A stretch of 64,000 nucleotides of DNA from Muribaculaceae bacterium. Its GTDB lineage: Bacteria > Bacteroidota > Bacteroidia > Bacteroidales > Muribaculaceae. Location of the stretch: contig JAFLTO010000003.1 in assembly GCA_022510425.1 (NCBI GenBank), positions 133,570 through 197,569 on the forward strand. Direction: 5' to 3'. This document shows positions 1-64,000 of the stretch, in pieces; the first letter of the stretch is position 1, and each line of letters starts with the position of its first letter. A model generated the notes under the pieces. The model was given only the letters and a program-made list of their open reading frames with translations, did not search any database and was not told the DNA's origin. The translations under genes were made by a program, and so were the position numbers.

Positions 1-713
1 TCGGCAATGCTGCTGATTATACTTTCATATTTGTTGGCAACATTACTTCTGAAGTTATCAATCCGCTGATTGAACAGTATATTGCATCCCTTCCGACAAA
101 AGAAGTTGTTGCACCTGTTTATAAGTCTGAAATCAATACAGCCGCAGGTCAGGTGAAGAACGAGTTCAAGCAGCCAATGGAAACTCCGGCTACTATGGTT
201 TACGATGTTTATTCACAAAACAATCTTCCTTTCACTGTTGAAAACGATATCATGGTTGATCTCGTTGGGGATATCATCGGTAATATCTTCACTGATACTC
301 TCCGTGAAGAGGAAGGAGGAACTTATTCACCTGCTGCTGGAGCGGTATACAATCCAAATTCAGGAGAATGGAACATCCTTTATATGTTCTCTACAAATGC
401 TGATCAACAAGCTAAATTGATCGAGAGGGCAGATTCTGAATTGATGAATCTCCTTCAGAACGGAGCCGACGAGGCTAATTTCAACAAAGCTAAGGAAGCA
501 ATGATCAAGCAATATGAAATCAATTCTCGCAAGAATGCTTATTGGAATGAAGCTTTGACGAGTCAGATGAGGTTCCCGCAGGCTGATTTCATTAATGATT
601 ATGCCAACACTTTGAATTCAATTACTTTGGATCAGTTCAACCAATTCATGAAGAATCTATACAATGGTAACAACCGTATTCAGGTAATCATGGAAGGTGT
701 TCAAGCTCAATAA
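1..713 (+). CDS. M16 (pitrilysin/insulinase) family peptidase, C-terminal part; 5' end lies outside the window
   Basis: Frame 3 is open from nt 3 (GNAADYTFIFVGN...), so the tracked GTG at 153 is internal. The sequence (..LREEEGGTYSPAAG.., ..NFNKAKEAMIKQYE..) resembles the non-catalytic C-terminal domain of M16 peptidases. The family call is from memory only. Confidence 0.55.
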   Translation, partial: GNAADYTFIFVGNITSEVINPLIEQYIASLPTKEVVAPVYKSEINTAAGQVKNEFKQPMETPATMVYDVYSQNNLPFTVENDIMVDLVGDIIGNIFTDTLREEEGGTYSPAAGAVYNPNSGEWNILYMFSTNADQQAKLIERADSELMNLLQNGADEANFNKAKEAMIKQYEINSRKNAYWNEALTSQMRFPQADFINDYANTLNSITLDQFNQFMKNLYNGNNRIQVIMEGVQAQ

Positions 714-734
714 AAAAATGAATCTATAATAATG

Positions 735-760
735 TAGGCACGTTCTTGCGGACGTGCCTA
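735..760 (+). terminator. Hairpin after the peptidase gene (9-bp stem TAGGCACGT / ACGTGCCTA, 8-nt loop)
   Basis: Perfect inverted repeat at 735-743 and 752-760, read directly, 22 nt after the stop at 713. The tracked GTG start at 754 lies inside it. Confidence 0.5.
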
Positions 761-786
761 TATCAATTTATTTAACTACTTCCACA

Positions 787-1878
787 ATGAAAAAAGCCCT
801 TATTACCGGTGTAACCGGGCAAGACGGTTCATTCCTTTCTGAATTCCTGTTAGAGAAGGGATATCATGTACATGGCGTAATCCGTCGTTCTTCAGTCGAC
901 TACCGGGAACGTATATCTCACCTTGAATCTAACCCTCATTTCCATCTTCACTATGCAGATATGGGAGATTCCATGTCTATTATCAGGGTTCTTAATCTTG
1001 TAAAACCTGACGAAATTTATAATCTTGCAGCTCAAAGCCATGTGCAGGTCAGCTTCGATTCTCCGGAATATACGGCTAACATTGATGCGACAGGAGTGTT
1101 ACGCATTTTGGAGGGTATGCGTCAATGTGGGCTCTCTGAATCATGCCGTTTTTATCAGGCTTCTACTTCAGAATTATATGGAAAGGTGGAATCTGTGCCG
1201 CAAAATGAAGAGACGCCGTTCCATCCTTATTCACCATATGCTGTGGCAAAGCTCTACGGATTTTGGATTGTAAAGGAATATCGGGAGGCTTACAATATGT
1301 TTGCCTGTTCGGGAATATTGTTCAATCATGAGAGCGAAAGAAGAGGGGAGACCTTTGTGACTCGCAAAATCACACTTGCTGCAGCTCGCATAGCACAGGG
1401 TAAACAGGAAAAACTATATCTCGGAAATCTGTCTTCTTTGCGCGATTGGGGTTATGCAAAAGATTACGTGGAATGTATGTGGCTCATACTTCAGCAACCT
1501 CAACCGGACGACTATGTTATAGCTACGGGACAACAACATTCGGTTCGTGAATTTTGTCTGCTTGCATTTAAACATGCCGGAATAGACCTTATTTTCGAAG
1601 GAGAAGGTGAAAATGAAAAGGGGATTGATGCAAAAACCGGGAAAGTCATCGTGGAAGTTTCCCCCGATTTTTATCGTCCGACAGATGTAGTCAATCTTCT
1701 CGGCGATCCCACCAAAGCAAAACGACAGTTGGGTTGGGATCCCTTAAAGAAAACATCATTCGAAGAATTGGTCAAACTTATGGTTGATGCCGATATGGCA
1801 AAAGTGGCTATAGAACGAGCCGGAGAACATGTTTCCAGAAATCTTGCCGAATATCTTGAACGTGGAATTGTAAAATAA
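787..1878 (+). CDS. gmd: GDP-mannose 4,6-dehydratase
   Basis: ATG at 787 gives [17 protein letters not shown] (Rossmann GxxGxxG). SDR YxxxK is present (YAVAK), as is the Gmd-type signature [15 protein letters not shown]. The tracked GTG at 754 is rejected because it sits inside the upstream hairpin. Confidence 0.93.
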
Positions 1879-1904
1879 GCATACAGTAGAAATCATTTCT
1901 ATTA

Positions 1905-2837
1905 ATGGATATAAATAGTAAAATATACGTGGCCGGCCATAGAGGAATGGTAGGTTCTGCAATTGTCCGTGAATTAAAAAAACAAGGTTACCATAATATT
2001 TTAACCCGTTCACATACAGAACTGGATTTAACGGATCAAAAAGCAGTTAATGAATTTTTCGAAAAGGAGAAACCGGAATATGTTTTCCTTGCCGCCGCCA
2101 AGGTAGGAGGAATCATGGCCAATTCGCAGGCTCCGGCAGATTTTATGTATCAGAATATGATGCTCGAGATGAATGTTATTCATGCGGCATGGAAAAATGG
2201 GGTAAAAAAACTTGAATTTTTAGGGTCTTCTTGTATTTATCCTCGTTTAGCACCTCAGCCTATGACCGAATCTTGTCTGCTTACCTCAGCATTGGAACCT
2301 ACCAATGAGGCTTATGCTCTGGCTAAAATTTCAGGACTTAAATATTGTGAATATCTCAATCGGCAATATGGTATTGATTTCATATCTGTGATGCCTACAA
2401 ATCTATATGGACCTAATGATAATTACCACCCTGAAAATTCTCATGTTCTCCCGGCTTTGATAAGAAGATTTCACGAAGCTAAGGAAAAAGGTTTGGAATC
2501 CGTTACATGTTGGGGAGACGGGTCTCCCTATAGGGAATTCTTATATGTTGACGATCTTGCAAATCTTTGTGTTTTCCTTATGAATAATTATTCCGGAAAT
2601 GAAACGGTCAATGCAGGAACCGGAAAAGAAATCACAATTAAAGAATTGACTGAATTGATTGCCGGCATTGTTGGTTTCAATGGGAAAATCCTGTGGGACA
2701 CATCCAAACCTAACGGCACTCCCCGGAAATTGCTCGATGTCAGCAAGGCTACTGCTCTTGGTTGGGTTTATACTACAGATCTTCCTGCAGGTATCCGTCT
2801 GGCTTATTCCGATTATCTGGCAAAAATAAAGAAGTGA
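1905..2837 (+). CDS. fcl: GDP-L-fucose synthase (GDP-4-keto-6-deoxymannose 3,5-epimerase/4-reductase)
   Basis: [16 protein letters not shown] nucleotide-binding N-terminus, YALAKISG (YxxxK), [16 protein letters not shown]. It lies directly downstream of gmd. Confidence 0.92.
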
Positions 2838-2905
2838 GATTTCCAATCCACTTCTCTACTTGTTTATAGTTTATAGATTCTCCACATAAATGGAGGGGTA
2901 TAAGC

Positions 2906-4222
2906 TTAATCTCGTCCGTACAAGTCACGGGTATAAATTTTTTCTACCACATCTTCCAGTTCTTCATTAGATCTGTTTGCAAGGATAGCATCGCTTTCTT
3001 TCTTGAACTTGCTGAGATCGTTCACTATTAAACTTCCAAAGAAAGTGCTTCCGTCCTCAAGGGTCGGTTCATAGATAATCACTCTGGCACCTTTCGCTTT
3101 TATCCTTTTCATCACTCCTTGGATGGAACTCTGACGGAAATTATCGGAATTTGTTTTCATTGTCAACCGATAAACACCAATTGTGGCCGGTTTATCCTTT
3201 TCCGTACCTCTTTCCTTACCCTTGGAATAACTATACCACCCGGCTTTCTTCAAAATCTGGTCGGCGATGAAATCTTTCCTCGTCCGGTTACTTTCAACAA
3301 TGGCGCTCATCATATTCTGCGGAATGTCTGCATAATTGGCAAGCAATTGCTTGGTATCTTTAGGAAGACAATATCCGCCGTAACCGAATGAAGGATTGTT
3401 GTAATGTGTACCGATACGGGGATCAAGTCCGATACCCTCTATGATAGCCTTAGTGTTCAAACCCTTTATCTCGGCATAGGTATCCAATTCATTGAAATAA
3501 CTAACCCTGAGAGCCAAGTAAGTGTTGGCGAAAAGTTTCACCGCCTCTGCCTCTTTAAGCCCCATAAAAAGCACAGGAATATCCTCTTTCAATGCTCCCT
3601 CCTCAAGAAGCTTGGCAAAGGTTACAGCTGCCTCTTTCAAAGCGGGAAGGTCAGCTATGGCCTCAATAGCCTTGTTTTCCTGTGAGAATTCTTCTTTCTC
3701 GATAAGTTTGGGTATTCCGATTATAATTCTGGAAGGATAGAGGTTGTCATAAAGAGCCTTACTCTCTCTAAGAAATTCCGGAGAGAAAAGTAAGTTCAAT
3801 CTTTTAATGCCTTTTTCGTAATATTTGCGATAGATTGAACGACAGAAACCAACAGGAATAGTAGATTTGATGATTATGAAAGCCTTGGGGTTTAAATTCA
3901 CCACCTTTTCAATCACCTCTTCTACACTTGATGTGTCAAAATAGTTCCTTTCAGGATCGTAGTTGGTGGGTGTGGCCACTATAACGAAATTTGCATTCTT
4001 ATACGCTTCATCTGCATCCAATGTGGCTCGTAGATTCAGGTCTTTTTCGGCAAGATATCTTTCAATGTAATCATCCTTAATAGGACTGATATGATTGTTT
4101 ACCATTTTCACTTTTTCAGCCACCACATCCACTGCTGTCACATTGTTTTGTTGGGCTAAAAGAGTAGCTATAGACAGACCCACGTATCCTGTGCCCGCCA
4201 CTGCAATATTATATCCCTTCAT
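2906..4222 (-). CDS. ugd: UDP-glucose 6-dehydrogenase-type nucleotide-sugar dehydrogenase
   Basis: [13 protein letters not shown]-terminal Rossmann motif and the catalytic-Cys motif [11 protein letters not shown]; 438 aa. Exact sugar specificity cannot be determined by eye. Confidence 0.85.
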
Positions 4223-4298
4223 TTCCTTTCAATTTCTTGCCCCAAAATTACCGAAAATCCCTCTATATCCCAAAATTTGCCCCTTAACCCCGAATTCC

Positions 4299-5840
4299 TT
4301 ATTTCAACTCTTCTACCGCTACATTAGGAGTATAATAGCCTTCCACAATATTTAGGAATTCAGCTTTCATAGACTCTAATTTTTCAGGTTCGGCCGCAGC
4401 TATATTATTGACTTGTCCCGGATCTTCTTTCACGTTGAACAGTCTGTAATCCAATTCGTTGCCCAATTCATTACCTGTCAAATTTGTCTTCGGACCCTTA
4501 TAGGGTGGTATCAATATGTAATCTCCTTGTCTCAGACCCATTTTTCCTTGTGCCTCGAATATGAGTTCAGATCTTCCTTCGTTGCTCTGACCTAAGAAAA
4601 CAGGCAGATAGTTGCGTGAATCCAATCCCTCAGGTATTTCTCCTCCCACGAGTTCTGCCAATGATGCGGCCAAGTCTATCTGACATACCAAGGCATCGCT
4701 AACTGCGGGCTCAATTTTCCCTTTCCAATATACGAATAAAGGCACTCTGGTTCCTCCGTCATAAAGGGAATATTTTCCACCTCTGAGGGGTCCTGCGGGT
4801 TTATGGTCGCCAAGCAGTTCTCTTGCATTGTCTTTATAGCCGTCGTCTAATACGGGACCATTGTCGCTGGAGAAGATTATCATTGTATTGTCTAAAAGAT
4901 TCAATGAGTCGAGATAATCCACAACTTCACCGACACACCAGTCGGCTTCTACGATCACGTCGCCTCTCGGCCCTAAATCCGTGGATCCAACAAATCTTGG
5001 ATGCGGAGCTCTTGGCACATGCGGTTGATGCAAACCATAATAGAGGAAAAATGGTTTGTCTTGATTTTCGTTGATGAAATCTTTAGCCTTATCAACAAAA
5101 TAATCAGCCATCTCTTCATCTACCCATTTAGCATCATTGCCACCTTTCATGAATCCTATTCGAGGTATTCCGTTAACGATTGAATTGTTGTGGCCGTGGC
5201 TCCATTCCATCTTGAGCATTTCAGGATTTGTCAATGCTGTGGGTTCCCCATCGAAATTATTATCGTAATCCACATAGATAGGATCGTTGGGATCTTGATT
5301 CACCACAACACCATTCTCTACAAAAACGGTTGGAACTCTGTCGTTGGTTGCTGCTATAATGCAAGAATAGTCGAATCCCACTTCTTTAGCTCCGGGACGT
5401 ATTGTATCGTTCCAGTCAGGATGACCTTCTCCCATTCCCAAGTGCCATTTGCCTATGGCTCCTGTGGTATAACCCGCCTGTTGCATCATCTGTGGCATTG
5501 TATAGTTATTAACATTTATGAGGAGGGGAGCGTCGCCGGGTAATATCTTTGCATCTTGGTTTTTCCAGGGATACATTCCCGTGAATAAAGCATATCTGCT
5601 GGGAGTGGAAGTAGCCGAAGTAGCATAGCCGTTTGTAAATCTTATACCATTGCATGCCAGCGAATCAAGTCTCGGTGTTGGAATAGCTTTGGCACCCGCA
5701 AATCCTACATCGCCGAATCCTAAGTCGTCGGCAAGTATCACTACTACATTAGGTTTGTCCGGATTGTTGTTTTTTGTTTCTGCCTGGCTTACGCCTCCTA
5801 TCGCTGTCAAGGCAGCCAAAGGCATGATAGTTTTTCTCAT
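4299..5840 (-). CDS. S1-family sulfatase, Ser-type (formylglycine position is Ser)
   Basis: PNVVVILADDLGFGD metal-binding N-terminus. The sulfatase signature reads S-T-P-S-R-YAL-FTG (plus-strand nt 5595-5609), so Ser replaces the usual Cys. I prefer the ATG at 5840 (MRKTIMPLAALTAIGG.., a typical signal peptide) over the tracked 5873. Confidence 0.88.
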   Translation of the reverse strand: MRKTIMPLAALTAIGGVSQAETKNNNPDKPNVVVILADDLGFGDVGFAGAKAIPTPRLDSLACNGIRFTNGYATSATSTPSRYALFTGMYPWKNQDAKILPGDAPLLINVNNYTMPQMMQQAGYTTGAIGKWHLGMGEGHPDWNDTIRPGAKEVGFDYSCIIAATNDRVPTVFVENGVVVNQDPNDPIYVDYDNNFDGEPTALTNPEMLKMEWSHGHNNSIVNGIPRIGFMKGGNDAKWVDEEMADYFVDKAKDFINENQDKPFFLYYGLHQPHVPRAPHPRFVGSTDLGPRGDVIVEADWCVGEVVDYLDSLNLLDNTMIIFSSDNGPVLDDGYKDNARELLGDHKPAGPLRGGKYSLYDGGTRVPLFVYWKGKIEPAVSDALVCQIDLAASLAELVGGEIPEGLDSRNYLPVFLGQSNEGRSELIFEAQGKMGLRQGDYILIPPYKGPKTNLTGNELGNELDYRLFNVKEDPGQVNNIAAAEPEKLESMKAEFLNIVEGYYTPNVAVEELK

Positions 5841-5962
5841 ATAAAATATTTTAAGGTTATTGATATCTTTCATGAATCCCTCAACCCTTCTCCTTTATTA
5901 CTTATCTTTCGCAAATTAATAAAAATTTTCCGAAAAATAAAAGATTATTCGTTGGAAATAAT

Positions 5963-5970
5963 TATTTTTG
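5963..5970 (+). promoter_or_regulatory. Candidate Bacteroides-type -7 box TATTTTTG
   Basis: Matches the TAnnTTTG consensus 29 nt upstream of the ATG at 5999. No clear -33 TTTG at the expected spacing. Confidence 0.4.
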
Positions 5971-5998
5971 TTGAGACTTCACTTAAAAATCTCACCCC

Positions 5999-8230
5999 AT
6001 GAAAATTCGTCTGTTTGTTGTTTCGGTTCTAACGATACTTTCTGCTTTCTGCATTGAAGTATATGCTCAAGTTTTGAACAGGGCTTTGGAATTCTCGGAT
6101 TCCGGATATGTGGATTGCGGTTATTTGCCGGAAATGGAAGGAAAGGATTCTTATTCCTTACAATTCTGGATGAAACCCTTCAAATGGATTTCAGGGGCTT
6201 CTATAATTTCATATGGAGATGATTTCTCTGTTAAATTGGCCGACCCTGATCAAATTATAATTCATTCCGGTAAAAAAAATTTAAAAGTCACTTCTTCTGA
6301 ACTGAAACCGAATGAATGGACCCAGGTAACGATTATTTGTAATCAGGGAGAAACTGAAGTATTAATAGATGGTTCTGAAGCCGCTAAAGGAAATCTATCT
6401 GCCATAACAACCAACGGTTCTCATCCGTCTTTTATAATAGGAGGAGGTTTTGATGGAATGATAGATGAGGTGCGGGTGTGGGATGATGCACTTAACGATG
6501 AGATGAAATCTTTCGATTATTTCACCCGCAACACATTAAACAAGCATAATCCGATGTGGTCAAATCTTGTGGCATACTACAAGATGGACCAACCCGATTG
6601 CCCCAATCTTGTGGAATACAAGATTATTGATTCTCCCGACGCTGAATATAATAATCACGGTATATTTTATGGTGATGTAAAAAGGGTAGAGGCTGACAAT
6701 CCTAAATTACCTTATCTTATAAATTCAGCTTATACTGAGAATCCACGTTTTTATTATTGTGTCACTCCCCAAGATCAATACCTTCTTCATAATGAATTGA
6801 TAATACTCGGCTCAGATGTATATGCCGAGGATGGTCGTATTGAAACCAAAACCCCCAATAATCATGCAATTAATTTTATAAATACCTCTTATATTCCCAA
6901 ATTCGAGGGGAGAAACGGTATTTTACAGCTTCATGGAGATAAAGATTCTTATTTTTCAATACCGGCTAAAACCGTTAAATCCGATAAGAACTTCACAATA
7001 GAGGCGTGGCTATATCTTGATGATATAAACACTGACGAAAGCAGTTTACCCACTAAAGAATGGTTCCATTTGGCAATATCATCGGATGAAGAAAACCAAT
7101 TAGGTGGTATCTCTTATTATATAAATGGAGTAAAGGTGGATGGAGAAAATCTAAATATTAATTTAGGAGCAAGTAGAGATTCTGAAAATCCGGATGAAAT
7201 TTTAATAGGTAAAGATTTCAAAGGGAAAATCGATGAATTGGTTATATGGAACGAAGGTTTCTCTCTAAAAGATATCAAAGATCATTATGAAAAAGGTATT
7301 CCGTCTCCCGGATATGGTTACCCTGTGAGCCGGGAAATTATGAATGCCGTAGGCGCTTATTATAAATTCGATGATGAAAACAATCAGGGTCACAGTTACC
7401 ATTCTCAGGATGAATGGCTTAATATCATGAAAAAGAATTATGAGGGCCGACAAGGTATAAAATACTTTATTTCCGTGCAAGGCACTTATAGAGTACGCGA
7501 TAAATACGGCGATTGGAGGGAAATCCTTGAATCATCAGAAAAACGGCACCGTTTCGCTAATGATTTAGCCGAAATATCTAAAAATTATGATGGTGCCGAA
7601 CTAGATTTGGAGTGGATAGAAACTCCGGAACTATGGGAACATTTCGGCCTTCTGGCACAAGCTATCCGTGAAGCAATGCCCGATGACAAACAATTCAGAA
7701 TCTCATTGCATAATAATTTCACCGCCTTTCCTCAAGATAAGATGAAATATGTGGATGGTTTCACATTCCAGCAATATGGTCCGCAAGCCTCCAATTTCAG
7801 TTATCAGAATTTCCTTGATAATGTCAAAAAATTTGAAGGTCTTTATGAACCCAAGAAGATAATGACTTCTTATTCCACTACCACTTCTCGAGGCTCCGAG
7901 GGTTCTCCGGTTAGATTAATAAAAGGAGAACCGCTCAACAATTATTCTCCTAATTATGAAGATCAGGATTCTTTTACTATAGGAGAGGAGACCTGGAAAT
8001 TTATGGGACCGATGCAAGTCTATCGTCGTGCCAAACAAACGCGGGAAGAAAATCTTCTTGGAATTTTCTATTGGGTGATCGGTGACGACAATTGGAACGA
8101 AGAAAACGGAGATTTGAAAATAGCCCCAAACAATCAAGCCAAATATAGCTCTTTCGGTATCAACGCCAACAACGACCCCTACATTCCCTCGGTTAAGGTA
8201 AATCACCCCAAAAACACTGAATCACGATAA
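5999..8230 (+). CDS. Secreted LamG(x2, second shortened)-GH18-like protein, paralog 1; no T9SS tail
   Basis: Signal peptide ..EVYA|QVLNRALEF. LamG/concanavalin-like hallmarks are present (SYSLQFWMKP.., MIDEVRVWDDAL; KGKIDELVIWNEGF). The C-terminal TIM-barrel-like region carries YDGAELDLEW (7589-7615), FTFQQYG and GIFYW, which resemble GH18 motifs. It is colinear with 11506-13986 and with the C-terminus of 14173-22452. Confidence 0.75.
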   Translation: MKIRLFVVSVLTILSAFCIEVYAQVLNRALEFSDSGYVDCGYLPEMEGKDSYSLQFWMKPFKWISGASIISYGDDFSVKLADPDQIIIHSGKKNLKVTSSELKPNEWTQVTIICNQGETEVLIDGSEAAKGNLSAITTNGSHPSFIIGGGFDGMIDEVRVWDDALNDEMKSFDYFTRNTLNKHNPMWSNLVAYYKMDQPDCPNLVEYKIIDSPDAEYNNHGIFYGDVKRVEADNPKLPYLINSAYTENPRFYYCVTPQDQYLLHNELIILGSDVYAEDGRIETKTPNNHAINFINTSYIPKFEGRNGILQLHGDKDSYFSIPAKTVKSDKNFTIEAWLYLDDINTDESSLPTKEWFHLAISSDEENQLGGISYYINGVKVDGENLNINLGASRDSENPDEILIGKDFKGKIDELVIWNEGFSLKDIKDHYEKGIPSPGYGYPVSREIMNAVGAYYKFDDENNQGHSYHSQDEWLNIMKKNYEGRQGIKYFISVQGTYRVRDKYGDWREILESSEKRHRFANDLAEISKNYDGAELDLEWIETPELWEHFGLLAQAIREAMPDDKQFRISLHNNFTAFPQDKMKYVDGFTFQQYGPQASNFSYQNFLDNVKKFEGLYEPKKIMTSYSTTTSRGSEGSPVRLIKGEPLNNYSPNYEDQDSFTIGEETWKFMGPMQVYRRAKQTREENLLGIFYWVIGDDNWNEENGDLKIAPNNQAKYSSFGINANNDPYIPSVKVNHPKNTESR

Positions 8231-8245
8231 ATAGTGATGCTTCCT

Positions 8246-8273
8246 GATAAATCAAGATGAAACTTGATTTATC
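8246..8273 (+). terminator. Hairpin after paralog 1 (11-bp stem GATAAATCAAG / CTTGATTTATC, 6-nt loop)
   Basis: Perfect inverted repeat at 8246-8256 and 8263-8273, 16 nt after the stop. Confidence 0.55.
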
Positions 8274-8377
8274 GAGTTTCTTAGGGGTTCCTCAATTTCC
8301 CGGGAGTTTAATCGGGAGTAATCAAGCAAATTTTCAATAGCAGTCAAAAAGATTCCTTAAATAAAATCCTTTTATTT

Positions 8378-8408
8378 TTTGATTATTAAAAAAAATTGTC
8401 TATATTTG
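8378..8408 (+). promoter_or_regulatory. Candidate promoter: -33 TTTG (8378-8381) and -7 TATATTTG (8401-8408)
   Basis: Both elements of the published Bacteroides consensus (TTTG, about 19-21 nt, TAnnTTTG) are present with a 19-nt spacer. This implies a ~150-nt leader before the ATG at 8560. Confidence 0.55.
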
Positions 8409-8559
8409 AACTTTAAAGGAAAGTAATTACCTCGGTGAGCTTAGTCTGTTAAAAACTTATTTATCGCATATCCAGATAAGTAAACAAAAACTTACAACAG
8501 CTTCACGACGTCACTATCAATAACAATAACAACAATAACATAATTAATCTTAAAGCAAA

Positions 8560-9783
8560 ATGCTTATGAAAAAATCATTACTTTTAACTATGGCCCTTTT
8601 GGGTGGTATGTGCGCTTATGCACAAGCACCGACAGGTGGTACTGACGTTACACCTGCCGGCTACAAATTCGGAGAAGTCAAACAAATTCCTTGGTATGAT
8701 AATGGTTTTGGAGCTAACGGCTATGGGTTTACTTCAGCCGCCAATTTCACAACCAGTAGCCGTGCCGGAAAAGGTGTATGGACTGTCCTTGGTTCTTCTG
8801 CTCAGGAATATTGGGATGCCAACAACGGTCTTATGGGATGCGCATGGGTTGCAGACGAGGAAATGATGAATCAGATACTTGAAGGTTGTCAACTTGTTGA
8901 CCTCGGTGGAGAAGTAGGTCAAGTGTTCTGCTGGCAAGGTAGATATTCCAATCTGAAAGAACAACTACAGGAAAATTATCCTAATGAGAATTGGGATAAC
9001 ATTCCTGACCCGATCGACACAAACGTAAAACAAGGTTGGAACTTCAACGTTTGGTTGAATCCTAATCAAGTTTGGACAAAAGGTATGGGTTTCTATCGTT
9101 TCCGTATGGTCATGAACGCTCTTCATAATGTACCTGAAGATCTTATCGATGAAAGCGACAGCAGCACTTTGCCTTTCAGAGGTCAAGCTATCTTCAAGGA
9201 AATGTATCAGGTGAACAACCAAGGCAATAACACTTCTTTCATCTATACGGGAGAAGTTAACGAAGAGGGGGAAAAAGTTAATACATCCATACGTGACGGT
9301 TGGGACAATGGTTCTGTAATGACTCCTATCACCAACGATCTTTTCGTTAAGAGATTTGAAGACGGCGCCGTAATGGAAAATGATTATGGCGACCCGATGT
9401 GGGACCCCACAAAATGGATTGTTGTTGACTATTACTTCAATGTTGCCGGTAACGACAAGGGTGTTGATGAAAACGGTGATGCTACTACTCCGGTACGTAT
9501 TAAGTTCAATACCGATGTTTTTATGAACTATCACGCTGTGCTTATCAAGGAATTCTCTGTAACCCAGTTTGACGGTGAATTGACCCAGGATATCTATGAC
9601 CTCAACAAATTGTCATATCCGGAATTGACTCTGACACCGGGTGTTGCAGGCGTGCAAGGAATCATCGACGATTACAATGCTCCTGTTGAATACTATAACC
9701 TCCAAGGTATGAAGGTTGCTAATCCTGAAAAGGGTATCTTCATCAAGAAACAAGGAAAGAAATCAACTAAGGTCGTATTATAA
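8560..9783 (+). CDS. T9SS-sorted secreted protein carrying one copy of an unassigned module ('domain X', subtype b)
   Basis: Signal peptide ..CAYA|QAPTGG (the ATG at 8566, MKKSLLL, is equally possible). Domain X motifs: DVTPAGYKF, LVDLGGEVGQVF, WDPTKW (9400-9417), LIKEFSVTQ. The C-terminal tail PVEYYNLQGMKVANPEKGIFIKKQGKKSTKVVL looks like a type-A T9SS C-terminal domain. Confidence 0.75.
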   Translation: MLMKKSLLLTMALLGGMCAYAQAPTGGTDVTPAGYKFGEVKQIPWYDNGFGANGYGFTSAANFTTSSRAGKGVWTVLGSSAQEYWDANNGLMGCAWVADEEMMNQILEGCQLVDLGGEVGQVFCWQGRYSNLKEQLQENYPNENWDNIPDPIDTNVKQGWNFNVWLNPNQVWTKGMGFYRFRMVMNALHNVPEDLIDESDSSTLPFRGQAIFKEMYQVNNQGNNTSFIYTGEVNEEGEKVNTSIRDGWDNGSVMTPITNDLFVKRFEDGAVMENDYGDPMWDPTKWIVVDYYFNVAGNDKGVDENGDATTPVRIKFNTDVFMNYHAVLIKEFSVTQFDGELTQDIYDLNKLSYPELTLTPGVAGVQGIIDDYNAPVEYYNLQGMKVANPEKGIFIKKQGKKSTKVVL

Positions 9784-9794
9784 TGAAATAAATT

Positions 9795-9826
9795 ATGTTC
9801 TTGGAGAAAAATTTCTCCAAGAACAT
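9795..9826 (+). terminator. Hairpin (12-bp stem ATGTTCTTGGAG / CTCCAAGAACAT, 8-nt A/T loop)
   Basis: Perfect inverted repeat at 9795-9806 and 9815-9826, followed by TTCGATTTT. Confidence 0.55.
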
Positions 9827-9868
9827 TTCGATTTTAATAACTAACCAATAAACAAATCTATCTAACAA

Positions 9869-11389
9869 ATGAAAAAAACTCTACTTACCCTTGCTGCTGT
9901 AGCTATCTCAGTAGGTGCGTGGGCACAAGACAACGCCGGCTTGATCGACGTAACTCCCAATTATTACAATTTTAACAAGATCAATTCTACTCAATTGACT
10001 TCAATCCTTCGTTCTGATGTTCGTCAACCGGTTCCTTTCAATCTTGGAGGTGATAACTGGATTACATCAAATACCAATGGCGGTGAAAATTATTTCACTT
10101 CAGAACAGATTGCTAATGGTAACATTCTTTTTGGTGCTTTTGTTTACAACCAGTCAAAAGAAGCTGAATTTGCTAAAGCTTTCTCTCTATTAGATTTAGG
10201 TGGCAACCTTGGCCAAGTATTAGTTCTTAATGGACAGAATTCAAACTTGAACGAAGCAGTTCAGGAGGCTTGTGGTCTTGATGCAGCTCCCGAAATTCCG
10301 GCTTACCAAGGTGCTTTCGGTGCTAATTTCCAATATAACCATATTTTGGATTTCGAATCAATGAATAAATATGTCTTGGAAGCTAACCCGGGTCTTACTG
10401 CTGCTGATCTTTTGGAACAGGCTGAAGATGCAAAAATCACTCCAATCCGTATCAGAATCAGAGTTGAAATGAACGCATATAATAATGACATGTCTAAAGA
10501 ACTAAGTATTGTAAATACCACATTCTTACAGAACGAAGCAGGTAATGCAATTGGTTTTGATGTTATGGATCCAGATAACTTCACTTATGTAGATGTGTCT
10601 CAGTTCTCGGAAAATGGTGTTTGGAATCCAAACCTTTGGCTCGTTCGTGAGTGGGATGTAGACTACACAGGTATCGCATCCTACATAAAATTCTTAGGCA
10701 CTAATACTGATTCAGATTTCGATAATGGTGCTCTCCTTGTTCGTAGTTTGAAAGTATTCGTACTTCCAGAAGGCGAAGAATCTTATCCTAATTACACTAA
10801 AGTAATAGACGGTGTAACTAAAGAATACAAATTTTCTACATTCCATGACACTTTAGTTGACTATTCAGAAGTAGCTGTTGAACCGGCTTATCCTGAAAAC
10901 CTCTATATGATGGGTAATATCGTTAATAATTCCTGGAATCCTTCTGCTGCAGTAGCTCCTGAATCTGCTGAAGACGGTGTGTTCACTTTCACAGATATCG
11001 AACTTTATAACACAGCAACTGATCCCGCTTTCTTTACTTTCATCAATACTCTTAGCGACAATTGGGATTTAATCAATGACGGTTCTCACCGTTATGGTCC
11101 TGCTGAAGGTCAAAATGGTGCTGTTAATGTAGGCCAGTCTGATATCAAGTTCGCTCTCGGTGGTGACACTTCTTTCAATATTGCAAATGGTACATACGAT
11201 TTTGTTGTAGATTTCAACACTATGACAATCGCAATTTCTGAAGCCGGTTCAGTTGGTGTTAAGACAGTTATCGATTTCAATGCTCCGGTTGAATACTACA
11301 ACCTCAATGGTGTGAAGGTTGCTAATCCTGACAAGGGTATCTACATTATCCGTCAGGGCAACACAACAAAGAAAGCTGTTATCCGTTAA
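9869..11389 (+). CDS. T9SS-sorted secreted protein: domain X (subtype a) + SusE/F-like or CBM-like beta-sandwich + T9SS tail
   Basis: Signal peptide ..GAWA|QDN. Domain X motifs: DVTPNYYNF, LLDLGGNLGQVLVLNG, WNPNLW (10622-10639), LLVRSLKVF. Region ~10897-11245 (NLYMMGNIVNNSWNP...GTYDFVVDFNTMTIAIS) resembles SusE/SusF-type glycan-binding domains. Tail: PVEYYNLNGVKVANPDKGIYIIRQGNTTKKAVIR. Confidence 0.75.
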   Translation: MKKTLLTLAAVAISVGAWAQDNAGLIDVTPNYYNFNKINSTQLTSILRSDVRQPVPFNLGGDNWITSNTNGGENYFTSEQIANGNILFGAFVYNQSKEAEFAKAFSLLDLGGNLGQVLVLNGQNSNLNEAVQEACGLDAAPEIPAYQGAFGANFQYNHILDFESMNKYVLEANPGLTAADLLEQAEDAKITPIRIRIRVEMNAYNNDMSKELSIVNTTFLQNEAGNAIGFDVMDPDNFTYVDVSQFSENGVWNPNLWLVREWDVDYTGIASYIKFLGTNTDSDFDNGALLVRSLKVFVLPEGEESYPNYTKVIDGVTKEYKFSTFHDTLVDYSEVAVEPAYPENLYMMGNIVNNSWNPSAAVAPESAEDGVFTFTDIELYNTATDPAFFTFINTLSDNWDLINDGSHRYGPAEGQNGAVNVGQSDIKFALGGDTSFNIANGTYDFVVDFNTMTIAISEAGSVGVKTVIDFNAPVEYYNLNGVKVANPDKGIYIIRQGNTTKKAVIR

Positions 11390-11410
11390 TCTAAGGATTG
11401 CTTAATTATA

Positions 11411-11440
11411 AGAGTCACCGGGATTGCTCCCGATGACTCT
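11411..11440 (+). terminator. Imperfect hairpin (7+5 bp with one C.A mismatch, 4-nt loop)
   Basis: AGAGTCA-C-CGGGA ttgc TCCCG-A-TGACTCT, read directly, 22 nt after the stop at 11389. Confidence 0.4.
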
Positions 11441-11505
11441 ACAATTTAGAGGTAAGCGGGCTTGCCCCGTGAATCCCCTTCGATTAATCTTTTAACCTAA
11501 AATAC

Positions 11506-13986
11506 ATGAAGAAACTCTTGTTGGCATCAGCCTTATCAGCTGTTGCTTTGGGCGCATTGAATGCACAGGTGATCAACCGGGCAATTCAATTCTCGCCGGA
11601 AGGAACCGTTGATTGTGGTGCGATGCCTGATTTAGACAATTTAAGGTCCTATTCTTTGCAATTTTGGCTTAATCCTAATTCATGGTCCGAAAATGCCAAT
11701 ATAATTAGTCGCGGTGACAATTTTGTAGTTAAATTAGGTCCTCAAAACACTATCCGTTTCATAAACGGTGAAAGTGAAGTAGCTGCCTCCCATAAAGAAC
11801 TTAAAACCGGTGAATGGTCACAGGTAACACTTATCTGCGACGACGGTAAAGCTCAAATCCTTGTCAACGGCATGTATGCCGGTGATGGCTCTCTATCCGG
11901 TGTGGAAAAATCGGATGCATCTATTATATTGGGTGGTCAATATTCCGGTCTTCTCGATGAAGTAAGGATTTGGAATGATGCCCTCGATGATGAGATGGAC
12001 TCTTTCGATTATTTCATCTTCAATACCCTCAATAAGTGGAATCCTATGTGGGATAACTTGATCGCTTATTATAAGATGGATCAAGAAAATTGCCCATATC
12101 TTGTCGACTATAAAGGTATTGATGAAAAATTGAAACCTTACGACAACCACGGTATTATGTTGCAAGGTGTTGAAAAAGTTGAAGCGAACAATGATAAGAT
12201 GCCTTATCTTATCAATTCGGCCTATACAAACAATGAGAGATTTTTCGACCGCATAATTCCGCGTGAACAATATCTTTTAAGCAATGACTTGATCATTTTA
12301 GGTGTCAATGTTTATGCTTACGACGGTCATCTCGAGACAAAATCTCCCAATAATCATGCCATATCTTTAAAAAACACCGAATATCTATCTGAATTCCAGG
12401 GTAGGAATGGAGTATTGTCTTTCAATGGTTCCGCTTCAATGGAATTGCCTGCCTCCATGTTCCCCGTAAATGATGTGTATACTTTCGAATCATGGCTTTA
12501 TATAGATGATTGGACTCCCGGTGCATATTTATTAAGGAAGGAAAATGAAAATCAGACCATTGGTATTGCAGTTTATTTAGGTGAAGAGGATCAGAAACGA
12601 GTCCTTGTCAGAATTAATGGCAAAGTCTATGCTTCAACGCTCGATGTTTCTCTTCCTGTGGGACAATGGGTGCACTTCGGTTTTTGCACCGGTCTAAACG
12701 TTGACCTCCCTAATACTTTCTATTTCTTCAAAGATGGGAGGAGATATAATTGTGACGATAAAACTGATTTGACCACCGGTGAAAAAGGAAAGGCAAATAC
12801 ATTTATCAATGAAGATTCTGCTGCTTTCCCTCTTCTTTTAGGAGAGAATTTTAAGGGAAAACTTGATGAAACTCTTTTATGGAAACAGGATTTACCTGCA
12901 TCAACAGTTTCCAGTCATAAAACAAAAGTTCCGATGCCGGGTCTCGACAACACGGTGAGTGCTACGACTTTCCAAAACAGTCTTGGATATTATAATTATG
13001 ATGATCCGGAGGATTTGGGATTCAGCAGCCATTCACAAGATTCATGGCTTAAAATCATGAAATCAGCTTATGAAGGTCATGCCGGCGTGAAATTCACAAT
13101 TTCTGTGATGGGTTCATATACTCCGGGAGCTGAATTTGGTGATTGGAGAGATATACTCGGTGACGAGTCAAAACGTCAAAGATTTGCCTCAGATTTAGCT
13201 GAGATTTCCAAGAATTATGACGGGGTGGAACTTGACCTCGAATGGATTGAGAAAGCCGGCCAATGGTCGGACTACGGTTTGTTGGCCAAAGAAATAAGGG
13301 AAAAACTTCCTGAAGGCAAGGAATTCCGAATCTCTTTGCACAACAGTTATACCGGTTTCCCTGTGGACTATCAGGATTATGTTGATGGTTTCACTTTCCA
13401 ACAATATGGTCCGCAAGCTACAAATTTCAGTTACAGAAATTTTACTAGTAATGTACATAATTTCATAACTAAATTTGATCGCAACAAGATAATGACTTCT
13501 TATTCCACCACAACTTCCAAGGGTGCCAACGGTGCTGCGGTAATTGGTGTTAAGGGGGACTGTCTTGAAAGTTATGTTCCAAGTGAGGCTGATTCAGATA
13601 AATACACCAACGATGCAGGGGAAACCTGGACATATATGGGTCCGATGCAAGTGTATCGTCGCGCCCAATATACTCGCGAAAACAATCTGCAAGGTATTTT
13701 CTATTGGGACATGGGGAATGACTATTGGTTAGGCACTGCAGCTAACCCCGAAATGCCTGTCTATAACCAGGCAAAATATTGCAGCTATGCCATCAATGCA
13801 AACAACGATACGATCGTTACCGATCTCTCGGTTAATCATTACATTCCGGCCGGTGTAGGAATAATCAACAATGAAATTTCCGGTCCGGTTGAGTACTATA
13901 ACTTGCAAGGAATCAAAGTTCAACGTCCTGAAAAGGGTATCTATATCCGAAAGGAAGGTTCCTCAACACGCAAGGTAATCTTTTAG
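11506..13986 (+). CDS. T9SS-sorted LamG-LamG-GH18-like protein, paralog 2
   Basis: Signal peptide ..ALNA|QVINRAIQF. LamG hallmarks (SYSLQFWLNP, LLDEVRIWNDAL; KGKLDETLLW). GH18-like motifs YDGVELDLEW (13219-13245), FTFQQYG, GIFYW. Tail: PVEYYNLQGIKVQRPEKGIYIRKEGSSTRKVIF. Confidence 0.78.
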   Translation: MKKLLLASALSAVALGALNAQVINRAIQFSPEGTVDCGAMPDLDNLRSYSLQFWLNPNSWSENANIISRGDNFVVKLGPQNTIRFINGESEVAASHKELKTGEWSQVTLICDDGKAQILVNGMYAGDGSLSGVEKSDASIILGGQYSGLLDEVRIWNDALDDEMDSFDYFIFNTLNKWNPMWDNLIAYYKMDQENCPYLVDYKGIDEKLKPYDNHGIMLQGVEKVEANNDKMPYLINSAYTNNERFFDRIIPREQYLLSNDLIILGVNVYAYDGHLETKSPNNHAISLKNTEYLSEFQGRNGVLSFNGSASMELPASMFPVNDVYTFESWLYIDDWTPGAYLLRKENENQTIGIAVYLGEEDQKRVLVRINGKVYASTLDVSLPVGQWVHFGFCTGLNVDLPNTFYFFKDGRRYNCDDKTDLTTGEKGKANTFINEDSAAFPLLLGENFKGKLDETLLWKQDLPASTVSSHKTKVPMPGLDNTVSATTFQNSLGYYNYDDPEDLGFSSHSQDSWLKIMKSAYEGHAGVKFTISVMGSYTPGAEFGDWRDILGDESKRQRFASDLAEISKNYDGVELDLEWIEKAGQWSDYGLLAKEIREKLPEGKEFRISLHNSYTGFPVDYQDYVDGFTFQQYGPQATNFSYRNFTSNVHNFITKFDRNKIMTSYSTTTSKGANGAAVIGVKGDCLESYVPSEADSDKYTNDAGETWTYMGPMQVYRRAQYTRENNLQGIFYWDMGNDYWLGTAANPEMPVYNQAKYCSYAINANNDTIVTDLSVNHYIPAGVGIINNEISGPVEYYNLQGIKVQRPEKGIYIRKEGSSTRKVIF

Positions 13987-14130
13987 AATAATAACAATTA
14001 AAAACCAATAAAAACAACCAAACTATCGGCATGATGCAAGGTAAGAAGACCCCCTAAACAATGAATTTTAATAGTTAAGGAGTCTTACTTACGTGCTTGA
14101 TCAAAACATTCATCGGGTGAAAACCTAATG

Positions 14131-14171
14131 AACCAACACAAATCAAATTTTTAATTAACCAACACAAATCA
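14131..14171 (+). repeat. 15-nt perfect direct repeat AACCAACACAAATCA (14131-14145 and 14157-14171) ending 1 nt before the giant ORF start codon
   Basis: Read directly from the sequence. G-free A/C-rich leader. Confidence 0.8.
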
Positions 14172-14172
14172 C

Positions 14173-17100
14173 ATGAAAAAACTCTTACTAACATTGGGAG
14201 TCGCGGCACTCACAGTCGGAGCTTGGGCTGTGCAGACACTTGCCACCGATATCCCTGAAACGTTTGAAGATGTTACACCAACATACTTCAAATTTTATGA
14301 AGGTAATACTGATCTTTCTAAAATGATAAGAACAGATATCCCCTCTCCCGCTCAAGCAAATTTAAAAAACACAAATGGTAACTTTATTTCCTCTAATACA
14401 GATACTGTTGGATCATTATTTTCTCGTTCAAAATTATCAGAAGGTAATTTAATTTTTGGAGGTGCTTATTGGAGAACTCAAGAGGAATTAGCTAAAGGTT
14501 TTTCTTTAGTTAAATTAGGAGAGGAAATTGGAGAAGTATTGGTATTAAATGGTCATCAATCCGATTTAGTCTCAACTCTTAAAGCATTAGGGCTAAATGA
14601 AAATCCAGAGGTTTCCTCAATGGAGGCTGCTTTTAGTGGTAATCTACAACTTTTCTGGGTTTTAGATAATATTCAAATTAAGAATCTTAAATATCCGTAT
14701 TTAAAAATAAAAGTTGAGTTAAATGCTTTTAATAATAAACAAAGTTTGGAAAAGGAAGCTCTTAACTCAATAACTTTTGTTACAGAGGCAGGTAATCCTT
14801 TTGGAGAAGAAAAAAAAGTTTGTTTTAATGAATTTTTGAAAGACAATTCTAATGAAGAATGGGATCCTTATAAGTGGATGGTATACGAATTTTACATTGA
14901 TAAGAAAGATATAGGATCTTATTTAAGAATGTTTATAAATGATTCACTTTCAGACTTAAATAATGGAGCATTGTTAATACGTAGTATTGAAGTTTACGGT
15001 GTCTCTGAAATAGCATCTGATATTACTAAAGATTCTGTAAATAAAACTTGGAATGACTATACTCCTGAAACTGTAAAAAACGGTAATTATAAAATAACGC
15101 AAGAGAAAAATGTAATAACTTTCACTTTCGATAAAGAATTTAAAAAAGTAGGTGAGGATTCTGAAATTACTGTTTCAAATGCTCCAAGCGGATTGACTCC
15201 ATCCATTAATGTTGATGAAGCTAACAAAACTATAACAGTTACATTAACTGATTTCCCGGCAAAGGAATATAAAATTAATATCCCTGAAGGTTTCGTAAAA
15301 TTCGGTCCTTTCGAAATCAATGAAGCCATTTCTGAAACTATCACTATAGGGAAGGAGTATGAAACCGGAACTGTTGCCCCTCTTCAGGGAGACCAAATCG
15401 GTTTCACGGTTACTTATTCTAAGGATATTACAAACCTCCAGCCTACTGGGCAGATAACTTTAACCCCAAAAACTCCGGTAACAACTCAACCTTCTCTCAA
15501 GAAAACTCAAAACGGTAATGTTCTGACCGTTACTTTGGACGGAGGTGAAGCAGCTGTTTATACTGTTACTATACCTAAAGATTATTTTACTCTCGATGTT
15601 AATCTTTTCAGCGATAAAGTTTCTCAGGAACTGACTGTTGAAAAGAAATATGAAACCGGAACTGTGGCTCTTCTTGAAGGAGATAAAATAGGTTTTACGG
15701 TTACTTATCCTATGGATATAATTGAACTCTTGACAGGTGAAATCAAAGTGGAACCAATTAAGTCAGCTACCAATCTTCCAGCTGCCAAGCCCACTAAAGA
15801 AGGTAAGGTTCTAACAGTTGTTTTGGAAGGCGGTGACCCGGGTGATTATACTGTGACTGTTCCAAAAGAATATGTTAAACTTGGCGTAAATCTTTTCAAC
15901 AATGCCGCTACAAAAACTCTTAACGTTCCGGAAACAGGTAGTAACCCTTCTGTCCCCACAGAGCCTGAAACTCCGGAAGATGTTGTTGGAACCAACATAA
16001 CTCCCAAAAGTTATCATTTCGGAACTACAACAAATCTCCCTTTGCATCCGGAATATATTAATGTACAAAATATCGTAAAGGAGACCAATGATGTTTATTC
16101 CGATGCTAATCTTGCTTCTTCATATGAAGACGGCCTTATCGTTGTTTCAACCGGAGGAGGTCAAAGTGCAGTTGAACAATCTGATTTTAGAAACTCACTT
16201 CAATTGATCAATCTTGGTGGTGAAGTTGGAAATGTTTTGTTCTATGGAACAAAAGGTTCAGGAATTGTAAATGTTCTTAAAAACAAGGCTTCTGATTTTA
16301 CAACAGAATGGGACAAAATAAGTGTCAACCCCAGTACAAACAGGAATTGGCAATTGAATTTCTTTATGCCTCCCACATATACTCAAACAAATGGAAATTA
16401 TGTTCATTGTAGAGTAATTTATAATGTTTTTTCTGCAAATTCAGACTTAACAAAGGCCCCATTCAATAATATGGGTATGATTAAGAATAACAATGCGGCC
16501 GATGCTTCATTTACAAACTCGGGTAAAGATAAAGGAATAATTACTTTTGCAGATAATGATTGTTATACAGATGGTGAATGGGATCCTACTAAATGGCAAG
16601 TTGTAGAATTTGATTTCACTAATGACGGAAATGTACCTTATCGATTTAGAATTGACGTTCCAGGTCCTACTTATTGGGATAATTTGGCTCTCTTTATCAA
16701 GGACATTAAATTTACTGAAGTAAAGGGTGATTATACCGGTTCAAACATCAAGAAATACAGTGTAACATATAAAGATCCCTTCACTTACACTCTTGGTGAT
16801 CAAATTATAACAAGGACTAAGAGAATTCCGGTTGTTAATGAACTGGGTGAGCAAAGTGAAGAAAAAGGTTTCACACTTTCATTTGACGGTGATCTTTATC
16901 AAGGTACAGGAGAAATTACAATAACTACAACGGAAAATGTTACTACGAAACCGCAAGTAAAATCGATAATTAAAGGTAAAACACTCACCGTTACTCTCGA
17001 AGGAGGTGACGCTGCAGAATATACAGTTACAGTTCCGGAAGGATTTGTAAATATCAGTAACCATTCTTTCAATGCTCCGGTTAAACAAATAATTACTATA

Positions 17101-20100
17101 AATAATAATTCTGAAGATCAGGATGATCCGAATTATCCTAAAGTAAATCCGGGTACTGACATCACTCCGGCTAACTATAACTTCAATGATCCAAAAGCAA
17201 TCCTTCCAATCCACCCAACCGGAAAAGTTGATAACGTAAATCTTGGAGCTTCTGCTTGGAAGGCCTTGAATTGTAGTGATTACTGGGATAATGGCTTGAT
17301 GGTGGTTTCTTCCGGAGGAGGATTAACTCAAGTTCAACACGATGCCTTTAAGAATGCATGGAATTATGTTGATTTTGGTGGTAAAGTTGGTCGAGTAGCA
17401 TGTTATATTAACCGAGGATCAACGGCCATTGAGGATCTTAAGAAACTTAATTCTATTGAAGCCTGGGATGATTTAAATAAAAATACCCAAGTATTTAGTG
17501 GTGGTGCTTTGAATTTCTATTTAGATCCAGATCCTAAGAATACTCCTAAAACAGGTTATATCCATGCAAAAATAGTCTTCAATGTTGATGATTTAAATGA
17601 AAGTGTCGCTAATGGAGTTATTTTACAAAATATCAATGTTAGAGATGACTTGAATAACAATGAATGTTCAGGTTTTGTCTTGGATCCTATAACAGGTGAA
17701 AAAGTAAATGTATTAAAGAATGAATTTACCACTAATGGGAAATGGGATCCTACTAAATGGATGACATATGAATTTGATTTTAAAGTGGATGGAACCGATA
17801 AGTCAGCTGACCTCAGTCAACTTCCGGTTAGAATAAAAATGTTCTTCCAAGGATCTCAAGCAAATAACACTTCTGCTATTTTCTTCAAGGAGATTTCTTT
17901 CACTCATGTCGATGATGCTGATCCTACTATGTTAGGGAAAGTTTATCAGAAGATGGAGACTTTGGAAATCGGTACTCCGAAGATTTCTTTCATCCCGGCC
18001 GAAAAAATGGCTGCAAGCAGTGTTAACGTAAATGAAAATGTCTTGACTGCTACTTTTGATCAAAACATCACATTGGATGAAACTAAATCTGTAACTATTT
18101 CTCCTTCTTCCACAACAGGAAAATTGGACGTGAAGGTTAATGATAAATCTATTGTCGTTACTTTGACTGATTATCCTTACTATACTTATACTGTGACAAT
18201 ACCGGAAGGTTTTGTTAAAGTTGGTGACAAGGGAATAAATGAAGAAATTGTCCAAGAAATTGAAATCTCTGCTCCAAAAGTCAAAGACAAGGAATATTAC
18301 TTCCCGTCTGCACTCGATATTCCAGCAGGTTATATAGACATGACTCCTTCTTATTATAAATTCTATAATGGGAAAACCGATTTGGATAAGATGTTGAGAA
18401 ATGATATTAATTCTCCGACTGCAACCAATTTGGGAGGTGATTACTTTATCACTAACAATATGGGAGATGGTAAATATTTCAATAACGATAATTTGTCAAA
18501 AGGCAACTTGATTTATAAAGCCGGCATGTATCAAAATGATAAGGATAATGACAGATTACGCAGTGCATTCTCTCTCTTTGATTTTGGTGGTAATGTAGGT
18601 GAAGTATTGGTGCTCAACGGTAAGAATTCAAAGTTGAATGAAGCTATTGCTGAAAACTTTAATCTCCAGACATCCTACAATATTTCCAAACCTGCCGGAG
18701 ACTTCATGAATATGCAGTTGATGTGGCTTCTTGACAATCCAAAAATGAATTCAAATCTCATTAATGGAAATTATACAGTGCATGTAAGAATGGAACTTAA
18801 CATGTACAACAACAATATGGCCACTGAATATCCATTAATGTCTAATATGTATCTGCAAAGACAAACAGGTACAACTGCAGCTGAATTTGACTTAAATGAT
18901 AAGTTCATTGATGAGTTCACCTATAGAGTAAATGAGGAATCTTACAAAGAGGGAGAATTCAATGTAAATAAGACTGATAAATGGAACCCCTATCGTTGGA
19001 TGGTTTTAGATTTTGAAACCGATTACAATCGTGTGGTTTCCTACTTGCGTACATTCTTGCAATCCAACCAAATGAAGGATCATTCAAATGGTGCTTGGCT
19101 TATCCGTAGTATAGAAATATATGGTATACCTTCTAATGTTACTTCTACTTATGAAAAGAATAAGCTTTACACTTCTTGGAATGAATATAAAGCGAGTGAT
19201 TTTATAGTAAAAGAACCTACTCCTGAACAAGCCAAGGAGGATCCAAGCGAGAAATCAATTGTAGAGAATACTATTCCGGGTGATAAAGTTGAAAACGAGG
19301 CTTCTTTCAACGGATTCCAGGATGATAAAGACCATGAAAATTCATGGACAATTGAAGACGCCAAGGTAGCCAAATATTATTACTATAACGTTTCAACCGG
19401 TAAGAACGTTACTTTGGCTGATGAAGCTACCAAAGATGTGGTTAAAGTTGATGCGAATACAATCACAATTTCTGCTCCTGCAGATATGGGTACAGAATAT
19501 CACCATGGCATTGTAAGAATCAATACAGGCATCGAGATTCAGGAAGGAGCTACCTACAACTTCTCGGCTCAAGCTACCAAAGTTGCTTCTACCCGTGCGG
19601 CTGCTAATGTTCCCGATATCCTCGTGAAACTTACTGCAGAAAGTAGCAATGCCACTTCAGGTCTTGCCAACAAGACAGAAAACGGTGTTCATTATCTCTC
19701 TAATGCAGAACTCACAGCAGGAAATCTTGTTCTTGAAATCCATTTCGGTGGTGCAGAGAATGCCGGAAATGACATAACCTTGAGCAATATAACCCTGGCT
19801 CAATTGACAGAAGGATCTTCCGGTGGAAACAATTCCGGTGGAAATCCGGGTGTCGGAGATGAAGGTGGTTTCATTCCGGGTGATTATTCCGGAGAACCTA
19901 CAGTGAACCGTGCAATGCAGTTTACTCAGTCAGGCACTGTTACTTGTGGTGCGATACCGGAACTCAACAACCTATCTTCATATTCAATCCAATTCTGGAT
20001 GAAGCCGCAAGAATGGGAGGAAGGTGCCACATTGCTCCGCAGAGGTGACAACTTCTCTGTTGAACTCGGAGAAAATCACAATATTGTCTTCAAGAATTCA

Positions 20101-22452
20101 GACAATGAGGTTATTGCAAAAGGATTGTTGGCCAATGAATGGAACCAGGTAACTTTAATGGTCAACAAAGGGCAAGCAACTGTATTAGTTAACAGTGTCA
20201 ACGGTGGTAGCGGTACACTCGGTACTCTTGAAGAGACCAAACGACCCTTCATCATGGGTGGCGGATATGTAGGTCTTCTCGATGAAGTGCGTCTATGGAA
20301 CGATGCTTTGAGCAACAACGATTTGATGACAAGATTCGATTATTTCACCAACAACACCCTCAACAAGTGGAACCCGATGTGGAATAACCTGGTGGCATAT
20401 TATAAGATGGACCAGGAAGCTGCTCCACAGGTAATCGAATATAAAGTTCTTGAGAACCGTAAAGCCGACGGTACCAACAACCATGGTGTTATTTCAGAAG
20501 TAGGTGTTCAGAGGGTATTGGCAAACAACGAAAAGATGCCTTACCTCATCAACGCAGCTTATACTGAGAACGAACGTTTCTACGATCGTCTCATCCCGCA
20601 GGATGCTTATCTCCTAAGCAACGAGATAATTGTGCTTGGTGCTGATTGTCAAGCTTCAGACGGTAGCGTTAAGACAAGACTTGGTAACAACCACGCTTCA
20701 ATATATGGCGGAGTTTCTTATGCAAGTATCGGTGGCAGAACAGGTGTAGCATCGTTTGATGGTAAGAGCGGTTCTTATATTCAGGCTCCGGCAGGTATCG
20801 TTCACTCATACACTGCCGACGGCAATTCATATAACTCGGACTACAAGACCTATTCATTCCTGTTCCGTATATATATAGACACCTGGCAGCCCGGTGCTTG
20901 CATCTTCAGTAATGAAAATTCTGCCAAGACAGCCGGTTTTGCGGTATTGTTGGGTGACTCACCCAAGACTCTTACTATCAGAGCCAACGGTAAGACCAAC
21001 ACTACTAAGGTCATGGACAAATTCAATCTTGGCGGATGGAACCATATTGCAATCGTTCCCAACGCCAGTTCTCGTTCAGCAGCAACCAAATATGATCTCT
21101 ATGTTGGTGCCACCAAGTGCGATTTCGATGCATCAGCAAGTGCAATCGAAGATATAGCATTGGCTAATGTAGTATCAAATCCTGCAAAGATTGGTGAAGG
21201 ATTCAAGGGTTATCTCGATGAGATGTACTTCTCTAACCAGAGTCTCGGTCTCGGTATGATCCAGGCATATGCCAACAGGGTTATCGTACCGACGGTTGAA
21301 CAAGGTAGAAACGTGGCCGAGATGAATGCGTCCGGATTCCTCTACAACTTTGACAATCCAAGAAATCTTGGTTACAGCTCCTTCTCACAAGACTATATTG
21401 CAGACTATATCCGCAGTCTCTATAGCGGTTATTCACCGGCGAAGGTAGTTCTCTCAGTAAGAGGACACAACGAAAGCGGCAAGTCTGACAATTTCTCAGA
21501 AATATGGGGCAATGACACCAAGGTAAGGAAATTCGCTCAGGATCTGATCAACGCGGCATCAAACTACGACGGTGTGGAATTCGACCTTGAATGGTGTCAG
21601 AATGCAACTCAATGGAGCAATCTGTCAAAACTTTCAGACGCAGTTGAGGCATTGTTGCCGGCCGGAAAGACATTCCGTATCTCTGTGCATGCTGCATATT
21701 ATGACTTCCCGAAAGCTAAGATAAACCATAACAATATCACAGGTTTCACAGTTCAGCAGTATGGACCGAACGCCACATTCTATCCCTATTCAACGTTCAC
21801 CAAGACTCTGAAAGATATGGAATCATATGGATATCCCAAGGATAAGGTTATGCCTTCATTCTCTACTACAATGCAAGGAGGAGGAGACATCAGAGGAGGC
21901 GCTTTCGCTAACTACAAGTTGAACGACAATGATGTTGACACATATAACGGAATGAGCTTCATGGGCCCGATGCAAATATTCAAACGTGCACGTTATGCCC
22001 GTGAAAACAACTACCAAGGTATCTTCTACTGGGCTATGGGTAACGACTACTGGTTAGGAGATAAGAATATGGGTAGCGGCGGTGTTGCTAATTACCAAGG
22101 TATGCCGGAATTTAATGGAGCCAAGTATTGCAGCTACGGTCTGAACGCTAACGTGGACAGAGTTGTGCTTTCAGCTAAGATTTCTCATCCCGACACCGAA
22201 TATGCCGAAGGAGAGGAAGTGGTAATTCCAGATCTTGATGACGAATTCGGCGACAATGTAGGAGATAATCCAGGTGATGATGACAATAACGGAGATACTT
22301 CTAACGTTAACTCACTTGATAGCGTAGAATACGTGGATGTTTACACTATCGGCGGAGTCCTAATCAAGAAGAATGCAGTTAAGTCTGAATTGAACAACCA
22401 ACTCGAAAAGGGTATCTACATTATTGATGGCAAACAAACTTTAGTTAGATAA
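14173..22452 (+). CDS. Giant (2,759 aa) T9SS-sorted modular surface protein: 4x domain X, 5x Ig-like spacer repeats, CBM4/9-like domain, LamG-LamG-GH18-like module (paralog 3), acidic linker, T9SS tail
   Basis: Single uninterrupted ORF with signal peptide MKKLLLTLGVAALTVGAWA. Domain X copies lie at ~14245-15003, 15991-16727, 17152-17910 and 18331-19128, each with a W(D/N)PxxW motif. Five repeats end in ..TVTL(T/D/E)..Y(T/K)(V/I)(T/N)(V/I)P(E/K)(G/D/E)(F/Y). The GH18-like motif YDGVEFDLEW is at 21568-21594. The tail is ..VDVYTIGGVLIKK...LEKGIYIIDGKQTLVR. Confidence 0.85.
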   Translation: MKKLLLTLGVAALTVGAWAVQTLATDIPETFEDVTPTYFKFYEGNTDLSKMIRTDIPSPAQANLKNTNGNFISSNTDTVGSLFSRSKLSEGNLIFGGAYWRTQEELAKGFSLVKLGEEIGEVLVLNGHQSDLVSTLKALGLNENPEVSSMEAAFSGNLQLFWVLDNIQIKNLKYPYLKIKVELNAFNNKQSLEKEALNSITFVTEAGNPFGEEKKVCFNEFLKDNSNEEWDPYKWMVYEFYIDKKDIGSYLRMFINDSLSDLNNGALLIRSIEVYGVSEIASDITKDSVNKTWNDYTPETVKNGNYKITQEKNVITFTFDKEFKKVGEDSEITVSNAPSGLTPSINVDEANKTITVTLTDFPAKEYKINIPEGFVKFGPFEINEAISETITIGKEYETGTVAPLQGDQIGFTVTYSKDITNLQPTGQITLTPKTPVTTQPSLKKTQNGNVLTVTLDGGEAAVYTVTIPKDYFTLDVNLFSDKVSQELTVEKKYETGTVALLEGDKIGFTVTYPMDIIELLTGEIKVEPIKSATNLPAAKPTKEGKVLTVVLEGGDPGDYTVTVPKEYVKLGVNLFNNAATKTLNVPETGSNPSVPTEPETPEDVVGTNITPKSYHFGTTTNLPLHPEYINVQNIVKETNDVYSDANLASSYEDGLIVVSTGGGQSAVEQSDFRNSLQLINLGGEVGNVLFYGTKGSGIVNVLKNKASDFTTEWDKISVNPSTNRNWQLNFFMPPTYTQTNGNYVHCRVIYNVFSANSDLTKAPFNNMGMIKNNNAADASFTNSGKDKGIITFADNDCYTDGEWDPTKWQVVEFDFTNDGNVPYRFRIDVPGPTYWDNLALFIKDIKFTEVKGDYTGSNIKKYSVTYKDPFTYTLGDQIITRTKRIPVVNELGEQSEEKGFTLSFDGDLYQGTGEITITTTENVTTKPQVKSIIKGKTLTVTLEGGDAAEYTVTVPEGFVNISNHSFNAPVKQIITINNNSEDQDDPNYPKVNPGTDITPANYNFNDPKAILPIHPTGKVDNVNLGASAWKALNCSDYWDNGLMVVSSGGGLTQVQHDAFKNAWNYVDFGGKVGRVACYINRGSTAIEDLKKLNSIEAWDDLNKNTQVFSGGALNFYLDPDPKNTPKTGYIHAKIVFNVDDLNESVANGVILQNINVRDDLNNNECSGFVLDPITGEKVNVLKNEFTTNGKWDPTKWMTYEFDFKVDGTDKSADLSQLPVRIKMFFQGSQANNTSAIFFKEISFTHVDDADPTMLGKVYQKMETLEIGTPKISFIPAEKMAASSVNVNENVLTATFDQNITLDETKSVTISPSSTTGKLDVKVNDKSIVVTLTDYPYYTYTVTIPEGFVKVGDKGINEEIVQEIEISAPKVKDKEYYFPSALDIPAGYIDMTPSYYKFYNGKTDLDKMLRNDINSPTATNLGGDYFITNNMGDGKYFNNDNLSKGNLIYKAGMYQNDKDNDRLRSAFSLFDFGGNVGEVLVLNGKNSKLNEAIAENFNLQTSYNISKPAGDFMNMQLMWLLDNPKMNSNLINGNYTVHVRMELNMYNNNMATEYPLMSNMYLQRQTGTTAAEFDLNDKFIDEFTYRVNEESYKEGEFNVNKTDKWNPYRWMVLDFETDYNRVVSYLRTFLQSNQMKDHSNGAWLIRSIEIYGIPSNVTSTYEKNKLYTSWNEYKASDFIVKEPTPEQAKEDPSEKSIVENTIPGDKVENEASFNGFQDDKDHENSWTIEDAKVAKYYYYNVSTGKNVTLADEATKDVVKVDANTITISAPADMGTEYHHGIVRINTGIEIQEGATYNFSAQATKVASTRAAANVPDILVKLTAESSNATSGLANKTENGVHYLSNAELTAGNLVLEIHFGGAENAGNDITLSNITLAQLTEGSSGGNNSGGNPGVGDEGGFIPGDYSGEPTVNRAMQFTQSGTVTCGAIPELNNLSSYSIQFWMKPQEWEEGATLLRRGDNFSVELGENHNIVFKNSDNEVIAKGLLANEWNQVTLMVNKGQATVLVNSVNGGSGTLGTLEETKRPFIMGGGYVGLLDEVRLWNDALSNNDLMTRFDYFTNNTLNKWNPMWNNLVAYYKMDQEAAPQVIEYKVLENRKADGTNNHGVISEVGVQRVLANNEKMPYLINAAYTENERFYDRLIPQDAYLLSNEIIVLGADCQASDGSVKTRLGNNHASIYGGVSYASIGGRTGVASFDGKSGSYIQAPAGIVHSYTADGNSYNSDYKTYSFLFRIYIDTWQPGACIFSNENSAKTAGFAVLLGDSPKTLTIRANGKTNTTKVMDKFNLGGWNHIAIVPNASSRSAATKYDLYVGATKCDFDASASAIEDIALANVVSNPAKIGEGFKGYLDEMYFSNQSLGLGMIQAYANRVIVPTVEQGRNVAEMNASGFLYNFDNPRNLGYSSFSQDYIADYIRSLYSGYSPAKVVLSVRGHNESGKSDNFSEIWGNDTKVRKFAQDLINAASNYDGVEFDLEWCQNATQWSNLSKLSDAVEALLPAGKTFRISVHAAYYDFPKAKINHNNITGFTVQQYGPNATFYPYSTFTKTLKDMESYGYPKDKVMPSFSTTMQGGGDIRGGAFANYKLNDNDVDTYNGMSFMGPMQIFKRARYARENNYQGIFYWAMGNDYWLGDKNMGSGGVANYQGMPEFNGAKYCSYGLNANVDRVVLSAKISHPDTEYAEGEEVVIPDLDDEFGDNVGDNPGDDDNNGDTSNVNSLDSVEYVDVYTIGGVLIKKNAVKSELNNQLEKGIYIIDGKQTLVR
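15352..15933 (+). repeat. Two tandem in-frame 291-nt (97-aa) units inside the giant ORF (Ig-like spacer repeats R2 and R3)
   Basis: KEYETGTVAPLQGDQIGFTVTY.. versus KKYETGTVALLEGDKIGFTVTY... An identical 17-mer TATGAAACCGGAACTGT occurs at 15358-15374 and 15649-15665, exactly 291 nt apart. Confidence 0.85.
19291..19806 (+). other. CBM4/9/22-like carbohydrate-binding-type domain within the giant ORF (approximate borders)
   Basis: ENEASFNGFQDD..NSW...IEIQEGATYNFSAQATKV....LVLEIHFGG..GNDITLSNITLAQL follows the typical pattern of CBM_4_9-type jelly rolls. Called by eye only. Confidence 0.45.
19897..22190 (+). other. LamG-LamG-GH18-like module of the giant ORF (approximate borders), colinear with the 743-aa and 826-aa paralogs
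   Basis: Shared blocks: VNRAMQFTQSG.., FDYFTNNTLNKWNPMWNNLVAYYKMDQ, MPYLINAAYTENERF, YDGVEFDLEW, FRISVH, GFTVQQYGPNA, MGPMQIFKRA, GIFYW. Confidence 0.75.
22270..22449 (+). other. Putative T9SS C-terminal sorting domain of the giant ORF, preceded by an Asp/Gly/Asn-rich linker
   Basis: Linker: PDLDDEFGDNVGDNPGDDDNNGD. Tail: SVEYVDVYTIGGVLIKKNAVKSELNNQLEKGIYIIDGKQTLVR. Confidence 0.6.
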
Positions 22453-22466
22453 ACACTCTTTATAAT

Positions 22467-22508
22467 CCGAAAGCCTCGTTGCCGGGGCTTTCGGTACTAA
22501 TTTTTATT
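22467..22508 (+). terminator. Rho-independent-type terminator (9-bp stem CCGAAAGCC / GGCTTTCGG, 10-nt loop, then TACTAATTTTTATT)
   Basis: Inverted repeat at 22467-22475 and 22486-22494, 15 nt after the stop of the giant ORF, followed by a T-rich run. Confidence 0.65.
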
Positions 22509-22691
22509 GTATATGTATTGTATATTCAAAAAATTTCATTAATTTTAGCAAATAATTACAATAATTTATAGAAGTTCTAATTTTAACCAATAATTCCAAA
22601 TTAATGACAGAAAGTTAATGCACAATTCTACTTCATATTTCAATACTGAAAAATGAAGTTCCCGTAAAGAAATCACAAATCAACCAACATT

Positions 22692-23258
22692 ATGAAAAAA
22701 ATCTTTTACTTAATCGCGGCAGTTGGAATCACATGGGGAATCGTCTCATGTGACAACGAGCCGAAAAATCCCGGAGACTACTCCGTAAAGAGCGAGCTCT
22801 CCATTGGGGATGTAGTATCCCAGGTCAATGGGCAGGTATATGCGCTTCAGGTTGCCAAATCAATCGACAGCGTGTTTACAAACAAAGTCACAGCGTATGA
22901 CACCATCTGGGATGAAAACGGTAATTTCGTGAGCAGAGAGGGTAGGGAAGTAATAATTCCTTCTAAGTTCACTACCAAGTACGTCGAATATGAACCAATC
23001 ATGGTGCCTGCTGAAGCCGACACATTTGAAATTCATGTCACTTCAAATGCTAAGTGGTTCCTTTCTACCGCTTCCTATAGAGGTAGCTCCACTTTTTATA
23101 ACATCAATTCCGGTGGTGGAGGTAACGGAACACTTCTTTTCCGTTCTGCTATAAACAGAAACGGAACAAGAAAAGTGGCCGCAGACTTAAATGTCTACAC
23201 TTCCGACAGTACTATTTATCATAAAGTGACACTTCTTCAGGAAGGACTTGCCAATTAA
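22692..23258 (+). CDS. Small lipoprotein with a C-terminal BACON-like domain
   Basis: Lipobox GIVS|C followed by an acidic D-N-E. The C-terminal half (FEIHVTSNAKWFL....GNGTLLFRSAINRNGTRKVAADLNVYTSDSTIYHKVTLLQEG) follows the BACON domain pattern. There are 20 nt to the susC start. Confidence 0.65.
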   Translation: MKKIFYLIAAVGITWGIVSCDNEPKNPGDYSVKSELSIGDVVSQVNGQVYALQVAKSIDSVFTNKVTAYDTIWDENGNFVSREGREVIIPSKFTTKYVEYEPIMVPAEADTFEIHVTSNAKWFLSTASYRGSSTFYNINSGGGGNGTLLFRSAINRNGTRKVAADLNVYTSDSTIYHKVTLLQEGLAN

Positions 23259-23278
23259 CCTAAAGACTAACCAAAAAC

Positions 23279-26200
23279 ATGAAAAGATTCTATATAACTT
23301 TAATAGGCGTCTTGGTATCTCTCGGGATGTATGCAGATGTCTTAGTGACCGGTACGGTGTATGAACCTTCCGGAGATACAGCTATCGGCGCCACCGTAAT
23401 GGAGAAAGGACAGCCATCAAAGGGAACAGCTACCGATATTGATGGTAATTTCCAACTAAACGTTTCATCTCTACAAGCCACACTCGTGGTTTCATACATC
23501 GGTATGCAAACCCAAGAAGTGAAACTAGATGGCCTTAACCATATTGAAGTTCATCTCAAAGATGATAATGTAACTCTCGATGAACTCGTTGTTGTGGGTT
23601 ACGGAACTCAGAAAAAAATCAATGCCACAGGTTCTGTTAGAACTATCGACAGCGAAGTGCTCGAATCTCGTCCGGTAACCAACGCCGTTCAAGGTCTCCA
23701 GGGTGCGGTAGCCGGTCTTAACATTACCAACGACTCAGGTGGTGGTCTCGGTGAAACCATGAACATCAACATCCGTGGTGTCGGTTCTATCGGTGACGGC
23801 TCTAACTCTTCGCCGCTTATCCTTATCGACGGTATGGAAGGTGACCTCTCCACAATCAACCCCAACGATATCGAAAACATCTCAGTATTGAAGGATGCCG
23901 CAGCAGCTTCTATCTATGGTTCTCGTGCTCCTTTCGGTGTGATTCTCGTTACTACAAAAGGCGGTAAGAAAGGTACAACGGTAAACTATAACGGTAACTT
24001 CCGTTGGAATAAACCTACCAACGTGCCTCATGTGCCGGATTCATACACCTATGCTCTCATGATGAATGATGCATATATCAATACCGGTGGTAATGCTGTT
24101 TATGGTTCTGCCAAACTGGAGAAAATGAAACAATTCCAGGCCGGCATTTTAAAATATGGTACCGATACCAGTGCTCCGGGTTCAATCTATGACTGGATGG
24201 GACAAACTAACACTTGGGGTAATACTAACTGGTATGACGTGCACTTGAAAAACACTACATTCTCCCAGGAACACAACGTGAGTGTTTCCGGCGGTGGAGA
24301 CATGGTGACTTATTATTTCTCAGGTAACTACCTCGGACAGGACGGTCTTTTCCGTTATGCAGATGAAAAATATCAACGTCTTGCTTTGACCGGTAAAGTA
24401 AACGTTACTTTCAATAAATATGTTCAGTTCCTTTGGACATCTCGTTACATCGCTACTGACAATACCAAACCTTCTGTGTTGAACTCTATGTTCTTCCACC
24501 AGTTGAGCCGTATGGCACCAACCCTTCCTTTGTACACCACTTATGATGAATACGATCCTTCATCTTATGTGCAACAACTAAGAGACGGTGGTCGTCAAGA
24601 TCAAAAAACTCAACAGATATACAACCAAGGTAACCTTACCATCACTCCTATAAAAGATTGGCAGATTCATGCTGACATCAGCAGCCGTATCGAACACAAT
24701 CCTTATACACGTGAATTCAAACCGGTTACTTATACAATGCGTGACGGTTCTTCAGGTTTTATCAACTTGGGTGACCAGCAGAACTCATTTCGTAGAATCC
24801 GTGATAACGGTACTTTCTACGTAGACCCCGCAGCAGGTGAAAGCTATTACGAAAAGGCCAATACCTATATCAATTACTTCAGTACCAACTTCTATACTGA
24901 CTATAGTCTCTCATTCGGAGAAAATAATTTCAAATTCCTCCTCGGTGTTCAGACTGAAAGTTATAGCGAAGAGATCACACGTGTCGCATCCTGGGACATC
25001 CTTCTTCCTGACACTCCTTTCATTCCTTCCGACAATGGAGGAGGTAGTACCATGTCTTCAGAAAGCAAAGGAAAATGGACTTCTGTAGGTATTTTCGGCC
25101 GTATCAACTATAACTACAACGACCGTTATATGGCAGAGGTTAACCTCCGTGGTGACGGTGCTTCTCGTTTCCCGAAGAACCAACGTTGGGGTGTGTTCCC
25201 TTCTTTCTCAATAGGTTGGAACATCGCTAATGAAAAATTCTGGGAACCGGCATATCATGTGATGAACTACTTCAAACTCCGTGCTTCTTACGGTCAGTTG
25301 GGTAACCAGAACACAACTTCTTTCTATCCGTTCTATCAGAAGATGTATACCACCGGTGGTACTGTTATCTTAGGTGACAACCAGGCAACTCTGCTTCCAA
25401 TCTTCGATCCATATTCTACTTCTCTTACATGGGAAAGAATCGAGAACGTAGGTGCCGGTGTTGATTTCGCATTCTTCAACAATCGTCTCCAAGGTTCATT
25501 CGACTGGTACCAACGTACAACCAAAGACATGATTGGTCCGGCTTACGCTTTGGCAGCTGTTTATGGTGCGAACGCTCCTAAGACCAATAATGCTGAATTG
25601 AGAACCCGCGGTTGGGAATTGGAACTCTCTTGGAGAGATAATATCGGTAAGGATTTCAGTTATTCAATTTCCGCTTCTCTCTCTGACTACCAAACAGTCG
25701 TTACCAAGTATGATTCTCCCAATAACTCTATCGATGGATGGTATCAAGGTAAGAACTATGGTGAAATCTGGGGTTACAGTGTCGTAGGTATCGCCAAGAG
25801 TGATGAAGAAATGGCAGCTTGGCTGGCTCAACACAATCAAGATAAGATCCCGACAGCAGCACAGGGTACTTCTACATGGGGAGGTGGTGACCTTATGTAT
25901 GCCGACCTTAATAACGACGGAAGTGTAGATCCGGGTACACGTACTCTCGACAACCATGGTGACCTTCGAGTAATCGGTAACAACACTCCAAGATACGCTT
26001 ACAGCTTCACTCTTGATTTCAAGTGGAAATTCATTGATTTCAGAGCTTATTTCCAAGGTATCGGAAAACGTGACTACTTTATCAGCAATGGCGGTAATAT
26101 CGGAGGTGCTACTTTCTTCGGTTTCCAGGGAGGCGCTTATCAGAACGCTCTTTATCTGGAACAACTCGACTATTTCCGTTATGCCGGTGCAGAACTGGGT

Positions 26201-26524
26201 GCTAACTTTGAGAATCCTTACTATGGTCGTATGAGATATGATGACTATAATACTCAATGTTCCGACAGGTTTATTCAGGATGCTTCCTATCTTCGTTTGA
26301 AGAACTTGCAGGTAGGTTTCAGCCTCCCGGGAAAAACCCCGATCTCAAAATATGTGAAGAAGGCAAGAATTTATTTCTCTGCAGAAAACCTCTTTACAGT
26401 GACAAAACTTAAAATATTCGATCCGGAAGCATTGAAGACTAACGATACTGAATATTCAGGTGGTGCCGGTAAGGTTTATCCTCAATATCGCACATTCTCA
26501 ATGGGTCTCGAACTCACATTCTAA
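23279..26524 (+). CDS. susC: SusC/RagA-family TonB-dependent outer-membrane transporter
   Basis: Signal peptide, then a carboxypeptidase-regulatory-like domain (VTGTVYEPSGDTAIGATV..GTATDIDGNFQL), the plug motif LDELVVVGYGTQKK, 1081 aa, and a terminal ..FSMGLELTF. No STN-type N-terminal extension. Confidence 0.95.
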   Translation: MKRFYITLIGVLVSLGMYADVLVTGTVYEPSGDTAIGATVMEKGQPSKGTATDIDGNFQLNVSSLQATLVVSYIGMQTQEVKLDGLNHIEVHLKDDNVTLDELVVVGYGTQKKINATGSVRTIDSEVLESRPVTNAVQGLQGAVAGLNITNDSGGGLGETMNINIRGVGSIGDGSNSSPLILIDGMEGDLSTINPNDIENISVLKDAAAASIYGSRAPFGVILVTTKGGKKGTTVNYNGNFRWNKPTNVPHVPDSYTYALMMNDAYINTGGNAVYGSAKLEKMKQFQAGILKYGTDTSAPGSIYDWMGQTNTWGNTNWYDVHLKNTTFSQEHNVSVSGGGDMVTYYFSGNYLGQDGLFRYADEKYQRLALTGKVNVTFNKYVQFLWTSRYIATDNTKPSVLNSMFFHQLSRMAPTLPLYTTYDEYDPSSYVQQLRDGGRQDQKTQQIYNQGNLTITPIKDWQIHADISSRIEHNPYTREFKPVTYTMRDGSSGFINLGDQQNSFRRIRDNGTFYVDPAAGESYYEKANTYINYFSTNFYTDYSLSFGENNFKFLLGVQTESYSEEITRVASWDILLPDTPFIPSDNGGGSTMSSESKGKWTSVGIFGRINYNYNDRYMAEVNLRGDGASRFPKNQRWGVFPSFSIGWNIANEKFWEPAYHVMNYFKLRASYGQLGNQNTTSFYPFYQKMYTTGGTVILGDNQATLLPIFDPYSTSLTWERIENVGAGVDFAFFNNRLQGSFDWYQRTTKDMIGPAYALAAVYGANAPKTNNAELRTRGWELELSWRDNIGKDFSYSISASLSDYQTVVTKYDSPNNSIDGWYQGKNYGEIWGYSVVGIAKSDEEMAAWLAQHNQDKIPTAAQGTSTWGGGDLMYADLNNDGSVDPGTRTLDNHGDLRVIGNNTPRYAYSFTLDFKWKFIDFRAYFQGIGKRDYFISNGGNIGGATFFGFQGGAYQNALYLEQLDYFRYAGAELGANFENPYYGRMRYDDYNTQCSDRFIQDASYLRLKNLQVGFSLPGKTPISKYVKKARIYFSAENLFTVTKLKIFDPEALKTNDTEYSGGAGKVYPQYRTFSMGLELTF

Positions 26525-26545
26525 TAACTACATTAACTGAAAAAG

Positions 26546-28525
26546 ATGAAAAAATATATATTATTTGGAATTGCTGCATTGGCGTTGACTTCCTGTAACG
26601 ATTTCCTCGATCAGGAACCTCAAGACTTCGGTAGCTCTGATTCTTACTATAGAACAGAACACGACCTGATGATTGCTGCTAATGCTTTTTATGAATATCT
26701 GCCTGCAAACGGTTCCGGTTCGGCTAATACCGGTCTTTATGCCGATGACGCGGCTTCCGACAATATGTGTAAGCCAAGTGCTGACATTACACTTTATTTT
26801 GGTAACAAACGTGTTCCCGATATTAACCCTACCCCCGGTACATTCACTAATACCAACTGGGATTTCGCTAATTTCAGAGGAATAAATTTCTTCCTCCAGA
26901 AAGTTGAAGAGAATAAGGATATTATAACAGGCTCACAATCTTCTATCGACCATTATATTGGTGAAGCTTATTTCTTCCGTGCTTGGGAACATTTCAGACT
27001 CCTTTGTAATTTCGGAGATGCTCCGATCCTTACAAAATATTTGTCGGATGATCCGGCTGAATTAGCTGAAGCAAGCAAAAGATATCCCAGAAATGAAGTG
27101 GCTCGTTTCATAATTCAAGATCTTGACCAAGCTATCGAGCTTATGTCGACCACTCCTCTTGAAAAAGGAAGATTGACTAAAGCAGCTGCTTATGCTCTTA
27201 AATCACGTGTGGCTCTTTATGAAGCTACATGGGAGAAATACCACGCTAATACTTGTTTCGTACCCGGTAACAGCAAATGGCTCGGTAAGGAAACTTGGCC
27301 TGATTTCGCTTGGAAGGCAGGTAGTGCAGAAGCTGAAATAAATTACTTCCTCGACCAAGCTATCGATGCTTCTGAAAAAGCAGTTGAAGGACGTGACCTC
27401 AACGGTGACTACCTTTCACTATTCAACAGCGTGGATGTTAGCAACATTCCGGAAGTTATCCTTGCCCGTTATTATATGGCCGGTATCAGTGCTCACAGTT
27501 GTTCTTACTACCTTAAAGGAGGTGGTGGTTTAGGTTTGACCCATCAGGCAGTGGCAACTTATCTGATGGCTAATGGTCTTCCTATTTATGCTTCCGGATC
27601 AGGTTATGGCGGTGATGACACTTCTTATGCTGAACTCAAAGACCGTGACCCAAGAATCGGAGGTAAAAGAACCGATGACGGCACTTATGTAAGAAATTAT
27701 GGCAACACCTTCGATGCGGATGCTTATAGAGGCTATGGTATTGTGAGAGCTGCCGGATATGTGAAGAGCGGTACTGACACTGTTTTCTATTATAAACCTC
27801 CAATTAATAAAACAGGTCAAGACAAATCTGTAACAGGTTATGAACTCAACAAATGGGTTAATCCAAGTCCTGATCAATTGCTACAGAACGGTGTGACAAC
27901 TGCAGTTCCTATTTTCCGTAGCGCTGAATGTATGCTCAACTATATCGAAGCTTACTACGAAAAGAACCATAATTTGGGTGGTAAATGCGATGAATATTGG
28001 AAAGCTATCCGTGCCCGTGCCGGTGTTGACACTGACTATCAAAAAACCATCTCCAGAACTGATATGGCTCAAGAAGCCGTGAATGACTTCGGTGCTTATT
28101 CAAGAGGTGCTTTAGTAGATGCTACTCTTTATAATATTAGACGTGAACGTCGTTGTGAACTTATGGCGGAAGGTCGCAGACAAGACGACCTGAAACGTTG
28201 GAGAGCTTTCGACACTATGAAAGAATGGCAGCCGGAAGGATTCAAACTATGGGCCGGTATGAATACTATGTACGATGACGAAGAACTTTCAAGCGGTATT
28301 TCTTCATCTTCCGAATCTGATTATCTACGTCCTCTCCAAGCTTACACCACATCTATGGTGTATAACGGTTATTCTTTCCCGAAACCTCACTATCTTGAAC
28401 CCATTCCTGTATCTGAGTTCTTGTTGACTATAGATCCTTCTACAGGCAAATCTACTCTTACTCAGAACCCCGGGTGGCCGACCGATAATGCAGGTCTCTG
28501 CGACCCCAATTACAATTGTGATTAA
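26546..28525 (+). CDS. susD: SusD/RagB-family nutrient-binding outer-membrane lipoprotein
   Basis: Lipobox ALTS|CNDFLDQEP, typical of SusD N-termini; RERRCELMAEGRRQDDLKRW motif; immediately downstream of susC. Confidence 0.93.
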   Translation: MKKYILFGIAALALTSCNDFLDQEPQDFGSSDSYYRTEHDLMIAANAFYEYLPANGSGSANTGLYADDAASDNMCKPSADITLYFGNKRVPDINPTPGTFTNTNWDFANFRGINFFLQKVEENKDIITGSQSSIDHYIGEAYFFRAWEHFRLLCNFGDAPILTKYLSDDPAELAEASKRYPRNEVARFIIQDLDQAIELMSTTPLEKGRLTKAAAYALKSRVALYEATWEKYHANTCFVPGNSKWLGKETWPDFAWKAGSAEAEINYFLDQAIDASEKAVEGRDLNGDYLSLFNSVDVSNIPEVILARYYMAGISAHSCSYYLKGGGGLGLTHQAVATYLMANGLPIYASGSGYGGDDTSYAELKDRDPRIGGKRTDDGTYVRNYGNTFDADAYRGYGIVRAAGYVKSGTDTVFYYKPPINKTGQDKSVTGYELNKWVNPSPDQLLQNGVTTAVPIFRSAECMLNYIEAYYEKNHNLGGKCDEYWKAIRARAGVDTDYQKTISRTDMAQEAVNDFGAYSRGALVDATLYNIRRERRCELMAEGRRQDDLKRWRAFDTMKEWQPEGFKLWAGMNTMYDDEELSSGISSSSESDYLRPLQAYTTSMVYNGYSFPKPHYLEPIPVSEFLLTIDPSTGKSTLTQNPGWPTDNAGLCDPNYNCD

Positions 28526-28534
28526 TAACTAAAT

Positions 28535-28578
28535 AAATTAAGGGTGTGTCTCTTTAATTTGTGACACACCCTTAATTT
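28535..28578 (+). terminator. Strong hairpin after susD (16-bp perfect stem AAATTAAGGGTGTGTC / GACACACCCTTAATTT, 12-nt loop)
   Basis: Inverted repeat at 28535-28550 and 28563-28578, 10 nt after the susD stop, followed by TTAAAAT. Confidence 0.65.
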
Positions 28579-28590
28579 TAAAATAACCAT

Positions 28591-28623
28591 TAACCGGAGA
28601 AAATAGTGATGTTACTCCGGTTA
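28591..28623 (+). promoter_or_regulatory. Second hairpin in the susD-sulfatase spacer (9-bp stem TAACCGGAG / CTCCGGTTA, 15-nt loop)
   Basis: Inverted repeat at 28591-28599 and 28615-28623, 27 nt upstream of the sulfatase ATG. Function unknown. Confidence 0.35.
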
Positions 28624-28649
28624 CCAAGAAAAAACAAATTAACCTGAAC

Positions 28650-30224
28650 ATGAATAATTCTAACCAAATTCTTATCCCTTCCTTGGCTTTGTTGTCAGTT
28701 GGTGTAGCAACGTCTTGTAAAGGTAAAGAAGAAAAAAAGGCTGAAAACGAGCCTCTAAATATAGTGTATATCATGACCGATGATCATACGGCACAGATGA
28801 TGAGCTGTTATGACACACGTTATGCAGAAACACCAAATCTTGATAGAATTGCCAATGACGGTGTAAAATTCGTTAACAGTTATGTGGCTAATTCTTTAAG
28901 CGGTCCGAGCCGTGCTTGTATGCTCACCGGTAAACACAGTCATAAAAACGGTTTCACAGACAACACAACCTGTGTGTTCGATGGAAGCCAACCCACTTTC
29001 CCTAAATATCTCCAGAAAGCGGGATATCAGACCGCTCTTTTCGGAAAATGGCACCTCGAATCTCTGCCGCAAGGTTTCGACCGTTGGGAAATTGTTCCAG
29101 GTCAAGGGGATTATTATAATCCGGACTTTATCGTGGAAACAGGTGATACTATCGTAAACCATGGGTATCTTACTAACCTTATCACAGACAAGAGTCTTAA
29201 TTGGCTCGAAAATGAGAGGGATAAAGATAAACCTTTCTGTCTGTTGATACATCATAAAGCAATTCACAGAAACTGGATGGCTGACACATGTCACCTCGCT
29301 CTATATGAGGATAAGGTTTATCCAATGCCTGAAAATTTCTATGATAATTATGAGGGGAGAGAGGCAGCCAAAACTGCGGAAATGAGAATTGCAGATCATA
29401 TGGATGTGCTTTATGACCTAAAAATGAACCGTCCGGATAAATACAGTGACCTTAAGGCACGGTATGAAAGTTATTATAACCGAATGGATTCTGCTCAGAA
29501 AGCCAAATGGGATGCTTTTTATAATCCGATCATAGAGGATTTCTATGCTCAAAATTTGGAAGGGAAAGAACTTGCCGAATGGAAGTTCCAAAGATATATC
29601 AAGGACTATCTAAAAACTGTCAAAAGTCTTGATGAAAATGTAGGAAGGGTTCTCGATTATCTGGAAGAACATGATCTTTTGAAAAACACTCTTGTGGTTT
29701 ACACTTCCGACCAAGGTTTCTATATGGGGGAACATGGATGGTTTGACAAACGCTTTATGTATGAAGAGTCGCTCAACACTCCGCTGATTATGCGCCTTCC
29801 CGACGGATTTGAACGCAGAGGTGAAATAACAGAAATGGTTCAGAATATAGACTATGCTCCCACATTCCTGGAATTAGCCGGTTTGGAAGTACCCGAGGAT
29901 ATTCAGGGTGAATCATTTCTGCCGTTGTTGAAGGGAGAAAAACCGGAAAACTGGAGAGATGCAATTTATTATCATTTCTATGAATATCCGGCTGAACATG
30001 CCGTGAAGAGACATTATGGTGTGAGAGACGACAGATATAAACTCATGCATTTCTATAATGATATAGATGCCTGGGAACTATATGATCTACAGGAAGATCC
30101 TCATGAAATGAATAATATATATGGGAAACCCGGAACTGAGGAAATCACATCAAGAATGATGAAGAAACTCAAGGAACAACAAGAAAAATATGATGACCCA
30201 ATCCGTTTCCAATATCCTATATAA
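28650..30224 (+). CDS. S1-family sulfatase lipoprotein, Ser-type (possibly GlcNAc-6-O-sulfatase-like)
   Basis: Lipobox VATS|CKGKEEKK. LNIVYIMTDDH metal-binding motif. The signature reads S-G-P-S-R-ACM-LTG (28899-28913), with Ser at the formylglycine position. The subfamily guess is weak. Confidence 0.88.
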   Translation: MNNSNQILIPSLALLSVGVATSCKGKEEKKAENEPLNIVYIMTDDHTAQMMSCYDTRYAETPNLDRIANDGVKFVNSYVANSLSGPSRACMLTGKHSHKNGFTDNTTCVFDGSQPTFPKYLQKAGYQTALFGKWHLESLPQGFDRWEIVPGQGDYYNPDFIVETGDTIVNHGYLTNLITDKSLNWLENERDKDKPFCLLIHHKAIHRNWMADTCHLALYEDKVYPMPENFYDNYEGREAAKTAEMRIADHMDVLYDLKMNRPDKYSDLKARYESYYNRMDSAQKAKWDAFYNPIIEDFYAQNLEGKELAEWKFQRYIKDYLKTVKSLDENVGRVLDYLEEHDLLKNTLVVYTSDQGFYMGEHGWFDKRFMYEESLNTPLIMRLPDGFERRGEITEMVQNIDYAPTFLELAGLEVPEDIQGESFLPLLKGEKPENWRDAIYYHFYEYPAEHAVKRHYGVRDDRYKLMHFYNDIDAWELYDLQEDPHEMNNIYGKPGTEEITSRMMKKLKEQQEKYDDPIRFQYPI

Positions 30225-30303
30225 TGAATAGGAGTGATTGAATACAAGAAATAAGGGAAATACGTCAAAAAACTCTTACTACACCTAAACACCAATAATC
30301 TTA

Positions 30304-32574
30304 ATGAAGAAAATAATCGCTGTAATATCTGTAATTGCCTTATATTGTGGAATTCTCCCTGCTGCAAAACAGCCTGTGATACCTCAACCGGCTCAGTACG
30401 AAATTTCTGATGGAGTGTTCAATGTGCCGAAACACTGGAATGTTAAATCTACACTCGATAATAAAACATCAGAGAAACTTCTCAAGGTACTTAAACATAA
30501 TTTTTCTTTGGAGAATGCAAAATCCAAAGAAGTAATAGATCTATATCTCAAGGAAGATAAAACAATAGCTCCGGAGGATTATATTCTTAAAGTAGAACCG
30601 TCGGCAGTCACTATTGAAGCCGGGACCGAAAAGGGATTCTATTATGGATTGCAGTCTCTTTATCAATTATGTTACCTGAACGGTGATGAGAATGCTATTC
30701 CTTGTTGCACTATCACAGATTCTCCCCGTTTTGCTTATCGTTCTTTGATGCTCGATCCGGTTAGATATTTCATTCCTAAGGAAGAGGTTCTTAAACTTAT
30801 CGACTTAGCTTCAGCTTTGAAATTTAACAACCTCCATCTCCATCTCACAGACGACAATGGCTGGAGAATGGAGATAAAGAAGTATCCGAAACTTACGGAA
30901 GTGGGTGCATGGAGAGTTGATCGGCCCGAAGTTTTCCCCGGAAGAGAAAATGCCAGGAGTGCAGATGAACCTACCCCTATAGGAGGATATTACACTCAAG
31001 ATGAATTGAAAGAAATAGTGAAATATGCAGCCGACAGGTATATAAATGTGGTGCCGGAAATTGAAATGCCGGCGCATGCTGCAGCAGCAATAGCATCTTA
31101 TCCTGAATTGGCATGCCCCATTGTGGATAAATTCGTTGGGGTTTTCCCCGGTATCGGGGGTGAGGATGCTTCTATAATTATGTGTGGAGGCAATGACAAA
31201 GTCTACGATTTTTATTGCGATGTGCTTGATGAGGTGATGGATGTGTTCCCTTCTAATTATATTCATTTGGGAGGAGACGAAGCCGACAAGAGCATTTGGA
31301 AAAATTGTCCTTTGTGCAATGAAAAAATAACAGTTGAAAATCTTGATGGCTACGAAGGCCTTCAAGCCTATTTCATGGATAGGATAAACAGTTATGTCCG
31401 TTCTAAAGGTCGTACAGCTATGGGCTGGGACGAAGTTACCTACGGTGATCCTAAAGAAGAAATGGTGATCCTGGGTTGGCAAGGTGACGGAGGGGTAGCG
31501 GTGAGAGACTCCAAGAAGAGCGGAAGAAAATTTATCCTCACACCGGCTAAACTTCTTTATCTGTTAAGATATCAGGGGCCCCAATGGTTTGAACCTTACA
31601 CTTATTTCGGCAACAACACGTTGCAAGATGTTTATGAATACGAACCGATTAAAGAAGATTGGACTCCTGAACTTAGAGACAATTTGTTAGGGGTACAAGG
31701 TTCTTTGTGGACAGAATTCTGTAAGAATCCGGGTGATGTGGAATATCTGCTCTTCCCACGCCTTATTGCCGTTTCGGATCTTTCTTGGAGACCTGAAGGG
31801 TCAGCTGATTGGCCCGAATTCCTCATAGCCCTCGATAATTATCTTCCGGAACTGGAAGAGAGGGGAATTATACATTCTAACTCTATGTATAATATACAAC
31901 ACACAGTTAAACCTTCCGGAAATGGGGTAGTGGTTGACCTTGAATGTATACGACCTGATGTGGATATAATTTATACACTCCGTGGCGAGGAAAAAAATCC
32001 AAAAAAATACACAGGACCTATTTCTTTAGGTAATTCTAATTCTTTAGTTGCAGCCACTTATAAGGATGGCAAACAAATGGGACAACCTTTGGCTCTAAAT
32101 ATGGAGTTTAATAAAGCCACAGGAAAAAAGGTAACCTCTTCAAATTGCAACAATACTCTCGAAGGAGTTCTCACAAACGGTGTGCGTGGTAGCCAAAAGA
32201 TTTCTGATTTCGAATGGGCCGGTTGGCATGACAGGGATGCGGAATTTGTAGTGGACCTTGGGGAAATTCAACCCATTAATAATTGTAAATTAGGTTCCTT
32301 GGTAGCTTCTCAAATTTGTGTTGCTCTCCCAAGCAGTGTGGAACTTTATGGGTCGGAAGATGGTGAATCATTCTATCCTCTTTCCACAGTGGACACTCCG
32401 GAAGAAATTATATATACAAAGCTTCCGACCAATCATGAAATAGATTTTGGAAATCTTGACACTAATGCGAGATATTTGAAGGTGATTGCTAAGAATCCGG
32501 GTAATATACCCTCAGGCTATGCACGGGGAGGAGCTAAATCCTGGCTCTATTTCGATGAACTCACCCTTGAATAA
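30304..32574 (+). CDS. GH20 beta-N-acetylhexosaminidase with a C-terminal F5/8-type-C (discoidin)-like domain
   Basis: NNLHLHLTDDNGWRMEIKKYP and the catalytic HLGGDE pair (D-E at 31276-31281). The C-terminal ~150 aa (..VTSSNCNN..FEWAGWHD..VVDLGE..VELYGSEDG..) looks discoidin-like. Confidence 0.9.
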   Translation: MKKIIAVISVIALYCGILPAAKQPVIPQPAQYEISDGVFNVPKHWNVKSTLDNKTSEKLLKVLKHNFSLENAKSKEVIDLYLKEDKTIAPEDYILKVEPSAVTIEAGTEKGFYYGLQSLYQLCYLNGDENAIPCCTITDSPRFAYRSLMLDPVRYFIPKEEVLKLIDLASALKFNNLHLHLTDDNGWRMEIKKYPKLTEVGAWRVDRPEVFPGRENARSADEPTPIGGYYTQDELKEIVKYAADRYINVVPEIEMPAHAAAAIASYPELACPIVDKFVGVFPGIGGEDASIIMCGGNDKVYDFYCDVLDEVMDVFPSNYIHLGGDEADKSIWKNCPLCNEKITVENLDGYEGLQAYFMDRINSYVRSKGRTAMGWDEVTYGDPKEEMVILGWQGDGGVAVRDSKKSGRKFILTPAKLLYLLRYQGPQWFEPYTYFGNNTLQDVYEYEPIKEDWTPELRDNLLGVQGSLWTEFCKNPGDVEYLLFPRLIAVSDLSWRPEGSADWPEFLIALDNYLPELEERGIIHSNSMYNIQHTVKPSGNGVVVDLECIRPDVDIIYTLRGEEKNPKKYTGPISLGNSNSLVAATYKDGKQMGQPLALNMEFNKATGKKVTSSNCNNTLEGVLTNGVRGSQKISDFEWAGWHDRDAEFVVDLGEIQPINNCKLGSLVASQICVALPSSVELYGSEDGESFYPLSTVDTPEEIIYTKLPTNHEIDFGNLDTNARYLKVIAKNPGNIPSGYARGGAKSWLYFDELTLE

Positions 32575-32576
32575 AG

Positions 32577-32618
32577 TTGAAAGATAAAATTAAAATTGAA
32601 AGATAATAGGAAAGATAA
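32577..32618 (+). repeat. Three direct copies of GAAAGATAA (TTGAAAGATAA x2, GGAAAGATAA x1) filling the GH20-GH2 spacer
   Basis: Copies at 32577-32587, 32596-32606 and 32609-32618. The last A of the third copy is the A of the GH2 ATG (32618). Confidence 0.8.
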
Positions 32619-35032
32619 TGATAAATAAAACAAGTAAGATATTATTGTTGGGACTTGCTTCCGTATTTTCCATAGGAGGTTTATTTGCTAAGTCTACTGC
32701 TCGGCAGAGTTTGAACGAAGGATGGGTATTCGAAAAGGATGGCAAAAGCCGTGTACTCAACCTTCCTCATGATTGGGGTGTGGAATATCCTTTCGAACAG
32801 ATTTATCCGGGAGAAACAGGCAAGCTTCCTTGGTGGGGAAAGGCTAAATATAGCAAAGTCCTGACAGTGGATGCGACTGAACAAGCCGATAGCCTAAGAT
32901 TTTTATTGGATGTTGACGGGGCTATGTCGGGTGCAAAAGTTTATGTAAATGATGATTTCGTGATGGAATGGCCTTATGGATATGCTTCTTTCCGTGCAGA
33001 CTTAACTCCTTATCTAAATGTTGGTGATAACAACTTGGTTATCACCCTTGACAATCCCGAAAATTCTTCACGTTGGTATCCCGGTGGTGGTATCTACAGA
33101 AACGTTTGGCTTACTAAAGAACTACCGGTTTCTGTTGGTCAGTGGGGTACATATATAACAAGCGATTATAAAGGTAATGGTGATGCTGAGGTAAACTTGG
33201 AAATAACTCTCGACAATAAGTCAAAGCCTTATGCCGGTGAAGTTATTACTGAAATTTTTGATAATGGAAAGATAATTGATAAGGCCACAACAGCAGAGTA
33301 TATTCAAGACGGCACTATTATAAACCAAAAGTTTAACTTGAAGAATGTTGAACTATGGAGCCCGGAAAGTCCAAAGATGTATTTGGCTAAAACTACAGTT
33401 GTGAATCCTGATGGTAAAGTTTCCGTGTATGAAACTCCCTTCGGAATCCGAACAATTGAATTCAAGCCTGATGGTTTCTATCTAAATGGAGAGAAAAATT
33501 TTCTTAAGGGAGTTTGTCTTCATCATGATGCCGGTGCTTTAGGTGCAGTCTGGAATAACGATGCTTGGGTGAGAAGACTCAACCTTCTGAAAGAAATGGG
33601 TTGCAACGCTATTAGAACTTCCCATAATCCTCCGGCACCTGAATTCTTAGAACTTTGTGACAGTCTTGGGTTCATGGTGGAAGATGAATTCACCGACAGT
33701 TGGACTTTGCCCTTGAATAAGAAACCTAACGGGTATGTGAGCCTTTTTGAAGATTGGTCTGAAAAAGATGTAAAGGCAATGATTATAAGAGACCGAAATC
33801 ATCCTTCCGTTGTGCTTTGGAGTATCGGAAATGAATGTGAGGAACAATTGGATCCGACCACTTGGTGGGTACCATTACAACTTTATGATATAACTAAACA
33901 AACCGACCCAACTCGTCCGGTTACATCCGGGAACAATAAGCTTCCGGCATATAAGACAGCCTATCACTTGGTTAACGATGTGTATGGCTTCAATTACAAA
34001 CCTTTCGCTTATGAAGATTTCCACAAAAGATATCCTAATCAGCCTGTAATAGGAGCAGAGACAGCATCGTGCGTTTCAACTCGCGGATATTACAAGTTCC
34101 CTGTTGAGGAAGACAAAGGTAAAGGATGGGTAGATGGAGCTCCCTATCAAGTGAGTTCTTATGATCTGTATGCTCCGGGTTGGGCATCCAAACCGGATTA
34201 TGAATGGGAATTCGAAGACAAGGCTCCATATCTTTGCGGAGAATTCGTTTGGACAGGTATCGATTATCTTGGAGAACCCACTCCATATAATGTAGACTGG
34301 TCAATTCTTACCAATTTTACAAGTCCGGAAGAGAAAGCTAAAGCGGAAGAAGCCCTCAGGCAACAGGCTCAGACTCCTCCTCCCGCACGCAGTTCATATT
34401 TTGGTATAATTGACTTAGCCGGTTTCCCAAAAGACAGATACTACCTTTATCAATCTCGTTGGAATCCCGAGAAACCCATGGCACATATTCTTCCTCATTG
34501 GAACTGGGAAGGGAGAGAAGGCGACATTACACCCATTCATGTTTACACTTCCGGCGACAGTGCTGAATTATTTGTAAATGGTGAATCCAAAGGTCTAAAG
34601 AAAAAGGGAGAATATGAATATCGTCTTCGTTGGGACGATGTTGTTTACGAACCGGGAATAGTAGAAGTAGTAGCATATAAGGATGGTAAAGAGTGGGCTC
34701 GAGATAAGGTAGAAACCACTGGAAAAGCCGAAAAACTTGTGCTAAGCAAAGATTATGAAGGTAAAGACCTTACATATGTCAGAGTAGAAGTGGCTGACAA
34801 ACAAGGCCAAATGGTTCCTACAGCCAATAACGACCTTAAATTCAGTATTTCAGGTCCCGGTAAGATTGTAGCGTGTGACGGTGGTGATCCTACCAGCCAT
34901 ATACCTTTTTATTCTACCGAATTACCGGCCTTCAATGGACTTTCTTCTGTTATCGTGGAACGAACCGGTCCAGGTAAAATAACTCTCAAAGCAACTTCTA
35001 AAGGACTCAAATCAGGCGAAATTAAGATTTAA
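32618..35032 (+). CDS. GH2 beta-galactosidase-type glycoside hydrolase
   Basis: NHPSVVLWSIGNE (acid/base Glu codon at 33833-35) and GEFVWTGIDYLGE (nucleophile region); 804 aa with signal peptide. Confidence 0.88.
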   Translation: MINKTSKILLLGLASVFSIGGLFAKSTARQSLNEGWVFEKDGKSRVLNLPHDWGVEYPFEQIYPGETGKLPWWGKAKYSKVLTVDATEQADSLRFLLDVDGAMSGAKVYVNDDFVMEWPYGYASFRADLTPYLNVGDNNLVITLDNPENSSRWYPGGGIYRNVWLTKELPVSVGQWGTYITSDYKGNGDAEVNLEITLDNKSKPYAGEVITEIFDNGKIIDKATTAEYIQDGTIINQKFNLKNVELWSPESPKMYLAKTTVVNPDGKVSVYETPFGIRTIEFKPDGFYLNGEKNFLKGVCLHHDAGALGAVWNNDAWVRRLNLLKEMGCNAIRTSHNPPAPEFLELCDSLGFMVEDEFTDSWTLPLNKKPNGYVSLFEDWSEKDVKAMIIRDRNHPSVVLWSIGNECEEQLDPTTWWVPLQLYDITKQTDPTRPVTSGNNKLPAYKTAYHLVNDVYGFNYKPFAYEDFHKRYPNQPVIGAETASCVSTRGYYKFPVEEDKGKGWVDGAPYQVSSYDLYAPGWASKPDYEWEFEDKAPYLCGEFVWTGIDYLGEPTPYNVDWSILTNFTSPEEKAKAEEALRQQAQTPPPARSSYFGIIDLAGFPKDRYYLYQSRWNPEKPMAHILPHWNWEGREGDITPIHVYTSGDSAELFVNGESKGLKKKGEYEYRLRWDDVVYEPGIVEVVAYKDGKEWARDKVETTGKAEKLVLSKDYEGKDLTYVRVEVADKQGQMVPTANNDLKFSISGPGKIVACDGGDPTSHIPFYSTELPAFNGLSSVIVERTGPGKITLKATSKGLKSGEIKI

Positions 35033-35034
35033 AG

Positions 35035-36006
35035 ATGATGAACAGCAAACCATATTCTATAGGTATTGATATAGGCGGAACAAACACTGTTTTCGGTATT
35101 GTTGACCGCAACGGAAAAGTAATTGCTAAAAACTCAATCAAGACAAAGGGCTATCCCGACTTTAAGAGTTACCTTGATGTGCTCCATGAGGCCTTGACGA
35201 AACTAATCAAAGAACATGATGCAGAAGGTAAGATTGTGGGTATAGGCATTGGAGCCCCCGGTGCCAATTATCATACCGGTGAAATAGTAAACGCGGCGAA
35301 TCTTAATTGGGGAGAAAACCTTCCAATAGCTTGGCTGGTGAGTGAAAAATTCGGAGGTCTGCCAGTCACTGTCACCAATGATGCCAATGCAGCTACTATG
35401 GGAGAGATGGTCTATGGTGCCGCAAAAGGAATGAAAGATTTCATGATGATCACCTTAGGGACAGGTTTAGGTTCCGGTGTTGTTTCGAATGGAAAACTTG
35501 TTTACGGACATGATGGACTTGCCGGAGAATTAGGTCATGTGGTGGTAGATAAGAAAGGGAGAAGTTGCGGATGTGGCAGAAAGGGATGCCTGGAAACCTA
35601 TTGCAGCAGCACGGGAATGGTTCGTACAGCTAAGGAATTGCTTGAAAGCAGTAATGAGCCAAGTGTCTTAAGAAATATCGACCCTGAAAAAATCACTTCG
35701 AAAGATGTTTATGATGCAGCAGTGAAGGGCGATAAATTAGCTAATGAAATTTTTGAGTTTACCGGTAAGATGTTGGGAGAAGCCTTAGCCGATTTCACCG
35801 CATTCTCAAGTCCGGAGGCCTTCATTCTTTTCGGAGGCCTTATGAAGAGCGGGGATCTGTTGTTGAATCCTACAAAGAAGGCTTTTGAAAATCATTTACT
35901 CTTCATCTACCATGATAAACCAAAAATTTTGGTATCCCAATTAAATGAAGACGACGGAGCTGTGTTAGGGGCTTCTGCACTGGCTTGGGAATCGGAAAAT
36001 AATTAA
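35035..36006 (+). CDS. ROK-family sugar kinase (glucokinase / N-acetylglucosamine kinase type)
   Basis: GIDIGGTNTVFGIV ATP-binding motif, the ROK zinc motif GHVVVD..CGCGRKGCLETY, and a 2-nt gap after the GH2 stop. Confidence 0.88.
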   Translation: MMNSKPYSIGIDIGGTNTVFGIVDRNGKVIAKNSIKTKGYPDFKSYLDVLHEALTKLIKEHDAEGKIVGIGIGAPGANYHTGEIVNAANLNWGENLPIAWLVSEKFGGLPVTVTNDANAATMGEMVYGAAKGMKDFMMITLGTGLGSGVVSNGKLVYGHDGLAGELGHVVVDKKGRSCGCGRKGCLETYCSSTGMVRTAKELLESSNEPSVLRNIDPEKITSKDVYDAAVKGDKLANEIFEFTGKMLGEALADFTAFSSPEAFILFGGLMKSGDLLLNPTKKAFENHLLFIYHDKPKILVSQLNEDDGAVLGASALAWESENN

Positions 36007-36023
36007 ACCCGAAATAATTTAGC

Positions 36024-37217
36024 ATGATTCAACTTCCTTTCGGGAATCCCTTTGCTGTGATGGCAAAGCCGGTGGGTTCTGCCTGCAATCTCAGATGTAA
36101 GTATTGCTATTATCTGGAAAAAGGGAAATTCTATAAAACGGGTGACTCACATTTGATGAATGATGAGTCACTCGAAAATTTTATTTCTCAATACATAAGC
36201 AGTCAGCCAACTCAGACTGTTGTTTTCAATTGGCACGGAGGTGAGGCTTTGATAAGGCCTCTTTCATTCTATAAAAAGGTGATAGAATTGGAATCAAAAT
36301 ATGCCAATGGTCGAGAAATTAGCAATACAATACAGACAAACGGCACCTTATTGAGCGATGAATGGTGTGAATTTTTCAAAGAAAATAATTGGCTTGTAGG
36401 TGTGTCAATAGATGGGCCTCAGCACTTGCATGATATTTATAGGAAGCGTCATGACGGCTCTTCGTCTTTCCCGGATTTGATAGAGGGCATAGATCTTCTC
36501 AACAAACATAGAGTAGACTGGAATGTGTTGGCAACAGTTAATGCGGCTAATGCTGATTATCCGGAGCAAACCTACCGTTATCTTAAGGAATTGGGCACTC
36601 CTTTTATTCAATTCACCCCTGTGGTGGAAAGAATTAAGAGAGATGGAATGTTGGCTAATCAAAGTGAAGAAAACATCAAACTTGCGGATTTTTCTGTCAA
36701 ACCATTACAATGGGGAAATTTTATGTGTAGAGTTTTCGATGAATGGGTAAAAACCGATGTAGGAACAATCTATGTGCAACTATTCGATGCCACGTTAGCC
36801 AATAAAATGGGAGAGCAGTCGCCCGTATGTACTATGGCATCCGAATGTGGTTCCGCATTGGCTGTAGAATTCAACGGTGACGTATATTCATGCGATCATT
36901 TTGTATTCCCGCGATATAAACTTGGGAATATTTATAATAAACCTCTGTGGCAAATGGCTATGAGTGAACCTCAGAGAAGGTTCGGAAGCAATAAGAAAGA
37001 TTCCCTGCCAAAAAAATGTCGGGAATGTGAATACCTATGGGCTTGCCATGGAGAATGTCCCCGAAACCGTTTTGTGAAAACCAATGAGAAGGGAAGATAT
37101 CTGAATTACTTATGCGAAGGCTATAAGATGTTTTTCCGACATGTTTCTCCGGCTATGGAATTCATGAAACGTGAACTCGAAGCCGGTCGTCCCCCGGCCA
37201 ACATTATGAATAAATAG
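36024..37217 (+). CDS. Anaerobic sulfatase-maturating enzyme (radical SAM, SPASM domain)
   Basis: CNLRCKYCYY (CX3CX2C, 36084-36107), the C-terminal Cys clusters CTMASECG..YSCDHF..CRECEYLWACHGECPRNR, ~400 aa, and its position inside a sulfatase locus. Confidence 0.88.
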   Translation: MIQLPFGNPFAVMAKPVGSACNLRCKYCYYLEKGKFYKTGDSHLMNDESLENFISQYISSQPTQTVVFNWHGGEALIRPLSFYKKVIELESKYANGREISNTIQTNGTLLSDEWCEFFKENNWLVGVSIDGPQHLHDIYRKRHDGSSSFPDLIEGIDLLNKHRVDWNVLATVNAANADYPEQTYRYLKELGTPFIQFTPVVERIKRDGMLANQSEENIKLADFSVKPLQWGNFMCRVFDEWVKTDVGTIYVQLFDATLANKMGEQSPVCTMASECGSALAVEFNGDVYSCDHFVFPRYKLGNIYNKPLWQMAMSEPQRRFGSNKKDSLPKKCRECEYLWACHGECPRNRFVKTNEKGRYLNYLCEGYKMFFRHVSPAMEFMKRELEAGRPPANIMNK

Positions 37218-37253
37218 GAAGGAGGACTTTTGAGTCCTCCCTTAATTCAATTA

Positions 37254-38066
37254 TCACAATAACAATGACTTTGCGTCTAAGTTAGTTGCCTCAATATCTT
37301 TATAATATCTATAAGTTCCCATCTTAAGGTCTTCGCAGGCTGGGTCATCGCATACAATTATTGCCTTTGGATGCATTTGAAGGGCTGAAATTGTCCATTG
37401 ATGGGTAACTCCACCTTCCACCCCATGTTGCAACGCACGGCTCTTATTGAAACCGTTAACAATAAGCATCACACTCTTGGCATCCATGATTGTGCCGACA
37501 CCTACAGTCAGTGCATATCTTGGCACTTTGTTTACATCATTACCGAAGAAACGGGAGTTTGCAAACATGGTTTCCTTAGTAAGAGTCTTCATTCTTGTGC
37601 GTGATGTAAGTGATGAGCCCGGTTCATTGAAAGCAATATGTCCGTCGGTACCTACGCCACCAACAAACAAATCTATTCCTCCCACACTTTTGATCTTATC
37701 TTCATATCTCTGACATTCAGCTTCAGGGTCAGGGGCATTGCCATCCAAAATATTTACATTCTCCTCAGGAATGTCAATATGATTGAAGAAGTTTGTCCAC
37801 ATGAAAGTGTGATAACTTTGTTCATGGTTTTTAGGGATTCCACAATATTCGTCCATATTGAAGGTAATCACATTTTTGAACGATACTTTCCCTTCTTTAT
37901 TCAGTTTGATAAGGTTACGATACATACCAAGGGGAGAGCTTCCGGTGGGTAATCCTAAAACGAACGGTTTTTCCGGTGTTGCGTTTGCCTTGTTTATTCG
38001 TGCAGCTACATAATTAGCCGCCCATTCCGATACACTTTCATAATCAGGCTCAATGATAAGACGCAT
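37254..38066 (-). CDS. nagB: Glucosamine-6-phosphate deaminase
   Basis: ATG at 38066 gives [12 protein letters not shown].. (270 aa). Canonical motifs [14 protein letters not shown] and [16 protein letters not shown] are present. The tracked start at 38108 adds 14 unlikely residues. Confidence 0.93.
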
Positions 38067-38105
38067 GTGTTTAAAATAAATTTTAAGGTTAAAAATGTTT
38101 ATTAG

Positions 38106-38113
38106 CAAAGATA
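38106..38113 (-). promoter_or_regulatory. Candidate -7 box for nagB (TATCTTTG on the minus strand)
   Basis: Plus-strand CAAAGATA is the reverse complement of TAnnTTTG, 40 nt upstream of the nagB ATG. Confidence 0.4.
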
Positions 38114-38154
38114 CCTAAAAAAATCTTCTTATTGCTTATAATCAAAAAAAAAGT

Positions 38155-38162
38155 TAGATTTG
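38155..38162 (+). promoter_or_regulatory. Candidate -7 box TAGATTTG for the NagB-like/LmbE-like fusion gene
   Basis: Matches TAnnTTTG 33 nt upstream of the ATG at 38195. Divergent from the nagB box. Confidence 0.4.
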
Positions 38163-38194
38163 CAATATAAAAAATCTTATTAACCGAAATTTCC

Positions 38195-40177
38195 ATGAAG
38201 ACTGATTTAAGTTCAAAGATAAAGCTGGAACAGATTCCAAAAAGATATTTTTCACCCCAGGATGAAGTGGAACTCGCCACTCTGACTCAAAGAGAAAAAG
38301 TTTATACCAAGATATTTGAAACAGCTTCGGAGGGTAGTGAATACCTTGCCGATGCTATGGTTAAATATATTAATCGAGCCTTGGAATCAAAAAACAAATG
38401 TTTCCTAGCTCTCGATTCAGCTAAAAGTTTGGATGAAACTTATGCAGCTCTGATAAGAATGTATAATGAGAATAAAGTTAATTTTTCTAATGTATATGTT
38501 TATCAGCTATGTGAATTCCTCCCACAAGAGGAGGGAGCCCCGAGCACTCTCAGTCGTCTTCATGAAATTTTCCTCGATCATGTGAATGTAAAAAAAGAGC
38601 ATATACGTACTTTCAATCTTAAAGAAGCTAAGGAGAATATATATAGCAGCTGTAAAGCCTATGAACAATATTTTGCAGGTTCTGGGGCAATAGACATTAC
38701 TCTATGTGAAATAGGACCATCCGGAAACCTTGCTTTCAATGGTCCAGGTACTCCGGCCACGAAAACATGCCGTTTGGTCCACCTTGACGATGAAATGCGT
38801 AAAAGTATTTCTGAAGAATATAACAATGATAACGTTCCTGCCACAGGAATAACCGTAGGAATTGCAAACATATTGTCTTCAAAACATATTCTCACAACCG
38901 CCTGGGGCGAGAATAAGGCCAAAATTATTCAGGAAACTGTAGAGGATATACCAAATTCCAATGTGCCGGCTTCGTTCTTGCAGGGACATTCCAATGCTGT
39001 AGTGGTGGTAGACTTGCCGGCTGCTGAATATCTTACACGTATAGCACATCCTTGGAAAGTGACTTCATGTGATTGGAACGATAAGTTAATAAGAAGAGCT
39101 ATTGTCTGGCTTTGTCATAAAACAGGGAAACCAATACTTAAACTCACAGACAGGGATTTCCAGGATGCGGGGTTAAGCGAATTGATTGCTCTATATGGTT
39201 CAGCTTATAATGTAAACATCAAAATCTTTAATGATTTGCAGCACACAATCACTGGCTGGCCCGGAGGAAAACCTAATGCTGACGACACCTATCGACCGGA
39301 AAGAGCATTGCCATATCCTAAAAAAGTGCTTATCTTCAGCCCGCACCCGGATGATGATGTAATCTCTATGGGTGGAACACTTAAACGACTTGTAGATCAA
39401 GGTCATGATGTGCACGTGGCATATCAGACTTCGGGAAACATAGCAGTGGGTGATGAGGATATGATGAGATACGTGATGCTGATGGATAATATTGCAAACC
39501 GTTTCGGTTTCAATACTCCTGAATTTGCAAACATGTCCGTAGATATCCATGATTATGTAAACAATAAAAAGAGTGGTGATCCCGATTCGGAAGATATAAG
39601 GTTTCTGAAAACAAAAATCAGACAGGGAGAGGCTCGAATAGCTTGCCATTATGTGGGTGTGAAACCTGAAAATGTCCATTTCCTTAATCTTCCTTTCTAT
39701 GAAACAGGCACTATCAAGAAGGGTAATCTCACAGAAAAAGATATGAGGGTGGTGAAAGATCTTATTGAAGACATTAAACCTCATGAAATATTCGTAGCCG
39801 GAGATCTTGCAGACCCTCATGGAACTCATAAAGTTTGTACTGACGCAGTGTTTGCTGCAATAGATGAGGTGAAAGATGATGAATGGATGAAGGATTGCAA
39901 AATCTGGATGTACAGAGGAGCTTGGGCTGAATGGGAGATAGACCATATTGAAATGGCCGTGCCAATAAGTCCGGAAGAACTCAGAATAAAAAGAAATTCA
40001 ATCCTTAAGCATCAAAGTCAGATGGAAAACGCTCCGTTCTTGGGAAATGACGACCGTTTATTCTGGCAGAGAGCTGAAGACCGCAATAGAGCAACAGCTA
40101 AATTGTATCATGACCTCGGATTGGCATCCTACGAAGCAATAGAAGCCTTTGTGGAATATCACCCCATAAGGGAATAA
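38195..40177 (+). CDS. Fusion protein: N-terminal NagB-like domain lacking the canonical catalytic residues + C-terminal LmbE/PIG-L-type de-N-acetylase domain
   Basis: The N-terminal half aligns with the adjacent NagB, but FNMDEY becomes YQLCEF (Cys codon 38510-12) and [13 protein letters not shown] becomes GPSGNLAFNGPGT (38720-38743). The C-terminal half has VLIFSPHPDDDVISMGG (PHPDDD at 39341-39358) and DPHGTHKV. Confidence 0.8.
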   Translation: MKTDLSSKIKLEQIPKRYFSPQDEVELATLTQREKVYTKIFETASEGSEYLADAMVKYINRALESKNKCFLALDSAKSLDETYAALIRMYNENKVNFSNVYVYQLCEFLPQEEGAPSTLSRLHEIFLDHVNVKKEHIRTFNLKEAKENIYSSCKAYEQYFAGSGAIDITLCEIGPSGNLAFNGPGTPATKTCRLVHLDDEMRKSISEEYNNDNVPATGITVGIANILSSKHILTTAWGENKAKIIQETVEDIPNSNVPASFLQGHSNAVVVVDLPAAEYLTRIAHPWKVTSCDWNDKLIRRAIVWLCHKTGKPILKLTDRDFQDAGLSELIALYGSAYNVNIKIFNDLQHTITGWPGGKPNADDTYRPERALPYPKKVLIFSPHPDDDVISMGGTLKRLVDQGHDVHVAYQTSGNIAVGDEDMMRYVMLMDNIANRFGFNTPEFANMSVDIHDYVNNKKSGDPDSEDIRFLKTKIRQGEARIACHYVGVKPENVHFLNLPFYETGTIKKGNLTEKDMRVVKDLIEDIKPHEIFVAGDLADPHGTHKVCTDAVFAAIDEVKDDEWMKDCKIWMYRGAWAEWEIDHIEMAVPISPEELRIKRNSILKHQSQMENAPFLGNDDRLFWQRAEDRNRATAKLYHDLGLASYEAIEAFVEYHPIRE

Positions 40178-40218
40178 ATATAAAAAGAGAAAATCTCTTT
40201 CTAATTAGTCAATAGATT

Positions 40219-40674
40219 ATGAGAATAGCACTCGCATCGGACCATGCCGGTTTTGAATTGAAAGAATATTTGAAACCTTTTCTTGAGGAGAAGGGGTATG
40301 AACTTTTAGACTTTGGTACAAATTCCGCTGCCTCTTGTGATTATCCGGATTATGCCCATCCTGCTGCATTGGCAGTGGAAGATGGTAGATGTGATCTTGG
40401 AATTGCTATGTGCGGTTCGGGCAACGGCATCTCAATGACTCTAAATAAGCATCAGGGTATTCGTGCCGCTTTATGTTGGCTTCCCGAGTTGGCAGATCTT
40501 GCGAAGAAGCATAATAATGCTAATGTGCTTGTGCTCCCGGCTCGCTTTATTTCAAAAGCTGAAGCTGAAAAAATCGTTGAGACTTTCCTTAGTGCTTCTT
40601 TTGAAGGAGGACGTCATCAAAACCGAATCGATAAAATTCCTCTCAATATATCAGTGGAAGGGGAGATCTTGTAA
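40219..40674 (+). CDS. rpiB: Ribose-5-phosphate isomerase B
   Basis: MRIALASDHAGFELKEYL, CGSGNGISM, 151 aa. Confidence 0.9.
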   Translation: MRIALASDHAGFELKEYLKPFLEEKGYELLDFGTNSAASCDYPDYAHPAALAVEDGRCDLGIAMCGSGNGISMTLNKHQGIRAALCWLPELADLAKKHNNANVLVLPARFISKAEAEKIVETFLSASFEGGRHQNRIDKIPLNISVEGEIL

Positions 40675-41027
40675 TGGAATACAAGATTTCCCTTAAAAAT
40701 CTCTCCTTCTACTCTTATCATGGTGTTTTGGAAGAAGAAAGGAAGATAGGTAATGAATTTAGGGTTTCATTATCTGTCTTTATTCCTTACAATCAAGAGA
40801 TAATAAACGACGATCTTTCCGCCACTGTCTCTTATGCTGATTTATATGAAATAGTGAAAGCGGAGATGGGTAGTCCAAAAAAACTTCTTGAAACCGTGGC
40901 TCAGAGAATAGTTGCAGAAATAAAGGCAGGTTTCCCTCAAATAATACGAGGTGAAGTCACTATCGAAAAAATTCATCCTCCCATCCCAAGTATGCTGGGA
41001 TCAGCCTCCGTCACACTATTATTTTGA
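40674..41027 (+). CDS. folB: Dihydroneopterin aldolase
   Basis: 117 aa with ..FYSYHGVLEEERKIGNEF.. typical of FolB. The start overlaps the rpiB stop (TAATG). Confidence 0.8.
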   Translation: MEYKISLKNLSFYSYHGVLEEERKIGNEFRVSLSVFIPYNQEIINDDLSATVSYADLYEIVKAEMGSPKKLLETVAQRIVAEIKAGFPQIIRGEVTIEKIHPPIPSMLGSASVTLLF

Positions 41028-41113
41028 CATATGCCTATAACAGCTTTTATGATTGAAAACTATTGAAGAATCCTAAGTATTCACGAGTTTTTTTAATTTT
41101 TTTCTTATAAAAA

Positions 41114-41145
41114 TTTGTAGTCATAAAAAAAAGTGACTAACTTTG
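41114..41145 (+). promoter_or_regulatory. Candidate tRNA promoter: -33 TTTG (41114-41117) and -7 TAACTTTG (41138-41145)
   Basis: Both consensus elements are present with a 20-nt spacer, about 40 nt upstream of the tRNA 5' end. Confidence 0.55.
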
Positions 41146-41185
41146 CATTCGCAAACGGGGTAATAACTTCCCCCAAAGCAATAAT

Positions 41186-41259
41186 GGTTCCTTAGCTCAA
41201 CTGAATAGAGCATCTGACTACGGATCAGAAGGTTACAGGTTTGAATCCTGTAGGAATCA
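41186..41259 (+). tRNA. tRNA-Arg (anticodon ACG), no encoded CCA
   Basis: Folded by hand. Acceptor GGTTCCT/AGGAATC (one G-U), D-stem GCTC/GAGC, anticodon stem TCTGA/TCAGA with loop CT-ACG-GA, 5-nt variable loop, T-stem ACAGG/CCTGT, discriminator A. 74 nt. Confidence 0.9.
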
Positions 41260-41267
41260 CAACTTTA

Positions 41268-41312
41268 AATCCTAAATCACTATAAATTAGCGGTTTAGGA
41301 TTCTTCTTTTTT
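41268..41312. terminator. Hairpin (9-bp stem AATCCTAAA / TTTAGGATT, 17-nt loop) plus T-run; lies between the tRNA and the convergent TPR gene
   Basis: Inverted repeat at 41268-41276 and 41294-41302, followed by CTTCTTTTTT. It could serve both convergent transcripts. Confidence 0.55.
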
Positions 41313-41353
41313 AAGTCCTTTGTCCTTGTCTCAGACTTTAGGGTTTCAGACAC

Positions 41354-42220
41354 TCAGGGGATAAATTGGGAGGCATAAGCCGGCTCTATTCCTTTGGATA
41401 TGGCAATTTTTTTATCTGCCTGAGCCTCATCGTATCGATAATTGAGTTTATGAAGATATCCTCTCAGCAGATAATACATTGGGTTCTCCGGATTTTGTAT
41501 CAACGCATCTTTGATGGCTGATCGAGCCTCTGTAAAATGGTCGGAATCTATTAATAAAAAAATATAAGCTTCTCTGGCTTCTTCATCTTCCGGATTTATT
41601 GCCAAGGCTTCTTTATAATTTTCTTCAGCTTTTTCAATTTCTCCATTACTTTCCGCTATAGCAGCCAACCCTGAATAAACCGATGAATTATTTGGAAATT
41701 CTCTCCTTATTTTTTCGAAAAGGGTTACAGCATTAGAAAATTCTTTTTCATTAAGATATAAGAATGCACGTGTCTGAAGAGTCCATTCTTGTATAGAATC
41801 AATAGCAAGACTTTTATCAAGATCATTTTTTGCAGATTTTAAGCTATCTATCAGCAGATATGTATGAGCCCGATTATTGAGCAATACTGTTGAAGAGGGA
41901 GCCAAGCTCAACCCTGAGGATAAAGATTCAAGAGCCTTTGAATATTCACCTTTTTGAGTTTGCACTAACCCTAAATTGGCTAACAATAGAGAATTTGTGA
42001 AATTAGCCGGTTCCAGTCTAAGGGCTTTAATTATAACCTCTTCAGCACGATTCCAATTTTCAAGAGCTATAAAATAATCAGCTGAATCGGCTAATTCGAG
42101 GTATTTTGACGTAACAGGAACGGAAACATTGCTGTTTCCGTCATTTTTTTCTGTCGGGAAACATAAATGTCTCCCTAAAAGAAATAGTATGAAAAGCCAT
42201 ATGATGCGGTTCCACATCAT
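41354..42220 (-). CDS. TPR-repeat protein with N-terminal signal/anchor
   Basis: Repeated 34-aa-like units (..AEEVIIKALRLEPAN.., ..ALESLSSGLSLAPSS.., ..AEENYKEALAINPEDEEA..) and a hydrophobic N-terminus. Confidence 0.7.
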   Translation of the reverse strand: MMWNRIIWLFILFLLGRHLCFPTEKNDGNSNVSVPVTSKYLELADSADYFIALENWNRAEEVIIKALRLEPANFTNSLLLANLGLVQTQKGEYSKALESLSSGLSLAPSSTVLLNNRAHTYLLIDSLKSAKNDLDKSLAIDSIQEWTLQTRAFLYLNEKEFSNAVTLFEKIRREFPNNSSVYSGLAAIAESNGEIEKAEENYKEALAINPEDEEAREAYIFLLIDSDHFTEARSAIKDALIQNPENPMYYLLRGYLHKLNYRYDEAQADKKIAISKGIEPAYASQFIP

Positions 42221-42223
42221 TGG

Positions 42224-44278
42224 CTATTTTTGTTTCTTATAATGGTTTAATCCGCTATTTAGGAAATGTAGATAAGCTGGAACATCTTCTTTGTAGCTGT
42301 AGGAGGATGTCATAGGTTTTCCTTCATCATTTACAATCACATAAAATGGTTGCGCATTAGCACCGAACTTTGACCTCTGGAGGTAACTCCATTTGTCACC
42401 ATATGTTCTTAAAGTCCTTATTTGACCATCCTTTTCAGTTACTTTCACAGGTTCCGGTAATGGAGTTTTATCATCTACCATCAATGTCACAAGCACGAAA
42501 TCATTATCGAGCATCTGTTTAACTTCGGGATTGGTCCACACTGCCGCTTCCATCTTTCGACAATTTACACAACCAAAACCTGAGAAATCGAGTAAAACCG
42601 GTTTATTTAATTCCTTGCCAATCTGCAAACCTTCGTCATAATCCTCCACCTGAGCTTTTACTTCTCCATCGAATAAATTGAAATCTTGAGTCGACAGAGG
42701 AGGAGTGAAAGCACTAATGCTCTTTAAGGGTGCGCCCCATAAGCCCGGAAGCATATACACTGCAAATGAAAGGGATATAACTGCGAGACAAAATCTGAAG
42801 AGTCCCACTTTCTCCACTTTGTCATCATGAGGGAAGGTGAGTTTACCTAACAGATAGAAGCCAAGTAATGCGAAAATTACTATCCATAAGGATACGAATA
42901 CTTCTCTGTCAAGCACTCTCCATCCATATGCAAGGTCGGCAACTGAAAGGAATTTTAAAGCAAGGGCTAATTCCAGGAAACCTAAAACAACTTTTACAGT
43001 GTTCATCCAGCCACCGCTCTTGGGGACGGCCTTTAGCATTGTCGGGAACATTGCAAATATAGAGAAGGGTAGTGCTAATGCCAAAGCAAATCCCCCCATG
43101 CCTACTGCCGGTGAAACGAAATTGGATGTGGCCGCCGCCTCTACAAGAAGAGTTCCGATTATGGGACCCGTGCAAGAGAAAGATACGAGAGCCAAAGTGA
43201 AAGCCATAAAAAATATACTTACATAGCCAGAAGTGGAATCCACTTTAGAGTCCATTTTATTGGTCCATGAAGAGGGCAGTGTTAATTCAAAACCCCCCAT
43301 AAAAGAAATAGCGAATATAACCAATAAAATAAAGAATGCTATGTTGAAGCCGGCACTTGTTGCCAGTTCATTCAAGGCGGATGCACCAAAAAGAACTGTA
43401 ACGATTATTCCTAAGGCTACATAGATTACAATTATCGATAATCCATATATACCCGCCGATGCAAGCGATTTTTTCTTTGTTTTGTTCTGTTTCAAAAAGA
43501 AACTTACAGTCATGGGAATCATCGGCCAAACACAAGGTGTAACTAAGGCTATCAAACCTCCGACAAATCCTGCAATGAAAATATACCAAAGAGATCTGGA
43601 TTGTTGTTCCGGATCATGAGAAAACACCATCATTTCCGCTTCAACATTTGCCCACCAATTATGATGTGCCGTTATGCCGCTAAGATTTGCCTCAGGAGTC
43701 ATCCATGATTCAGAACCTTGCACTGAATCAGTCATTTGTGTCAGTTCTATGGCCTCTTCATGTATCTTTTCAGCTTCTGTTTCTTTTATAGTCTCTGTCT
43801 TCTCTTCTTTTATATCTTCAGCTTTACTTGCTTTGATTGGTGCAGATCCTTCAAATTTATGAGAACCAAAAACTTGAGTACAACCTACATCATTACATGC
43901 CTGACCCTTTATTTCTACTTCAATGCTGTAATTGGCTTCAGTTGGCTTTATTTTTTGGGTGAATGTAACCTCACCATCATATGTATGTTGGTCTAATTCG
44001 AATATTTCATCATATTCTTTATGATATGATTTGTTTGGTACAGGATTACCATCCAGCTTACATCCGTTGGTCTCAAAATAAAAAGTCAATGGATTCGACC
44101 CTCCTTCAGGGTTATCCATTGAGTAAAGATGAAAACCTTGACTGATATGAGCAGTCATTTCGATCGATGGTGAGTCAGTATTGTTTCCTGTTAATTTATA
44201 ACTCCAAGTCACTGACTCTTGTGCGAATATGGTGATCGGCATTAGGAGAAGGCCGATAATCCATACTAATTTCTTCAT
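42224..44278 (-). CDS. DsbD-like thiol:disulfide interchange protein (N-terminal domain, membrane core, C-terminal thioredoxin fold)
   Basis: Membrane-core Cys motifs LVTPCVWPMIP and SFSCTGPIIG; C-terminal thioredoxin-like FSGFGCVNCRKME; 684 aa. Confidence 0.8.
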   Translation of the reverse strand: MKKLVWIIGLLLMPITIFAQESVTWSYKLTGNNTDSPSIEMTAHISQGFHLYSMDNPEGGSNPLTFYFETNGCKLDGNPVPNKSYHKEYDEIFELDQHTYDGEVTFTQKIKPTEANYSIEVEIKGQACNDVGCTQVFGSHKFEGSAPIKASKAEDIKEEKTETIKETEAEKIHEEAIELTQMTDSVQGSESWMTPEANLSGITAHHNWWANVEAEMMVFSHDPEQQSRSLWYIFIAGFVGGLIALVTPCVWPMIPMTVSFFLKQNKTKKKSLASAGIYGLSIIVIYVALGIIVTVLFGASALNELATSAGFNIAFFILLVIFAISFMGGFELTLPSSWTNKMDSKVDSTSGYVSIFFMAFTLALVSFSCTGPIIGTLLVEAAATSNFVSPAVGMGGFALALALPFSIFAMFPTMLKAVPKSGGWMNTVKVVLGFLELALALKFLSVADLAYGWRVLDREVFVSLWIVIFALLGFYLLGKLTFPHDDKVEKVGLFRFCLAVISLSFAVYMLPGLWGAPLKSISAFTPPLSTQDFNLFDGEVKAQVEDYDEGLQIGKELNKPVLLDFSGFGCVNCRKMEAAVWTNPEVKQMLDNDFVLVTLMVDDKTPLPEPVKVTEKDGQIRTLRTYGDKWSYLQRSKFGANAQPFYVIVNDEGKPMTSSYSYKEDVPAYLHFLNSGLNHYKKQK

Positions 44279-44527
44279 GATGGTAGTTTATTTAAGGCAA
44301 GTAAAATTAATGAAAATACACTTTCTAACCAACTTGATTTCATTTATTACCTGCTTCAAAATTTGACCAAATGCCTTTGATTTTCTTGCATCAATTACTT
44401 GAAATGCTAAAATCTCATTACAAAATTACATATTTCTTGAAATATATACAAAATAATACCAAATGTTTAATTTGGATTCTTTTCTTTCCTTTTACTTAAT
44501 TTAACATAAAACAAGGTGGATGCCTAA

Positions 44528-45745
44528 CTAAGATATATAAGAATCTTTAAAACCAAGAAAGTATAAAATACCATCTATACCGGTTGTAGAAATGCTTTGG
44601 CTTGCTTCAGCTTTCACTTTGGGTTTTGCATGGAATGCTATTCCTAAACCGGCTTCAGATAGCATTGGCAAGTCATTAGCTCCGTCTCCCACTGCTATAG
44701 TTTGTGCTATATTGATATTTTCTACTTGGGCCAATAAGCGTAGCAATTCTTTTTTCCTCTTTCCGTCTACTATGTCTCCGAGATACTTTCCTGTCAGTTT
44801 CCCTTCTGAATCTACTTCGAGTTCATTTGCATAAACATAATCGAAATTATATTTCTGCTTGAGATAATTACCGAAATAAGAGAATCCTCCGGATAAAATA
44901 GCCGTTTTGTAGCCGGATCTTTTTAATACTTCCATTAGTCTTTCAAGACCATCTGTGATTGGGAGATTCTCTGCTATTTCTTTCATCACCGATACATCAA
45001 GACCTTTAAGAAGCGCCACTCGTTTGGTAAAACTTTCAGTAAAATCTATTTCTCCCCTCATAGCTGATTCTGTAATTGCTCTCACTTCATCACCCACACC
45101 GGCTTTTTCAGCCAATTCATCAATTACCTCTGTCTTAATCAAAGTGGAATCCATATCAAAACAGATCAACCTTCTGCTACGTCTATATATGGTGTCTTCT
45201 TGAAGCGAAATATCGTAATTTAGTTTGCTTGAGAGCGCCATAAAATTCGACTGCATTTCTTCTATGTTCCTTGGTGTGCCTCTCACAGTGAATTCAATAC
45301 AAGCTTTAGTCTTCGGTTTTTCTGATTCATCTAATGGTATTCTACCTGTTAGTCGGGTGATGGTATCGATATTCATACCTTGTTCAGCTATCACTTTTGC
45401 TGCAGCAGAAATTTGTTTAGCCGTTATCTGTGGACCTAAGATTGTAATGATATAACGACCTTTCCCCTGACGACTTACCCAATCATTATACTCTTCTTCA
45501 GAAATTACGCTAAAAGACACCTGGACTTTCAAAGCATTTGTTTTGAAGAGTAACTCTTTTATTATATCCCCGCTTTTCTTATTATCTGTCTTGAAAAGTA
45601 TACCCAAAGCCAAATTATGATGAATGTCTGCCTGGCCTATATCCAGCACGGAGGCATCATATTTAGCAAGGATCTCCATAAGTTCTGCAGTTAAGCCGAT
45701 TCTGTCGGCCCCCGTTATATTTACCAGGATCAATTCTGAATTCAT
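44528..45745 (-). CDS. serB: Phosphoserine phosphatase with N-terminal ACT-like domains
   Basis: HAD motifs CFDMDSTLI and GDGANDLPML. The N-terminal ~180 aa is ACT-like. Confidence 0.85.
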   Translation of the reverse strand: MNSELILVNITGADRIGLTAELMEILAKYDASVLDIGQADIHHNLALGILFKTDNKKSGDIIKELLFKTNALKVQVSFSVISEEEYNDWVSRQGKGRYIITILGPQITAKQISAAAKVIAEQGMNIDTITRLTGRIPLDESEKPKTKACIEFTVRGTPRNIEEMQSNFMALSSKLNYDISLQEDTIYRRSRRLICFDMDSTLIKTEVIDELAEKAGVGDEVRAITESAMRGEIDFTESFTKRVALLKGLDVSVMKEIAENLPITDGLERLMEVLKRSGYKTAILSGGFSYFGNYLKQKYNFDYVYANELEVDSEGKLTGKYLGDIVDGKRKKELLRLLAQVENINIAQTIAVGDGANDLPMLSEAGLGIAFHAKPKVKAEASQSISTTGIDGILYFLGFKDSYIS

Positions 45746-45774
45746 ATAGGCTTCTTTTTATCTTGACTTTAATG

Positions 45775-45782
45775 CAAAGATA
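45775..45782 (-). promoter_or_regulatory. Candidate -7 box for serB (TATCTTTG on the minus strand)
   Basis: Plus-strand CAAAGATA, 30 nt upstream of the serB ATG (45745). Confidence 0.4.
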
Positions 45783-45793
45783 AATAATTTGAC

Positions 45794-45801
45794 TAATTTT
45801 G
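45794..45801 (+). promoter_or_regulatory. Candidate -7 box TAATTTTG for lipA
   Basis: Matches TAnnTTTG 33 nt upstream of the ATG at 45834. Confidence 0.4.
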
Positions 45802-45833
45802 AACTAACAAAAAATTTCGAAAGGAGTTATCGA

Positions 45834-46697
45834 ATGGCAGCTAAAGAAGATATTAAAATAATGAGAAAACCTGAATGGTTGAAAGTTAAGTTGCCCAGAG
45901 GATTTAAAGCTTCACAAGTGTTAGAGTGTCTCAACGACAGACATCTGAACACTATTTGTAGCAGTGGTATGTGTCCAAATAAAGGTGAATGTTGGTCAAA
46001 TGGAACAGCCACTTTTATGATTGGCGGTTCTATATGCACTCGTAACTGTAGATTTTGTAATGTGAGTTCCGGTAAGCCTAATCCGTTGGATCCTAAAGAA
46101 ATAGATTCAATAATAAAATCAATTAAAGAATTAAATCTTCGTCATGTGGTGATTACCTCTGTCGACCGTGATGATCTCCCGGATTACGGAAGCGAACATT
46201 GGACTTCTATGGCTAAAGCTATTAAAAAGGAATGTCCACAAGTTACTATGGAATTGTTGATCCCGGATTTTAGAGGAAAAACGGAGTTGCTCGATTCTAT
46301 AATAGAAATAAAACCGGAGGTGATATCTCATAATTTGGAAACAGTTAAAAGACTTACTCCTTCTGTTAGAAGTGTTGCAACCTATGAGACCTCCCTAAAG
46401 ATCATCAAATATATTTCCGAAAGGGGAGTAAGATCTAAATCAGGAATTATGTTGGGGCTTGGAGAGACACGAGATGAGATTCTTCAAACCATGGACGACC
46501 TTCTGGAAGTTGGCTGTCAAGTCATGACTATTGGCCAGTATTTGCAACCATCCCTTCAACATTATCAAGTGCGTGAATATATTCATCCGGATGTTTTTGA
46601 AGAATATAGGATTATAGGCAAGGAAAAAGGTTTCATACATATAGAGAGCCATCCTTTGGTAAGATCGAGCTATCATGCTGAAAGACATGTATTATAA
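45834..46697 (+). CDS. lipA: Lipoyl synthase
   Basis: Auxiliary cluster region CSSGMCPNKGECW and radical-SAM CTRNCRFCNV. The ATG at 45834 (MAAKEDIK) is preferred over the tracked TTG at 45789, which overlaps the -7 box. Confidence 0.92.
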   Translation: MAAKEDIKIMRKPEWLKVKLPRGFKASQVLECLNDRHLNTICSSGMCPNKGECWSNGTATFMIGGSICTRNCRFCNVSSGKPNPLDPKEIDSIIKSIKELNLRHVVITSVDRDDLPDYGSEHWTSMAKAIKKECPQVTMELLIPDFRGKTELLDSIIEIKPEVISHNLETVKRLTPSVRSVATYETSLKIIKYISERGVRSKSGIMLGLGETRDEILQTMDDLLEVGCQVMTIGQYLQPSLQHYQVREYIHPDVFEEYRIIGKEKGFIHIESHPLVRSSYHAERHVL

Positions 46698-46728
46698 ATT
46701 TTTTTGAAATTTTTGTTGTAGTCAGGTT

Positions 46729-47409
46729 ATGGAAATACTTGATTTCGGAATCTCAGACTATGGGGAAGTGTTACTTCTTCAAAAAAATTTTTTTGAAAAT
46801 CTTGTTAAAGATAAGAAAGAGGGAAGAGAAGGTTCCGAATATCTTTTGCTCGGGGAGCATTTGCCTGTAATCACTTTAGGGAGACGAGCAAAGGAAGAAA
46901 ACGTCTTGATATCGAAAAATCTTTTAAAAGAAAAGGAAATTGAAGTTTTTCATATAGGACGTGGAGGAGATGTCACTTATCATTGTAGGGGCCAATTGAT
47001 TGTTTACCCAATATTAGACTTGAACAGATATAAATTAGGGGTTAAGGATTACGTATATATTCTTGAAGAATCTATCATAAGACTAATAGCAAAATATAAA
47101 ATAAATGGAGAAAGGGTAGAGGGTGCCACAGGTGTTTGGATCGGTAAAGGAACCTCAAACGAGAGAAAAATCTGTGCTCTCGGAATTAAATGCAGTCGCT
47201 ATTGTTCCATGCATGGTATAGCTTTAAATGTAAACCCTGATTTATCAGGTTTTTCAATGATTAATCCCTGTGGTTTTCAAGACAAGGGTGTCACATCGCT
47301 CGAAAAGGAACTCAACTCAATAGGCCCTGAAAGTGTATTACCTGATATGAAAAAAATCAAGAAAGATTTCACGGAAATTTTTCTTTCTCTCCTGCAAAAT
47401 AAATTGTGA
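46729..47409 (+). CDS. lipB: Lipoyl(octanoyl) transferase
   Basis: RGGDVTYHCRGQLIVYP and KICALGIKCSRYCSMHGIALNV; downstream of lipA. Confidence 0.9.
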   Translation: MEILDFGISDYGEVLLLQKNFFENLVKDKKEGREGSEYLLLGEHLPVITLGRRAKEENVLISKNLLKEKEIEVFHIGRGGDVTYHCRGQLIVYPILDLNRYKLGVKDYVYILEESIIRLIAKYKINGERVEGATGVWIGKGTSNERKICALGIKCSRYCSMHGIALNVNPDLSGFSMINPCGFQDKGVTSLEKELNSIGPESVLPDMKKIKKDFTEIFLSLLQNKL

Positions 47410-47442
47410 TTCCTATTTTTTGCCAAAGATTTTTATCTAATC

Positions 47443-48222
47443 TTATTCTTCTTCGGCTTCATATTCTCTTTCAAGAAATTCCTTTACTTCCCTAAAAAGT
47501 TGTGAAGCAAACACGAAATCATTCAATGATTTACTTTTGCTTCGGAAGATGTTTTTATCATTACCGATCCAATCACAATGCCCTTTATTTATGAATACTA
47601 TTTTTTCACCAATGCCCAGTACAGAATTCATATCGTGGGTATTGATAATGGTTGTGATCCCGTATTCATGTGTGATATCGCTTAGCAGTTCGTCGATCAG
47701 AATAGAAGTCCTTGGATCCAATCCCGAGTTTGGTTCATCACAGAAAAGATATTTGGGATTTAGGGCTATGGCACGCGCGATCGCCACACGTTTCTGCATA
47801 CCACCCGAAATCTCTGAAGGAAATTTATTGTCGGCATTGGTAAGACCTACCCTTTGAATGCAGAAATGGGCTCTATCCAATTGTTCTGCAGGAGATAGAG
47901 GAGAAAACATCTTTAAAGGAAACATCACGTTGCCCAATACAGTCTCATTGTCAAAAAGAGCCGATCCTTGGAAAAGAACCCCTATTTCCATGCGAAGTTT
48001 TCTCTTTTCCTGATCATTCATCGACCGAAACCTTCTCCCGTCATAAAAAATACTGCCTTCCTCCGGTGTTAAAAGTCCTATAAGACATTTCATAAAAACA
48101 GTCTTGCCGGAACCGGATTGACCAATGATAAGATTCGTTTTGCCTGTATCGAAAGTGGCAGAGATATCATATAAGATTCTCTGTCCGTCAAACCATTTGG
48201 AAATATTTTTTGCTTCAATCAT
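47443..48222 (-). CDS. ABC transporter ATP-binding protein, MlaF-like
   Basis: Walker A GQSGSGKT, signature ISGGMQKR, Walker B LFCDEP. It overlaps the upstream permease gene by 4 nt. Confidence 0.85.
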   Translation of the reverse strand: MIEAKNISKWFDGQRILYDISATFDTGKTNLIIGQSGSGKTVFMKCLIGLLTPEEGSIFYDGRRFRSMNDQEKRKLRMEIGVLFQGSALFDNETVLGNVMFPLKMFSPLSPAEQLDRAHFCIQRVGLTNADNKFPSEISGGMQKRVAIARAIALNPKYLFCDEPNSGLDPRTSILIDELLSDITHEYGITTIINTHDMNSVLGIGEKIVFINKGHCDWIGNDKNIFRSKSKSLNDFVFASQLFREVKEFLEREYEAEEE

Positions 48223-48965
48223 TGGAGGAGCAGTTTTGTCAGTATCACGTCAAAAAACAGGATTAGTATAGAGCTCGACACAACAGCTTTCGTACTTGCT
48301 CTACCTACCTCACGCGAACCACCTTTTACAAAATATCCATAATATGCCGATACGCTGGCTATTATAAAGGCAAAAATAACAGTCTTGATTATACCATACC
48401 AGACATACCATTCAGTGAAGAAACTTTGGATACCGAAAACATAGTTTTCCACGGAAATCATACTAGTGAACTCTGCTATGACCCATCCTCCGATAAGACC
48501 TACAAACATAGAGAAAACACACAGTACGGGCACAAAAAACACAAACCCCACAATCTTTGGTAATACTATGAAATTTGCCGAATTAATACCCATGATATCC
48601 AATGCATCAATCTGTTCAGTTACTCTCATAGTGCCAATTTCAGAGGCTATGTTACTTCCAACTTTTCCGGCAAGTATCAAACACATCATCGTGGATGAAA
48701 ACTCGAGCAAGAGTATCTCTCGAGTGGCAAGTCCTGTAGAATAGGCCGGAATTAGTGGGGAAGTTGTATTCAAAACCATTTGTATGGTGATAACGGCTCC
48801 TATAAATAATGAGATGATAAGTACCAGGGGTATGGAATCAACTCCAAGCTTGCTGATTTCAAAAACCAGTTTCTTGAAAAATTCTTTCCATTTGTCAGGC
48901 GAACGGAACACCTGAACTATAAAAAGACAATATTTCCCGAAGGTTGCAGCTGAATTAAATAGCAT
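48219..48965 (-). CDS. MlaE-like ABC transporter permease
   Basis: 248 aa polytopic membrane protein with MlaE-like ..GSREVGRASTKAVV.. near the C-terminus, paired with the MlaF-like ATPase. Confidence 0.8.
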   Translation of the reverse strand: MLFNSAATFGKYCLFIVQVFRSPDKWKEFFKKLVFEISKLGVDSIPLVLIISLFIGAVITIQMVLNTTSPLIPAYSTGLATREILLLEFSSTMMCLILAGKVGSNIASEIGTMRVTEQIDALDIMGINSANFIVLPKIVGFVFFVPVLCVFSMFVGLIGGWVIAEFTSMISVENYVFGIQSFFTEWYVWYGIIKTVIFAFIIASVSAYYGYFVKGGSREVGRASTKAVVSSSILILFFDVILTKLLLQ

Positions 48966-49006
48966 ATATTATATCAAGAATGTTAAAAACAATTCTTTAC
49001 AAGGAG

Positions 49007-49014
49007 CAAAGTTA
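49007..49014 (-). promoter_or_regulatory. Candidate -7 box for the mlaE-mlaF-like operon (TAACTTTG on the minus strand)
   Basis: Plus-strand CAAAGTTA, 42 nt upstream of the ATG at 48965. Confidence 0.4.
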
Positions 49015-49026
49015 ATGAATTTTTAG

Positions 49027-49034
49027 TAAATTTG
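49027..49034 (+). promoter_or_regulatory. Candidate -7 box TAAATTTG for udk
   Basis: Matches TAnnTTTG 16 nt upstream of the ATG at 49050. The tracked TTG start at 49032 falls inside it. Confidence 0.4.
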
Positions 49035-49049
49035 CTTAAAACTAAAAAG

Positions 49050-49688
49050 ATGCTTATAATTGGAATCGCCGGAGGCACCGGCTCCGGTAAAACTACAGTT
49101 GTAAAAAAAATAATCGAAGCCCTTCCTAAAGATGAGGTGACTGTTTTGCCTCAAGATTGTTATTACAACGATAATGCCCATATTCCTTTGGAAGAGAGAC
49201 TCAAAATGAATTATGATGAGCCCGCTTCCATTGAATGGACTCTCCTTTGTGAGCAATTGCAACAACTTAAAGTAGGTAACAATATTGAACGTCCAAGTTA
49301 TGATTTCATCACATGTTCTCGACTCAAGGAAACGGTGAATCTTCCTCCTCGTGATGTGGTGGTAGTGGAAGGTATTCTTGTCTTGACAGACAAGCAATTG
49401 AGAGATATGATGGATGTAAAGGTATTTGTAGATGCTGATGCTGATGAGCGTTTGATAAGGGTGATAGAGCGCGATTGTATTGAAAGAGGAAGAACTCCGC
49501 AAATGGTTATAGACCGTTACCGTGAAACTCTCAAACCAATGCACGAACTATATATCGAACCTTCTAAAAGATATGCAGATCTTATAATACCTCAGGGTGG
49601 TAATAATAAAGTAGCCATAATGCTCCTCACAGATTATATCCGCTCACTTCTTAGTACTGGCGTCAACCATACAAAAGTTTGCCAATGA
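49050..49688 (+). CDS. udk: Uridine kinase
   Basis: [17 protein letters not shown]-loop at the N-terminus, NYDEPASIE, ..[18 protein letters not shown].. Confidence 0.9.
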
Positions 49689-50626
49689 AACTTAATCGGT
49701 TCTTTAAGAAAGAAGTAAAAAAGGGTGTATTGACATCCGAGGAGGCCCACAAGGCACAGGAAATGGAGAATTCTCCGCAACCTGATATGCAGGATCTCGT
49801 ATTTTATGATGAAATAAAAGAGAAAACCTCTGATTCAGAAAAGGAGGATATCCTTAATGAGATTGAGGTGAAAATACCTGAGAAAGGGGTGCTACGCACT
49901 GAAGGTCTCGTAAAAAGATATGGAAAAAGAACTGTTGCCAATCATGTCTCGATTAATGTAAGGCAAGGAGAGATTGTGGGTCTTCTTGGTCCTAATGGAG
50001 CAGGTAAAACCACTACATTCTATATGACCACAGGTCTTATTACACCCAATGAAGGGAAAATTTTTCTTAATAACCAAGACATAACCGGTTTCCCTGTTTA
50101 TAAAAGGGCTCAATTGGGGATTGGTTATTTGGCCCAGGAAGCTTCAGTATTCCGAAAACTTACTGTAGAAGATAATATTAGGTCAGTCCTTGAAATGACA
50201 CCTACCTCCAAAGAATATCAAAAGGAGAAATTGGAAAGTCTTATTGCAGAGTTCCGTCTTCAGGAAGTAAGAAAAAATTATGGCGACCGTCTTTCCGGAG
50301 GTGAACGAAGAAGAACTGAAATAGCGAGATGTCTTGCCATAAATCCTAAATTTATTATGCTTGATGAGCCCTTTGCTGGAGTTGACCCTATTGCTGTCGA
50401 GGATATTCAGGAAGTAGTTTACAGATTAAAAGAAAAAAATATCGGGATATTGATAACTGACCATAATGCTCCTGAAACCTTAAGCATCACCGACAGGGCC
50501 TATCTTCTTTTCGAAGGAAAGATCCTTTTTCAAGGCACAAGCGAAGAATTGGCAGAAAATCCCGTCGTAAAAGAAAAATATTTGGGTAGAAATTTCGTTT
50601 TTCGAAGAAAGAAGTTTGATGTCTGA
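49685..50626 (+). CDS. lptB: LPS export ABC transporter ATP-binding protein with an unusual ~70-aa N-terminal extension
   Basis: The LptB-like core starts near [15 protein letters not shown]. Walker [10 protein letters not shown], signature LSGGERRR, Walker B IMLDEP. The ATG at 49685 overlaps the udk stop (ATGA). Confidence 0.8.
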
Positions 50627-51545
50627 TTCTAATCCTATTTTTAAATCTATCCGGGACTCTTCCGGCATGAGATTGGCCGTTTTGTTCGGCTCTTTCTTCT
50701 TCATGCTTGTTTTTGTATCCATTATTAATGCTGGGATTGTCACCCTACCCGGTTCTGCGAGAACTCATAGTTTGGTTATAGCAGCCATTCAATGTGTCTT
50801 GGCTTTCTGTTTGCCCGCTTTTTTCTTAGCAAAATTTAGTTCAGATAATTGGAAGAGTTGGTTGAAATTAACAAAACCTCCCCATTATAGGGCATTGATA
50901 GGGGTTATCATAGTTTATGTTATAAGTATGCCGGCTATGGAATGGTTGATAGAGTGGAATAACAATGTTCATTTGCCCCAATCTATGTCAGCTTTGGAAA
51001 ATACCTTACGACAGTGGGAGGAAACCAATGCCTCAACATCTGATTTGCTTCTGGACGCACATGGTTTTTTCCCTGTTTTGGCAGGGGTGATCGTTATCGG
51101 CATATTGACCGGTTTTTCTGAGGAATTGTTTTTTAGGGGAGGATTGCAAGGAATTTTTTCTCGCTCTAATATTGGAATATCTATTTCTGTTTGGTTGGCA
51201 GCAATTGTATTCAGTACAATGCATTTCCAATTCTTTGGTTTTTTCCCAAGACTATTGATGGGGGTCTTTTTTGGTTATCTTCTTGTTTGGACCGGATCGA
51301 TCTGGGTACCGGTGTTTGCTCATGTATTGAATAACAGTATAGTAGTAGTAACCGCTGCAATCACAGATGATTCCACGGCAATTTTCATCAATCCTTCCGA
51401 ATCTTCTATATTTATTGGCGATTCCATAGGTGTGATATTGAGCCTTATTCTCACTACGGCATTTTTCTATTTTTTTAGAAATTCTATATTCAAATTAGAT
51501 TCTTCATGGCAAAAAAAGCAGCTACCGCCGATTTCAGAGACATAA
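50619..51545 (+). CDS. CPBP-family (CAAX-type) intramembrane glutamic endopeptidase
   Basis: Polytopic membrane protein with the SEELFFRGG motif and a later FAHVLNNS motif. Confidence 0.75.
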
Positions 51546-52546
51546 TTAACAATATCAATCGGGGTAATTATGCCAAGGTTTATCTTCTTATGGGAGATGA
51601 AGACTATTATATCGACCGTGTGGTAGAGGCCTTGGAAGGATGCGTAGTGCCTGAAGATGAAAAAGATTTCAATTCCACTGTATATTACGGAGCGGATGTG
51701 GATGTGAAACAAGTGATTTCACGAGCACAACAATTTCCATTGATGAGTGAACGCCAGCTCGTTATGCTTAAGGAAGCTCAGGCAATGGAAAGAGCGAAAA
51801 CAAATCTGGAGCTATTAGTACCTTATGTAAAACATGCGAATAGCACTACAGTGCTTGTTATTGCTTTTAAAGGTGATTCATTGGCTTTAACTTCTCAGTT
51901 GGTCAAAGCTGTTCAATCCGAGGGAGGTGTAGTCTTTAAAAGTGATAGACTAAAAGATTATCAATTGAACGGACCTCTCGCAGACTATTGTCAAGAGAAA
52001 AACATAAGAATAGATAACAAGTCTTTGGATTTGCTGTGTGAATATATTGGTTCTCCATTGTCTAAATTATTTGGAGAGGTTGATAAACTTATAGTTGCAG
52101 CCGGGTCTAATGGCTCCATTACCCCGGAATTGATAGAATCCGTGATAGGAATCTCTAAAGAGTACAATTCTTTTGAATTGGTAAAAAAATTGTCAATCAG
52201 AGATTATGCCGGAGCTATGAGGATAGTTGAGTATTTTGCAAGAAATCCTAAACAAAATCCTGGAGTAATGGTCGTGGCTACGTTATTCAATTATTTCTCC
52301 AAACTCTTTATAGCCTCTATTGCCAAGGATAAAAGTGATGTTGGATTAATGAACGAGTTAGAACTAAGAAATTCATATTCACTCACGGACTATAAGAATG
52401 GAATTAGGAATTACAAAGCCGGGGCCATAGACGGGATTATTCACGCCATAAGAGCTCAGGATGTAATGAGTAAAGGAGTGGGAAGCACACAAAATGAATA
52501 TGATCTCCTCAAAGAACTCATCTTTAAAATCTTTACCCTCCGCTAA
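51506..52546 (+). CDS. holA: DNA polymerase III subunit delta
   Basis: 346 aa. The N-terminal ..VYLLMGDEDYYIDRV.. and overall layout look HolA-like. The call is weaker than for the enzymes carrying catalytic motifs. Confidence 0.65.
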   Translation: MAKKAATADFRDIINNINRGNYAKVYLLMGDEDYYIDRVVEALEGCVVPEDEKDFNSTVYYGADVDVKQVISRAQQFPLMSERQLVMLKEAQAMERAKTNLELLVPYVKHANSTTVLVIAFKGDSLALTSQLVKAVQSEGGVVFKSDRLKDYQLNGPLADYCQEKNIRIDNKSLDLLCEYIGSPLSKLFGEVDKLIVAAGSNGSITPELIESVIGISKEYNSFELVKKLSIRDYAGAMRIVEYFARNPKQNPGVMVVATLFNYFSKLFIASIAKDKSDVGLMNELELRNSYSLTDYKNGIRNYKAGAIDGIIHAIRAQDVMSKGVGSTQNEYDLLKELIFKIFTLR

Positions 52547-52598
52547 TTTCTCCAAAACTATTAATTACACAATAAACACTCTACAATAAAATATTTCC

Positions 52599-53396
52599 AT
52601 GCTTTTCTACTTCTCCGGTACAGGTAATTCCACTTATGTAGCAACCGCTTTGGCCAATTTTCTTGGCCTTGAAATGAAATTTATTCCCCAAATTGAAACC
52701 GAAAATTTAGAAATGAAAGAAGAAAGAATTCTTTTTGTTTTCCCGGTATATTCATGGGGTATACCTCCTCTTGTTTCTAAATTTATATCTGATTTAGGAT
52801 ATGACTTTTGGGATAAAGTTAAAAGCAGTGGTTTCAATGTAGATTGTGTAATGACTTGTGGTGATGAAGTGGCCTTGGCTCCTGAGATGATTGAAAAAGA
52901 ACTAAAGAAATTTGGAATTAGTCTCACGTCAATATGGAGCGTGATCATGCCTAACAACTATGTGTTGTTGCCCGGTTTTGATGTTGATGCTAAAAATGTG
53001 GAAAAGGATAAACTTGAAAATTGCGAAAGGAGGATACTTGAAATTGCTCAAGCCTTAAGCAGAGGAGATAGGAGAGTGGATGTTGTGAGAGGAAATATAC
53101 CTTGGCTTAAATCCAAAGTTGTGTACCCTCTTTTCAAAAAATGGGGTATTTTCCCTAAACAATGGCATTCCACTAATGATTGCATAAGTTGTGGAAAATG
53201 TGCTGCCATCTGTCCTATGTTCAATGTTTCTATGATAGAGAAACACCCCAAATGGGGCCTCAGATGCTGCTCCTGTTTGGGATGTTATCATATTTGTCCG
53301 GTTCATGCTGTGCAATATGGGAAAGAGACCCTTAAAAAAGGCCAATATATATTCCCACTAAATAAGATAGCAACCAGAAATTTTCATAAGGTTTAA
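52599..53396 (+). CDS. EFR1-type flavodoxin-like protein with a C-terminal 2x[4Fe-4S] ferredoxin domain
   Basis: MLFYFSGTGNSTYVA flavodoxin-like N-terminus; CISCGKCAAICP and CCSCLGCYHICP cluster motifs. Confidence 0.75.
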   Translation: MLFYFSGTGNSTYVATALANFLGLEMKFIPQIETENLEMKEERILFVFPVYSWGIPPLVSKFISDLGYDFWDKVKSSGFNVDCVMTCGDEVALAPEMIEKELKKFGISLTSIWSVIMPNNYVLLPGFDVDAKNVEKDKLENCERRILEIAQALSRGDRRVDVVRGNIPWLKSKVVYPLFKKWGIFPKQWHSTNDCISCGKCAAICPMFNVSMIEKHPKWGLRCCSCLGCYHICPVHAVQYGKETLKKGQYIFPLNKIATRNFHKV

Positions 53397-53412
53397 AATT
53401 GGGATACGTTCT

Positions 53413-53928
53413 TTAAAAAAAATTGGTAACAGAATTATCATAAGTTACAGCTATCGGACCATTCCCTAAATCAACAAGTGAAAAGACTTGGTTATTGTTA
53501 TTGTCTACAAAAATCAAGATATCTTCAAATTTAATACCCTTATAAGAATTTCCGTTTATTGTCCCCGTCCAATTATCATCATTTCCTTCCACTTTAAGTT
53601 TTTGGCCGGGGTTGTTCTTAATATCATAACTTCCGGGACTGACTGATGTGAAATTTGTGGCCACAATTTGTTCGGGTATGAAGGCGTGAAGTCCGGGAGA
53701 ATACTCCACTTTATACCATCCGGGAGTATGTTGGGATGAAGCAAATACCATCCCCGGAATCACATTTACGTCCTCATTGTTCTGATTGACAGTGATATAT
53801 TTTGCATTTGCTTCATCATACACGTTCCCGTTTTTGGCAACTGCAATATAGTTCTGTGCAATCGAAACACCTGTTCCCGAAACTAATAGAATCAAGAAAA
53901 CTAAAATATTTTTTAATTTCATTTTCAT
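53413..53928 (-). CDS. Hypothetical secreted protein (171 aa)
   Basis: Signal peptide ..GVSIA|QNYIAV. No recognisable motifs. Confidence 0.55.
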   Translation of the reverse strand: MKMKLKNILVFLILLVSGTGVSIAQNYIAVAKNGNVYDEANAKYITVNQNNEDVNVIPGMVFASSQHTPGWYKVEYSPGLHAFIPEQIVATNFTSVSPGSYDIKNNPGQKLKVEGNDDNWTGTINGNSYKGIKFEDILIFVDNNNNQVFSLVDLGNGPIAVTYDNSVTNFF

Positions 53929-54048
53929 AATTATTTCTTAATCTGCAATCTTTCTTTCTCTTCTCGACTTGGTTATAAAATTATATGGCAATATATTCCA
54001 CTAACTATTTGCCAATTCAATTATTTGACCAATCCTGAAGTCTAAAGT

Positions 54049-56694
54049 TTATTTTGTCACTGCTGAAACTATTTGATCAAGTGCAGCAGACAATCCATCT
54101 GAATCTTTACCTCCTGCTTGTGCAAAGAAAGGTTGTCCACCGCCACCACCTTTGATTGACTTAGCTGCATCTCTAACTATAAGTGAGGCATTTAGACCAT
54201 TCTTTACCAAATCATCGGTCAAGGATAAAGTGAGAAGCGGTTTCCCTCCTTGGGTTGTAGCCCCTATGAAAACTGTATGTTCCGGAGATTGTTTCCTAAC
54301 ATTGAAAGCCAAATCTTTAACAACCTCCGGTAATCTTTCTCCTCGTAGAATACAAACTCTTACTCCATTGATTTCTTTGGCTGATTCGATAACTTCCTTG
54401 GATAGATTCTTTACTCTCTCTTCCATGAAATCTTCCACTTGTTTTTTCAGGTCTGCATTCTCTTTGATAGCTTTTTCTACTGCTCCTTTCAAATTAGAAG
54501 CATTACCGAAGAAAGAAGATAATTGACGCATAGTATCCTGTAGATTATCCAGAACATTTTCCACTCCTGCCGCAGATACAGCTTCGATTCTTCGTATACC
54601 GGCAGCAATGGAACTTTCGGATAAAATCCTCACCATACCAATATTACCGGAATTCTCAACATGTGTGCCCCCACAGAATTCTATAGATGATCCATATTTC
54701 ACCACTCTCACCTTGTCACCGTATTTCTCTCCGAAAAGTGCCACAGCTCCCATTTTCTTCGCTTCTTCTATGGGCATTTCCCTTTCTTCTTCAAGTGGCA
54801 TTGCCTTCCTTATCTTTTCATTCACTCTGTGCTCTACCTCCCTGATTTCTTCGGGAGTCAATTTTTGGAAATGAGAGAAGTCAAATCTTAACACTTCAGG
54901 AGATACATAAGACCCTTTCTGCTCTACATGGTTGCCTAAAACTTCCCTTAGCACTTCATGGAGCAAATGGGTGGCAGAGTGATTAGCTGAAGTGGCTGCA
55001 CGGGCCTTTTCGTCTATTGAAGCTTTAAATTCTGCAGCCGGGTCTGCGGGTAATTTTTCTATTATGTGAACACCAATATTATTCTCCTTTTTGGTATCCA
55101 ACACTTTCACAACCTCACCGTTGTCAGAAACTAAAACGCCGCTATCTCCAACTTGACCCCCCATCTCAGCATAGAAAGGTGTCTTGCTGAGAATAACTTG
55201 AAAGTATTCTTTTCCTTTTTGTTTAACTTTTCTATATCGAAGTATTTTAGTGGGCACACTTGTCATATCATAGCCTACAAACTCCTGATCCCCATCGTTC
55301 ACATAAATCCAGTCGCCTGTATCCATTGAAGCTGCATTGCGTGCTCGTTCTTTCTGTTTTTGCATCTCCGAGTCAAATTCTTCTTGGTCGAGGGTCATCC
55401 CGTTTTCTCGAAGTATAAGTTGCGTAAGATCCAAGGGGAATCCATAAGTATCATAAAGAACAAAGGCATCTTTGCCGGAGATCCGTGTTTCTCCTTTTGA
55501 TTTAGCTGAAGCTATTAAAGATTCTAACAATTTAATACCGTTATCAAGAGTCCGGAGGAAAGTCTCTTCTTCTTCTTTGATAACCTTTTTAATCAAATCT
55601 TTCTGAGCCTTGAGTTCAGGATAAGCTTCTCCCATCTCTTCCACCAATTTGTCCACAAGTAAATGAAGAGTTGCTTCCTTCCTGTCAAGGAATGTATAGG
55701 CATATCTGACCGCCCGTCTCAGAATGCGTCGTATCACATATCCAGCTTTAGCATTACCAGGTAATTGTGAGTCGGCAATAGAGAAAGCAATGGTACGTAT
55801 ATGGTCGGCAACAACACGCATTGCTACGTCAACTTTGGAATCTTCTCCATATTTTTTGGAAGTAATTACACATATCTCATTAATGAGAGGTGTGAAAACG
55901 TCAGTGTCATAGTTAGACTTCTTGCCTTGAAGTGCCATACAGAGTCGTTCAAACCCCATACCGGTGTCAATCACTTTAGCAGGGAGTGGTTCCAAACTTC
56001 CGTCAGCCTTCCTGTTATATTGCATGAAGACAAGATTCCATATCTCTATCACTTGAGGGTTGTCTTTGTTTACAAGCTTTGCCCCATCCACAACTTTTCT
56101 CTCTTCCTCACTACGCAGGTCGATGTGAATTTCACTGCATGGTCCGCATGGGCCTGTATCTCCCATTTCCCAGAAATTATCATGCTTATTCCCATCAATT
56201 ATATGGGATGAGGGTAAATGGGTTTTCCAAATTTCTTCTGCTTCCGTGTCTTTGGTTAGTCCTTCTGAAGGAGAACCTTCAAAAACTGTGGCGTAAAGCC
56301 TGTCAGGGTCCAGACCGAGTACGTCAACAAGATACTCCCAAGCCCAGTCTATGGCTTCTTTCTTGAAATAATCTCCAAATGACCAGTTCCCCAACATCTC
56401 GAACATGGTGTGATGATAAGTGTCATGCCCCACTTCCTCGAGGTCATTGTGTTTACCTGAAACTCTTAAACATTTTTGAGAATCGGCTACTCTTTTAACT
56501 TCAGCGTGTCGGTTACCTAAAATTATATCTTTGAATTGGTTCATGCCAGCATTGGTAAACATCAATGTTGGATCATCTTTTATTACCATCGGAGCTGACG
56601 GGACTATTTTGTGTCCTTTCTTCTCAAAAAATTCTTTAAATGAATCCCTGATCTCTTTTGCAGATTTCACTGTGTGAATTTTATTTGTTGACAT
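54049..56694 (-). CDS. alaS: Alanine--tRNA ligase
   Basis: 881 aa; [18 protein letters not shown], the editing-domain HxxxH region ([11 protein letters not shown]) and a C-terminal DHHA1-like end. Confidence 0.95.
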
Positions 56695-56772
56695 ACCGGA
56701 TTGAAAATTGATTCTCTATTTATGATAAGTTTGGAAGTTTTTTTACACAACGTAACCACCAACATATCATTG

Positions 56773-56780
56773 CAAATTTA
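56773..56780 (-). promoter_or_regulatory. Candidate -7 box for alaS (TAAATTTG on the minus strand)
   Basis: Plus-strand CAAATTTA, 79 nt upstream of the alaS ATG (56694). Confidence 0.35.
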
Positions 56781-56792
56781 TAGAAATTCGGC

Positions 56793-56800
56793 TAATTTTG
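56793..56800 (+). promoter_or_regulatory. Candidate -7 box TAATTTTG for the M23 peptidase gene
   Basis: Matches TAnnTTTG 27 nt upstream of the ATG at 56827. Confidence 0.4.
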
Positions 56801-56826
56801 CAATTAAGAGATCGTTGTCACTATTT

Positions 56827-57795
56827 ATGTCTAAACGAATATTCTATAATTATAATCCGGAAACAGATAACTTCGAGAGGTTCTATCCCACGATTAAGCA
56901 ACGTCTTGCCTCAATTTCTAAAATAAGTTTGATAGCTGTTGTTATTGCAGCTGCGTTTATAATTATTTTCAATTATATTGTGGCTACACCTATAGAAAAG
57001 AATCTTAGAGCTGAAAATAAAAGACTCAAATCTCAATATTCAGTTATGTCTTCAAGATTGGAAAATATGATAGAAGTAATAGAGAAGATGGAGGATCGTG
57101 ATGATAACTTTTATAGGGTAATGCTACAGATGGATCCTCTTAGTGATGCTCAAAGATTTTCCGGTTATGATTACGCAACTCGATATACCCAACTGTCAAA
57201 ACTTTCTGATTCCCGTTTGGTGGAACAACTCTCTAATAGAATGAATATCCTGGAGAAGAGAATTTATTCCCAGCTCCAGAGTTTCGATCAATTGGAAGAG
57301 GCATTAACAAATCAACAGGACAGGCTGGCTCATATCCCCTCTGTAATTCCAATAAACATTGCGGATTACACAATGTCATCAGGGTATGGGTACAGGGTTG
57401 ACCCTATTTATGGGTCCTCTAAATTTCATGAAGGTCTGGATTTTGCGGCAACTCAAGGTACAGATGTGTTCGCCTCCGGAGATGGTAAAGTGATAGTTGC
57501 CGGCCGTGAAGCCGGATATGGTAATTGTATCGATATAGACCATGGCTATAATTATATGACGAGGTATGCTCATCTAAGCCAAATTCTGGTTTCTCCGGGA
57601 GAAGAAGTAAAAAGGGGACAGTTAATAGGTAAAGTTGGCTCCACAGGTAAGTCCACAGGTCCTCATCTTCATTATGAGGTGAGATATAAAAATATTCCTC
57701 AAAACCCCGTGAATTATTATTTTATGGATTTAACCCCTGAAGAATATTATGAAATGATTCAGATTGCAGAAAATGCCGGGCATGTAATGGATTAA
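56827..57795 (+). CDS. M23-family (LytM-type) metallopeptidase with N-terminal membrane anchor and coiled coil
   Basis: HEGLDFAA and GSTGKSTGPHLHYEV zinc motifs. The ATG at 56827 (MSKRIFYNY) is preferred, because the tracked TTG at 56701 would run through the promoter region. Confidence 0.85.
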   Translation: MSKRIFYNYNPETDNFERFYPTIKQRLASISKISLIAVVIAAAFIIIFNYIVATPIEKNLRAENKRLKSQYSVMSSRLENMIEVIEKMEDRDDNFYRVMLQMDPLSDAQRFSGYDYATRYTQLSKLSDSRLVEQLSNRMNILEKRIYSQLQSFDQLEEALTNQQDRLAHIPSVIPINIADYTMSSGYGYRVDPIYGSSKFHEGLDFAATQGTDVFASGDGKVIVAGREAGYGNCIDIDHGYNYMTRYAHLSQILVSPGEEVKRGQLIGKVGSTGKSTGPHLHYEVRYKNIPQNPVNYYFMDLTPEEYYEMIQIAENAGHVMD

Positions 57796-57858
57796 CTATA
57801 AACTTGAATTCTAAAACTTTTACTTTTGGATACCAGACTTACAAAAAACTATTATAAA

Positions 57859-58188
57859 ATGAGGGAAGCTTCTGATATAATTGGGGTCCCTCAATCTACT
57901 CTTCGTTATTGGGAAAAAGAGTTCCCCGAGTTAGTCCCAAGACGCAGTGCAAGCAATCAAAGATATTATTCTCCTTCTGATTTGGAATTACTCCAGGTGA
58001 TTCATTTTCTGGTTCACATTAAGGGTATGAAGATTGATGCTGCTAAGGAACAAGTTAAACACAATAGGAAAAATATTTCCAAAAAATTGGATGCCATTGA
58101 AAAGTTAATGTCCGTACGTCAAGAATTAGAAATATTGTTACATTGTCTCAATATAAGGGAACAAAAAATGGGGCAGATGCCCCATTAG
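57859..58188 (+). CDS. MerR-family transcriptional regulator (small, 109 aa)
   Basis: MREASDIIGVPQSTLRYWEKEF helix-turn-helix. The ATG at 57859 is preferred over the tracked TTG at 57826. Confidence 0.75.
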   Translation: MREASDIIGVPQSTLRYWEKEFPELVPRRSASNQRYYSPSDLELLQVIHFLVHIKGMKIDAAKEQVKHNRKNISKKLDAIEKLMSVRQELEILLHCLNIREQKMGQMPH

Positions 58189-58631
58189 ACCTTGAGATTA
58201 GAGTTATAATATGCGGGATCTCCGGTGATATCTTCTCCGATGAAGGGAGGCTTCTTATAATTGATACCATCATCCGGAATCTCAACTTCTGCTACTATAA
58301 CTCCTTTCTTTGAACCATGAAATTCGTCAACCTCCCATATTAACCCTTCGTACGGTACTATCCATCGTGTTTTTTCCACTATTCCGGGTTCAGCAAGCTT
58401 CAGTATCTCTTCGGCGTCTTTCCCTGGAATTTCATATTCAAATTCCAATCGTTTGGCACCATGATTGCGGCTTTTAATAGTTAAAAATCCTTTTGTACCC
58501 ATAGTACGAATTCTGACTGTCCGGTCAGGATTCCTATTCAGGTATCCCTGTCTTATTTCTATTTTACCGGTGGCCATCTCACGGAAAGAGCCGTTGTCTA
58601 CAAGATATTTATGTTCGATTTCGTAGGCCAT
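58185..58631 (-). CDS. CYTH-domain (triphosphate tunnel metalloenzyme) protein
   Basis: N-terminal EIEHKYLV (ExExK) motif, 148 aa. Starts 1 nt after the ettA stop. Confidence 0.75.
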   Translation of the reverse strand: MAYEIEHKYLVDNGSFREMATGKIEIRQGYLNRNPDRTVRIRTMGTKGFLTIKSRNHGAKRLEFEYEIPGKDAEEILKLAEPGIVEKTRWIVPYEGLIWEVDEFHGSKKGVIVAEVEIPDDGINYKKPPFIGEDITGDPAYYNSNLKV

Positions 58632-58632
58632 A

Positions 58633-60315
58633 TCACACCAATTTGCGATAACGGATCCTATGGGGTGTTACATCTCCATCACGCTTTTTCTTGAAATCTT
58701 CATAGTCTGAATAACTCCCTTCGTAGAAAGTAACCTGACTGTCGCCTTCAAAGGCAAGGATGTGAGTGGCTATTCTATCCAGAAACCATCTGTCGTGACT
58801 TACCACTACAGCACAACCGGCAAAGTTTTCAAGCCCTTCTTCCAAAGCTCTCAGGGTATTCACATCAATATCATTTGTTGGTTCGTCAAGTAAAATCACA
58901 TTTCCTTCTTCTTTAAGAGCCATTGCGAGATGCAGTCTGTTTCTTTCACCTCCTGATAATACTCCTATTTTCTTTTCCTGATCGGCGCCTGTGAAATTGA
59001 ATTTCGACAGGTAAGCTCTTGCATTCATGTCTCGTCCTCCCATCCTGAAAGTCTCAACTCCTCCCGAAATAACTTCATAAACCGTTTTTTCAGGATCGAG
59101 ATCTTTATGGTTTTGGTCTACATAGGCTATTTTTACTGTCTCACCGACTTCAAAATTACCTTTGTCTTGTTTCTCGAGACCCATGATAAGTTTGAACAAG
59201 GTAGTCTTTCCGGCACCATTTGGACCAATCACTCCAACTATTCCATTGGGTGGAAGCATGAAGTTCAAATCATTAAAAAGATTTTGTTCACCGTATGCTT
59301 TGGCAAGGTTTTTAGCCTCTATGACCTTGTTGCCAAGTCTCGGACCATTGGGAATAAATATCTCTAACTTTTCTTCCCTTTGTTTCTGGTCTTGATTAAG
59401 CAATTTATCATAGCTTGAAAGGCGTGCCTTTCCTTTTGCCTGTCGGGCCTTGGGTGCCATCCTAACCCATTCTAATTCTCTTTCGAGGGTTTTACGGCGT
59501 TTACTTGCCTGCTTTTCTTCCTGAGCCATTCTTTGGGTCTTCTGCTCAAGCCAGCTGCTATAGTTTCCTTTCCAGGGTATACCTTCTCCTCGGTCAAGTT
59601 CTAAAATCCAGCCAGCCACATGGTCAAGGAAATATCGGTCGTGAGTAACTGCTATCACTGTTCCCGGGTATTGCTGGAGATGCTGTTCAAGCCAGTCAAT
59701 ACTTTCTGCATCAAGATGGTTAGTGGGTTCATCAAGCAATAGTATATCAGGTTGTTTAAGTAGAAGACGGCATAATGCAACTCTTCTTCTTTCTCCACCG
59801 GAAAGAACACTGATTTTCTTATCATCAGGCGGACAGCGCAAAGCATCCATGGCTCTTTCGAGTTTATTGTCTATATTCCATGCATCGCAGGCATCTAATT
59901 TATCTTGAAGTTCAGCCTGTCTGTTTATAAGTTTGTCCATCTTTTCGGGATCTTCCAGAACATCAGGATCCTCAAATCCTTTGTTCACTTCTTCATATTC
60001 TTTTAAAAGATCCATCACAGGTTTAACTCCTTCCTCAACTACCTCCCTCACTGTCTTATCCGGGTCAAGTTTTGGTTCTTGTTCAAGGTATCCGACAGAA
60101 TAACCCGGGGAGAAAACCACATTACCTTGATAGTTTTTATCAAGACCTGCTATTATTTTTAATAAAGTTGATTTACCCGAGCCATTAAGACCAATGATAC
60201 CTATCTTGGCGCCATAGAAAAATGAAAGATATATATCCTTGAGAATCTGTCTTTGTGGTGGAATTATCTTGCTAACTCCCACCATCGAAAAAATTATTTT
60301 TTTATCGTCAGCCAT
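58633..60315 (-). CDS. ettA: Energy-dependent translational throttle protein EttA (ABC-F)
   Basis: Two ABC cassettes ([17 protein letters not shown] and [17 protein letters not shown]) joined by a charged linker, no membrane domain, 560 aa. Confidence 0.88.
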   Translation of the reverse strand: MADDKKIIFSMVGVSKIIPPQRQILKDIYLSFFYGAKIGIIGLNGSGKSTLLKIIAGLDKNYQGNVVFSPGYSVGYLEQEPKLDPDKTVREVVEEGVKPVMDLLKEYEEVNKGFEDPDVLEDPEKMDKLINRQAELQDKLDACDAWNIDNKLERAMDALRCPPDDKKISVLSGGERRRVALCRLLLKQPDILLLDEPTNHLDAESIDWLEQHLQQYPGTVIAVTHDRYFLDHVAGWILELDRGEGIPWKGNYSSWLEQKTQRMAQEEKQASKRRKTLERELEWVRMAPKARQAKGKARLSSYDKLLNQDQKQREEKLEIFIPNGPRLGNKVIEAKNLAKAYGEQNLFNDLNFMLPPNGIVGVIGPNGAGKTTLFKLIMGLEKQDKGNFEVGETVKIAYVDQNHKDLDPEKTVYEVISGGVETFRMGGRDMNARAYLSKFNFTGADQEKKIGVLSGGERNRLHLAMALKEEGNVILLDEPTNDIDVNTLRALEEGLENFAGCAVVVSHDRWFLDRIATHILAFEGDSQVTFYEGSYSDYEDFKKKRDGDVTPHRIRYRKLV

Positions 60316-60362
60316 CTAATCTTTATGCTTAATTCTTTAATTATCCTATATCCCTTATATCA

Positions 60363-60923
60363 TTATATTTTGCCTGCTTTAACTTTATAATCGCAGCTCA
60401 CTTTCCCTTTTTGAATATTCGACAATTTGCTTTTGATTAGTTGTTTACGAATAGGGGAAACGTGATCAGTGTAGACTTCTCCTTCAAGATGGTCAAATTC
60501 ATGCTGAATGATTCTTGAAGCAAATCCCTTGAATTCCTGTTCATGAGGCTGAAAATCTTCGTCCATCCATCTTAACACCACATGTTCATGTCGTCTTACA
60601 TTTTCAGACAATCCAGGTAATGAAAGACACCCTTCTTCACGTGTCACCGGTTCTTCATCTTCAATCACTTCCAATTCCGGATTAACAAGTGTAAGCTTCA
60701 GATTCTTGCATTCAGGAAACTTTTCACCTAAGACATCGCCATCGATCACTATGAGACGAATTGATTTCCCAATTTGGGGGGCCGCAAGTCCAACGCCTTC
60801 TGAATTATACATAGTTTCGAACATGTCGGCTACCAATTGCTTGAGGTCGGGAAGATCCTTAGTCACTTCTTCACTTTTCTTCCTTAAAACAGGGTGCCCA
60901 TATAAATAAATTGGATATATCAT
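60363..60923 (-). CDS. def: Peptide deformylase
   Basis: GVGLAAPQIG, EGCLSLPG and QHEFDHLEG motifs. Confidence 0.93.
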   Translation of the reverse strand: MIYPIYLYGHPVLRKKSEEVTKDLPDLKQLVADMFETMYNSEGVGLAAPQIGKSIRLIVIDGDVLGEKFPECKNLKLTLVNPELEVIEDEEPVTREEGCLSLPGLSENVRRHEHVVLRWMDEDFQPHEQEFKGFASRIIQHEFDHLEGEVYTDHVSPIRKQLIKSKLSNIQKGKVSCDYKVKAGKI

Positions 60924-61247
60924 TCTTTTAATTTTTCGTTTTTCACCAAATTTCCTTCAAATTTACATTCTTTTTTCCTTAAAATAAAATTCACAAGAAG
61001 TAACACAAGTTGTAGTAGAAAAATGTTTCTTTATTTTGAAAGACAAAAAGTTTACTCAGAGGGTTGTCCAGGTAACTATTTTTTAATGAAAGCTATAATT
61101 TTCGTTGCTTAATTTATTAGATTTGTTTATTGCCTGTTTAGATTTTTTTATGTCTGAAATATATATAAGCTATTGATAATCAATTTTTAGGTTTTTGATT
61201 GAATTTAGATTTTTTTTATAATTAGTGAATATTATTATAAAGTGTGT

Positions 61248-61255
61248 TAATTTTG
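61248..61255 (+). promoter_or_regulatory. Candidate -7 box TAATTTTG upstream of the second susC-like gene
   Basis: Matches TAnnTTTG 67 nt upstream of the ATG at 61322, within a ~400-nt AT-rich spacer. Confidence 0.35.
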
Positions 61256-61321
61256 GACATTAATATGAAAAACACATTGAATTGAAAAACTCAAACATTC
61301 TAAATTATCAATAACCATTTC

Positions 61322-64000
61322 ATGAAAAAACTTACTAAATTTCTGAAGGCAAAGCGAGGTATAGTCGCCACGTTATTTGCCGCGCTGCTGCCATTTTGTG
61401 CCTGGGCTCAGAATGTGACAGTTTCGGGAACGGTTACCGACGCAACCGGCGAGGTGCTGATTGGTGTAAGTGTCTCCGTTAAAGGTGACCAAACCAAAGG
61501 TACTGCAACCGATATCGACGGTAATTATGTATTGTCTAATGTTCCTTCCAATGGTGCCTTGATCTTCAGCTATGTAGGCTTTGGCTCCGTAGAAGAAAGT
61601 GTGAAAGGCCGTACTACAATTGATGTTATAATGAACGAAGACACTGAACTTCTCGATGAACTTGTGGTGATCGGATATGGTTCAATCTCTCGTAAGGAAG
61701 TGTCCAGTTCTATTGTGCAAGTTAACAGCGATGACTTTATGAAGGGAGCCGTTAACTCTCCAATGGAGATGCTTACAGGTAAAGTAGCAGGTCTTAATGT
61801 GTCTAGCACAGCTTCTGCTGACCCTAATGGTGGTGCAGACCTTCAGGTGCGTGGTGCAACTTCAATTTCTGCCGGAAATGGTCCTCTTGTTGTAGTGGAT
61901 GGTGTTCCTGGTGCTGATATCAAAACTATTGCTCCACAGGATATAGAATCTATATCTGTTTTAAAGGATGCTTCCTCGGCTGCTATTTATGGTACTCGTG
62001 GTGCTAACGGTGTTATACTTATTACTACTAAGAAAGGTAGTGGAGAACCCGGCAAAGCATTAGTGACATACGATTCATATGCAGCAATTGGCGTTGCTAA
62101 GGGCAAGCCTGAAATTCTTTCTCCTCAAGAATGGCGAGCTGCCCGCAGAGGTCATGATTTCAGATCTAATACCAATTGGTATGACTTGATTACCCGTGAC
62201 GTTTCTTACGACACTAACCAATATGTTGGTATAGAAGGAAGTCTTGCTAACGGTGGTTACTACACAGCTTCTGTAAACTATAAAAATGCAAATGGTCTTG
62301 ATATCAAGAGTAAACGCCAAGAATTCGGTGGACGTTCAGCAGTTTCTGTAAATACTCTTGACAATCATCTAAAATTCACTTTCACTTTGAACGCTCGTAA
62401 ATCTGATGAAGATTACAAAGTGGGTGATTACTTCGACCGTGCTCTTTCTATGAACCCTACGATGCCGGTTTATAATCCGGACGGGTCTTGGTATCAGCCA
62501 ACCGACGTTACGGGTGCAACTAACCCTGTGAATATGATGACTACACCTACAAGCAAGGGTGTACAGAATTATATTTTGGGTACAGCAGATGTTAGATACA
62601 ATATCTGGAGTAACGACCATAATACTTTGAGTACTACTCTTCAATATTCTTACACCTATCATGACTTCAAGCAGGAAATGTATTATCCTTCTGACTCAAA
62701 TACTTCTTACTGGGGCGGTTATGATGGTCAGGCTTATTTGCAATATCAAAAATGGTGGACTAACCGTCTTGAATGGTTAGGTAACTACACATTCCAAAAT
62801 GATGCAAATCGAGTTGATGCAGTGGTTGCTTACTCATATGAAAGAAGCGATTGGAACCAGATGGGCGAACAAAACTATAATTTCACTTTCGACAGCCCTC
62901 TATGGAATAATATCGGTGCAGGTTCTTGGTTAGGAGAAGGAAAAGCTAATATGTGGAGTGGAGCTTCTCAGAATACCTTGATTGGTTTCTTGGGTCGTGT
63001 TAACTATGCTTGGAAGAGCATGATTATAGCTTCAGCTTCTTTACGTTATGAAGGTTCCACTAAATTCGGTTCAGGACATAAATGGGGTGCCTTCCCGGCT
63101 GCTTCAATTGCTTGGGAAATGGCTCAAGCTCCTTTCTTGAGAGATCAAGAACAAATTGTTCAAAGTTTGAAACCTCGTTTCTCTTATGGTCAGACAGGTC
63201 GAAGCGACTTCGACTCTTATAAGGCTATAGCAACTTACACAAGTAATGGTTCTTATCCTATGAATGGTATAGCAGGGGGATGGAACACCGGTTATAGACC
63301 TTCGATTAACGCCAACTCATTGCTCAGCTGGGAAAAACTTATCAGTTACAATATTGGTGTAGACTTTATGTTATGGAACAGGCTTTATGGTTCTATCGAA
63401 TACTTCGATCGTCAATCTAAAGACCTTCTCTACAATTATACTGCGCCACAACCTCCATTTGTTTATTCTGATATTCTCGTAAATGTGGGTACTATCAAGA
63501 ACCAAGGTGTGGAAATTGCTTTAAATGGTGATATTCTTTGGAATAAGCCGGTGAAGTGGACAATGGGTATTAATTATTCATATGGCACTACAAAACTGAC
63601 TAAACTTTCTAATGACGTCTATAAGGCATCATATCTCGATCTATATAGCACAGGTGGTATAGGTTCAAGTGAATATTTATTCAGAGTGGAAGAAGGTGGT
63701 AAGGTTGCTCAATTTTATGGATATGAGTATGCCGGCGTAACAGAAGACCATACCATGCTTGTTTATAATAAGGATGGAGAGGCTATACCGGTTGCTTCAG
63801 CTAATCCTGATGATAAGAAATTTATCGGTAATGGTGCTCCTCAACATTTCCTTACTTGGAGTAACAATTTAACTTGGAAGGGTTGGGATCTCAGTTTGAT
63901 GTTCACTGGTGCATTCGGATTCGATATCTACAATAACCGTCGTTATGGTATGGGTCTGCAACAAGGCGGAAGTACAAACGTGCTACGAAGCGCTTATGGT
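61322..64000 (+). CDS. SusC/RagA-family TonB-dependent transporter, 5' portion (runs off the window end)
   Basis: Not in the ORF track because there is no stop in the window. My own translation gives MKKLTKFLKAKRGIVATLFAALLPFCAWA|QNVTVSGTVTDATGEVLIGVSV..GTATDIDGNYVL.., then ..LDELVVIGYGS.. (plug). The frame stays open for 893 codons to nt 64000. Confidence 0.9.
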   Translation, partial: MKKLTKFLKAKRGIVATLFAALLPFCAWAQNVTVSGTVTDATGEVLIGVSVSVKGDQTKGTATDIDGNYVLSNVPSNGALIFSYVGFGSVEESVKGRTTIDVIMNEDTELLDELVVIGYGSISRKEVSSSIVQVNSDDFMKGAVNSPMEMLTGKVAGLNVSSTASADPNGGADLQVRGATSISAGNGPLVVVDGVPGADIKTIAPQDIESISVLKDASSAAIYGTRGANGVILITTKKGSGEPGKALVTYDSYAAIGVAKGKPEILSPQEWRAARRGHDFRSNTNWYDLITRDVSYDTNQYVGIEGSLANGGYYTASVNYKNANGLDIKSKRQEFGGRSAVSVNTLDNHLKFTFTLNARKSDEDYKVGDYFDRALSMNPTMPVYNPDGSWYQPTDVTGATNPVNMMTTPTSKGVQNYILGTADVRYNIWSNDHNTLSTTLQYSYTYHDFKQEMYYPSDSNTSYWGGYDGQAYLQYQKWWTNRLEWLGNYTFQNDANRVDAVVAYSYERSDWNQMGEQNYNFTFDSPLWNNIGAGSWLGEGKANMWSGASQNTLIGFLGRVNYAWKSMIIASASLRYEGSTKFGSGHKWGAFPAASIAWEMAQAPFLRDQEQIVQSLKPRFSYGQTGRSDFDSYKAIATYTSNGSYPMNGIAGGWNTGYRPSINANSLLSWEKLISYNIGVDFMLWNRLYGSIEYFDRQSKDLLYNYTAPQPPFVYSDILVNVGTIKNQGVEIALNGDILWNKPVKWTMGINYSYGTTKLTKLSNDVYKASYLDLYSTGGIGSSEYLFRVEEGGKVAQFYGYEYAGVTEDHTMLVYNKDGEAIPVASANPDDKKFIGNGAPQHFLTWSNNLTWKGWDLSLMFTGAFGFDIYNNRRYGMGLQQGGSTNVLRSAYG

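Follow-up and report, generated by a model that had tools for sequence, protein, structure and literature searches.

The locus examined here raises the question of whether a run of large secreted proteins and the Sus-type operon beside it serve the same glycan, and which glycan that would be. The window, a 64,000-nt stretch of a MAG from a gut Muribaculaceae, contains a block (4299-40177) that is probably a Muribaculaceae PUL for 6-O-sulfated poly-LacNAc, as found in keratan sulfate and in those parts of colonic mucin O-glycans that resemble it; substrate, cleaved linkage, localisation and T9SS dependence are predicted from gene identities and homologies. ORF calling with Pfam and NCBIfam searches bore out almost all of the gene content, order and coordinates of an earlier sequence-only reading, two domain labels excepted (Table 1). 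This includes the five same-strand genes at 5999-22452, whose products each start with a Sec-type signal peptide. The gene for the NagB-like/PIG-L protein (38195-40177) is absent from the list in that reading; its product probably belongs to GlcNAc catabolism.

Table 1. Features of the block and their positions in the window
Feature	Coordinates	Strand	Evidence
Ser-type sulfatase, S1_15-like, predicted 6S-Gal/GalNAc sulfatase	4299..5873	-	Pfam Sulfatase 189 bits; STPSR
LamG-LamG-GH18-like protein without C-terminal tail, paralogue 1	5999..8230	+	Laminin_G_3 106 bits
Secreted X-domain protein with short C-terminal tag (tag 9649-9780)	8560..9783	+	
Second X-domain protein, extra C-terminal beta-rich region, short tag (tag 11255-11386)	9869..11389	+	
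LamG-LamG-GH18-like endo-enzyme candidate, short tag (tag 13852-13983)	11506..13986	+	Glyco_hydro_18 47.9 bits
Secreted giant protein (2,759 aa): four X domains, Ig-like spacers, LamG-LamG-GH18-like module, tail	14173..22452	+	
Terminator-like hairpin	22467..22494	+	12-bp stem, 8 GC pairs, T-rich tail; consensus match only
Small lipoprotein, undescribed family	22692..23258	+	Lipobox
SusC-type TonB-dependent transporter	23279..26524	+	TIGR04056 850 bits; CarbopepD_reg+Plug+barrel
SusD-type glycan-binding lipoprotein	26546..28525	+	SusD_RagB 131 bits; SusD-like_3 74 bits
Ser-type sulfatase, S1_11-like, predicted 6S-GlcNAc sulfatase	28650..30224	+	SGPSR; PDB 7P24 882 bits; PDB 5G2V (GlcNAc-6-sulfatase) 603 bits
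GH20 beta-N-acetylhexosaminidase with F5/8-type-C domain	30304..32574	+	Glyco_hydro_20 341 bits
GH2 beta-galactosidase	32618..35032	+	GH2 domains; NCBIfam GalB 897.5 bits (cut-off 900)
ROK-family sugar kinase	35035..36006	+	ROK 238 bits, residues 9-317 of 323; TIGR00744 246.6 bits (cut-off 260)
anSME (radical SAM/SPASM)	36024..37217	+	NF010308 614.7 bits (cut-off 484); TIGR03942 478 bits (cut-off 349)
NagB, glucosamine-6-phosphate deaminase; probable start 38066	37254..38108	-	TIGR00502 410.7 bits (cut-off 237), alignment from residue 15
NagB-like + PIG-L (deacetylase-like) fusion	38195..40177	+	NF002557 890.7 bits (cut-off 384); PIG-L, Glucosamine_iso domains

Sequence comparison identifies the locus as a relative of the Bacteroides thetaiotaomicron PUL bt1623-1636, characterised between 2021 and 2026 (Luis et al., bioRxiv 10.1101/2021.07.23.453482; PMC13042051, 2026), whose enzymes break down both keratan sulfate and the O-glycans of colonic mucin (PMC13042051). 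The core order in the window (GH18-like, lipoprotein, SusC, SusD, S1_11, GH20, GH2) is that of bt1623-36, where BT1632/SusC/SusD/BT1629/S1_11/GH20 runs in parallel. Identities are 70% for the S1_11 sulfatase (to BT1628), 49% for GH20 (to the portion of BT1627 read; PDB relatives are also present), 33% for SusC (to BT1631), 27% for SusD (to BT1630) and 26% for the GH18-like enzyme (to BT1632). Within the B. thetaiotaomicron PUL, BT1624 acts on 6S-Gal, BT1628 on 6S-GlcNAc, BT1626 is a beta1,4-galactosidase and BT1627 a beta1,3-GlcNAc-ase (PMC13042051). Named beta-galactosidases are among the best PDB relatives of the window GH2 protein, and the ROK protein has no HTH or other DNA-binding domain. 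Both loci hold an S1_15 homologue and Ser-type sulfatases requiring an anSME; in the window, the FGly motifs are S-T-P-S-R (4299-5873, with the start at 5825 in public assemblies) and S-G-P-S-R (28650-30224). The product of 4299-5873 is 68% identical to PDB 7OZC over 494 aa without gaps and conserves the Asp/Arg/His galactose-recognition triad described for BT1624; from the positions of this triad, we infer that 7OZC is BT1624 (6S-Gal/GalNAc). The two subfamilies, S1_15 (6S-Gal/GalNAc) and S1_11 (6S-GlcNAc), correspond to the two sulfations of LacNAc in keratan sulfate and sulfated mucin. The sulfated-LacNAc substrate that the sequence-only reading had proposed is therefore supported by sulfatase homology, by the bt1623-36 core order and by the GH18 homology to BT1632.

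The three GH18-like proteins are the candidates for opening the polymer. Glyco_hydro_18 scores 34.6 bits on the product of 5999-8230 against a cut-off of 29.6, and two paralogues exceed the Pfam gathering cut-off. Their motif (DGAELDLEW in 5999-8230, DGVEFDLEW in the giant protein) is D-x-x-E-x-D-x-E, compared with the canonical D-x-x-D-x-D-x-E; Y-D-G-x-E-x-D-x-E-W is invariant across 52 homologues, and the D-x-E catalytic pair is kept. For the AF2 model of 11506-13986 (pLDDT 85.9), the best 50 Foldseek matches listed are all of GH18 fold, and the protein aligns with BT1632 over 525 aa (E 8e-37), the BT1632 sequence (a LamG+GH18 lipoprotein of 554 aa with one LamG domain) having been recovered from gut metagenome contigs using a primer in the supplement of PMC13042051. 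A PDB profile search with the family matched chitinase-type GH18s, the ChiB-like entry 6XYZ at only E 2e-7, and no ENGase. GH18 includes enzymes that cut the chitobiose core, and surface GH18s serve Bacteroides N-glycan PULs. If the window proteins were of this EndoF/EndoBT type, as the suggested release of N-linked chains implied, the products released for uptake would be sulfated complex N-glycans (N-linked keratan sulfate I), and the GH20 and GH2 enzymes could act on the antennae of these too. We regard this as very unlikely. The locus has no mannosidase (GH92/GH38/GH130-type), sialidase or fucosidase, an absence already claimed and here confirmed for window ORFs of at least 100 aa. For the mucin reading, the lack of sialidase and fucosidase means that uncapping of the chains would fall to enzymes from outside the locus. 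Chitobiose-core cutting also becomes less likely because BT1632, the sole characterised homologue found, clusters apart from N-glycan ENGases and cuts GlcNAc-beta1,3-Gal within poly-LacNAc, acting as a surface endo-beta-N-acetylglucosaminidase on keratan sulfate, sulfated poly-LacNAc and sulfated O-glycans (PMC13042051). By this analogy, cleavage of the LacNAc backbone is more likely than cleavage of the N-glycan core. What weighs against it is an identity of just 26% and the departure from the canonical motif; BT3050, a relative of BT1632 at 23% identity, already differs in specificity (PMC13042051). Moreover, B. thetaiotaomicron grows on keratan sulfate without the four endo-enzymes known from it (PMC13042051), so cleavage by the endo-GH18s may not be decisive.

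The GH18-like enzymes are accompanied by a new domain of about 300 aa, termed X, which has no Pfam or PDB match. Four of its six copies lie in the giant protein (about aa 1-279, 670-860, 993-1248 and 1385-1677 in a phmmer domain map), ahead of the GH18-like module (aa 1910-2672) and a tail beginning at about 22255; Pfam adds Big_5 and Laminin_G_3 matches. The other two lie singly in 8560-9783, which matches nothing in Pfam or NCBIfam and whose AF2 model (pLDDT 84.9) finds no PDB fold better than E 1e-3 or TM 0.2, and in 9869-11389, which has no Pfam match but aligns twice with the giant protein, through residues 1-301 (E 7e-40) and residues 23-325 (E 2e-43). Glycan binding is the predicted role of the X domain.

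Whether these secreted proteins belong with the Sus operon was addressed by comparison across genomes. The order GH18-like/lipoprotein/SusC/SusD recurs at 53 of 78 independent Bacteroidales genome loci from several families, with gaps often of just 20-45 nt, and GH18-like followed by lipoprotein at 61; because of this recurrence, the arrangement is not a matter of chance. An X-domain gene lies immediately upstream in 26 of the 78, and the S1_11 sulfatase is visible in 34 within the stretch covered. The arrangement, which had been taken as unusual, is instead the usual form of such PULs in Muribaculaceae and Prevotellaceae. The lipoprotein family always sits between the GH18-like gene and susC. 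In the window its signal ends in VSC followed by DNE, with an acidic stretch (DNEPKNPGD) after the lipobox; there is no Pfam or PDB match, and its former BACON label is not supported, no BACON model matching it or any of 30 orthologues even at E<=1. Transcription signals could be read as evidence that the five upstream genes form an independent secreted cluster, acting on chitin or chitooligosaccharides in the manner of ChiA or serving as an adhesin. Terminator-like hairpins trail three of the five genes, and the last of these begins 15 nt past the giant gene, ahead of the lipoprotein/SusC operon; Bacteroidetes -7 motif matches lie upstream of 5999 and 8560, with none in the 239-nt gap preceding the lipoprotein gene. 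Co-transcription across this junction is unlikely because of the hairpin, and GH18, GH20 and GlcNAc catabolism would suit chitin as well. Nevertheless, an independent cluster is extremely unlikely given the conserved adjacency, which is also that of the co-induced B. thetaiotaomicron PUL, and given sulfatases, anSME and beta-galactosidase that have no role in chitin use.

As first described, SusC has no STN domain (Pfam), and among window ORFs of at least 100 aa there is no HTCS, ECF sigma factor or SusR, a MerR (57826-58188) being the only transcription factor; over about 80 kb, no linked regulator is present. An adjacent HTCS occurs in 15 of 61 related loci sharing the GH18-like/lipoprotein core, and its absence is a derived feature of the small clade holding the window.

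The claim that four of the five secreted proteins carry T9SS-type tails held in part: four end in conserved tails, none of which reaches a T9SS model cut-off. That of the giant protein is a degenerate type-A CTD-like tail, below threshold (TIGR04183 19.2 bits, cut-off 23). The remaining three share a short tag of another kind, about 44 aa long and scoring 73 bits in 9869-11389, which terminates 12,175 representatives in a public protein library, is common to unrelated proteins (mean column identity 65%), always forms the extreme C-terminus and occurs on carriers that, where N-termini were read, mostly begin with Sec signal peptides. Like type-A CTDs (TIGR04183/PF18962), it is beta-rich with a Lys-rich end and G-(I/V)-(Y/F)-(I/V) and K-V-x-x motifs; unlike them, it is conserved over about 35 residues where they are over about 75, is far more conserved in sequence than is usual for CTDs, and is missing two strands, the N-terminal one with PNP and the middle one. 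In CTD structures, the full Ig-like fold needs more than about 35 residues. Substrate and pathway could thus stand unchanged with only canonical-CTD proteins using the T9SS, the tag giving its carriers a different fate, such as export or retention by some other route, loading into vesicles or attachment to another surface protein. This is rather doubtful, although the tag matches neither PF18962 nor TIGR04183 even at E<=10, its carriers have no precomputed PF18962, and hhalign against canonical CTDs is not significant (probability 2.6%, P 0.018). In most related loci, moreover, the tag sits on the X-domain protein and a canonical CTD on the adjoining GH18-like enzyme, suggesting two classes. 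Against it, orthologues at 56-80% identity end in PF18962/TIGR04183 tails at the position where the tag stands in the window protein and in an orthologue 79% identical to it. In the weak hhalign alignment, moreover, VEYYNLQG faces V-IYSLSG and GIFI faces GIYLV, the expected CTD strands, and weaker tag variants in other loci have longer loops approaching canonical spacing (judged by eye). For the four tailed proteins, we consider export or anchoring via the T9SS or a related C-terminal-signal route probable; both tail types coexist within one locus. The proposal that T9SS-sorted proteins replace surface lipoprotein enzymes gains support from BT1632 being a lipoprotein and from 80 orthologues read in T9SS-type Bacteroidales, which carry Sec signals and, in most cases, a canonical type-A CTD. 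The tail-less product of 5999-8230, with equally tail-less orthologues in two other loci (L003 and L004), is possibly periplasmic or freely released.

Based on these comparisons, we propose the following hypothetical mechanism, in which (i) the five Sec-exported proteins would handle the polymer outside the cell, the four tailed ones filling, via the T9SS or a related route, the role of Bacteroides surface lipoproteins; (ii) X domains (four in the giant protein, two in stand-alone proteins) would bind the glycan and the three LamG-LamG-GH18-like modules, acting like BT1632 as retaining, substrate-assisted endo-beta-N-acetylglucosaminidases, would cut GlcNAc(6S)-beta1,3-Gal in-chain to give sulfated LacNAc di- and tetrasaccharides, while the tail-less paralogue may work in the periplasm; (iii) SusC/SusD, along with the small conserved lipoprotein, would import the fragments; (iv) sulfate would be stripped in the periplasm by the Ser-type sulfatases of S1_15 (6S-Gal) and S1_11 (6S-GlcNAc) type, both activated by the linked anSME, after which the GH2 beta1,4-galactosidase and GH20 beta-GlcNAc-ase would alternate to yield monosaccharides; (v) the ROK kinase, NagB-like/PIG-L protein and NagB would route GlcNAc into glycolysis. 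Regulation is not encoded close to the locus in this clade.

In place of the single-LamG BT1632, the window has three Sec-signalled GH18-like paralogues with two LamG domains each and, except in 5999-8230, a C-terminal tail; one paralogue is part of the 2,759-aa protein. BT1629 (593 aa, after SusD) has no homologue in the window, whose family instead has the lipoprotein of about 190 aa ahead of SusC and the X-domain proteins. The anSME, ROK kinase and NagB genes are additional to bt1623-36; conversely, the HTCS BT1635, the GH29 fucosidase and the S1_20 sulfatases of B. thetaiotaomicron are missing from the window. Keratanase II of Bacillus circulans (CAZy GH111) is an endo-beta-N-acetylglucosaminidase that converts keratan sulfate to sulfated LacNAc oligosaccharides; compared by description, its reaction is the one predicted for the window GH18s, whereas family and fold are unrelated. 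In 2014, Kharade and McBride reportedly described the Flavobacterium johnsoniae chitin utilisation locus with its T9SS-secreted GH18 ChiA. The secretion signal of ChiA is reportedly likewise missed by type-A and type-B CTD models. There, too, the key endo-GH18 is a large, multi-domain, T9SS-exported protein and not a lipoprotein (PMC5127042); the locus of this aerobic soil Flavobacterium differs in its chitin substrate, in having no sulfatases, anSME or GH2, and in the nature of ChiA, a soluble secreted protein with two GH18 domains of chitinase type. Candidatus Paraporphyromonas polyenzymogenes, also a gut/rumen Bacteroidales member, has T9SS-linked multi-modular glycoside hydrolases, large CAZymes with T9SS CTDs alongside PULs, but these are cellulases and hemicellulases for plant fibre with canonical CTDs and form no conserved enzyme/SusC/SusD host-glycan unit (PMC5831590). 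Compared with Bacteroides, the outer enzymes and binding proteins of the window locus thus appear to be secreted with C-terminal sorting tails rather than as lipoproteins.

Exact sequence matches place the window in a Muribaculaceae MAG whose locus tags carry the prefix J1F67_. The locus is organised as a Sus-like PUL, in which SusC (850 bits to TIGR04056, with the SusC signature) and SusD (131 bits to SusD_RagB) are directly followed on the 3' side by sulfatase, GH20 and GH2 genes in Pfam and NCBIfam scans; the genes flanking the locus are housekeeping genes. The sequence-only reading, which described a cluster of T9SS cargo joined to a Sus-type locus for a sulfated LacNAc-type glycan, was correct and well read, and its gene list is matched by the ORF map and both sets of scans. 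Its claim that no regulator is linked to the locus also held: among ORFs of 100 aa or more across the 64-kb window there is no HTCS, ECF sigma/anti-sigma pair or SusR, the sole transcription factor being a MerR (57826-58188), and none appears in the adjoining 8 kb upstream and 7 kb downstream of the window on public contigs. A linked sensor/regulator is usual, not obligatory, in Sus-like PULs. At the end of the window (61322-64000 and beyond, contig L122 1-9602) begins a second, unrelated PUL of the starch type, with genes for SusC, SusD, a CBM26 protein, a GH13 alpha-amylase and GH97; the 10 kb read there contains no SusR-like regulator.

Features of the locus and of its secreted proteins (window coordinates)
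Feature	Coordinates	Strand	Remarks
Sulfatase	4299-5873	-	ORF map, Pfam/NCBIfam scans
Five front-end secreted-protein genes	5999-22452	all one strand	
X domain, stand-alone proteins	8560-9640, 9869-10780		
X domain, giant protein	14173-15009, about 16180-16750, 17149-17916, 18325-19203		
Short tag	9649-9780, 11255-11386, 13852-13983		about 44 aa
Small lipoprotein	22692-23258		lipoprotein signal present
SusC	23279-26524		CarbopepD_reg, Plug and barrel domains; STN domain absent
SusD	26546-28525		
Second sulfatase	28650-30224		
GH20	30304-32574		
GH2	32618-35032		
ROK protein	35035-36006		HTH domain absent
anSME	36024-37217		exceeds two NCBIfam equivalog cut-offs
NagB	37254-38108	- (opposite strand)	
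NagB-like/PIG-L fusion	38195-40177		missing from the earlier gene list

A scan of one genome per species recovered the GH18-like clade in 78 loci from Muribaculaceae, Prevotellaceae/Prevotella/Alloprevotella, MAGs labelled 'Bacteroidaceae' or 'Bacteroidales', and Paludibacter, whose ORFs were classified with the window proteins as queries. The GH18-like gene is directly followed by the small lipoprotein gene in 61 of the 78 loci, and by the lipoprotein gene and then SusC and SusD in 53. An S1_11 sulfatase, usually accompanied by GH20, lies within the locus stretch examined in 34, and a sialidase in ten. The Pfam-annotated contigs of six homologues show the same arrangement. This conserved adjacency indicates that the secreted-protein genes and the Sus operon form an old conserved unit and are not a chance juxtaposition. 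An HTCS homologue is present in 15 loci, all counted among the 61 with the GH18-like/lipoprotein core, the one at L006 3099-6995 being an example, and also in Bacteroides thetaiotaomicron; its absence is a derived trait of the small clade to which the window belongs (loci L001, L003/L009, L004, L005 and L010). In this clade the front end has grown to two X-domain proteins and three paralogues of the GH18-like protein, of which one lacks a tail and another, in the three close relatives, forms a giant fusion 2,145 to 2,759 aa long. In one relative (L008 20022-22553, GCA_965300025.1), the gene that directly follows the S1_11 sulfatase encodes a 1,757-aa fusion of GH20 and GH2. The front-end clusters of two close relatives contain or adjoin small mobile or defence-type genes, namely an AbiEii-family toxin gene accompanied by a partner ORF (L004 5048-6488) and a gene for a PDDEXK_2 protein (L003 3197-4174), which fits a recent rearrangement of the region. 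Four contigs with this PUL, L017, L031, L061 and L041, were assigned to bins labelled Oscillospiraceae, Gemmiger formicilis, Lachnospiraceae and Alistipes timonensis. Three of these labels (Oscillospiraceae, Gemmiger formicilis and Lachnospiraceae) are Firmicutes, on contigs with a PUL typical of Bacteroidales, and those contigs are probably mis-binned; the Alistipes label likewise looks doubtful; the organism labels of these four MAGs are therefore unreliable for claims about distribution.

Strong terminator-like hairpins directly follow three of the five front-end genes (8245-8274, 9795-9826 and 22467-22494), the strongest of which, with a 12-bp stem containing eight GC pairs, separates the gene for the giant protein from the lipoprotein/SusC operon. 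Exact matches to the Bacteroidetes -7 motif lie upstream of 5999 and 8560. The front-end genes may therefore be transcribed separately from the lipoprotein-to-anSME operon. Only 20-45 nt separate the GH18-like gene from the lipoprotein gene in simpler relatives. A sigma-70 promoter scan, which gave 68 sites against 52 expected, was set aside, the sigma-70 consensus not being meaningful for Bacteroidota.

Both sulfatases carry serine in an S-x-P-x-R formylglycine motif (STPSR in the upstream enzyme, SGPSR in the second), and the locus encodes the anaerobic sulfatase maturase for Ser-type enzymes, which scores 614.7 bits on NF010308 (cut-off 484) and 478 bits on TIGR03942 (cut-off 349). The upstream sulfatase aligns without gaps to PDB 7OZC at 68% identity, and the next-ranked matches are likewise S1_15 entries. 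In the 7OZC chain, D, R and H stand at 171, 172 and 221, compared with D170, R171 and H220 reported for BT1624, from which we infer that 7OZC is BT1624, an S1_15 6S-Gal/GalNAc sulfatase; all three residues of this galactose-recognition triad are kept in the window enzyme. For the second sulfatase, the PDB matches include 7P24 at 882 bits and the N-acetylglucosamine-6-sulfatase 5G2V at 603 bits, and its identity to BT1628 is 70%. By similarity to characterised members, and for the upstream enzyme also by the triad, the two enzymes are assigned to S1_15 (predicted 6S-Gal/GalNAc) and S1_11 (predicted 6S-GlcNAc). A bioRxiv preprint of March 2026 (PMC13042051) describes the B. thetaiotaomicron PUL bt1623-36, which is induced by keratan sulfate and colonic mucin O-glycans. 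In that system, BT1632 (GH18) is a cell-surface endo-beta-N-acetylglucosaminidase acting on keratan sulfate and sulfated poly-LacNAc, where each cut creates a non-reducing end with Gal and a reducing end with 6S-GlcNAc; beta1,4-galactosidase activity belongs to BT1626 and beta1,3-GlcNAc-ase activity to BT1627, and 6S-Gal and 6S-GlcNAc are removed by BT1624 and BT1628, respectively (PMC13042051). The proposed sulfated LacNAc, keratan-sulfate-like or sulfated mucin substrate is supported because the locus is homologous to this experimentally characterised PUL, and the predicted substrate now rests on that system.

Two of the GH18-like paralogues match PF00704 (47.9 and 34.6 bits; gathering cut-off 29.6). 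The PDB search by sequence alone was uninformative, and a PDB profile search with the family returned chitinase-type GH18s only. The AlphaFold2 model of the domain (pLDDT 85.9) adopts a GH18-type (beta/alpha)8 barrel: all 50 of the Foldseek PDB matches listed have the GH18 fold, mostly chitinases, with probability 1.00, TM 0.46-0.61 and 12-18% identity. The canonical GH18 catalytic motif is D-x-x-D-x-D-x-E on strand 4. The window motif is D-G-x-E-L-D-L-E-W. A Y-D-G-x-E-x-D-x-E-W segment is invariant in an alignment of 52 homologues, all of which keep the catalytic acid Glu together with the Asp before it, whereas Glu replaces the middle Asp, which BT1632 has in its canonical DGADLDFEW. The module represents a divergent GH18 clade that is probably active. 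The sequence-only reading had considered that such enzymes cut the N-glycan core. This is the weaker option, because the locus has no mannosidases and the one relative with a characterised activity cuts within the LacNAc backbone. Sulfated poly-LacNAc is known to be cleaved internally at GlcNAc-beta1,3-Gal by the B. thetaiotaomicron proteins only (PMC13042051).

Read by eye, all five front-end proteins begin with MKK, a hydrophobic stretch and A-x-A/Q, with no lipobox Cys, and about 80 orthologues likewise have Sec-type signal peptides and not lipoboxes. Of the T9SS-type tails that had been ascribed to four of the five, conserved C-terminal tails stood, but none exceeds the cut-off of a T9SS model. 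The tail of the giant protein (the 2,759-aa product of 14173-22452) reaches a sub-threshold 19.2 bits on TIGR04183 (cut-off 23), the only such match among the window tails, and the three short tags have no match to TIGR04183 or PF18962 at E<=10 in Pfam and NCBIfam. The T9SS model does recognise a positive control, the tail of orthologue P0003 (80% identity), at 41.4 bits. With a CTD profile built from Pfam-flagged orthologue tails, about half of the orthologues match over the full length and most others end in CTD-like sequence; those in other Muribaculaceae MAGs include bona fide type-A CTDs. The suggestion that T9SS cargo takes the place of SusG-like lipoproteins is thus supported by the Sec signals and CTDs of the orthologues, and it is the rule for this type of PUL and not an oddity. 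Openly available papers hardly touch on T9SS in Muribaculaceae, apart from one preprint that predicts a T9SS cargo. The paralogue 5999-8230 has a Sec signal and no C-terminal tail, and its orthologues in L003 and L004 also lack the tail. The enzymes may therefore have kept separate tasks, with one working in the periplasm or released freely, for instance, and others attached to the surface.

The short tag of 8560-9783, 9869-11389 and 11506-13986 has the consensus GVxxIxxDxNAPVEYYNLQGVKVANPExGIFIKKQGxKxxKVxx. A search with 8560-9783 returned about 55 proteins, most of which begin with a signal peptide; otherwise unrelated, they have only their last 44 or so residues in common, at 60-87% identity. 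Run against 1.84 billion representative proteins, a tag profile matched 12,175 at E<=1e-3 and 4,150 at E<=1e-10; in all 150 matches listed the tag ends within two residues of the last residue of the protein, and the carriers are otherwise unrelated in architecture. Where some GH18-like orthologues have the short tag, others have a canonical CTD in its place, and both tail types are found within one locus. Other loci have weaker variants with longer loops, and the C-termini of GH18-like orthologues from Prevotellaceae are comparably short tails of the 'YDLQGRR...GIYI.NGKK' type. The tag is thus a real and very widespread putative C-terminal signal, for which a link to T9SS is plausible. Homology to canonical CTDs was considered and not adopted: hhalign aligns the expected strands, but not significantly (probability 2.6%). 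A literature search on the motif yielded nothing useful, and none of ten clusters of tag-bearing proteins carries a name.

The X domain, about 300 aa long, occurs six times in the window and has no sequence match in Pfam, NCBIfam or the PDB. Its AlphaFold2 model is confident (pLDDT 84.9); we assign it to no fold family, as its Foldseek neighbours in the PDB lie at E>1e-3 with TM about 0.2. These weak matches are lectin-like jelly rolls (BoNT Hc, legume lectins, CBM22/28). In the giant protein the domain is joined to the enzyme through Ig-like spacers, and in 26 of the 78 loci a tagged stand-alone X-domain protein is encoded directly upstream of the enzyme; both arrangements fit a role in glycan binding. 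The BACON label given to the small lipoprotein was not borne out, PF13004 and PF19190 finding no match at E<=1 in the window protein or 30 orthologues, and a PDB profile search returned nothing relevant. Its C-terminal half looks BACON-like by eye, yet matches no model. In the protein and 64 orthologues, a Cys that never varies precedes an acidic stretch and 'NPGD(F/Y)', a pattern that resembles the Bacteroidota surface-lipoprotein export signal.

Taken together, these features allow a tentative proposal, to which we give somewhat less than an even chance. The tag would represent a class of C-terminal sorting signals, strongly conserved and so far unrecognised, that Muribaculaceae, Prevotellaceae and their relatives share, either a T9SS 'mini-CTD' or a signal for a separate surface-display route, on thousands of secreted proteins missed by T9SS models; the X domain would define a new family of carbohydrate-binding domains with sulfated LacNAc glycans as ligands; and both would belong to a T9SS-displayed capture-and-cleavage apparatus in front of the SusC/D importer. 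Muribaculaceae are among the dominant bacteria associated with mucus in the mouse gut and also occur in other animals. What is novel here is the predicted T9SS-style architecture of a widespread clade of putative GH18 endo-O-glycanases, the X domain and the unrecognised C-terminal tag. The locus offers as candidates this GH18 clade (78 species genomes), a new glycan-binding domain, and a C-terminal tag, missed by annotation pipelines, that is present on at least 4,150 to 12,175 protein clusters. Secretome predictions for these families would have to be revised should the tag turn out to be a secretion signal.

The locus also ties Muribaculaceae to a keratan-sulfate/O-glycan pathway only just worked out in B. 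thetaiotaomicron. The B. thetaiotaomicron locus was retrieved from gut metagenome contigs via the BT1632 reverse primer in the supplement of PMC13042051, and both ends of the retrieved BT1632 ORF are exactly as the primers predict. BT1632 is a 554-aa lipoprotein with one LamG domain and a GH18 domain; in BLASTP its residues 57-528 align to residues 235-739 of the 11506-13986 product (26% over 525 aa, E 8e-37), so that the relationship to this member of the GH18 endo-O-glycanase/keratan-sulfate clade (BT1632, BT3050) extends over LamG and GH18 alike. The window SusC and SusD are 33% and 27% identical to BT1631 and BT1630, and GH20 is 49% identical to the part of BT1627 read. Neither the X-domain proteins nor the small lipoprotein corresponds to BT1629, which matches them in the signal peptides only. 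The order GH18, SusC, SusD, (surface protein), S1_11, GH20 is common to both PULs. The two differ in the export signal of the GH18 enzyme: BT1632 is a lipoprotein, whereas the window GH18-like proteins start with Sec-type signal peptides, and to our knowledge B. thetaiotaomicron has no T9SS. Judged by their termini, the surface endo-enzyme and binding proteins of this pathway would in many non-Bacteroides Bacteroidales be Sec-exported and CTD-tailed rather than lipoproteins.

Follow-up and report, generated by a model that had tools for sequence, protein, structure and literature searches.

Module X, a previously unnamed family of predicted jelly-roll modules in T9SS cargo proteins of Muribaculaceae, probably holds host-type glycans for a neighbouring GH18 enzyme

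Three proteins encoded in the window (the whole 64-kb stretch of DNA that was analysed) share a module, here called module X. It is a real, previously unnamed family, and its probable task is to hold host-type glycans on the cell surface for the GH18 enzyme encoded nearby. We infer both the binding and its ligand, and lean modestly towards reading module X as a new family of jelly-roll modules, non-catalytic and displayed by the T9SS, that capture the GlcNAc-containing host-type glycan of the GH18 in one type of PUL. Muribaculaceae, which also occur in the human gut, are dominant foragers of host glycans in the guts of rodents; to our knowledge, hardly any of the machinery with which they harvest glycans has been characterised. 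If module X binds glycans, it would found a new CBM family and offer a handle on the substrate of the LamG-GH18/SusCD type of PUL, and T9SS-bearing gut Bacteroidales would be seen to build a surface capture apparatus unlike the lipoprotein paradigm of Bacteroides. A compact, independently folding module recognising sulfated or sialylated GlcNAc-glycans would also be a useful probe.

Module X copies, subtypes and relatives

HMM and motif searches were run on the six-frame translation of the window (128,000 residues). The family HMM found exactly six module X domains and no others (E 1e-48 to 1e-63), the number given in the earlier note: one in a 407-aa protein, one in a 506-aa protein and four in a 2759-aa giant (Table 1). 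The copies cover family-HMM positions ~4-263, and the module is typically ~270 residues long (range 245-325 aa). The ranges proposed earlier were correctly placed, if narrower than the HMM envelopes by ~10-30 nt. The motifs (D/N)(V/I/M)TPxx(Y/F)x(F/Y/W), LxxLG(G/E)xVGxV and W(D/N)PxxW each occur six times in all six-frame residues, are confined to the six copies and keep a constant order, as had been described; in the 407-aa protein they lie at 8644-8670, 8893-8925 and 9400-9417, and a motif scan reproduced exactly every position earlier reported for W(D/N)PxxW. The motifs align with strong statistics, and all six copies carry the ordered DITPxxYxF, DLGGxVGxV and WDPxxW elements and the hydrophobic closing strand that mark the family. 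Conservation reaches 90% or more only at T13, P14, N38, G56, G84, G85, G88 and W211, and between N152 and W206 lies a variable insert of 32 to 94 residues, the longest in the whole family (94 aa) being that of the 407-aa protein's copy.

Table 1. Coordinates of module X copies and associated features in the window
Feature	Coordinates	Strand	Evidence
407-aa gene: signal peptide + module X + T9SS CTD (about 9631-9780)	8560..9783	+	translation, tail profile
Module X copy, 407-aa protein, subtype b	8614..9600	+	HMM E 1.4e-48
506-aa gene: signal peptide + module X + Trp-rich beta domain (aa ~340-460) + T9SS CTD (about 11231-11386)	9869..11389	+	
Module X copy, 506-aa protein, subtype a	9917..10798	+	HMM E 3.6e-60
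826-aa LamG_3 + GH18 + T9SS CTD enzyme, without module X	11506..13986	+	Pfam LamG_3 1.8e-28, GH18 1.9e-12
2759-aa giant: signal peptide to T9SS CTD (about 22270-22449)	14173..22452	+	Pfam Big_5, LamG_3
Module X copy 1 of giant, subtype a	14239..15036	+	HMM E 3.5e-62
Module X copy 2 of giant, subtype b	15964..16755	+	HMM E 1e-55
Module X copy 3 of giant, subtype b	17131..17940	+	HMM E 3.4e-63
Module X copy 4 of giant, subtype a	18310..19161	+	HMM E 1.1e-60
188-aa lipoprotein (lipobox ...IVSC/DNE)	22692..23258	+	translation
SusC-like TonB-dependent transporter	23279-26524	+	Pfam
SusD-like protein	26546-28525	+	Pfam

All-against-all BLASTP recovered the two subtypes that had been recognised by eye. 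Subtype a comprises the copy of the 506-aa protein and giant copies 1 and 4 (E 7e-43 to 2e-52 within the group; 1.6e-52 for the 506-aa copy against giant copy 4), and subtype b comprises the copy of the 407-aa protein and giant copies 2 and 3 (9e-13 to 2e-31 within the group; 2e-31 for copy 2 against copy 3); comparisons between the subtypes gave mostly E 1e-5 to 9e-9, with 2e-3 for the weakest pair. Among the signatures assigned to the subtypes, VLVLNG, NGA(L/W)L(I/V)RS and GL(I/M)VVS(T/S)GGG are present, but GNL(I/L)(F/Y) fails for the 506-aa protein, which has GNILF. The claim that the three module-bearing genes are adjacent proved too strict, since the 826-aa LamG-GH18 gene, which lacks the module, separates the 506-aa gene from the giant.

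HMMER, run exhaustively against 1.84 billion representatives, returned 225 relatives of module X at E ≤ 1e-3, 99 of them at E ≤ 1e-30; the named ones are all "hypothetical protein" and all come from Muribaculaceae MAGs. These relatives bear on whether the repeats could be a chance or low-complexity resemblance or a MAG assembly artefact, for which nothing speaks except that the sequence comes from a metagenome-assembled genome. Such an origin has negligible probability and is refuted by the HMM E-values, by the 225 independent relatives in other assemblies, by a syntenic locus in a second MAG and by the confident common fold predicted for the module. The module nevertheless stays unassigned at the sequence level, as had been supposed: no match was found in Pfam (window proteins and all of 100 family members), in NCBIfam or among PDB sequence profiles. 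CBM models of Pfam matched 0 of the 100 members at E ≤ 0.1, CBM_4_9 (PF02018) did not match the window proteins at E ≤ 1, and Cleaved_Adhesin (PF07675) matched nowhere over module X in the window proteins or the 100 members. The only match of the CBM kind was a sub-threshold one of CBM_4_9 to a single relative (P0002) over its WDPTKW strand (E 7e-4, 20.4 bits against a cut-off of 25.9). Module X is the only component of the recurrent LamG-GH18/SusCD/sulfatase locus without a family in the libraries searched (Pfam, NCBIfam, PDB).

Predicted fold

A first AF2 model, of giant copy 4 (subtype a), reached a pLDDT of 68.8; a model of giant copy 3 (m827ce02b9d27), made with a 100-sequence alignment, reached a pLDDT of 88.1 and a pTM of 0.88. 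The best Foldseek match of the confident model in the PDB was CBM4-2 (2y6k; E 1.7e-5, prob 1.0, TM 0.48 per target), the other top matches being CelK CBM4, CBM28, CBM22, CBM15, CBM27 and the phloem lectin PP2, and the independent subtype-a model fell into the same fold class. Across the CBM matches, E ranged from 1.7e-5 to 3e-4 at prob 1.0, with TM 0.42-0.51 per target, 0.45-0.51 when normalised to CBM4-2, and 0.3 per query; superposition covered ~190 of 270 positions at an rmsd of 6-10 Å and 8-12% identity, a likeness at the fold level only. Foldseek against the PDB gave no close match among recent CBMs with solved structures. The structural comparison of a single copy that the earlier note had suggested thus ranks CBM-like jelly rolls best, and neither a profile nor a structure was found that covers the entire module. 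On the model, module X appears to be a beta-jelly-roll (galactose-binding-domain-like) whose CBM4/22-like core is supplemented by some 80-100 residues. Because this fold class is already known (CBM4/22-like), module X would add a new family to a familiar kind rather than a new architecture.

The same fold is also used by protein-binding domains and some enzymes. Module X could be a protein-binding or adhesion module whose partner is the polypeptide of a host glycoprotein (in the way that IgG is contacted by the CBM-like domain of EndoS), a host or bacterial surface, or PUL machinery (scaffold or docking). Foldseek also returned protein-binding jelly rolls, namely Eph ligand-binding domains, MAM domains, Fbs1 and phage minor tail and receptor-binding proteins, together with gingipain K2/K3, which were weak matches of the first, low-confidence model and are absent from the top 50 of the confident one. 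One relative (P0079) pairs module X, at 1018-1277, with a separate Cleaved_Adhesin domain at 41-137, and others pair it with Ig-like domains; and fast divergence would suit a surface protein under host or phage pressure. We nonetheless consider protein binding rather unlikely, since CBMs are the best-scoring structural matches, since strict coupling to a GH and SusC/SusD and fusion to GH18 suit substrate targeting better than general adhesion, and since 3-4 copies of two subtypes in one polypeptide oppose docking to a single partner.

Domain architecture

The architecture of the 407-aa protein (signal peptide, one module X and T9SS CTD) is the modal one in the family. The modal protein has 330-400 aa, in 148 of 157 proteins module X starts in the first 45 residues, and roughly two thirds of the family have no other cargo domain. 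The 506-aa protein had no Pfam match, its Trp-rich beta domain included. In the giant, the order is signal peptide, X(a), three Ig-like domains, X(b), Ig, X(b), Ig, X(a), a ~250-aa region to which no family was assigned, two LamG domains, GH18 and T9SS CTD. Three giants (that of the window, P0012 and P0014) have 3-4 copies of module X fused N-terminal to LamG-LamG-GH18, and copy number differs between orthologous giants (4 vs 3); the other fusion partners are non-catalytic (Cleaved_Adhesin, Big_2, ConA-like). The structural half of the CAZy operational definition of a CBM, a contiguous, independently folding module inside a carbohydrate-active enzyme, describes module X of the three giants by prediction (pLDDT 88), the other half being demonstrated carbohydrate binding. 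Tandem repeats, changing copy number, fast divergence, a variable loop and non-catalytic fusion partners are together what one would expect of a binding-type module.

Module X might instead be a catalytic domain of an undescribed jelly-roll family (as GH16, GH11/12 and PL7 are) acting on the same glycan or glycoprotein as the GH18. Its ~270 residues exceed typical CBMs (130-170) and come near GH16 or PL7 size, it stands as sole cargo domain in so many relatives, D11 and E/D215 are about 90% conserved, and a PL7 lyase is found at rank 50 of the Foldseek list. Set against this, no acidic residue is invariant, and the lack of an invariant acidic pair was counted for the non-catalytic reading: among the window copies, copy 2 has N in place of D11, copies 1 and 2 have K or N in place of D82, and three copies have Y or E in place of D217. 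An ExDxxE-type motif is absent from module X, none of the top 50 structural matches is a GH16, GH11 or GH12 structure, and catalytic domains do not usually form tandem repeats of shifting copy number or diverge very fast. We judge a catalytic role to be quite improbable. A GH16-type glycosidase was considered separately and rejected, since in the YEFDF strand E215 is 81% conserved (D/E 87%) and D217 69%, with no third carboxylate and with substitutions in three window copies.

Sorting tails and predicted surface display

A tail profile of 16 sequences, the four window tails included, matched gingipain RgpA/RgpB CTDs in the PDB (7pq4, 4.1e-6; 5hfs, 1.2e-5), HBP35 (1.1e-3) and 8glk_D, which upholds the earlier label of T9SS cargo; the whole-protein profile of the module X family also matched 5hfs. 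The 506-aa tail is 60% identical to the 407-aa tail, and orthologous GH18 proteins in relatives carry Pfam Por_Secre_tail. PF18962 and TIGR04183 had no match in the four window proteins at E ≤ 1; TIGR04183 was sub-threshold in relatives (E 0.018-0.15), Por_Secre_tail was sub-threshold in 6 of 100 members (best E 0.0034), and DUF6383 was found in 6 of 100 (best E 6.7e-8). T9SS machinery genes were not found within the 64-kb window. The signal peptides of the module X proteins are of type I, ending ...AYAQ/A, ...AWAQ/D and ...AWA/V, and the three translations show no lipobox cysteine adjacent to the inferred cleavage sites. In the 407-aa protein a Cys does occur in the signal peptide, five residues ahead of the inferred site. 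Judged by their tails, the module X proteins are T9SS type-A cargo with a homologous C-terminal sorting domain.

The surrounding locus

The 826-aa enzyme keeps the catalytic motif DGVELDLE. Pfam gave no GH18 match in the giant at E ≤ 1, so the giant is assigned to GH18 on the strength of its alignment with the 826-aa enzyme (41% identity over 786 aa) and of the motif DGVEFDLE, which is kept. The GH18 domain is too divergent to be placed as ENGase or chitinase type, and the substrate is therefore uncertain. In all nine informative non-redundant loci (the window, L001, L005, L006, L010, L011, L014, L015 and L016, representing 7 sequence clades of module X) the genes immediately after the last module X gene encode, in order, LamG_3-GH18, a ~180-210-aa lipoprotein, SusC and SusD, and the GH18 genes at this position are orthologues throughout. 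SusC and SusD of the related loci are 58-96% and 52-89% identical to the window genes. The 188-aa lipoprotein had no Pfam match; all the related loci keep it between the GH18 and SusC genes, with orthologues by tblastn in L001-L007, L010 and L014. Between two MAGs SusC is 96% identical, the GH18 proteins 75-79% and the module X proteins 35-65%; module X is the fastest-evolving and most often duplicated component of the locus. The window PUL contains two sulfatases, anSME, GH20, GH2, a ROK kinase and NagB, and one relative's locus also has a BNR sialidase. This gene content points to a sulfated, GlcNAc/Gal-containing host glycan as the putative substrate, and the PUL target is apparently a GlcNAc-rich, sulfated or sialylated host glycan.

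Proposed role

That module X is a glycan-binding or adhesin module, as first suggested from the repeats, has been strengthened, short of proof, by the CBM-like AF2 model, the GH18 fusion in three giants and the linkage to GH18 and SusC/SusD. In the glycan-capturing role that we favour, the proteins would be exported by Sec, carried across the outer membrane by the type IX secretion system via the type-A C-terminal domain, and exposed on the surface of Muribaculaceae cells, where they would capture the substrate for one type of PUL. Their ligand would be a GlcNAc-containing host-type glycan or glycoprotein cleaved by the co-encoded LamG-GH18 endo-glycosidase, and the cleavage products would be imported by the adjacent SusC/SusD pair. 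Stand-alone module X proteins may play the role that lipoprotein SGBPs (SusE/F-like) have in Bacteroides, and the four X modules of the giant, of two subtypes and with Ig-like spacers, may provide multivalent, long-reach binding for the enzyme. It is possible, if doubtful, that the X proteins are a T9SS-anchored surface glycan-binding class within an unrecognised "T9SS-type utilisome" that would specialise in host glycans of N-glycan or mucin type carrying sulfate or sialic acid, the subtypes recognising different epitopes and the hypervariable N152-W206 region setting specificity.

Comparison with known systems

CBM4/CBM22/CBM28-type jelly rolls (Pfam CBM_4_9; e.g., Rhodothermus marinus Xyn10A CBM4-2), the best structural matches of the module X model, are likewise appended to glycoside hydrolases, sometimes in several copies. 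By sequence they are not significantly related to module X (0 of 100 members matched at E ≤ 0.1), and they are about 130-170 aa long, whereas module X has 245-325 aa, helical insertions, a 32-94-aa variable region and its own motifs DITPxxYxF, DLGGxVGxV and WDPxxW. SGBPs are lipoproteins encoded downstream of susD. Module X genes resemble those of the SusE/SusF-like SGBPs of Bacteroides PULs in lying inside a SusC/SusD locus beside an endo-acting surface enzyme (9 of 9 informative loci), and the products in having one or more beta-sandwich binding-type modules, poor conservation between related loci and tandem duplication; in contrast to SGBPs, module X proteins carry a signal peptide of type I together with a T9SS CTD and are encoded upstream of the enzyme gene. 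SGBPs and module X showed no sequence similarity. The cleaved-adhesin domains of gingipain/HagA (K1-K3) are also T9SS cargo and repeated jelly-roll modules of giant Bacteroidales surface proteins, but differ in that Pfam Cleaved_Adhesin has no match on module X. Flavobacterium johnsoniae ChiA (GH18 with a T9SS CTD) and the cellulases of 'Ca. Paraporphyromonas polyenzymogenes' are T9SS-secreted multimodular CAZymes (PMC5127042, PMC5831590). Such enzymes of Bacteroidota are like the present ones in joining a GH, GH18 or another, to a C-terminal T9SS sorting domain and in being encoded in a PUL or close to one. Their CBMs, where there are any, are known ones, and their targets are chitin or plant cell walls, whereas here the accessory module is of an undescribed family and sulfatases, anSME, GH20 and GH2 (and sialidase in relatives) point to host glycans.

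Copies of module X in the window

Module X, ~270 residues long, had been described from the sequence alone in an earlier note as occurring six times in three proteins, one of 407 aa, one of 506 aa and a giant (2759 aa here) carrying copies 1-4. A family HMM applied to the six-frame translation of the window returned exactly six domains (E 1e-48 to 1e-63), and each of the three ordered motifs named there, (D/N)(V/I/M)TPxx(Y/F)x(F/Y/W), LxxLG(G/E)xVGxV and W(D/N)PxxW, was found exactly six times in the ~128,000 six-frame residues, in X copies only and in constant order, the coordinates proposed for W(D/N)PxxW being exact in 6/6 cases. We regard an artefactual origin of the repeats as vanishingly improbable. 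The division into subtype a (506-aa protein, giant copies 1 and 4) and subtype b (407-aa protein, giant copies 2 and 3) was borne out by all-versus-all BLASTP of the six excised segments, in which matches were stronger within a (E 7e-43 to 2e-52) and within b (E 9e-13 to 2e-31) than between the two (mostly E 1e-5 to 9e-9, weakest 2e-3). Two details required amendment: the three X genes are not all adjacent, as a LamG-GH18 gene without X sits between the second and third, and the signature GNL(I/L)(F/Y) attributed to subtype a does not hold for the 506-aa protein, which has GNILF.

Features of the window and of related loci (window coordinates unless a locus is named)
Feature	Position	Strand	Basis or remark
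Sulfatase	4299-5873	-	
LamG-GH18 gene (743 aa)	5999-8230	+	
407-aa X gene	8560-9783	+	co-directional with next three genes
506-aa X gene	9869-11389	+	co-directional set of four
826-aa LamG-GH18 gene without X	11506-13986	+	co-directional set of four
2759-aa giant gene	14173-22452	+	co-directional set of four
X copy, 407-aa protein	8614-9600	+	family HMM, six-frame translation
X copy, 506-aa protein	9917-10798	+	family HMM, six-frame translation
X copy 1, giant	14239-15036	+	family HMM, six-frame translation
X copy 2, giant	15964-16755	+	family HMM, six-frame translation
X copy 3, giant	17131-17940	+	family HMM, six-frame translation
X copy 4, giant	18310-19161	+	family HMM, six-frame translation
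Ig-like spacers, giant	15037-15960, 16756-17130, 17941-18309	+	Pfam Big_5
Region between X copy 4 and first LamG, giant	19135-19887	+	
Trp-rich domain, 506-aa protein	~10886-11230	+	
Short divergent T9SS tails, e.g.	9631-9780, 11231-11386, 13828-13983, 22270-22449	+	tail profile vs gingipain CTD structures
DG(V/A)E(L/F)DLE in GH18 domains	13219-13242, 7589-7612, 21568-21591	+	regex
188-aa lipoprotein	22692-23258	+	
Radical-SAM/SPASM protein, anSME-like	36024-37217	+	
Same, P0008 locus (L001)	L001 3316-4530	-	
Small ORF, 56-57 aa	L010 3817-3990; L008 1626-1796; L009 1695-1862		3' of X protein

Family status and size

The claim that the module could not be placed in a known family holds by sequence. 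No match over module X was obtained with Pfam-A and NCBIfam for the window proteins, with Pfam for 100 family members scanned singly or with NCBIfam for eight further relatives, and PDB sequence-profile searches (6- and 100-sequence alignments) matched it at chance level only, their significant matches being confined to the C-terminal tail. A word-indexed search of 5.8 billion proteins recovered few members (only 10, then 19, none with a precomputed Pfam domain), so that an exhaustive HMMER scan was needed; among 1.84 billion 50%-identity representatives it gave 225 relatives at E<=1e-3, 178 at E<=1e-10 and 99 at E<=1e-30. X is a real family, though a small one. Members bearing a source name are all annotated "hypothetical protein" from a Muribaculaceae MAG; those checked, from which the taxonomic range is judged here, were the three window proteins (J1F67_02915, J1F67_02920 and J1F67_02930) and P0012 and P0184, retrieved from two other assemblies. 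A narrow alignment used against GTDB genomes gave a single related locus.

New CBM families turn up regularly, and module X is a candidate new CBM/SGBP (surface glycan-binding protein) family with an unusual anchoring mode, not a new category. Literature searches over 8 million full texts turned up no account of the module, of its PUL type or of the cassette. T9SS-linked CAZymes (PMC5831590, PMC5127042) and predicted T9SS surface proteins of Muribaculaceae (PMC13404670) are already known as general phenomena. The module offers a solid, testable target in a gut family that is under-studied yet ecologically important.

Protein architecture and T9SS tails

Among 157 retrieved proteins, X was present once in 147, twice in 7 and three times in 2, and four copies were found only in the window giant. 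The module began at a median residue of 18, and no more than 45 residues from the N-terminus in 148/157 proteins, and therefore directly follows the signal peptide; the modal protein (330-400 aa) consists of signal peptide, X and a ~50-80-residue tail. A profile of 16 such tails, the four window tails included, matched solved T9SS C-terminal domains (CTDs) of Arg-gingipain (7pq4, E 4.1e-6), RgpB (5hfs, E 1.2e-5; 5ag8, E 1e-4) and HBP35 (5y1a, E 1.1e-3) as well as the T9SS substrate chain 8glk_D, and the whole-protein family profile matched 5hfs too. These matches to gingipain-type structures support the T9SS-cargo label given in the earlier note. The curated models Pfam Por_Secre_tail and TIGR04183 did not match the tails of the window proteins, which are too divergent; PF18962 is present in orthologous GH18 proteins of other loci.

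Pfam DUF6383 was matched instead at the C-terminal tails of 6/100 relatives, a sign that this DUF, too, may be a form of T9SS CTD. The tail profile also weakly matched (E 0.026) the C-terminus of PDB 9x1i_A, 'Endo-beta-N-acetylglucosaminidase HS' (981 aa), a hint that a T9SS-like domain also closes an endo-beta-N-acetylglucosaminidase that has been characterised; at E<=0.01, PDB phmmer found no sequence similarity between 9x1i_A and the 826-aa enzyme.

Predicted fold and residue conservation

For giant copy 4, AlphaFold2 gave a mediocre model when supplied with 11 sequences (pLDDT 68.8); this was superseded by a confident model of copy 3 from a 100-sequence alignment (pLDDT 88.1, pTM 0.88, 183/270 residues with pLDDT of at least 90), which contains ~10 main beta strands and short inter-strand helices in its N-terminal half. 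The best Foldseek match of the copy-3 model in the PDB was R. marinus CBM4-2 (E 1.7e-5, prob 1.0, rmsd 6.3 A; TM 0.48 normalised to the target and 0.32 to the query), followed by CelK CBM4, CBM28, CBM22, CBM15, CBM27 and the phloem lectin PP2; MAM domains and Eph ligand-binding domains were among the matches too. The copy-4 model fell into the same structural class, and BFVD matches were phage tail-protein jelly rolls. All structure matches cover only ~190/270 columns at 8-12% identity, and the core of X is therefore predicted to be a galactose-binding-domain-like beta-jelly roll bearing ~80-100 residues as elaborations; no close structural relative was found by Foldseek in the PDB. The sole sequence-level echo of CBM likeness was a sub-threshold CBM_4_9 match on the WDPTKW strand of the family member P0002 (E 7e-4, 20.4 bits versus a cut-off of 25.9).

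Across 100 sequences (copy-3 numbering), T13, P14, N38, G56, G84, G85, G88 and W211 were at least 90% conserved, D11, Y17, F19, D82, S98, R146, N152, W206, D207, P208, E215 and K237 were 60-90% conserved, and position 254 was always K or R. No invariant acidic pair was present in this set, D11, D82 and D217 being substituted in some window copies, and no GH16-like ExDxxE was found in X, which together argue against catalysis; a GH16-like catalytic reading was rejected on motif conservation, and we think it quite improbable that X is a new jelly-roll enzyme. The segment between N152 and W206 ranges from 32 to 94 residues across the family, with its maximum in the 407-aa protein, and would fit a specificity or exposure loop.

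Conserved cassette, fusion and rate of change

The window PUL (a glycan locus with SusC/SusD) extends over ~36 kb and encodes, in order, a sulfatase, LamG-GH18, two X proteins, LamG-GH18-CTD, the giant, a 188-aa lipoprotein, SusC, SusD, a sulfatase, GH20, GH2 and a ROK kinase, with an anSME-like radical SAM/SPASM protein, NagB, NagB+PIG-L and RpiB as genes 14-17. A cassette of X gene(s), LamG_3-GH18 (815-861 aa), a 176-214-aa homologue of the window lipoprotein, SusC and SusD was kept in this order in 9/9 informative non-redundant loci from 7 sequence clades of X, with no counter-example; the count leaves out the short contigs of P0009, P0132 and P0095. The synteny is invariant across the window, in loci of the X proteins P0008 (L001-4), P0022 (L006/7), P0004 (L010), P0046 (L011, partial), P0035 (L014), P0179 (L015) and P0034 (L016) and in a second Muribaculaceae MAG (L005). 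X genes often occur in tandem, as do two in L010 and three in L013; L005 has five copies across three genes, and the P0008 locus adds an HTCS regulator, a BNR sialidase, an anSME and a sulfatase. Anaerobic-sulfatase-maturase-like (anSME-like) radical-SAM/SPASM genes occur together with sulfatases within the PUL both in the window and in L001. The 188-aa lipoprotein (signal ...GIVSC, then DNE), encoded between a GH18 gene and SusC, has no Pfam family; its homologues (29-58% identity, 176-214 aa) hold a constant position in every related locus, which makes it, after X, a second component of the PUL type that is conserved yet without a family.

Over its C-terminal 860 residues the giant shares 41% identity with the 826-aa enzyme that stands alone, and P0012 (the orthologous giant) and P0014, with three X copies each, have the same LamG-LamG-GH18 end. 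X therefore both adjoins the LamG-GH18 enzyme and is fused to it, a Rosetta-stone link. When the window was compared with the syntenic locus of the second MAG, identity was 96% for SusC, 89% for SusD, 75-79% for the LamG-GH18 proteins, 65% for the 407-aa X protein, 58% for the lipoprotein, 47% for the 506-aa X protein and 35% for the giant's first X copy, and the giants differ in X copy number (4 in the window versus 3). Within the locus, the X-bearing genes evolve fast and show the greatest plasticity.

Proposed role in glycan capture

The best-supported reading, to which we give somewhat more than an even chance, is that X modules form a new family that binds substrate without catalysis, has a CBM-like jelly roll, is displayed through the T9SS and would do the capturing for this PUL type. 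The analysis establishes that the family is real, its fold class, its T9SS tail, the constant synteny, the fusion and the rapid evolution; binding, like the ligand, is what we infer. Apart from LamG-GH18, the domains fused to X are not catalytic (Cleaved_Adhesin, Big_2 and one ConA-like domain). A protein-binding, adhesin or scaffold module, although rather unlikely, is an alternative to be weighed beside glycan capture. As substrate-binding modules, stand-alone X proteins would be functional analogues of lipoprotein SGBPs, and the multivalent, Ig-spaced X array would give the giant GH18 avidity and reach. Because sulfatases, anSME, GH20, GH2, NagB and, in relatives, sialidase accompany GH18, we favour, on established PUL logic, a GlcNAc/Gal glycan of the host, carrying sulfate or sialic acid, as substrate; an N-glycan of the complex type or a chain resembling keratan or mucin would be examples.

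GH18 partner and further domains

All three GH18 domains of the window keep the key D and E within DG(V/A)E(L/F)DLE, a sequence in which glutamate occupies the second aspartate position of the classic DxxDxDxE; 6/8 orthologues checked in related loci carry it too. The L015 protein has the classic DGIDLDLE, and no such motif was found by regex in those of L006 and L014. A profile of eight orthologues matched only distant, chitinase-type GH18 structures in the PDB (6xyz, E 1e-7; 3co4, E 2e-7; ChiB, E 2e-6) and does not separate ENGase from chitinase. Since the motif is kept (window 3/3) yet these matches are distant, the partner domain is a true, if divergent, GH18. The third LamG_3 + GH18 protein of the window (743 aa, 46% identity to the 826-aa enzyme) ends …HPKNTESR without a T9SS tail, a tail that its L005 orthologue (737 aa, 75% identity) lacks as well, and because the tail is missing its location in the cell may differ from that of its paralogues.

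The X modules of the giant are spaced by ~95-100-aa Ig-like repeats (Pfam Big_5, four stretches); from copy 1 to copy 2 there are three such units in a row, and these are visibly alike (…GTVAPLQGDQIGFTVTY… / …GTVALLEGDKIGFTVTY…). The ~250-aa region following copy 4 (giant aa ~1655-1905) has no Pfam match and is 55% identical in the L005 giant; it closes with …LVLEIHFGG…DITLSNITL, a pattern resembling that of a canonical small CBM. Derivation of X as a duplicated, expanded copy of this region was ruled out by hhalign of the X profile against it (prob 0.3%). Between X and the T9SS tail, the 506-aa protein has a Trp-rich beta-type domain (aa ~340-455; LYMMGN..NSWNP…GTYDFVVDF) with no Pfam match, and a similar domain is present in P0002 and in a 611-aa protein of L005. 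A small ORF of conserved length (56-57 aa) follows 478-509-aa X proteins of the P0004 and P0009 type on three unrelated contigs.

Follow-up and report, generated by a model that had tools for sequence, protein, structure and literature searches.

A single open reading frame of a gut Muribaculaceae genome, located at 14173..22452 (+) of the window (the whole 64-kb stretch of DNA that was analysed), encodes a giant protein of 2759 aa, which may be read as a secreted multimodular GH18 enzyme: an N-terminal capture arm, made of domain X, Ig-like repeats and a CBM4-like domain, would precede the catalytic module, the substrate would be a sulfated host glycan, such as keratan sulfate or mucin chains, and the gene would derive from the old fusion of a gene pair. 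Taken as a whole, we hold this proposal to have a slightly better than even chance of being right. The idea of an "all-in-one" surface device for binding and cleavage, put forward in a preliminary description of this DNA, is retained, a predicted "bind and cut" role being the best reading of the protein.

Gene structure

The gene starts with an ATG and contains no internal stop; indeed, the reading frame stays open across 8.3 kb, and 14173..22452 is the single intact ORF that had been claimed. NCBI has an entry for the exact protein, derived from a Muribaculaceae MAG. A domain map built from self-BLAST and HMMs confirmed the module order that had been read from the translation, which comprises, from the N- to the C-terminus, a signal peptide, X, three Ig-like repeats, X, one Ig-like repeat, X, one Ig-like repeat, X, a CBM4-like domain (domain D), LamG-LamG-GH18 and a T9SS-like tail; the positions first assigned to the "CBM" (19291-19806) and to the enzyme module (19897 to about 22190) also agree with the mapped boundaries. 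Domain D and the enzyme module are connected by the linker GSSGGNNSGGNPGVGDEGG, and an Asp-rich linker lies between the enzyme module and the C-terminal tail.

The protein repeats within the giant share 23-42% amino-acid identity by self-BLAST, i.e. they are old, and Tandem Repeats Finder identified no tandem DNA repeat in 14000-22600. Since the repeats are divergent and a DNA-level repeat is absent, assembly collapse is unlikely, and the suspicion of collapsed or expanded repeats, raised at the outset, is not a serious concern. A recent duplication or an assembly expansion was rejected on the same blank Tandem Repeats Finder result.

The LamG-LamG-GH18 module

The LamG-LamG-GH18 module, delimited by Pfam and by the family profile, occupies 19903..22197 (+) (aa 1911-2675). 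Laminin_G_3 (PF13385) matches two stretches of it, with 70.7 bits against a cut-off of 27.6 (E 1.9e-19). GH18 was not reported in the whole-protein Pfam scan of the giant; on the fragment aa 2410-2689, PF00704 scored 39.5 bits against a gathering cut-off of 29.6 (E 7e-10), and the GH18 paralogues of the locus gave 47.9 and 34.6 bits with the same Pfam family. The catalytic motif YDGVEFDLEW, at 21565..21594 (+) (aa 2465-2474), contains D2471 and E2473 as the D-x-E pair and aligns with DGVDVDLEW of FjChiB (6XYZ). The complete DxxDxDxE signature of the giant is D2466-G-V-E2469-F-D2471-L-E2473, its second Asp being replaced by Glu across the entire LamG-LamG-GH18 family, while D563, E565 and W566 are invariant among 55 family members.

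A single enzyme-module sequence found no match among PDB sequences, and only family profiles reached GH18 structures. The nearest solved relatives, at about 1e-10, are chitinase-like and include FjChiB 6XYZ, 3co4/3FND (a putative chitinase of B. thetaiotaomicron) and ChiB; ENGase structures match the family profile much more poorly (7e-3). Within the locus, the module shows 41% identity over 785 aa with an 826-aa protein (E = 0) and 37% identity with a 743-aa protein (E 7e-148). By family it is a GH18, presumably a catalytically competent one, and the locus suggests a GH18 subfamily of its own, marked by a LamG-LamG leader, which is widespread and has yet to be characterised.

The N-terminal array

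Four copies of domain X are distributed along the N-terminal part of the protein: copy 1 (subtype a) at 14242..15048 (+) (aa 24-292, X HMM E 6e-95), copy 2 (subtype b) at 15964..16761 (+) (aa 598-863, E 1e-99), copy 3 (subtype b) at 17128..17928 (+) (aa 986-1252, E 1e-97) and copy 4 (subtype a) at 18313..19176 (+) (aa 1381-1668, E 9e-112). The two subtypes are related to small proteins encoded nearby, X(a) showing 32-35% identity with a 506-aa protein (E 3e-43 to 3e-50; 32% for copy 1) and X(b) 25-28% with a 407-aa protein (E 3e-14 to 2e-20; 25% for copy 2); the kinship that had been claimed between the array and these neighbours is thus far above chance. The X family is small, with 190 clusters among 1.84 billion proteins, and its members have a signal-like N-terminus in 126 of 148 representatives and a CTD-like tail in 123-139 of the 148.

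Domain X has no match in Pfam or NCBIfam, its profile retrieved nothing under E 0.98 from the PDB sequences, and the model of an X copy had no Foldseek match among PDB folds at E <= 1e-3. Other multi-domain X proteins yielded almost no additional domains when scanned with Pfam. The possibility that X is a diverged copy of domain D or of LamG was rejected, as hhalign of X against domain D and against LamG/GH18 found no match outside the CTD. The AlphaFold model of copy 4 is confident (pLDDT 90.5), and as modelled domain X is a lectin/CBM-like beta-sandwich; its fold resemblances, all weak (Foldseek E above 1e-3), are to lectins, CBM4 and CBM51. The conserved polar positions (D13, N43, D94, R161, N167, E237 and D239, numbered as in copy 4) are kept in 66-93% of the family, none of them being invariant, and an invariant acidic pair is absent. 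The confident model, these resemblances, the arrangement in tandem arrays and the lack of an invariant acidic pair together suggest that X is a binding module, and this undescribed domain is probably sugar-binding.

The copies of X are separated by Ig-like (Big_5-like) repeats. Three of them occur in a row at 15073..15939 (+) (aa 301-400, 400-497 and 498-589; Ig HMM, 28-42% identity by self-BLAST), the fourth is at 16825..17127 (+) (aa 885-985; self-BLAST, Pfam and Ig HMM) and the fifth at 17986..18273 (+) (aa 1272-1367, with Pfam Big_5 at aa 1281-1349). The Pfam matches of the first three, to Big_5 and CopC, are weak; in the whole giant protein Big_5 (PF13205) exceeds its gathering cut-off (30.5 bits against 23.6), whereas the repeats scanned singly score 20.9-23.4 bits, at or slightly below that threshold.

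Domain D, at 19243..19857 (+) (aa 1691-1895), was defined from its model (pLDDT 78) and Foldseek as a CBM4-like beta-jelly-roll. It has 39 Foldseek matches at E <= 1e-3, is superposable on CBM4, and finds as top structural matches SGBP-B of B. thetaiotaomicron (7KWB/7KWC; 7kwc at 7e-7) and the Rhodothermus marinus xylanase CBM4-2 (7e-6 to 3e-5), together with CBM16 and CBM61. Both top matches are beta-jelly-rolls, like domain D, and known glycan-binding modules; their sequence identity with domain D is just 10-23%, and domain X matches them only weakly (E above 1e-3). Since Pfam, CBM_4_9 included, gave nothing for domain D up to E 1, the label "CBM4/9-like" that it had been given is limited to the level of the fold and does not extend to sequence.

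Predicted secretion signals

The N-terminus carries a Sec signal peptide, MKKLLLTLGVAALTVGAWA, read in the translation of 14173..14229 (+). At the other end, the T9SS-type C-terminal sorting tail, at 22315..22449 (+) (aa 2715-2759), was recognised with CTD HMMs built from paralogues, namely those of the enzyme family (E 2e-6) and of the X family (E 6e-9); the two CTDs match each other in hhalign with 93% probability, and that of the enzyme family matches 8glk_D. The tail scores 17.5 bits against TIGR04183 (E 0.0029), under the curated cut-off of 23, and has no match in Pfam (PF18962), which is however precomputed on many homologues. Its earlier description as T9SS-type therefore stands by homology to the CTDs of relatives that pass PF18962, and not by the direct profile matches. 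No T9SS genes were seen within the 64-kb window.

Gene neighbourhood and evolution of the fusion

On the 5′ side, the locus includes an S1_15-type 6S-Gal/GalNAc sulfatase homologue at 4299..5873 (-) (Pfam; PDB 7OZC, i.e. BT3109, at 1e-242) and the 743-aa LamG-(truncated LamG)-GH18 paralogue at 5999..8230 (+), which has a signal peptide and no CTD and is probably periplasmic. It is followed by the 407-aa protein, with a single X(b) and a CTD-like tail, at 8560..9783 (+), by the 506-aa protein, with a single X(a), an extra region and a CTD-like tail, at 9869..11389 (+), and by the 826-aa LamG-LamG-GH18 paralogue, also ending in a CTD-like tail, at 11506..13986 (+). After the giant gene are a 188-aa lipoprotein (22692..23258 (+), lipobox Cys20), itself a conserved component of the cassette, a SusC-like transporter with a SusD-like protein (23279..28525 (+); Pfam Plug, TonB barrel, CarbopepD_reg_2 and SusD_RagB), and, at 28650..35032 (+), an S1_11-type 6S-GlcNAc sulfatase homologue, a GH20 and a GH2, identified by Pfam; the sulfatase matches PDB 7P24 (BT3177) at 1e-264 and the GH20 matches 6Q63 at 7e-107. 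An anSME, a ROK kinase and NagB are also encoded. The adjacency of a SusC-like/SusD-like pair to CAZymes identifies the locus as a Sus-like PUL. Mannosidase, fucosidase and sialidase genes are absent from the locus, and the remainder of the window contains housekeeping genes and no PUL regulator.

Related loci were found with the enzyme-family alignment and X was then located in their flanks by HMMs. The search returned 78 loci, the B. thetaiotaomicron genome not being among them; X-gene adjacency was counted in 73 loci and the other cassette members in 44 long loci, and fused loci were recounted with an X HMM devoid of CTD columns, as the one containing them gave CTD-to-CTD matches. A single-X gene was located directly upstream, and on the same strand, of the LamG-LamG-GH18 gene in 43-50 of the 73 Bacteroidales loci, and the loci with this pair come from Muribaculaceae, Prevotella, Bacteroidaceae, Alistipes, Paludibacter and Marinilabiliales. 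The usual genes after the pair are the small lipoprotein (31 of the 44 long loci), SusC/SusD (34-36), sulfatases (27-28) and GH20 (25); GH2 is rare within the 10-kb flanks. The loci belong to Bacteroidales of the gut and the rumen.

X and the enzyme are separate adjacent genes in most relatives; three further giants, from independent assemblies, share the core X-D-LamG-LamG-GH18-tail. The enzyme module shows 64-72% identity with those of three other Muribaculaceae giants, and X copies 3 and 4 have positional orthologues at 46-59% identity: the second X of P0002 and P0007 for copy 3 (58-59%), and the X preceding D and the enzyme in three other giants for copy 4 (46-49%). Copy 1 has no close orthologue in other giants, its best match being 44%. 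Architecture variants, where G indicates LamG-LamG-GH18, include X-Ig4-X-Ig-X-D-G, X-X-X-D-G, X-X-Ig-X-D-G, X-G, which is the minimal fusion found in P0166, and X-Ig-X-D, without the enzyme.

These comparisons change part of the account first given of the locus. The giant is indeed a mosaic of module families encoded singly upstream, as its homology to the neighbours confirms, and the view that it records module shuffling agrees with the fission and fusion variants found across the locus and its relatives. The C-terminus, which had been called a third copy of the 826-aa gene, is a homologous paralogue of it, but an identity of merely 41% indicates an old divergence. The origin of the giant from the parts encoded just upstream is not upheld, the neighbours being old paralogues at 25-41% identity, and a recent fusion is contradicted by the greater identity of the enzyme module with other giants (64-72%) than with the 826-aa gene (41%). 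Given the many loci in which an X gene immediately precedes that of the enzyme, the giant is an old fusion of a conserved pair of neighbouring genes, X-CTD and then LamG-LamG-GH18-CTD, and modules are still being gained and lost in its N-terminal array.

Alternative readings of the protein and its substrate

The source of the sequence is a MAG, and misassembly is possible in repeat-rich genes; an artefact of assembly or binning, or else a pseudogene born from the chimeric joining of repeats, is nevertheless scarcely credible, given the low identity of the repeats, the undetectable DNA repeat, the frame open over the full length, and the independent assemblies in which orthologous giants keep this core order and have syntenic flanks. 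It is also very improbable that the giant is a non-catalytic adhesin or lectin for mucus attachment, with a barrel of the chitinase-like lectin type. Such a role would account for the Glu in place of the second Asp, for the failure of the whole-protein Pfam scan to report GH18 and for the predominance of putative binding modules; however, GH18 lectins (chitinase-like proteins) typically lack the catalytic Glu, while here the catalytic Asp and Glu are invariant in the 55 members, and the gene is part of a PUL with downstream exo-enzymes. Somewhat more room is left, although we consider it unlikely, for X being a new catalytic domain, e.g. a glycanase or lyase of jelly-roll fold with the same glycan as its substrate, which would make the giant a multi-enzyme and the X-GH18 pair two cooperating enzymes. 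With about 280 aa, X is larger than most CBMs and conserves several polar residues, GH16 and PL7 are also jelly-rolls (a PL7 structure is among the weak Foldseek matches), and most genomes keep X as a separate secreted protein. Against this, X has no significant tie in sequence or fold to any enzyme, its polar sites vary within the family, an arrangement of four tandem copies with Ig spacers is what binding modules typically show, and the nearest fold resemblances are lectins, CBM4 or CBM51.

As for the substrate, the sulfatases nearest to BT3177 (6S-GlcNAc) and BT3109 (6S-Gal/GalNAc), together with GH20 and GH2, suggest a sulfated host glycan, and the gene cluster looks built for the harvest of such glycans, e.g. 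keratan sulfate or mucin chains. The same architecture could instead serve a classical GH18 substrate, either chitin and chito-oligosaccharides or the chitobiose core of N-glycans, with the sulfatases devoted to another glycan. The nearest solved relatives are chitinase-type (3co4/3fnd, FjChiB 6xyz and ChiB), GH20 and the GlcNAc catabolic genes fit chitin equally well, and a GH18 chitinase secreted by the T9SS is encoded in a PUL of F. johnsoniae (PMC5127042). We regard this option as having a low, though not negligible, probability: 6S-GlcNAc and 6S-Gal sulfatases and an anSME flank the enzymes here, sulfatases recur in most of the long related loci, mannosidase, fucosidase and sialidase are missing from the locus, the family profile fits chitinase structures far better than those of ENGases, and the bacteria are Bacteroidales of the gut and the rumen.

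With a sulfated host glycan as the preferred substrate, the Sec signal peptide and the T9SS-type tail would carry the giant to the cell surface or to the medium, where its N-terminal 1,900 residues (four X, Big_5-type Ig spacers and the CBM4-like domain) may act as a multivalent glycan-capture arm. The LamG-LamG-GH18 module, a GH18 member by family, is predicted to cut beta-GlcNAc linkages by substrate-assisted catalysis, the likeliest target being a glycan with 6-O-sulfated Gal/GlcNAc, as suggested by gene content, i.e. keratan sulfate or poly-LacNAc chains of mucin O-glycans. The fragments would enter through the adjacent SusC/SusD and would be finished by the 6S-GlcNAc/6S-Gal sulfatases, GH20, GH2 and the CTD-less 743-aa GH18 paralogue.

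Comparison with characterised systems

A close functional precedent is found in B. thetaiotaomicron, where the GH18 endo-beta-N-acetylglucosaminidases BT1632, BT3050 and BT2825 act on keratan sulfate, poly-LacNAc and colonic mucin O-glycans, BT1632 and BT3050 cleaving keratan sulfate and colonic O-glycans; BT1632, which the preprint places at the cell surface, belongs to the PUL bt1623-36, which also contains 6S-Gal and 6S-GlcNAc sulfatases, GH2 and GH20 (bioRxiv 10.64898/2026.03.26.714468). The giant resembles this group in the GH18 catalytic domain and in the surface "first-cut" role predicted for it, and the PUL of BT1632 has the same gene content as its locus; the X array, the LamG-LamG leader and the T9SS tail are not described for the three enzymes. 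The genus Bacteroides is not known to have a T9SS.

Flavobacterium johnsoniae ChiA is a T9SS-secreted multimodular GH18 chitinase of a chitin utilisation locus (PMC5127042, PMC7426924). Like the giant, it is a large multidomain GH18 with a T9SS-type CTD, encoded in a SusC/SusD locus with GH20 and a second, smaller GH18, which in F. johnsoniae is FjChiB (6XYZ), a remote relative (~1e-10 by family profile), though among the nearest solved ones, of the giant's GH18. ChiA differs in its substrate, chitin, in a locus without sulfatases, in having two catalytic GH18 domains and in lacking the X, Ig and LamG array. Multimodular T9SS-linked glycoside hydrolases are also found in "Ca. Paraporphyromonas polyenzymogenes", an uncultured rumen Bacteroidales (PMC5831590); the two cases share large multi-module CAZymes with T9SS tails in gut Bacteroidales known only from metagenomes, but those enzymes are cellulases and hemicellulases with known CBMs, whereas the giant is a GH18 dominated by an undescribed domain.

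Implications

Muribaculaceae and Prevotella are dominant gut bacteria, mostly uncultured, and their mucin foraging is poorly known. The cutting of keratan sulfate and mucin O-glycan backbones by GH18 was first reported in 2026, and for B. thetaiotaomicron only (bioRxiv 10.64898/2026.03.26.714468). The present locus points to a LamG-LamG-GH18 subfamily that travels with the undescribed secreted domain X and with 6-O-sulfatases across Bacteroidales; the natural fusion yields a hypothesis on the function of X, a candidate new carbohydrate-binding family, that can be put to a direct test, and supplies ready constructs for biochemistry. More tentatively, at somewhat less than even confidence, X may found a new family of host-glycan-binding domains, possibly for 6-sulfated LacNAc, a new catalytic fold being the less likely option, and the cassette of X, LamG-LamG-GH18, lipoprotein, SusC and SusD may constitute a T9SS-dependent system for the harvest of keratan sulfate and mucin. 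If true, this X-cassette system would occur widely among gut Bacteroidales, Prevotella and Muribaculaceae included, as a counterpart to the surface enzymes and binding proteins that Bacteroides builds on lipoproteins, with the giant as the natural, fused proof of the X-GH18 partnership.

The Giant Protein and Its Domains

The giant is encoded by a single ORF with an ATG start (14173-22452, + strand), whose translation gives 2759 aa and no internal stops, as read in the preliminary description; NCBI already lists an identical sequence, under locus tag J1F67_02930, among the hypothetical proteins of a Muribaculaceae MAG. The domain map, obtained by self-BLAST and by HMMs made from the window's own copies, starts with an N-terminal signal peptide and X copy 1 (aa 24-292), followed by three Ig-like repeats (aa 301-589), X copy 2 (aa 598-863), an Ig repeat (aa 885-985), X copy 3 (aa 986-1252), a further Ig repeat (aa 1272-1367) and X copy 4 (aa 1381-1668); domain D, which is distinct from X (aa 1691-1895), is then connected by the linker GSSGGNNSGGNPGVGDEGG to the LamG-LamG-GH18 module (aa 1911-2675), and an Asp-rich linker and the C-terminal tail complete the protein. 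Tandem Repeats Finder detected no DNA repeat in the giant, and identity among the protein repeats is no higher than 23-42%; thus, assembly collapse or expansion of the repeats is not a realistic worry. The G+C content is 35-38% in the N-terminal array (14001-20000) versus 45% in the enzyme module (20001-22000), with about 40% in the paralogous upstream genes; the array could owe its low value to the amino acids it encodes, to relaxed constraint or to another origin.

The Ig repeats are weak Big_5 matches. The earlier "CBM4/9-like" label of domain D holds for the fold, but not for the sequence: no Pfam match was found, while the model (pLDDT 78) resembles PDB folds of Bacteroides thetaiotaomicron SGBP-B (7e-7), CBM4-2, CBM16 and CBM61 (39 matches at E <= 1e-3). 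The T9SS-type tail is recovered by CTD profiles built from paralogues (E 2e-6 and 6e-9), many of which carry PF18962, but neither by Pfam nor by TIGR04183 (17.5 bits, under the cut-off of 23). The CTD regions of the X and enzyme families match each other with 93% probability (hhalign), and the CTD part of the enzyme-family profile matches 8glk_D.

The GH18 Module

Laminin_G_3 is a clear Pfam match in the giant (70.7 bits). GH18 was not reported in the Pfam scan of the whole protein; the fragment scanned alone scores 39.5 bits, against a cut-off of 29.6, and both paralogues, of 826 and 743 aa, are above this cut-off. In the alignment of 55 members of the enzyme family, G559, D563, E565 and W566 (numbered along 19897-22449 of the window) are invariant; in the giant they correspond to D2466-G-V-E-F-D2471-L-E2473. 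Throughout the family, Glu stands in place of the second Asp of DxxDxDxE. Searched with the family profile, the PDB yields GH18 structures whose catalytic motif aligns, at E values of about 1e-10: first 3CO4/3FND, a putative chitinase of B. thetaiotaomicron, and FjChiB 6XYZ, then ChiB. An ENGase structure reaches only 7e-3. On this sequence evidence, the module belongs to GH18 and has an intact D-x-E.

In the 743-aa paralogue (5999-8230, + strand), the signal peptide and DLEW are retained, but the second LamG is short by about 40 residues and a C-terminal sorting tail is lacking; this form of the enzyme is probably periplasmic.

Domain X

Domain X has no match in Pfam, NCBIfam or PDB sequences, and hhalign did not link its profile to those of D, LamG or GH18. 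The family is small: an exhaustive HMMER search found only 190 proteins among 1.84 billion representatives, most of them 330-400 aa long. Of 148 representatives examined, a signal-like N-terminus is present in 126 and a terminal CTD-like tail in 123-139. Conserved features are D-[IV]-T-P-x-x-Y-x-F, the loop D-L-G-G-x-x-G-x-V and W-D-P-x-x-W-x-V-Y-E-F-D; family conservation shows no invariant acidic pair. The AlphaFold model, from a 103-sequence alignment, is confident (pLDDT 90.5, pTM 0.91); Foldseek returned nothing from the PDB at E <= 1e-3, and weak resemblance to legume lectins, CBM4-2, the Eph ligand-binding domain and CBM51.

X copies 1 and 4 resemble the 506-aa neighbour (9869-11389, + strand; 32-35% identity, E 3e-43 and 3e-50), and copies 2 and 3 the 407-aa one (8560-9783, + strand; 25-28%, E 3e-14 and 2e-20), which bears out the two subtypes recognized earlier. 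Between X and tail, the 506-aa protein carries some 130 additional residues (aa about 330-460), which have no match to domain D or to a Pfam family.

Origin of the Fusion

The C-terminal module of the giant is 41% identical to the 826-aa neighbour (11506-13986, + strand) across 785 aa, and 37% to the 743-aa gene. Fission and fusion variants, whose search had been proposed in the preliminary description, do occur in relatives. Three further giants, from independent assemblies, share the core X-D-LamG-LamG-GH18-tail and vary N-terminally to it: P0002 (2571 aa, X-Ig4-X-Ig-X-D-G, where G is the enzyme module), P0003 (2049 aa, X-X-X-D-G) and P0007 (X-X-Ig-X-D-G, corresponding to an ORF of about 2150 aa in locus L005). 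P0166 (1180 aa, X-G) is a minimal fusion, and P0012 (943 aa, X-Ig-X-D) lacks the enzyme.

The enzyme module is 72% identical to that of P0002, 67% to P0007 and 64% to P0003, against only 41% to its own neighbour, and X4 and X3 have positional orthologues with 46-59% identity in the other giants. The proposal that the giant was fused from the parts encoded upstream is thus not upheld: the fusion is old, and the neighbours are old paralogues rather than part donors. X1 and X2 have no close counterparts in the other giants (best identity 44% and 32%, respectively), and the N-terminal half of the array is the lineage-specific, fast-changing part. The locus of P0002 (L001) is syntenic with the window; there, the first GH18 paralogue is separated from the X genes by an insertion (2376-3816) that is absent from the window and comprises an ORF of 210 aa together with a toxin gene of the AbiEii family.

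A Conserved X-Enzyme Cassette

Scanning GTDB species genomes with the enzyme-family alignment gave 164 relatives; the best 78 loci, which were analysed, come from Muribaculaceae, Prevotella/Prevotellaceae, Bacteroidaceae, an Alistipes MAG, Paludibacter, Carboxylicivirga and Marinilabiliaceae. For 73 enzyme genes, the upstream sequence reaches 1.3 kb or more; a strict CTD-free HMM places an X gene directly before the enzyme, in the same orientation, in 43 of them, and the more sensitive family HMM in 50. Fusions between X and the enzyme are rare. The giant therefore joins two genes that form a conserved pair and are otherwise separate, and this natural fusion is the strongest argument at hand that X works with this GH18. 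SusC is present in 36 of the 44 loci that span 20 kb or more, SusD in 34, a homologue of the 188-aa lipoprotein in 31, sulfatases in 27-28 and GH20 in 25.

A distant Bacteroidaceae branch of the enzyme (L072, L073, L075, L077, L078, L080 and L081; 28-30% identity, about 1,045-1,260 aa) has an additional C-terminal region and no upstream X gene, and may form a sub-lineage of its own that has another partner module. Several "cleanbin" records (L076, L036, L044 and L033) contain this Bacteroidales-type cassette, with SusC/SusD and T9SS-like tails, although their titles name Escherichia coli, Gemmiger formicilis, Lachnospiraceae or Oscillospiraceae; these contigs were probably mis-binned.

The PUL and Its Putative Substrate

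The locus is a PUL. It comprises, in order, an S1 sulfatase (- strand), the 743-aa GH18 paralogue (signal peptide, no CTD), the 407-aa and 506-aa X proteins, the 826-aa enzyme, the giant, the 188-aa lipoprotein, SusC and SusD, a sulfatase, GH20 and GH2, and finally ROK kinase, anSME and NagB-type genes. The closest PDB match of the downstream sulfatase is 7P24 (E 1e-264), that of the upstream one 7OZC (E 1e-242); these are BT3177, an S1_11 6S-GlcNAc sulfatase, and BT3109, an S1_15 6S-Gal/GalNAc sulfatase, respectively (PMC10154620). The lipoprotein (22692-23258, + strand), between the GH18 gene and SusC, has Cys20 followed by DNEPK, no Pfam match and a C-terminal half that is BACON-like by eye; its occurrence in the long related loci identifies it as a conserved, unstudied cassette member. 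No hybrid two-component or ECF-sigma/anti-sigma regulator was found beside the PUL (window 1-64000); in the related locus L003, an HTCS-type regulator (Response_reg + HTH_AraC) adjoins a sulfatase.

The giant would be exported by the T9SS and displayed on the cell surface, with X, D and LamG as putative glycan-binding modules and the Ig domains as spacers; GH18 may endo-cleave at beta-GlcNAc in 6-O-sulfated Gal/GlcNAc host glycans, the products entering via SusC/SusD, after which both sulfatases, GH20, GH2 and the 743-aa paralogue that lacks a CTD would degrade them exolytically. We infer this substrate from the gene content of the locus and from a 2026 preprint (bioRxiv 10.64898/2026.03.26.714468), according to which the B. 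thetaiotaomicron GH18 enzymes BT1632, BT3050 and BT2825 cleave poly-LacNAc, and BT1632 and BT3050 also keratan sulfate and colonic O-glycans; the BT1632 PUL, to which the locus is likened, contains BT1624 (6S-Gal sulfatase), BT1626 (GH2), BT1627 (GH20) and BT1628 (6S-GlcNAc sulfatase).

The chitinase-like nature of the closest solved GH18 relatives would suit chitin or an N-glycan as substrate, which is rather unlikely in view of the sulfatases conserved in related loci. It is unlikely, too, that X is a new catalytic domain: its size and conserved polar residues speak for this role, but its tandem arrays and the lectin/CBM-like fold of the model speak against it. The invariance of D-x-E across the enzyme family makes it unlikely that the giant is a non-catalytic lectin, and an artefact is very unlikely.

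Multimodular, T9SS-linked CAZymes in PULs are known from Flavobacterium johnsoniae, with ChiA (PMC5127042), and from rumen "Ca. Paraporphyromonas" (PMC5831590). Three things are new here: domain X, so far undescribed; the conserved association of X, in PULs that contain sulfatases and across Bacteroidales, with a LamG-LamG-GH18 subfamily yet to be characterised; and the natural fusions by which the two are joined. The finding would be of greater interest should X turn out to found a new family of modules that bind sulfated host glycans, or to be an enzyme of a new kind.
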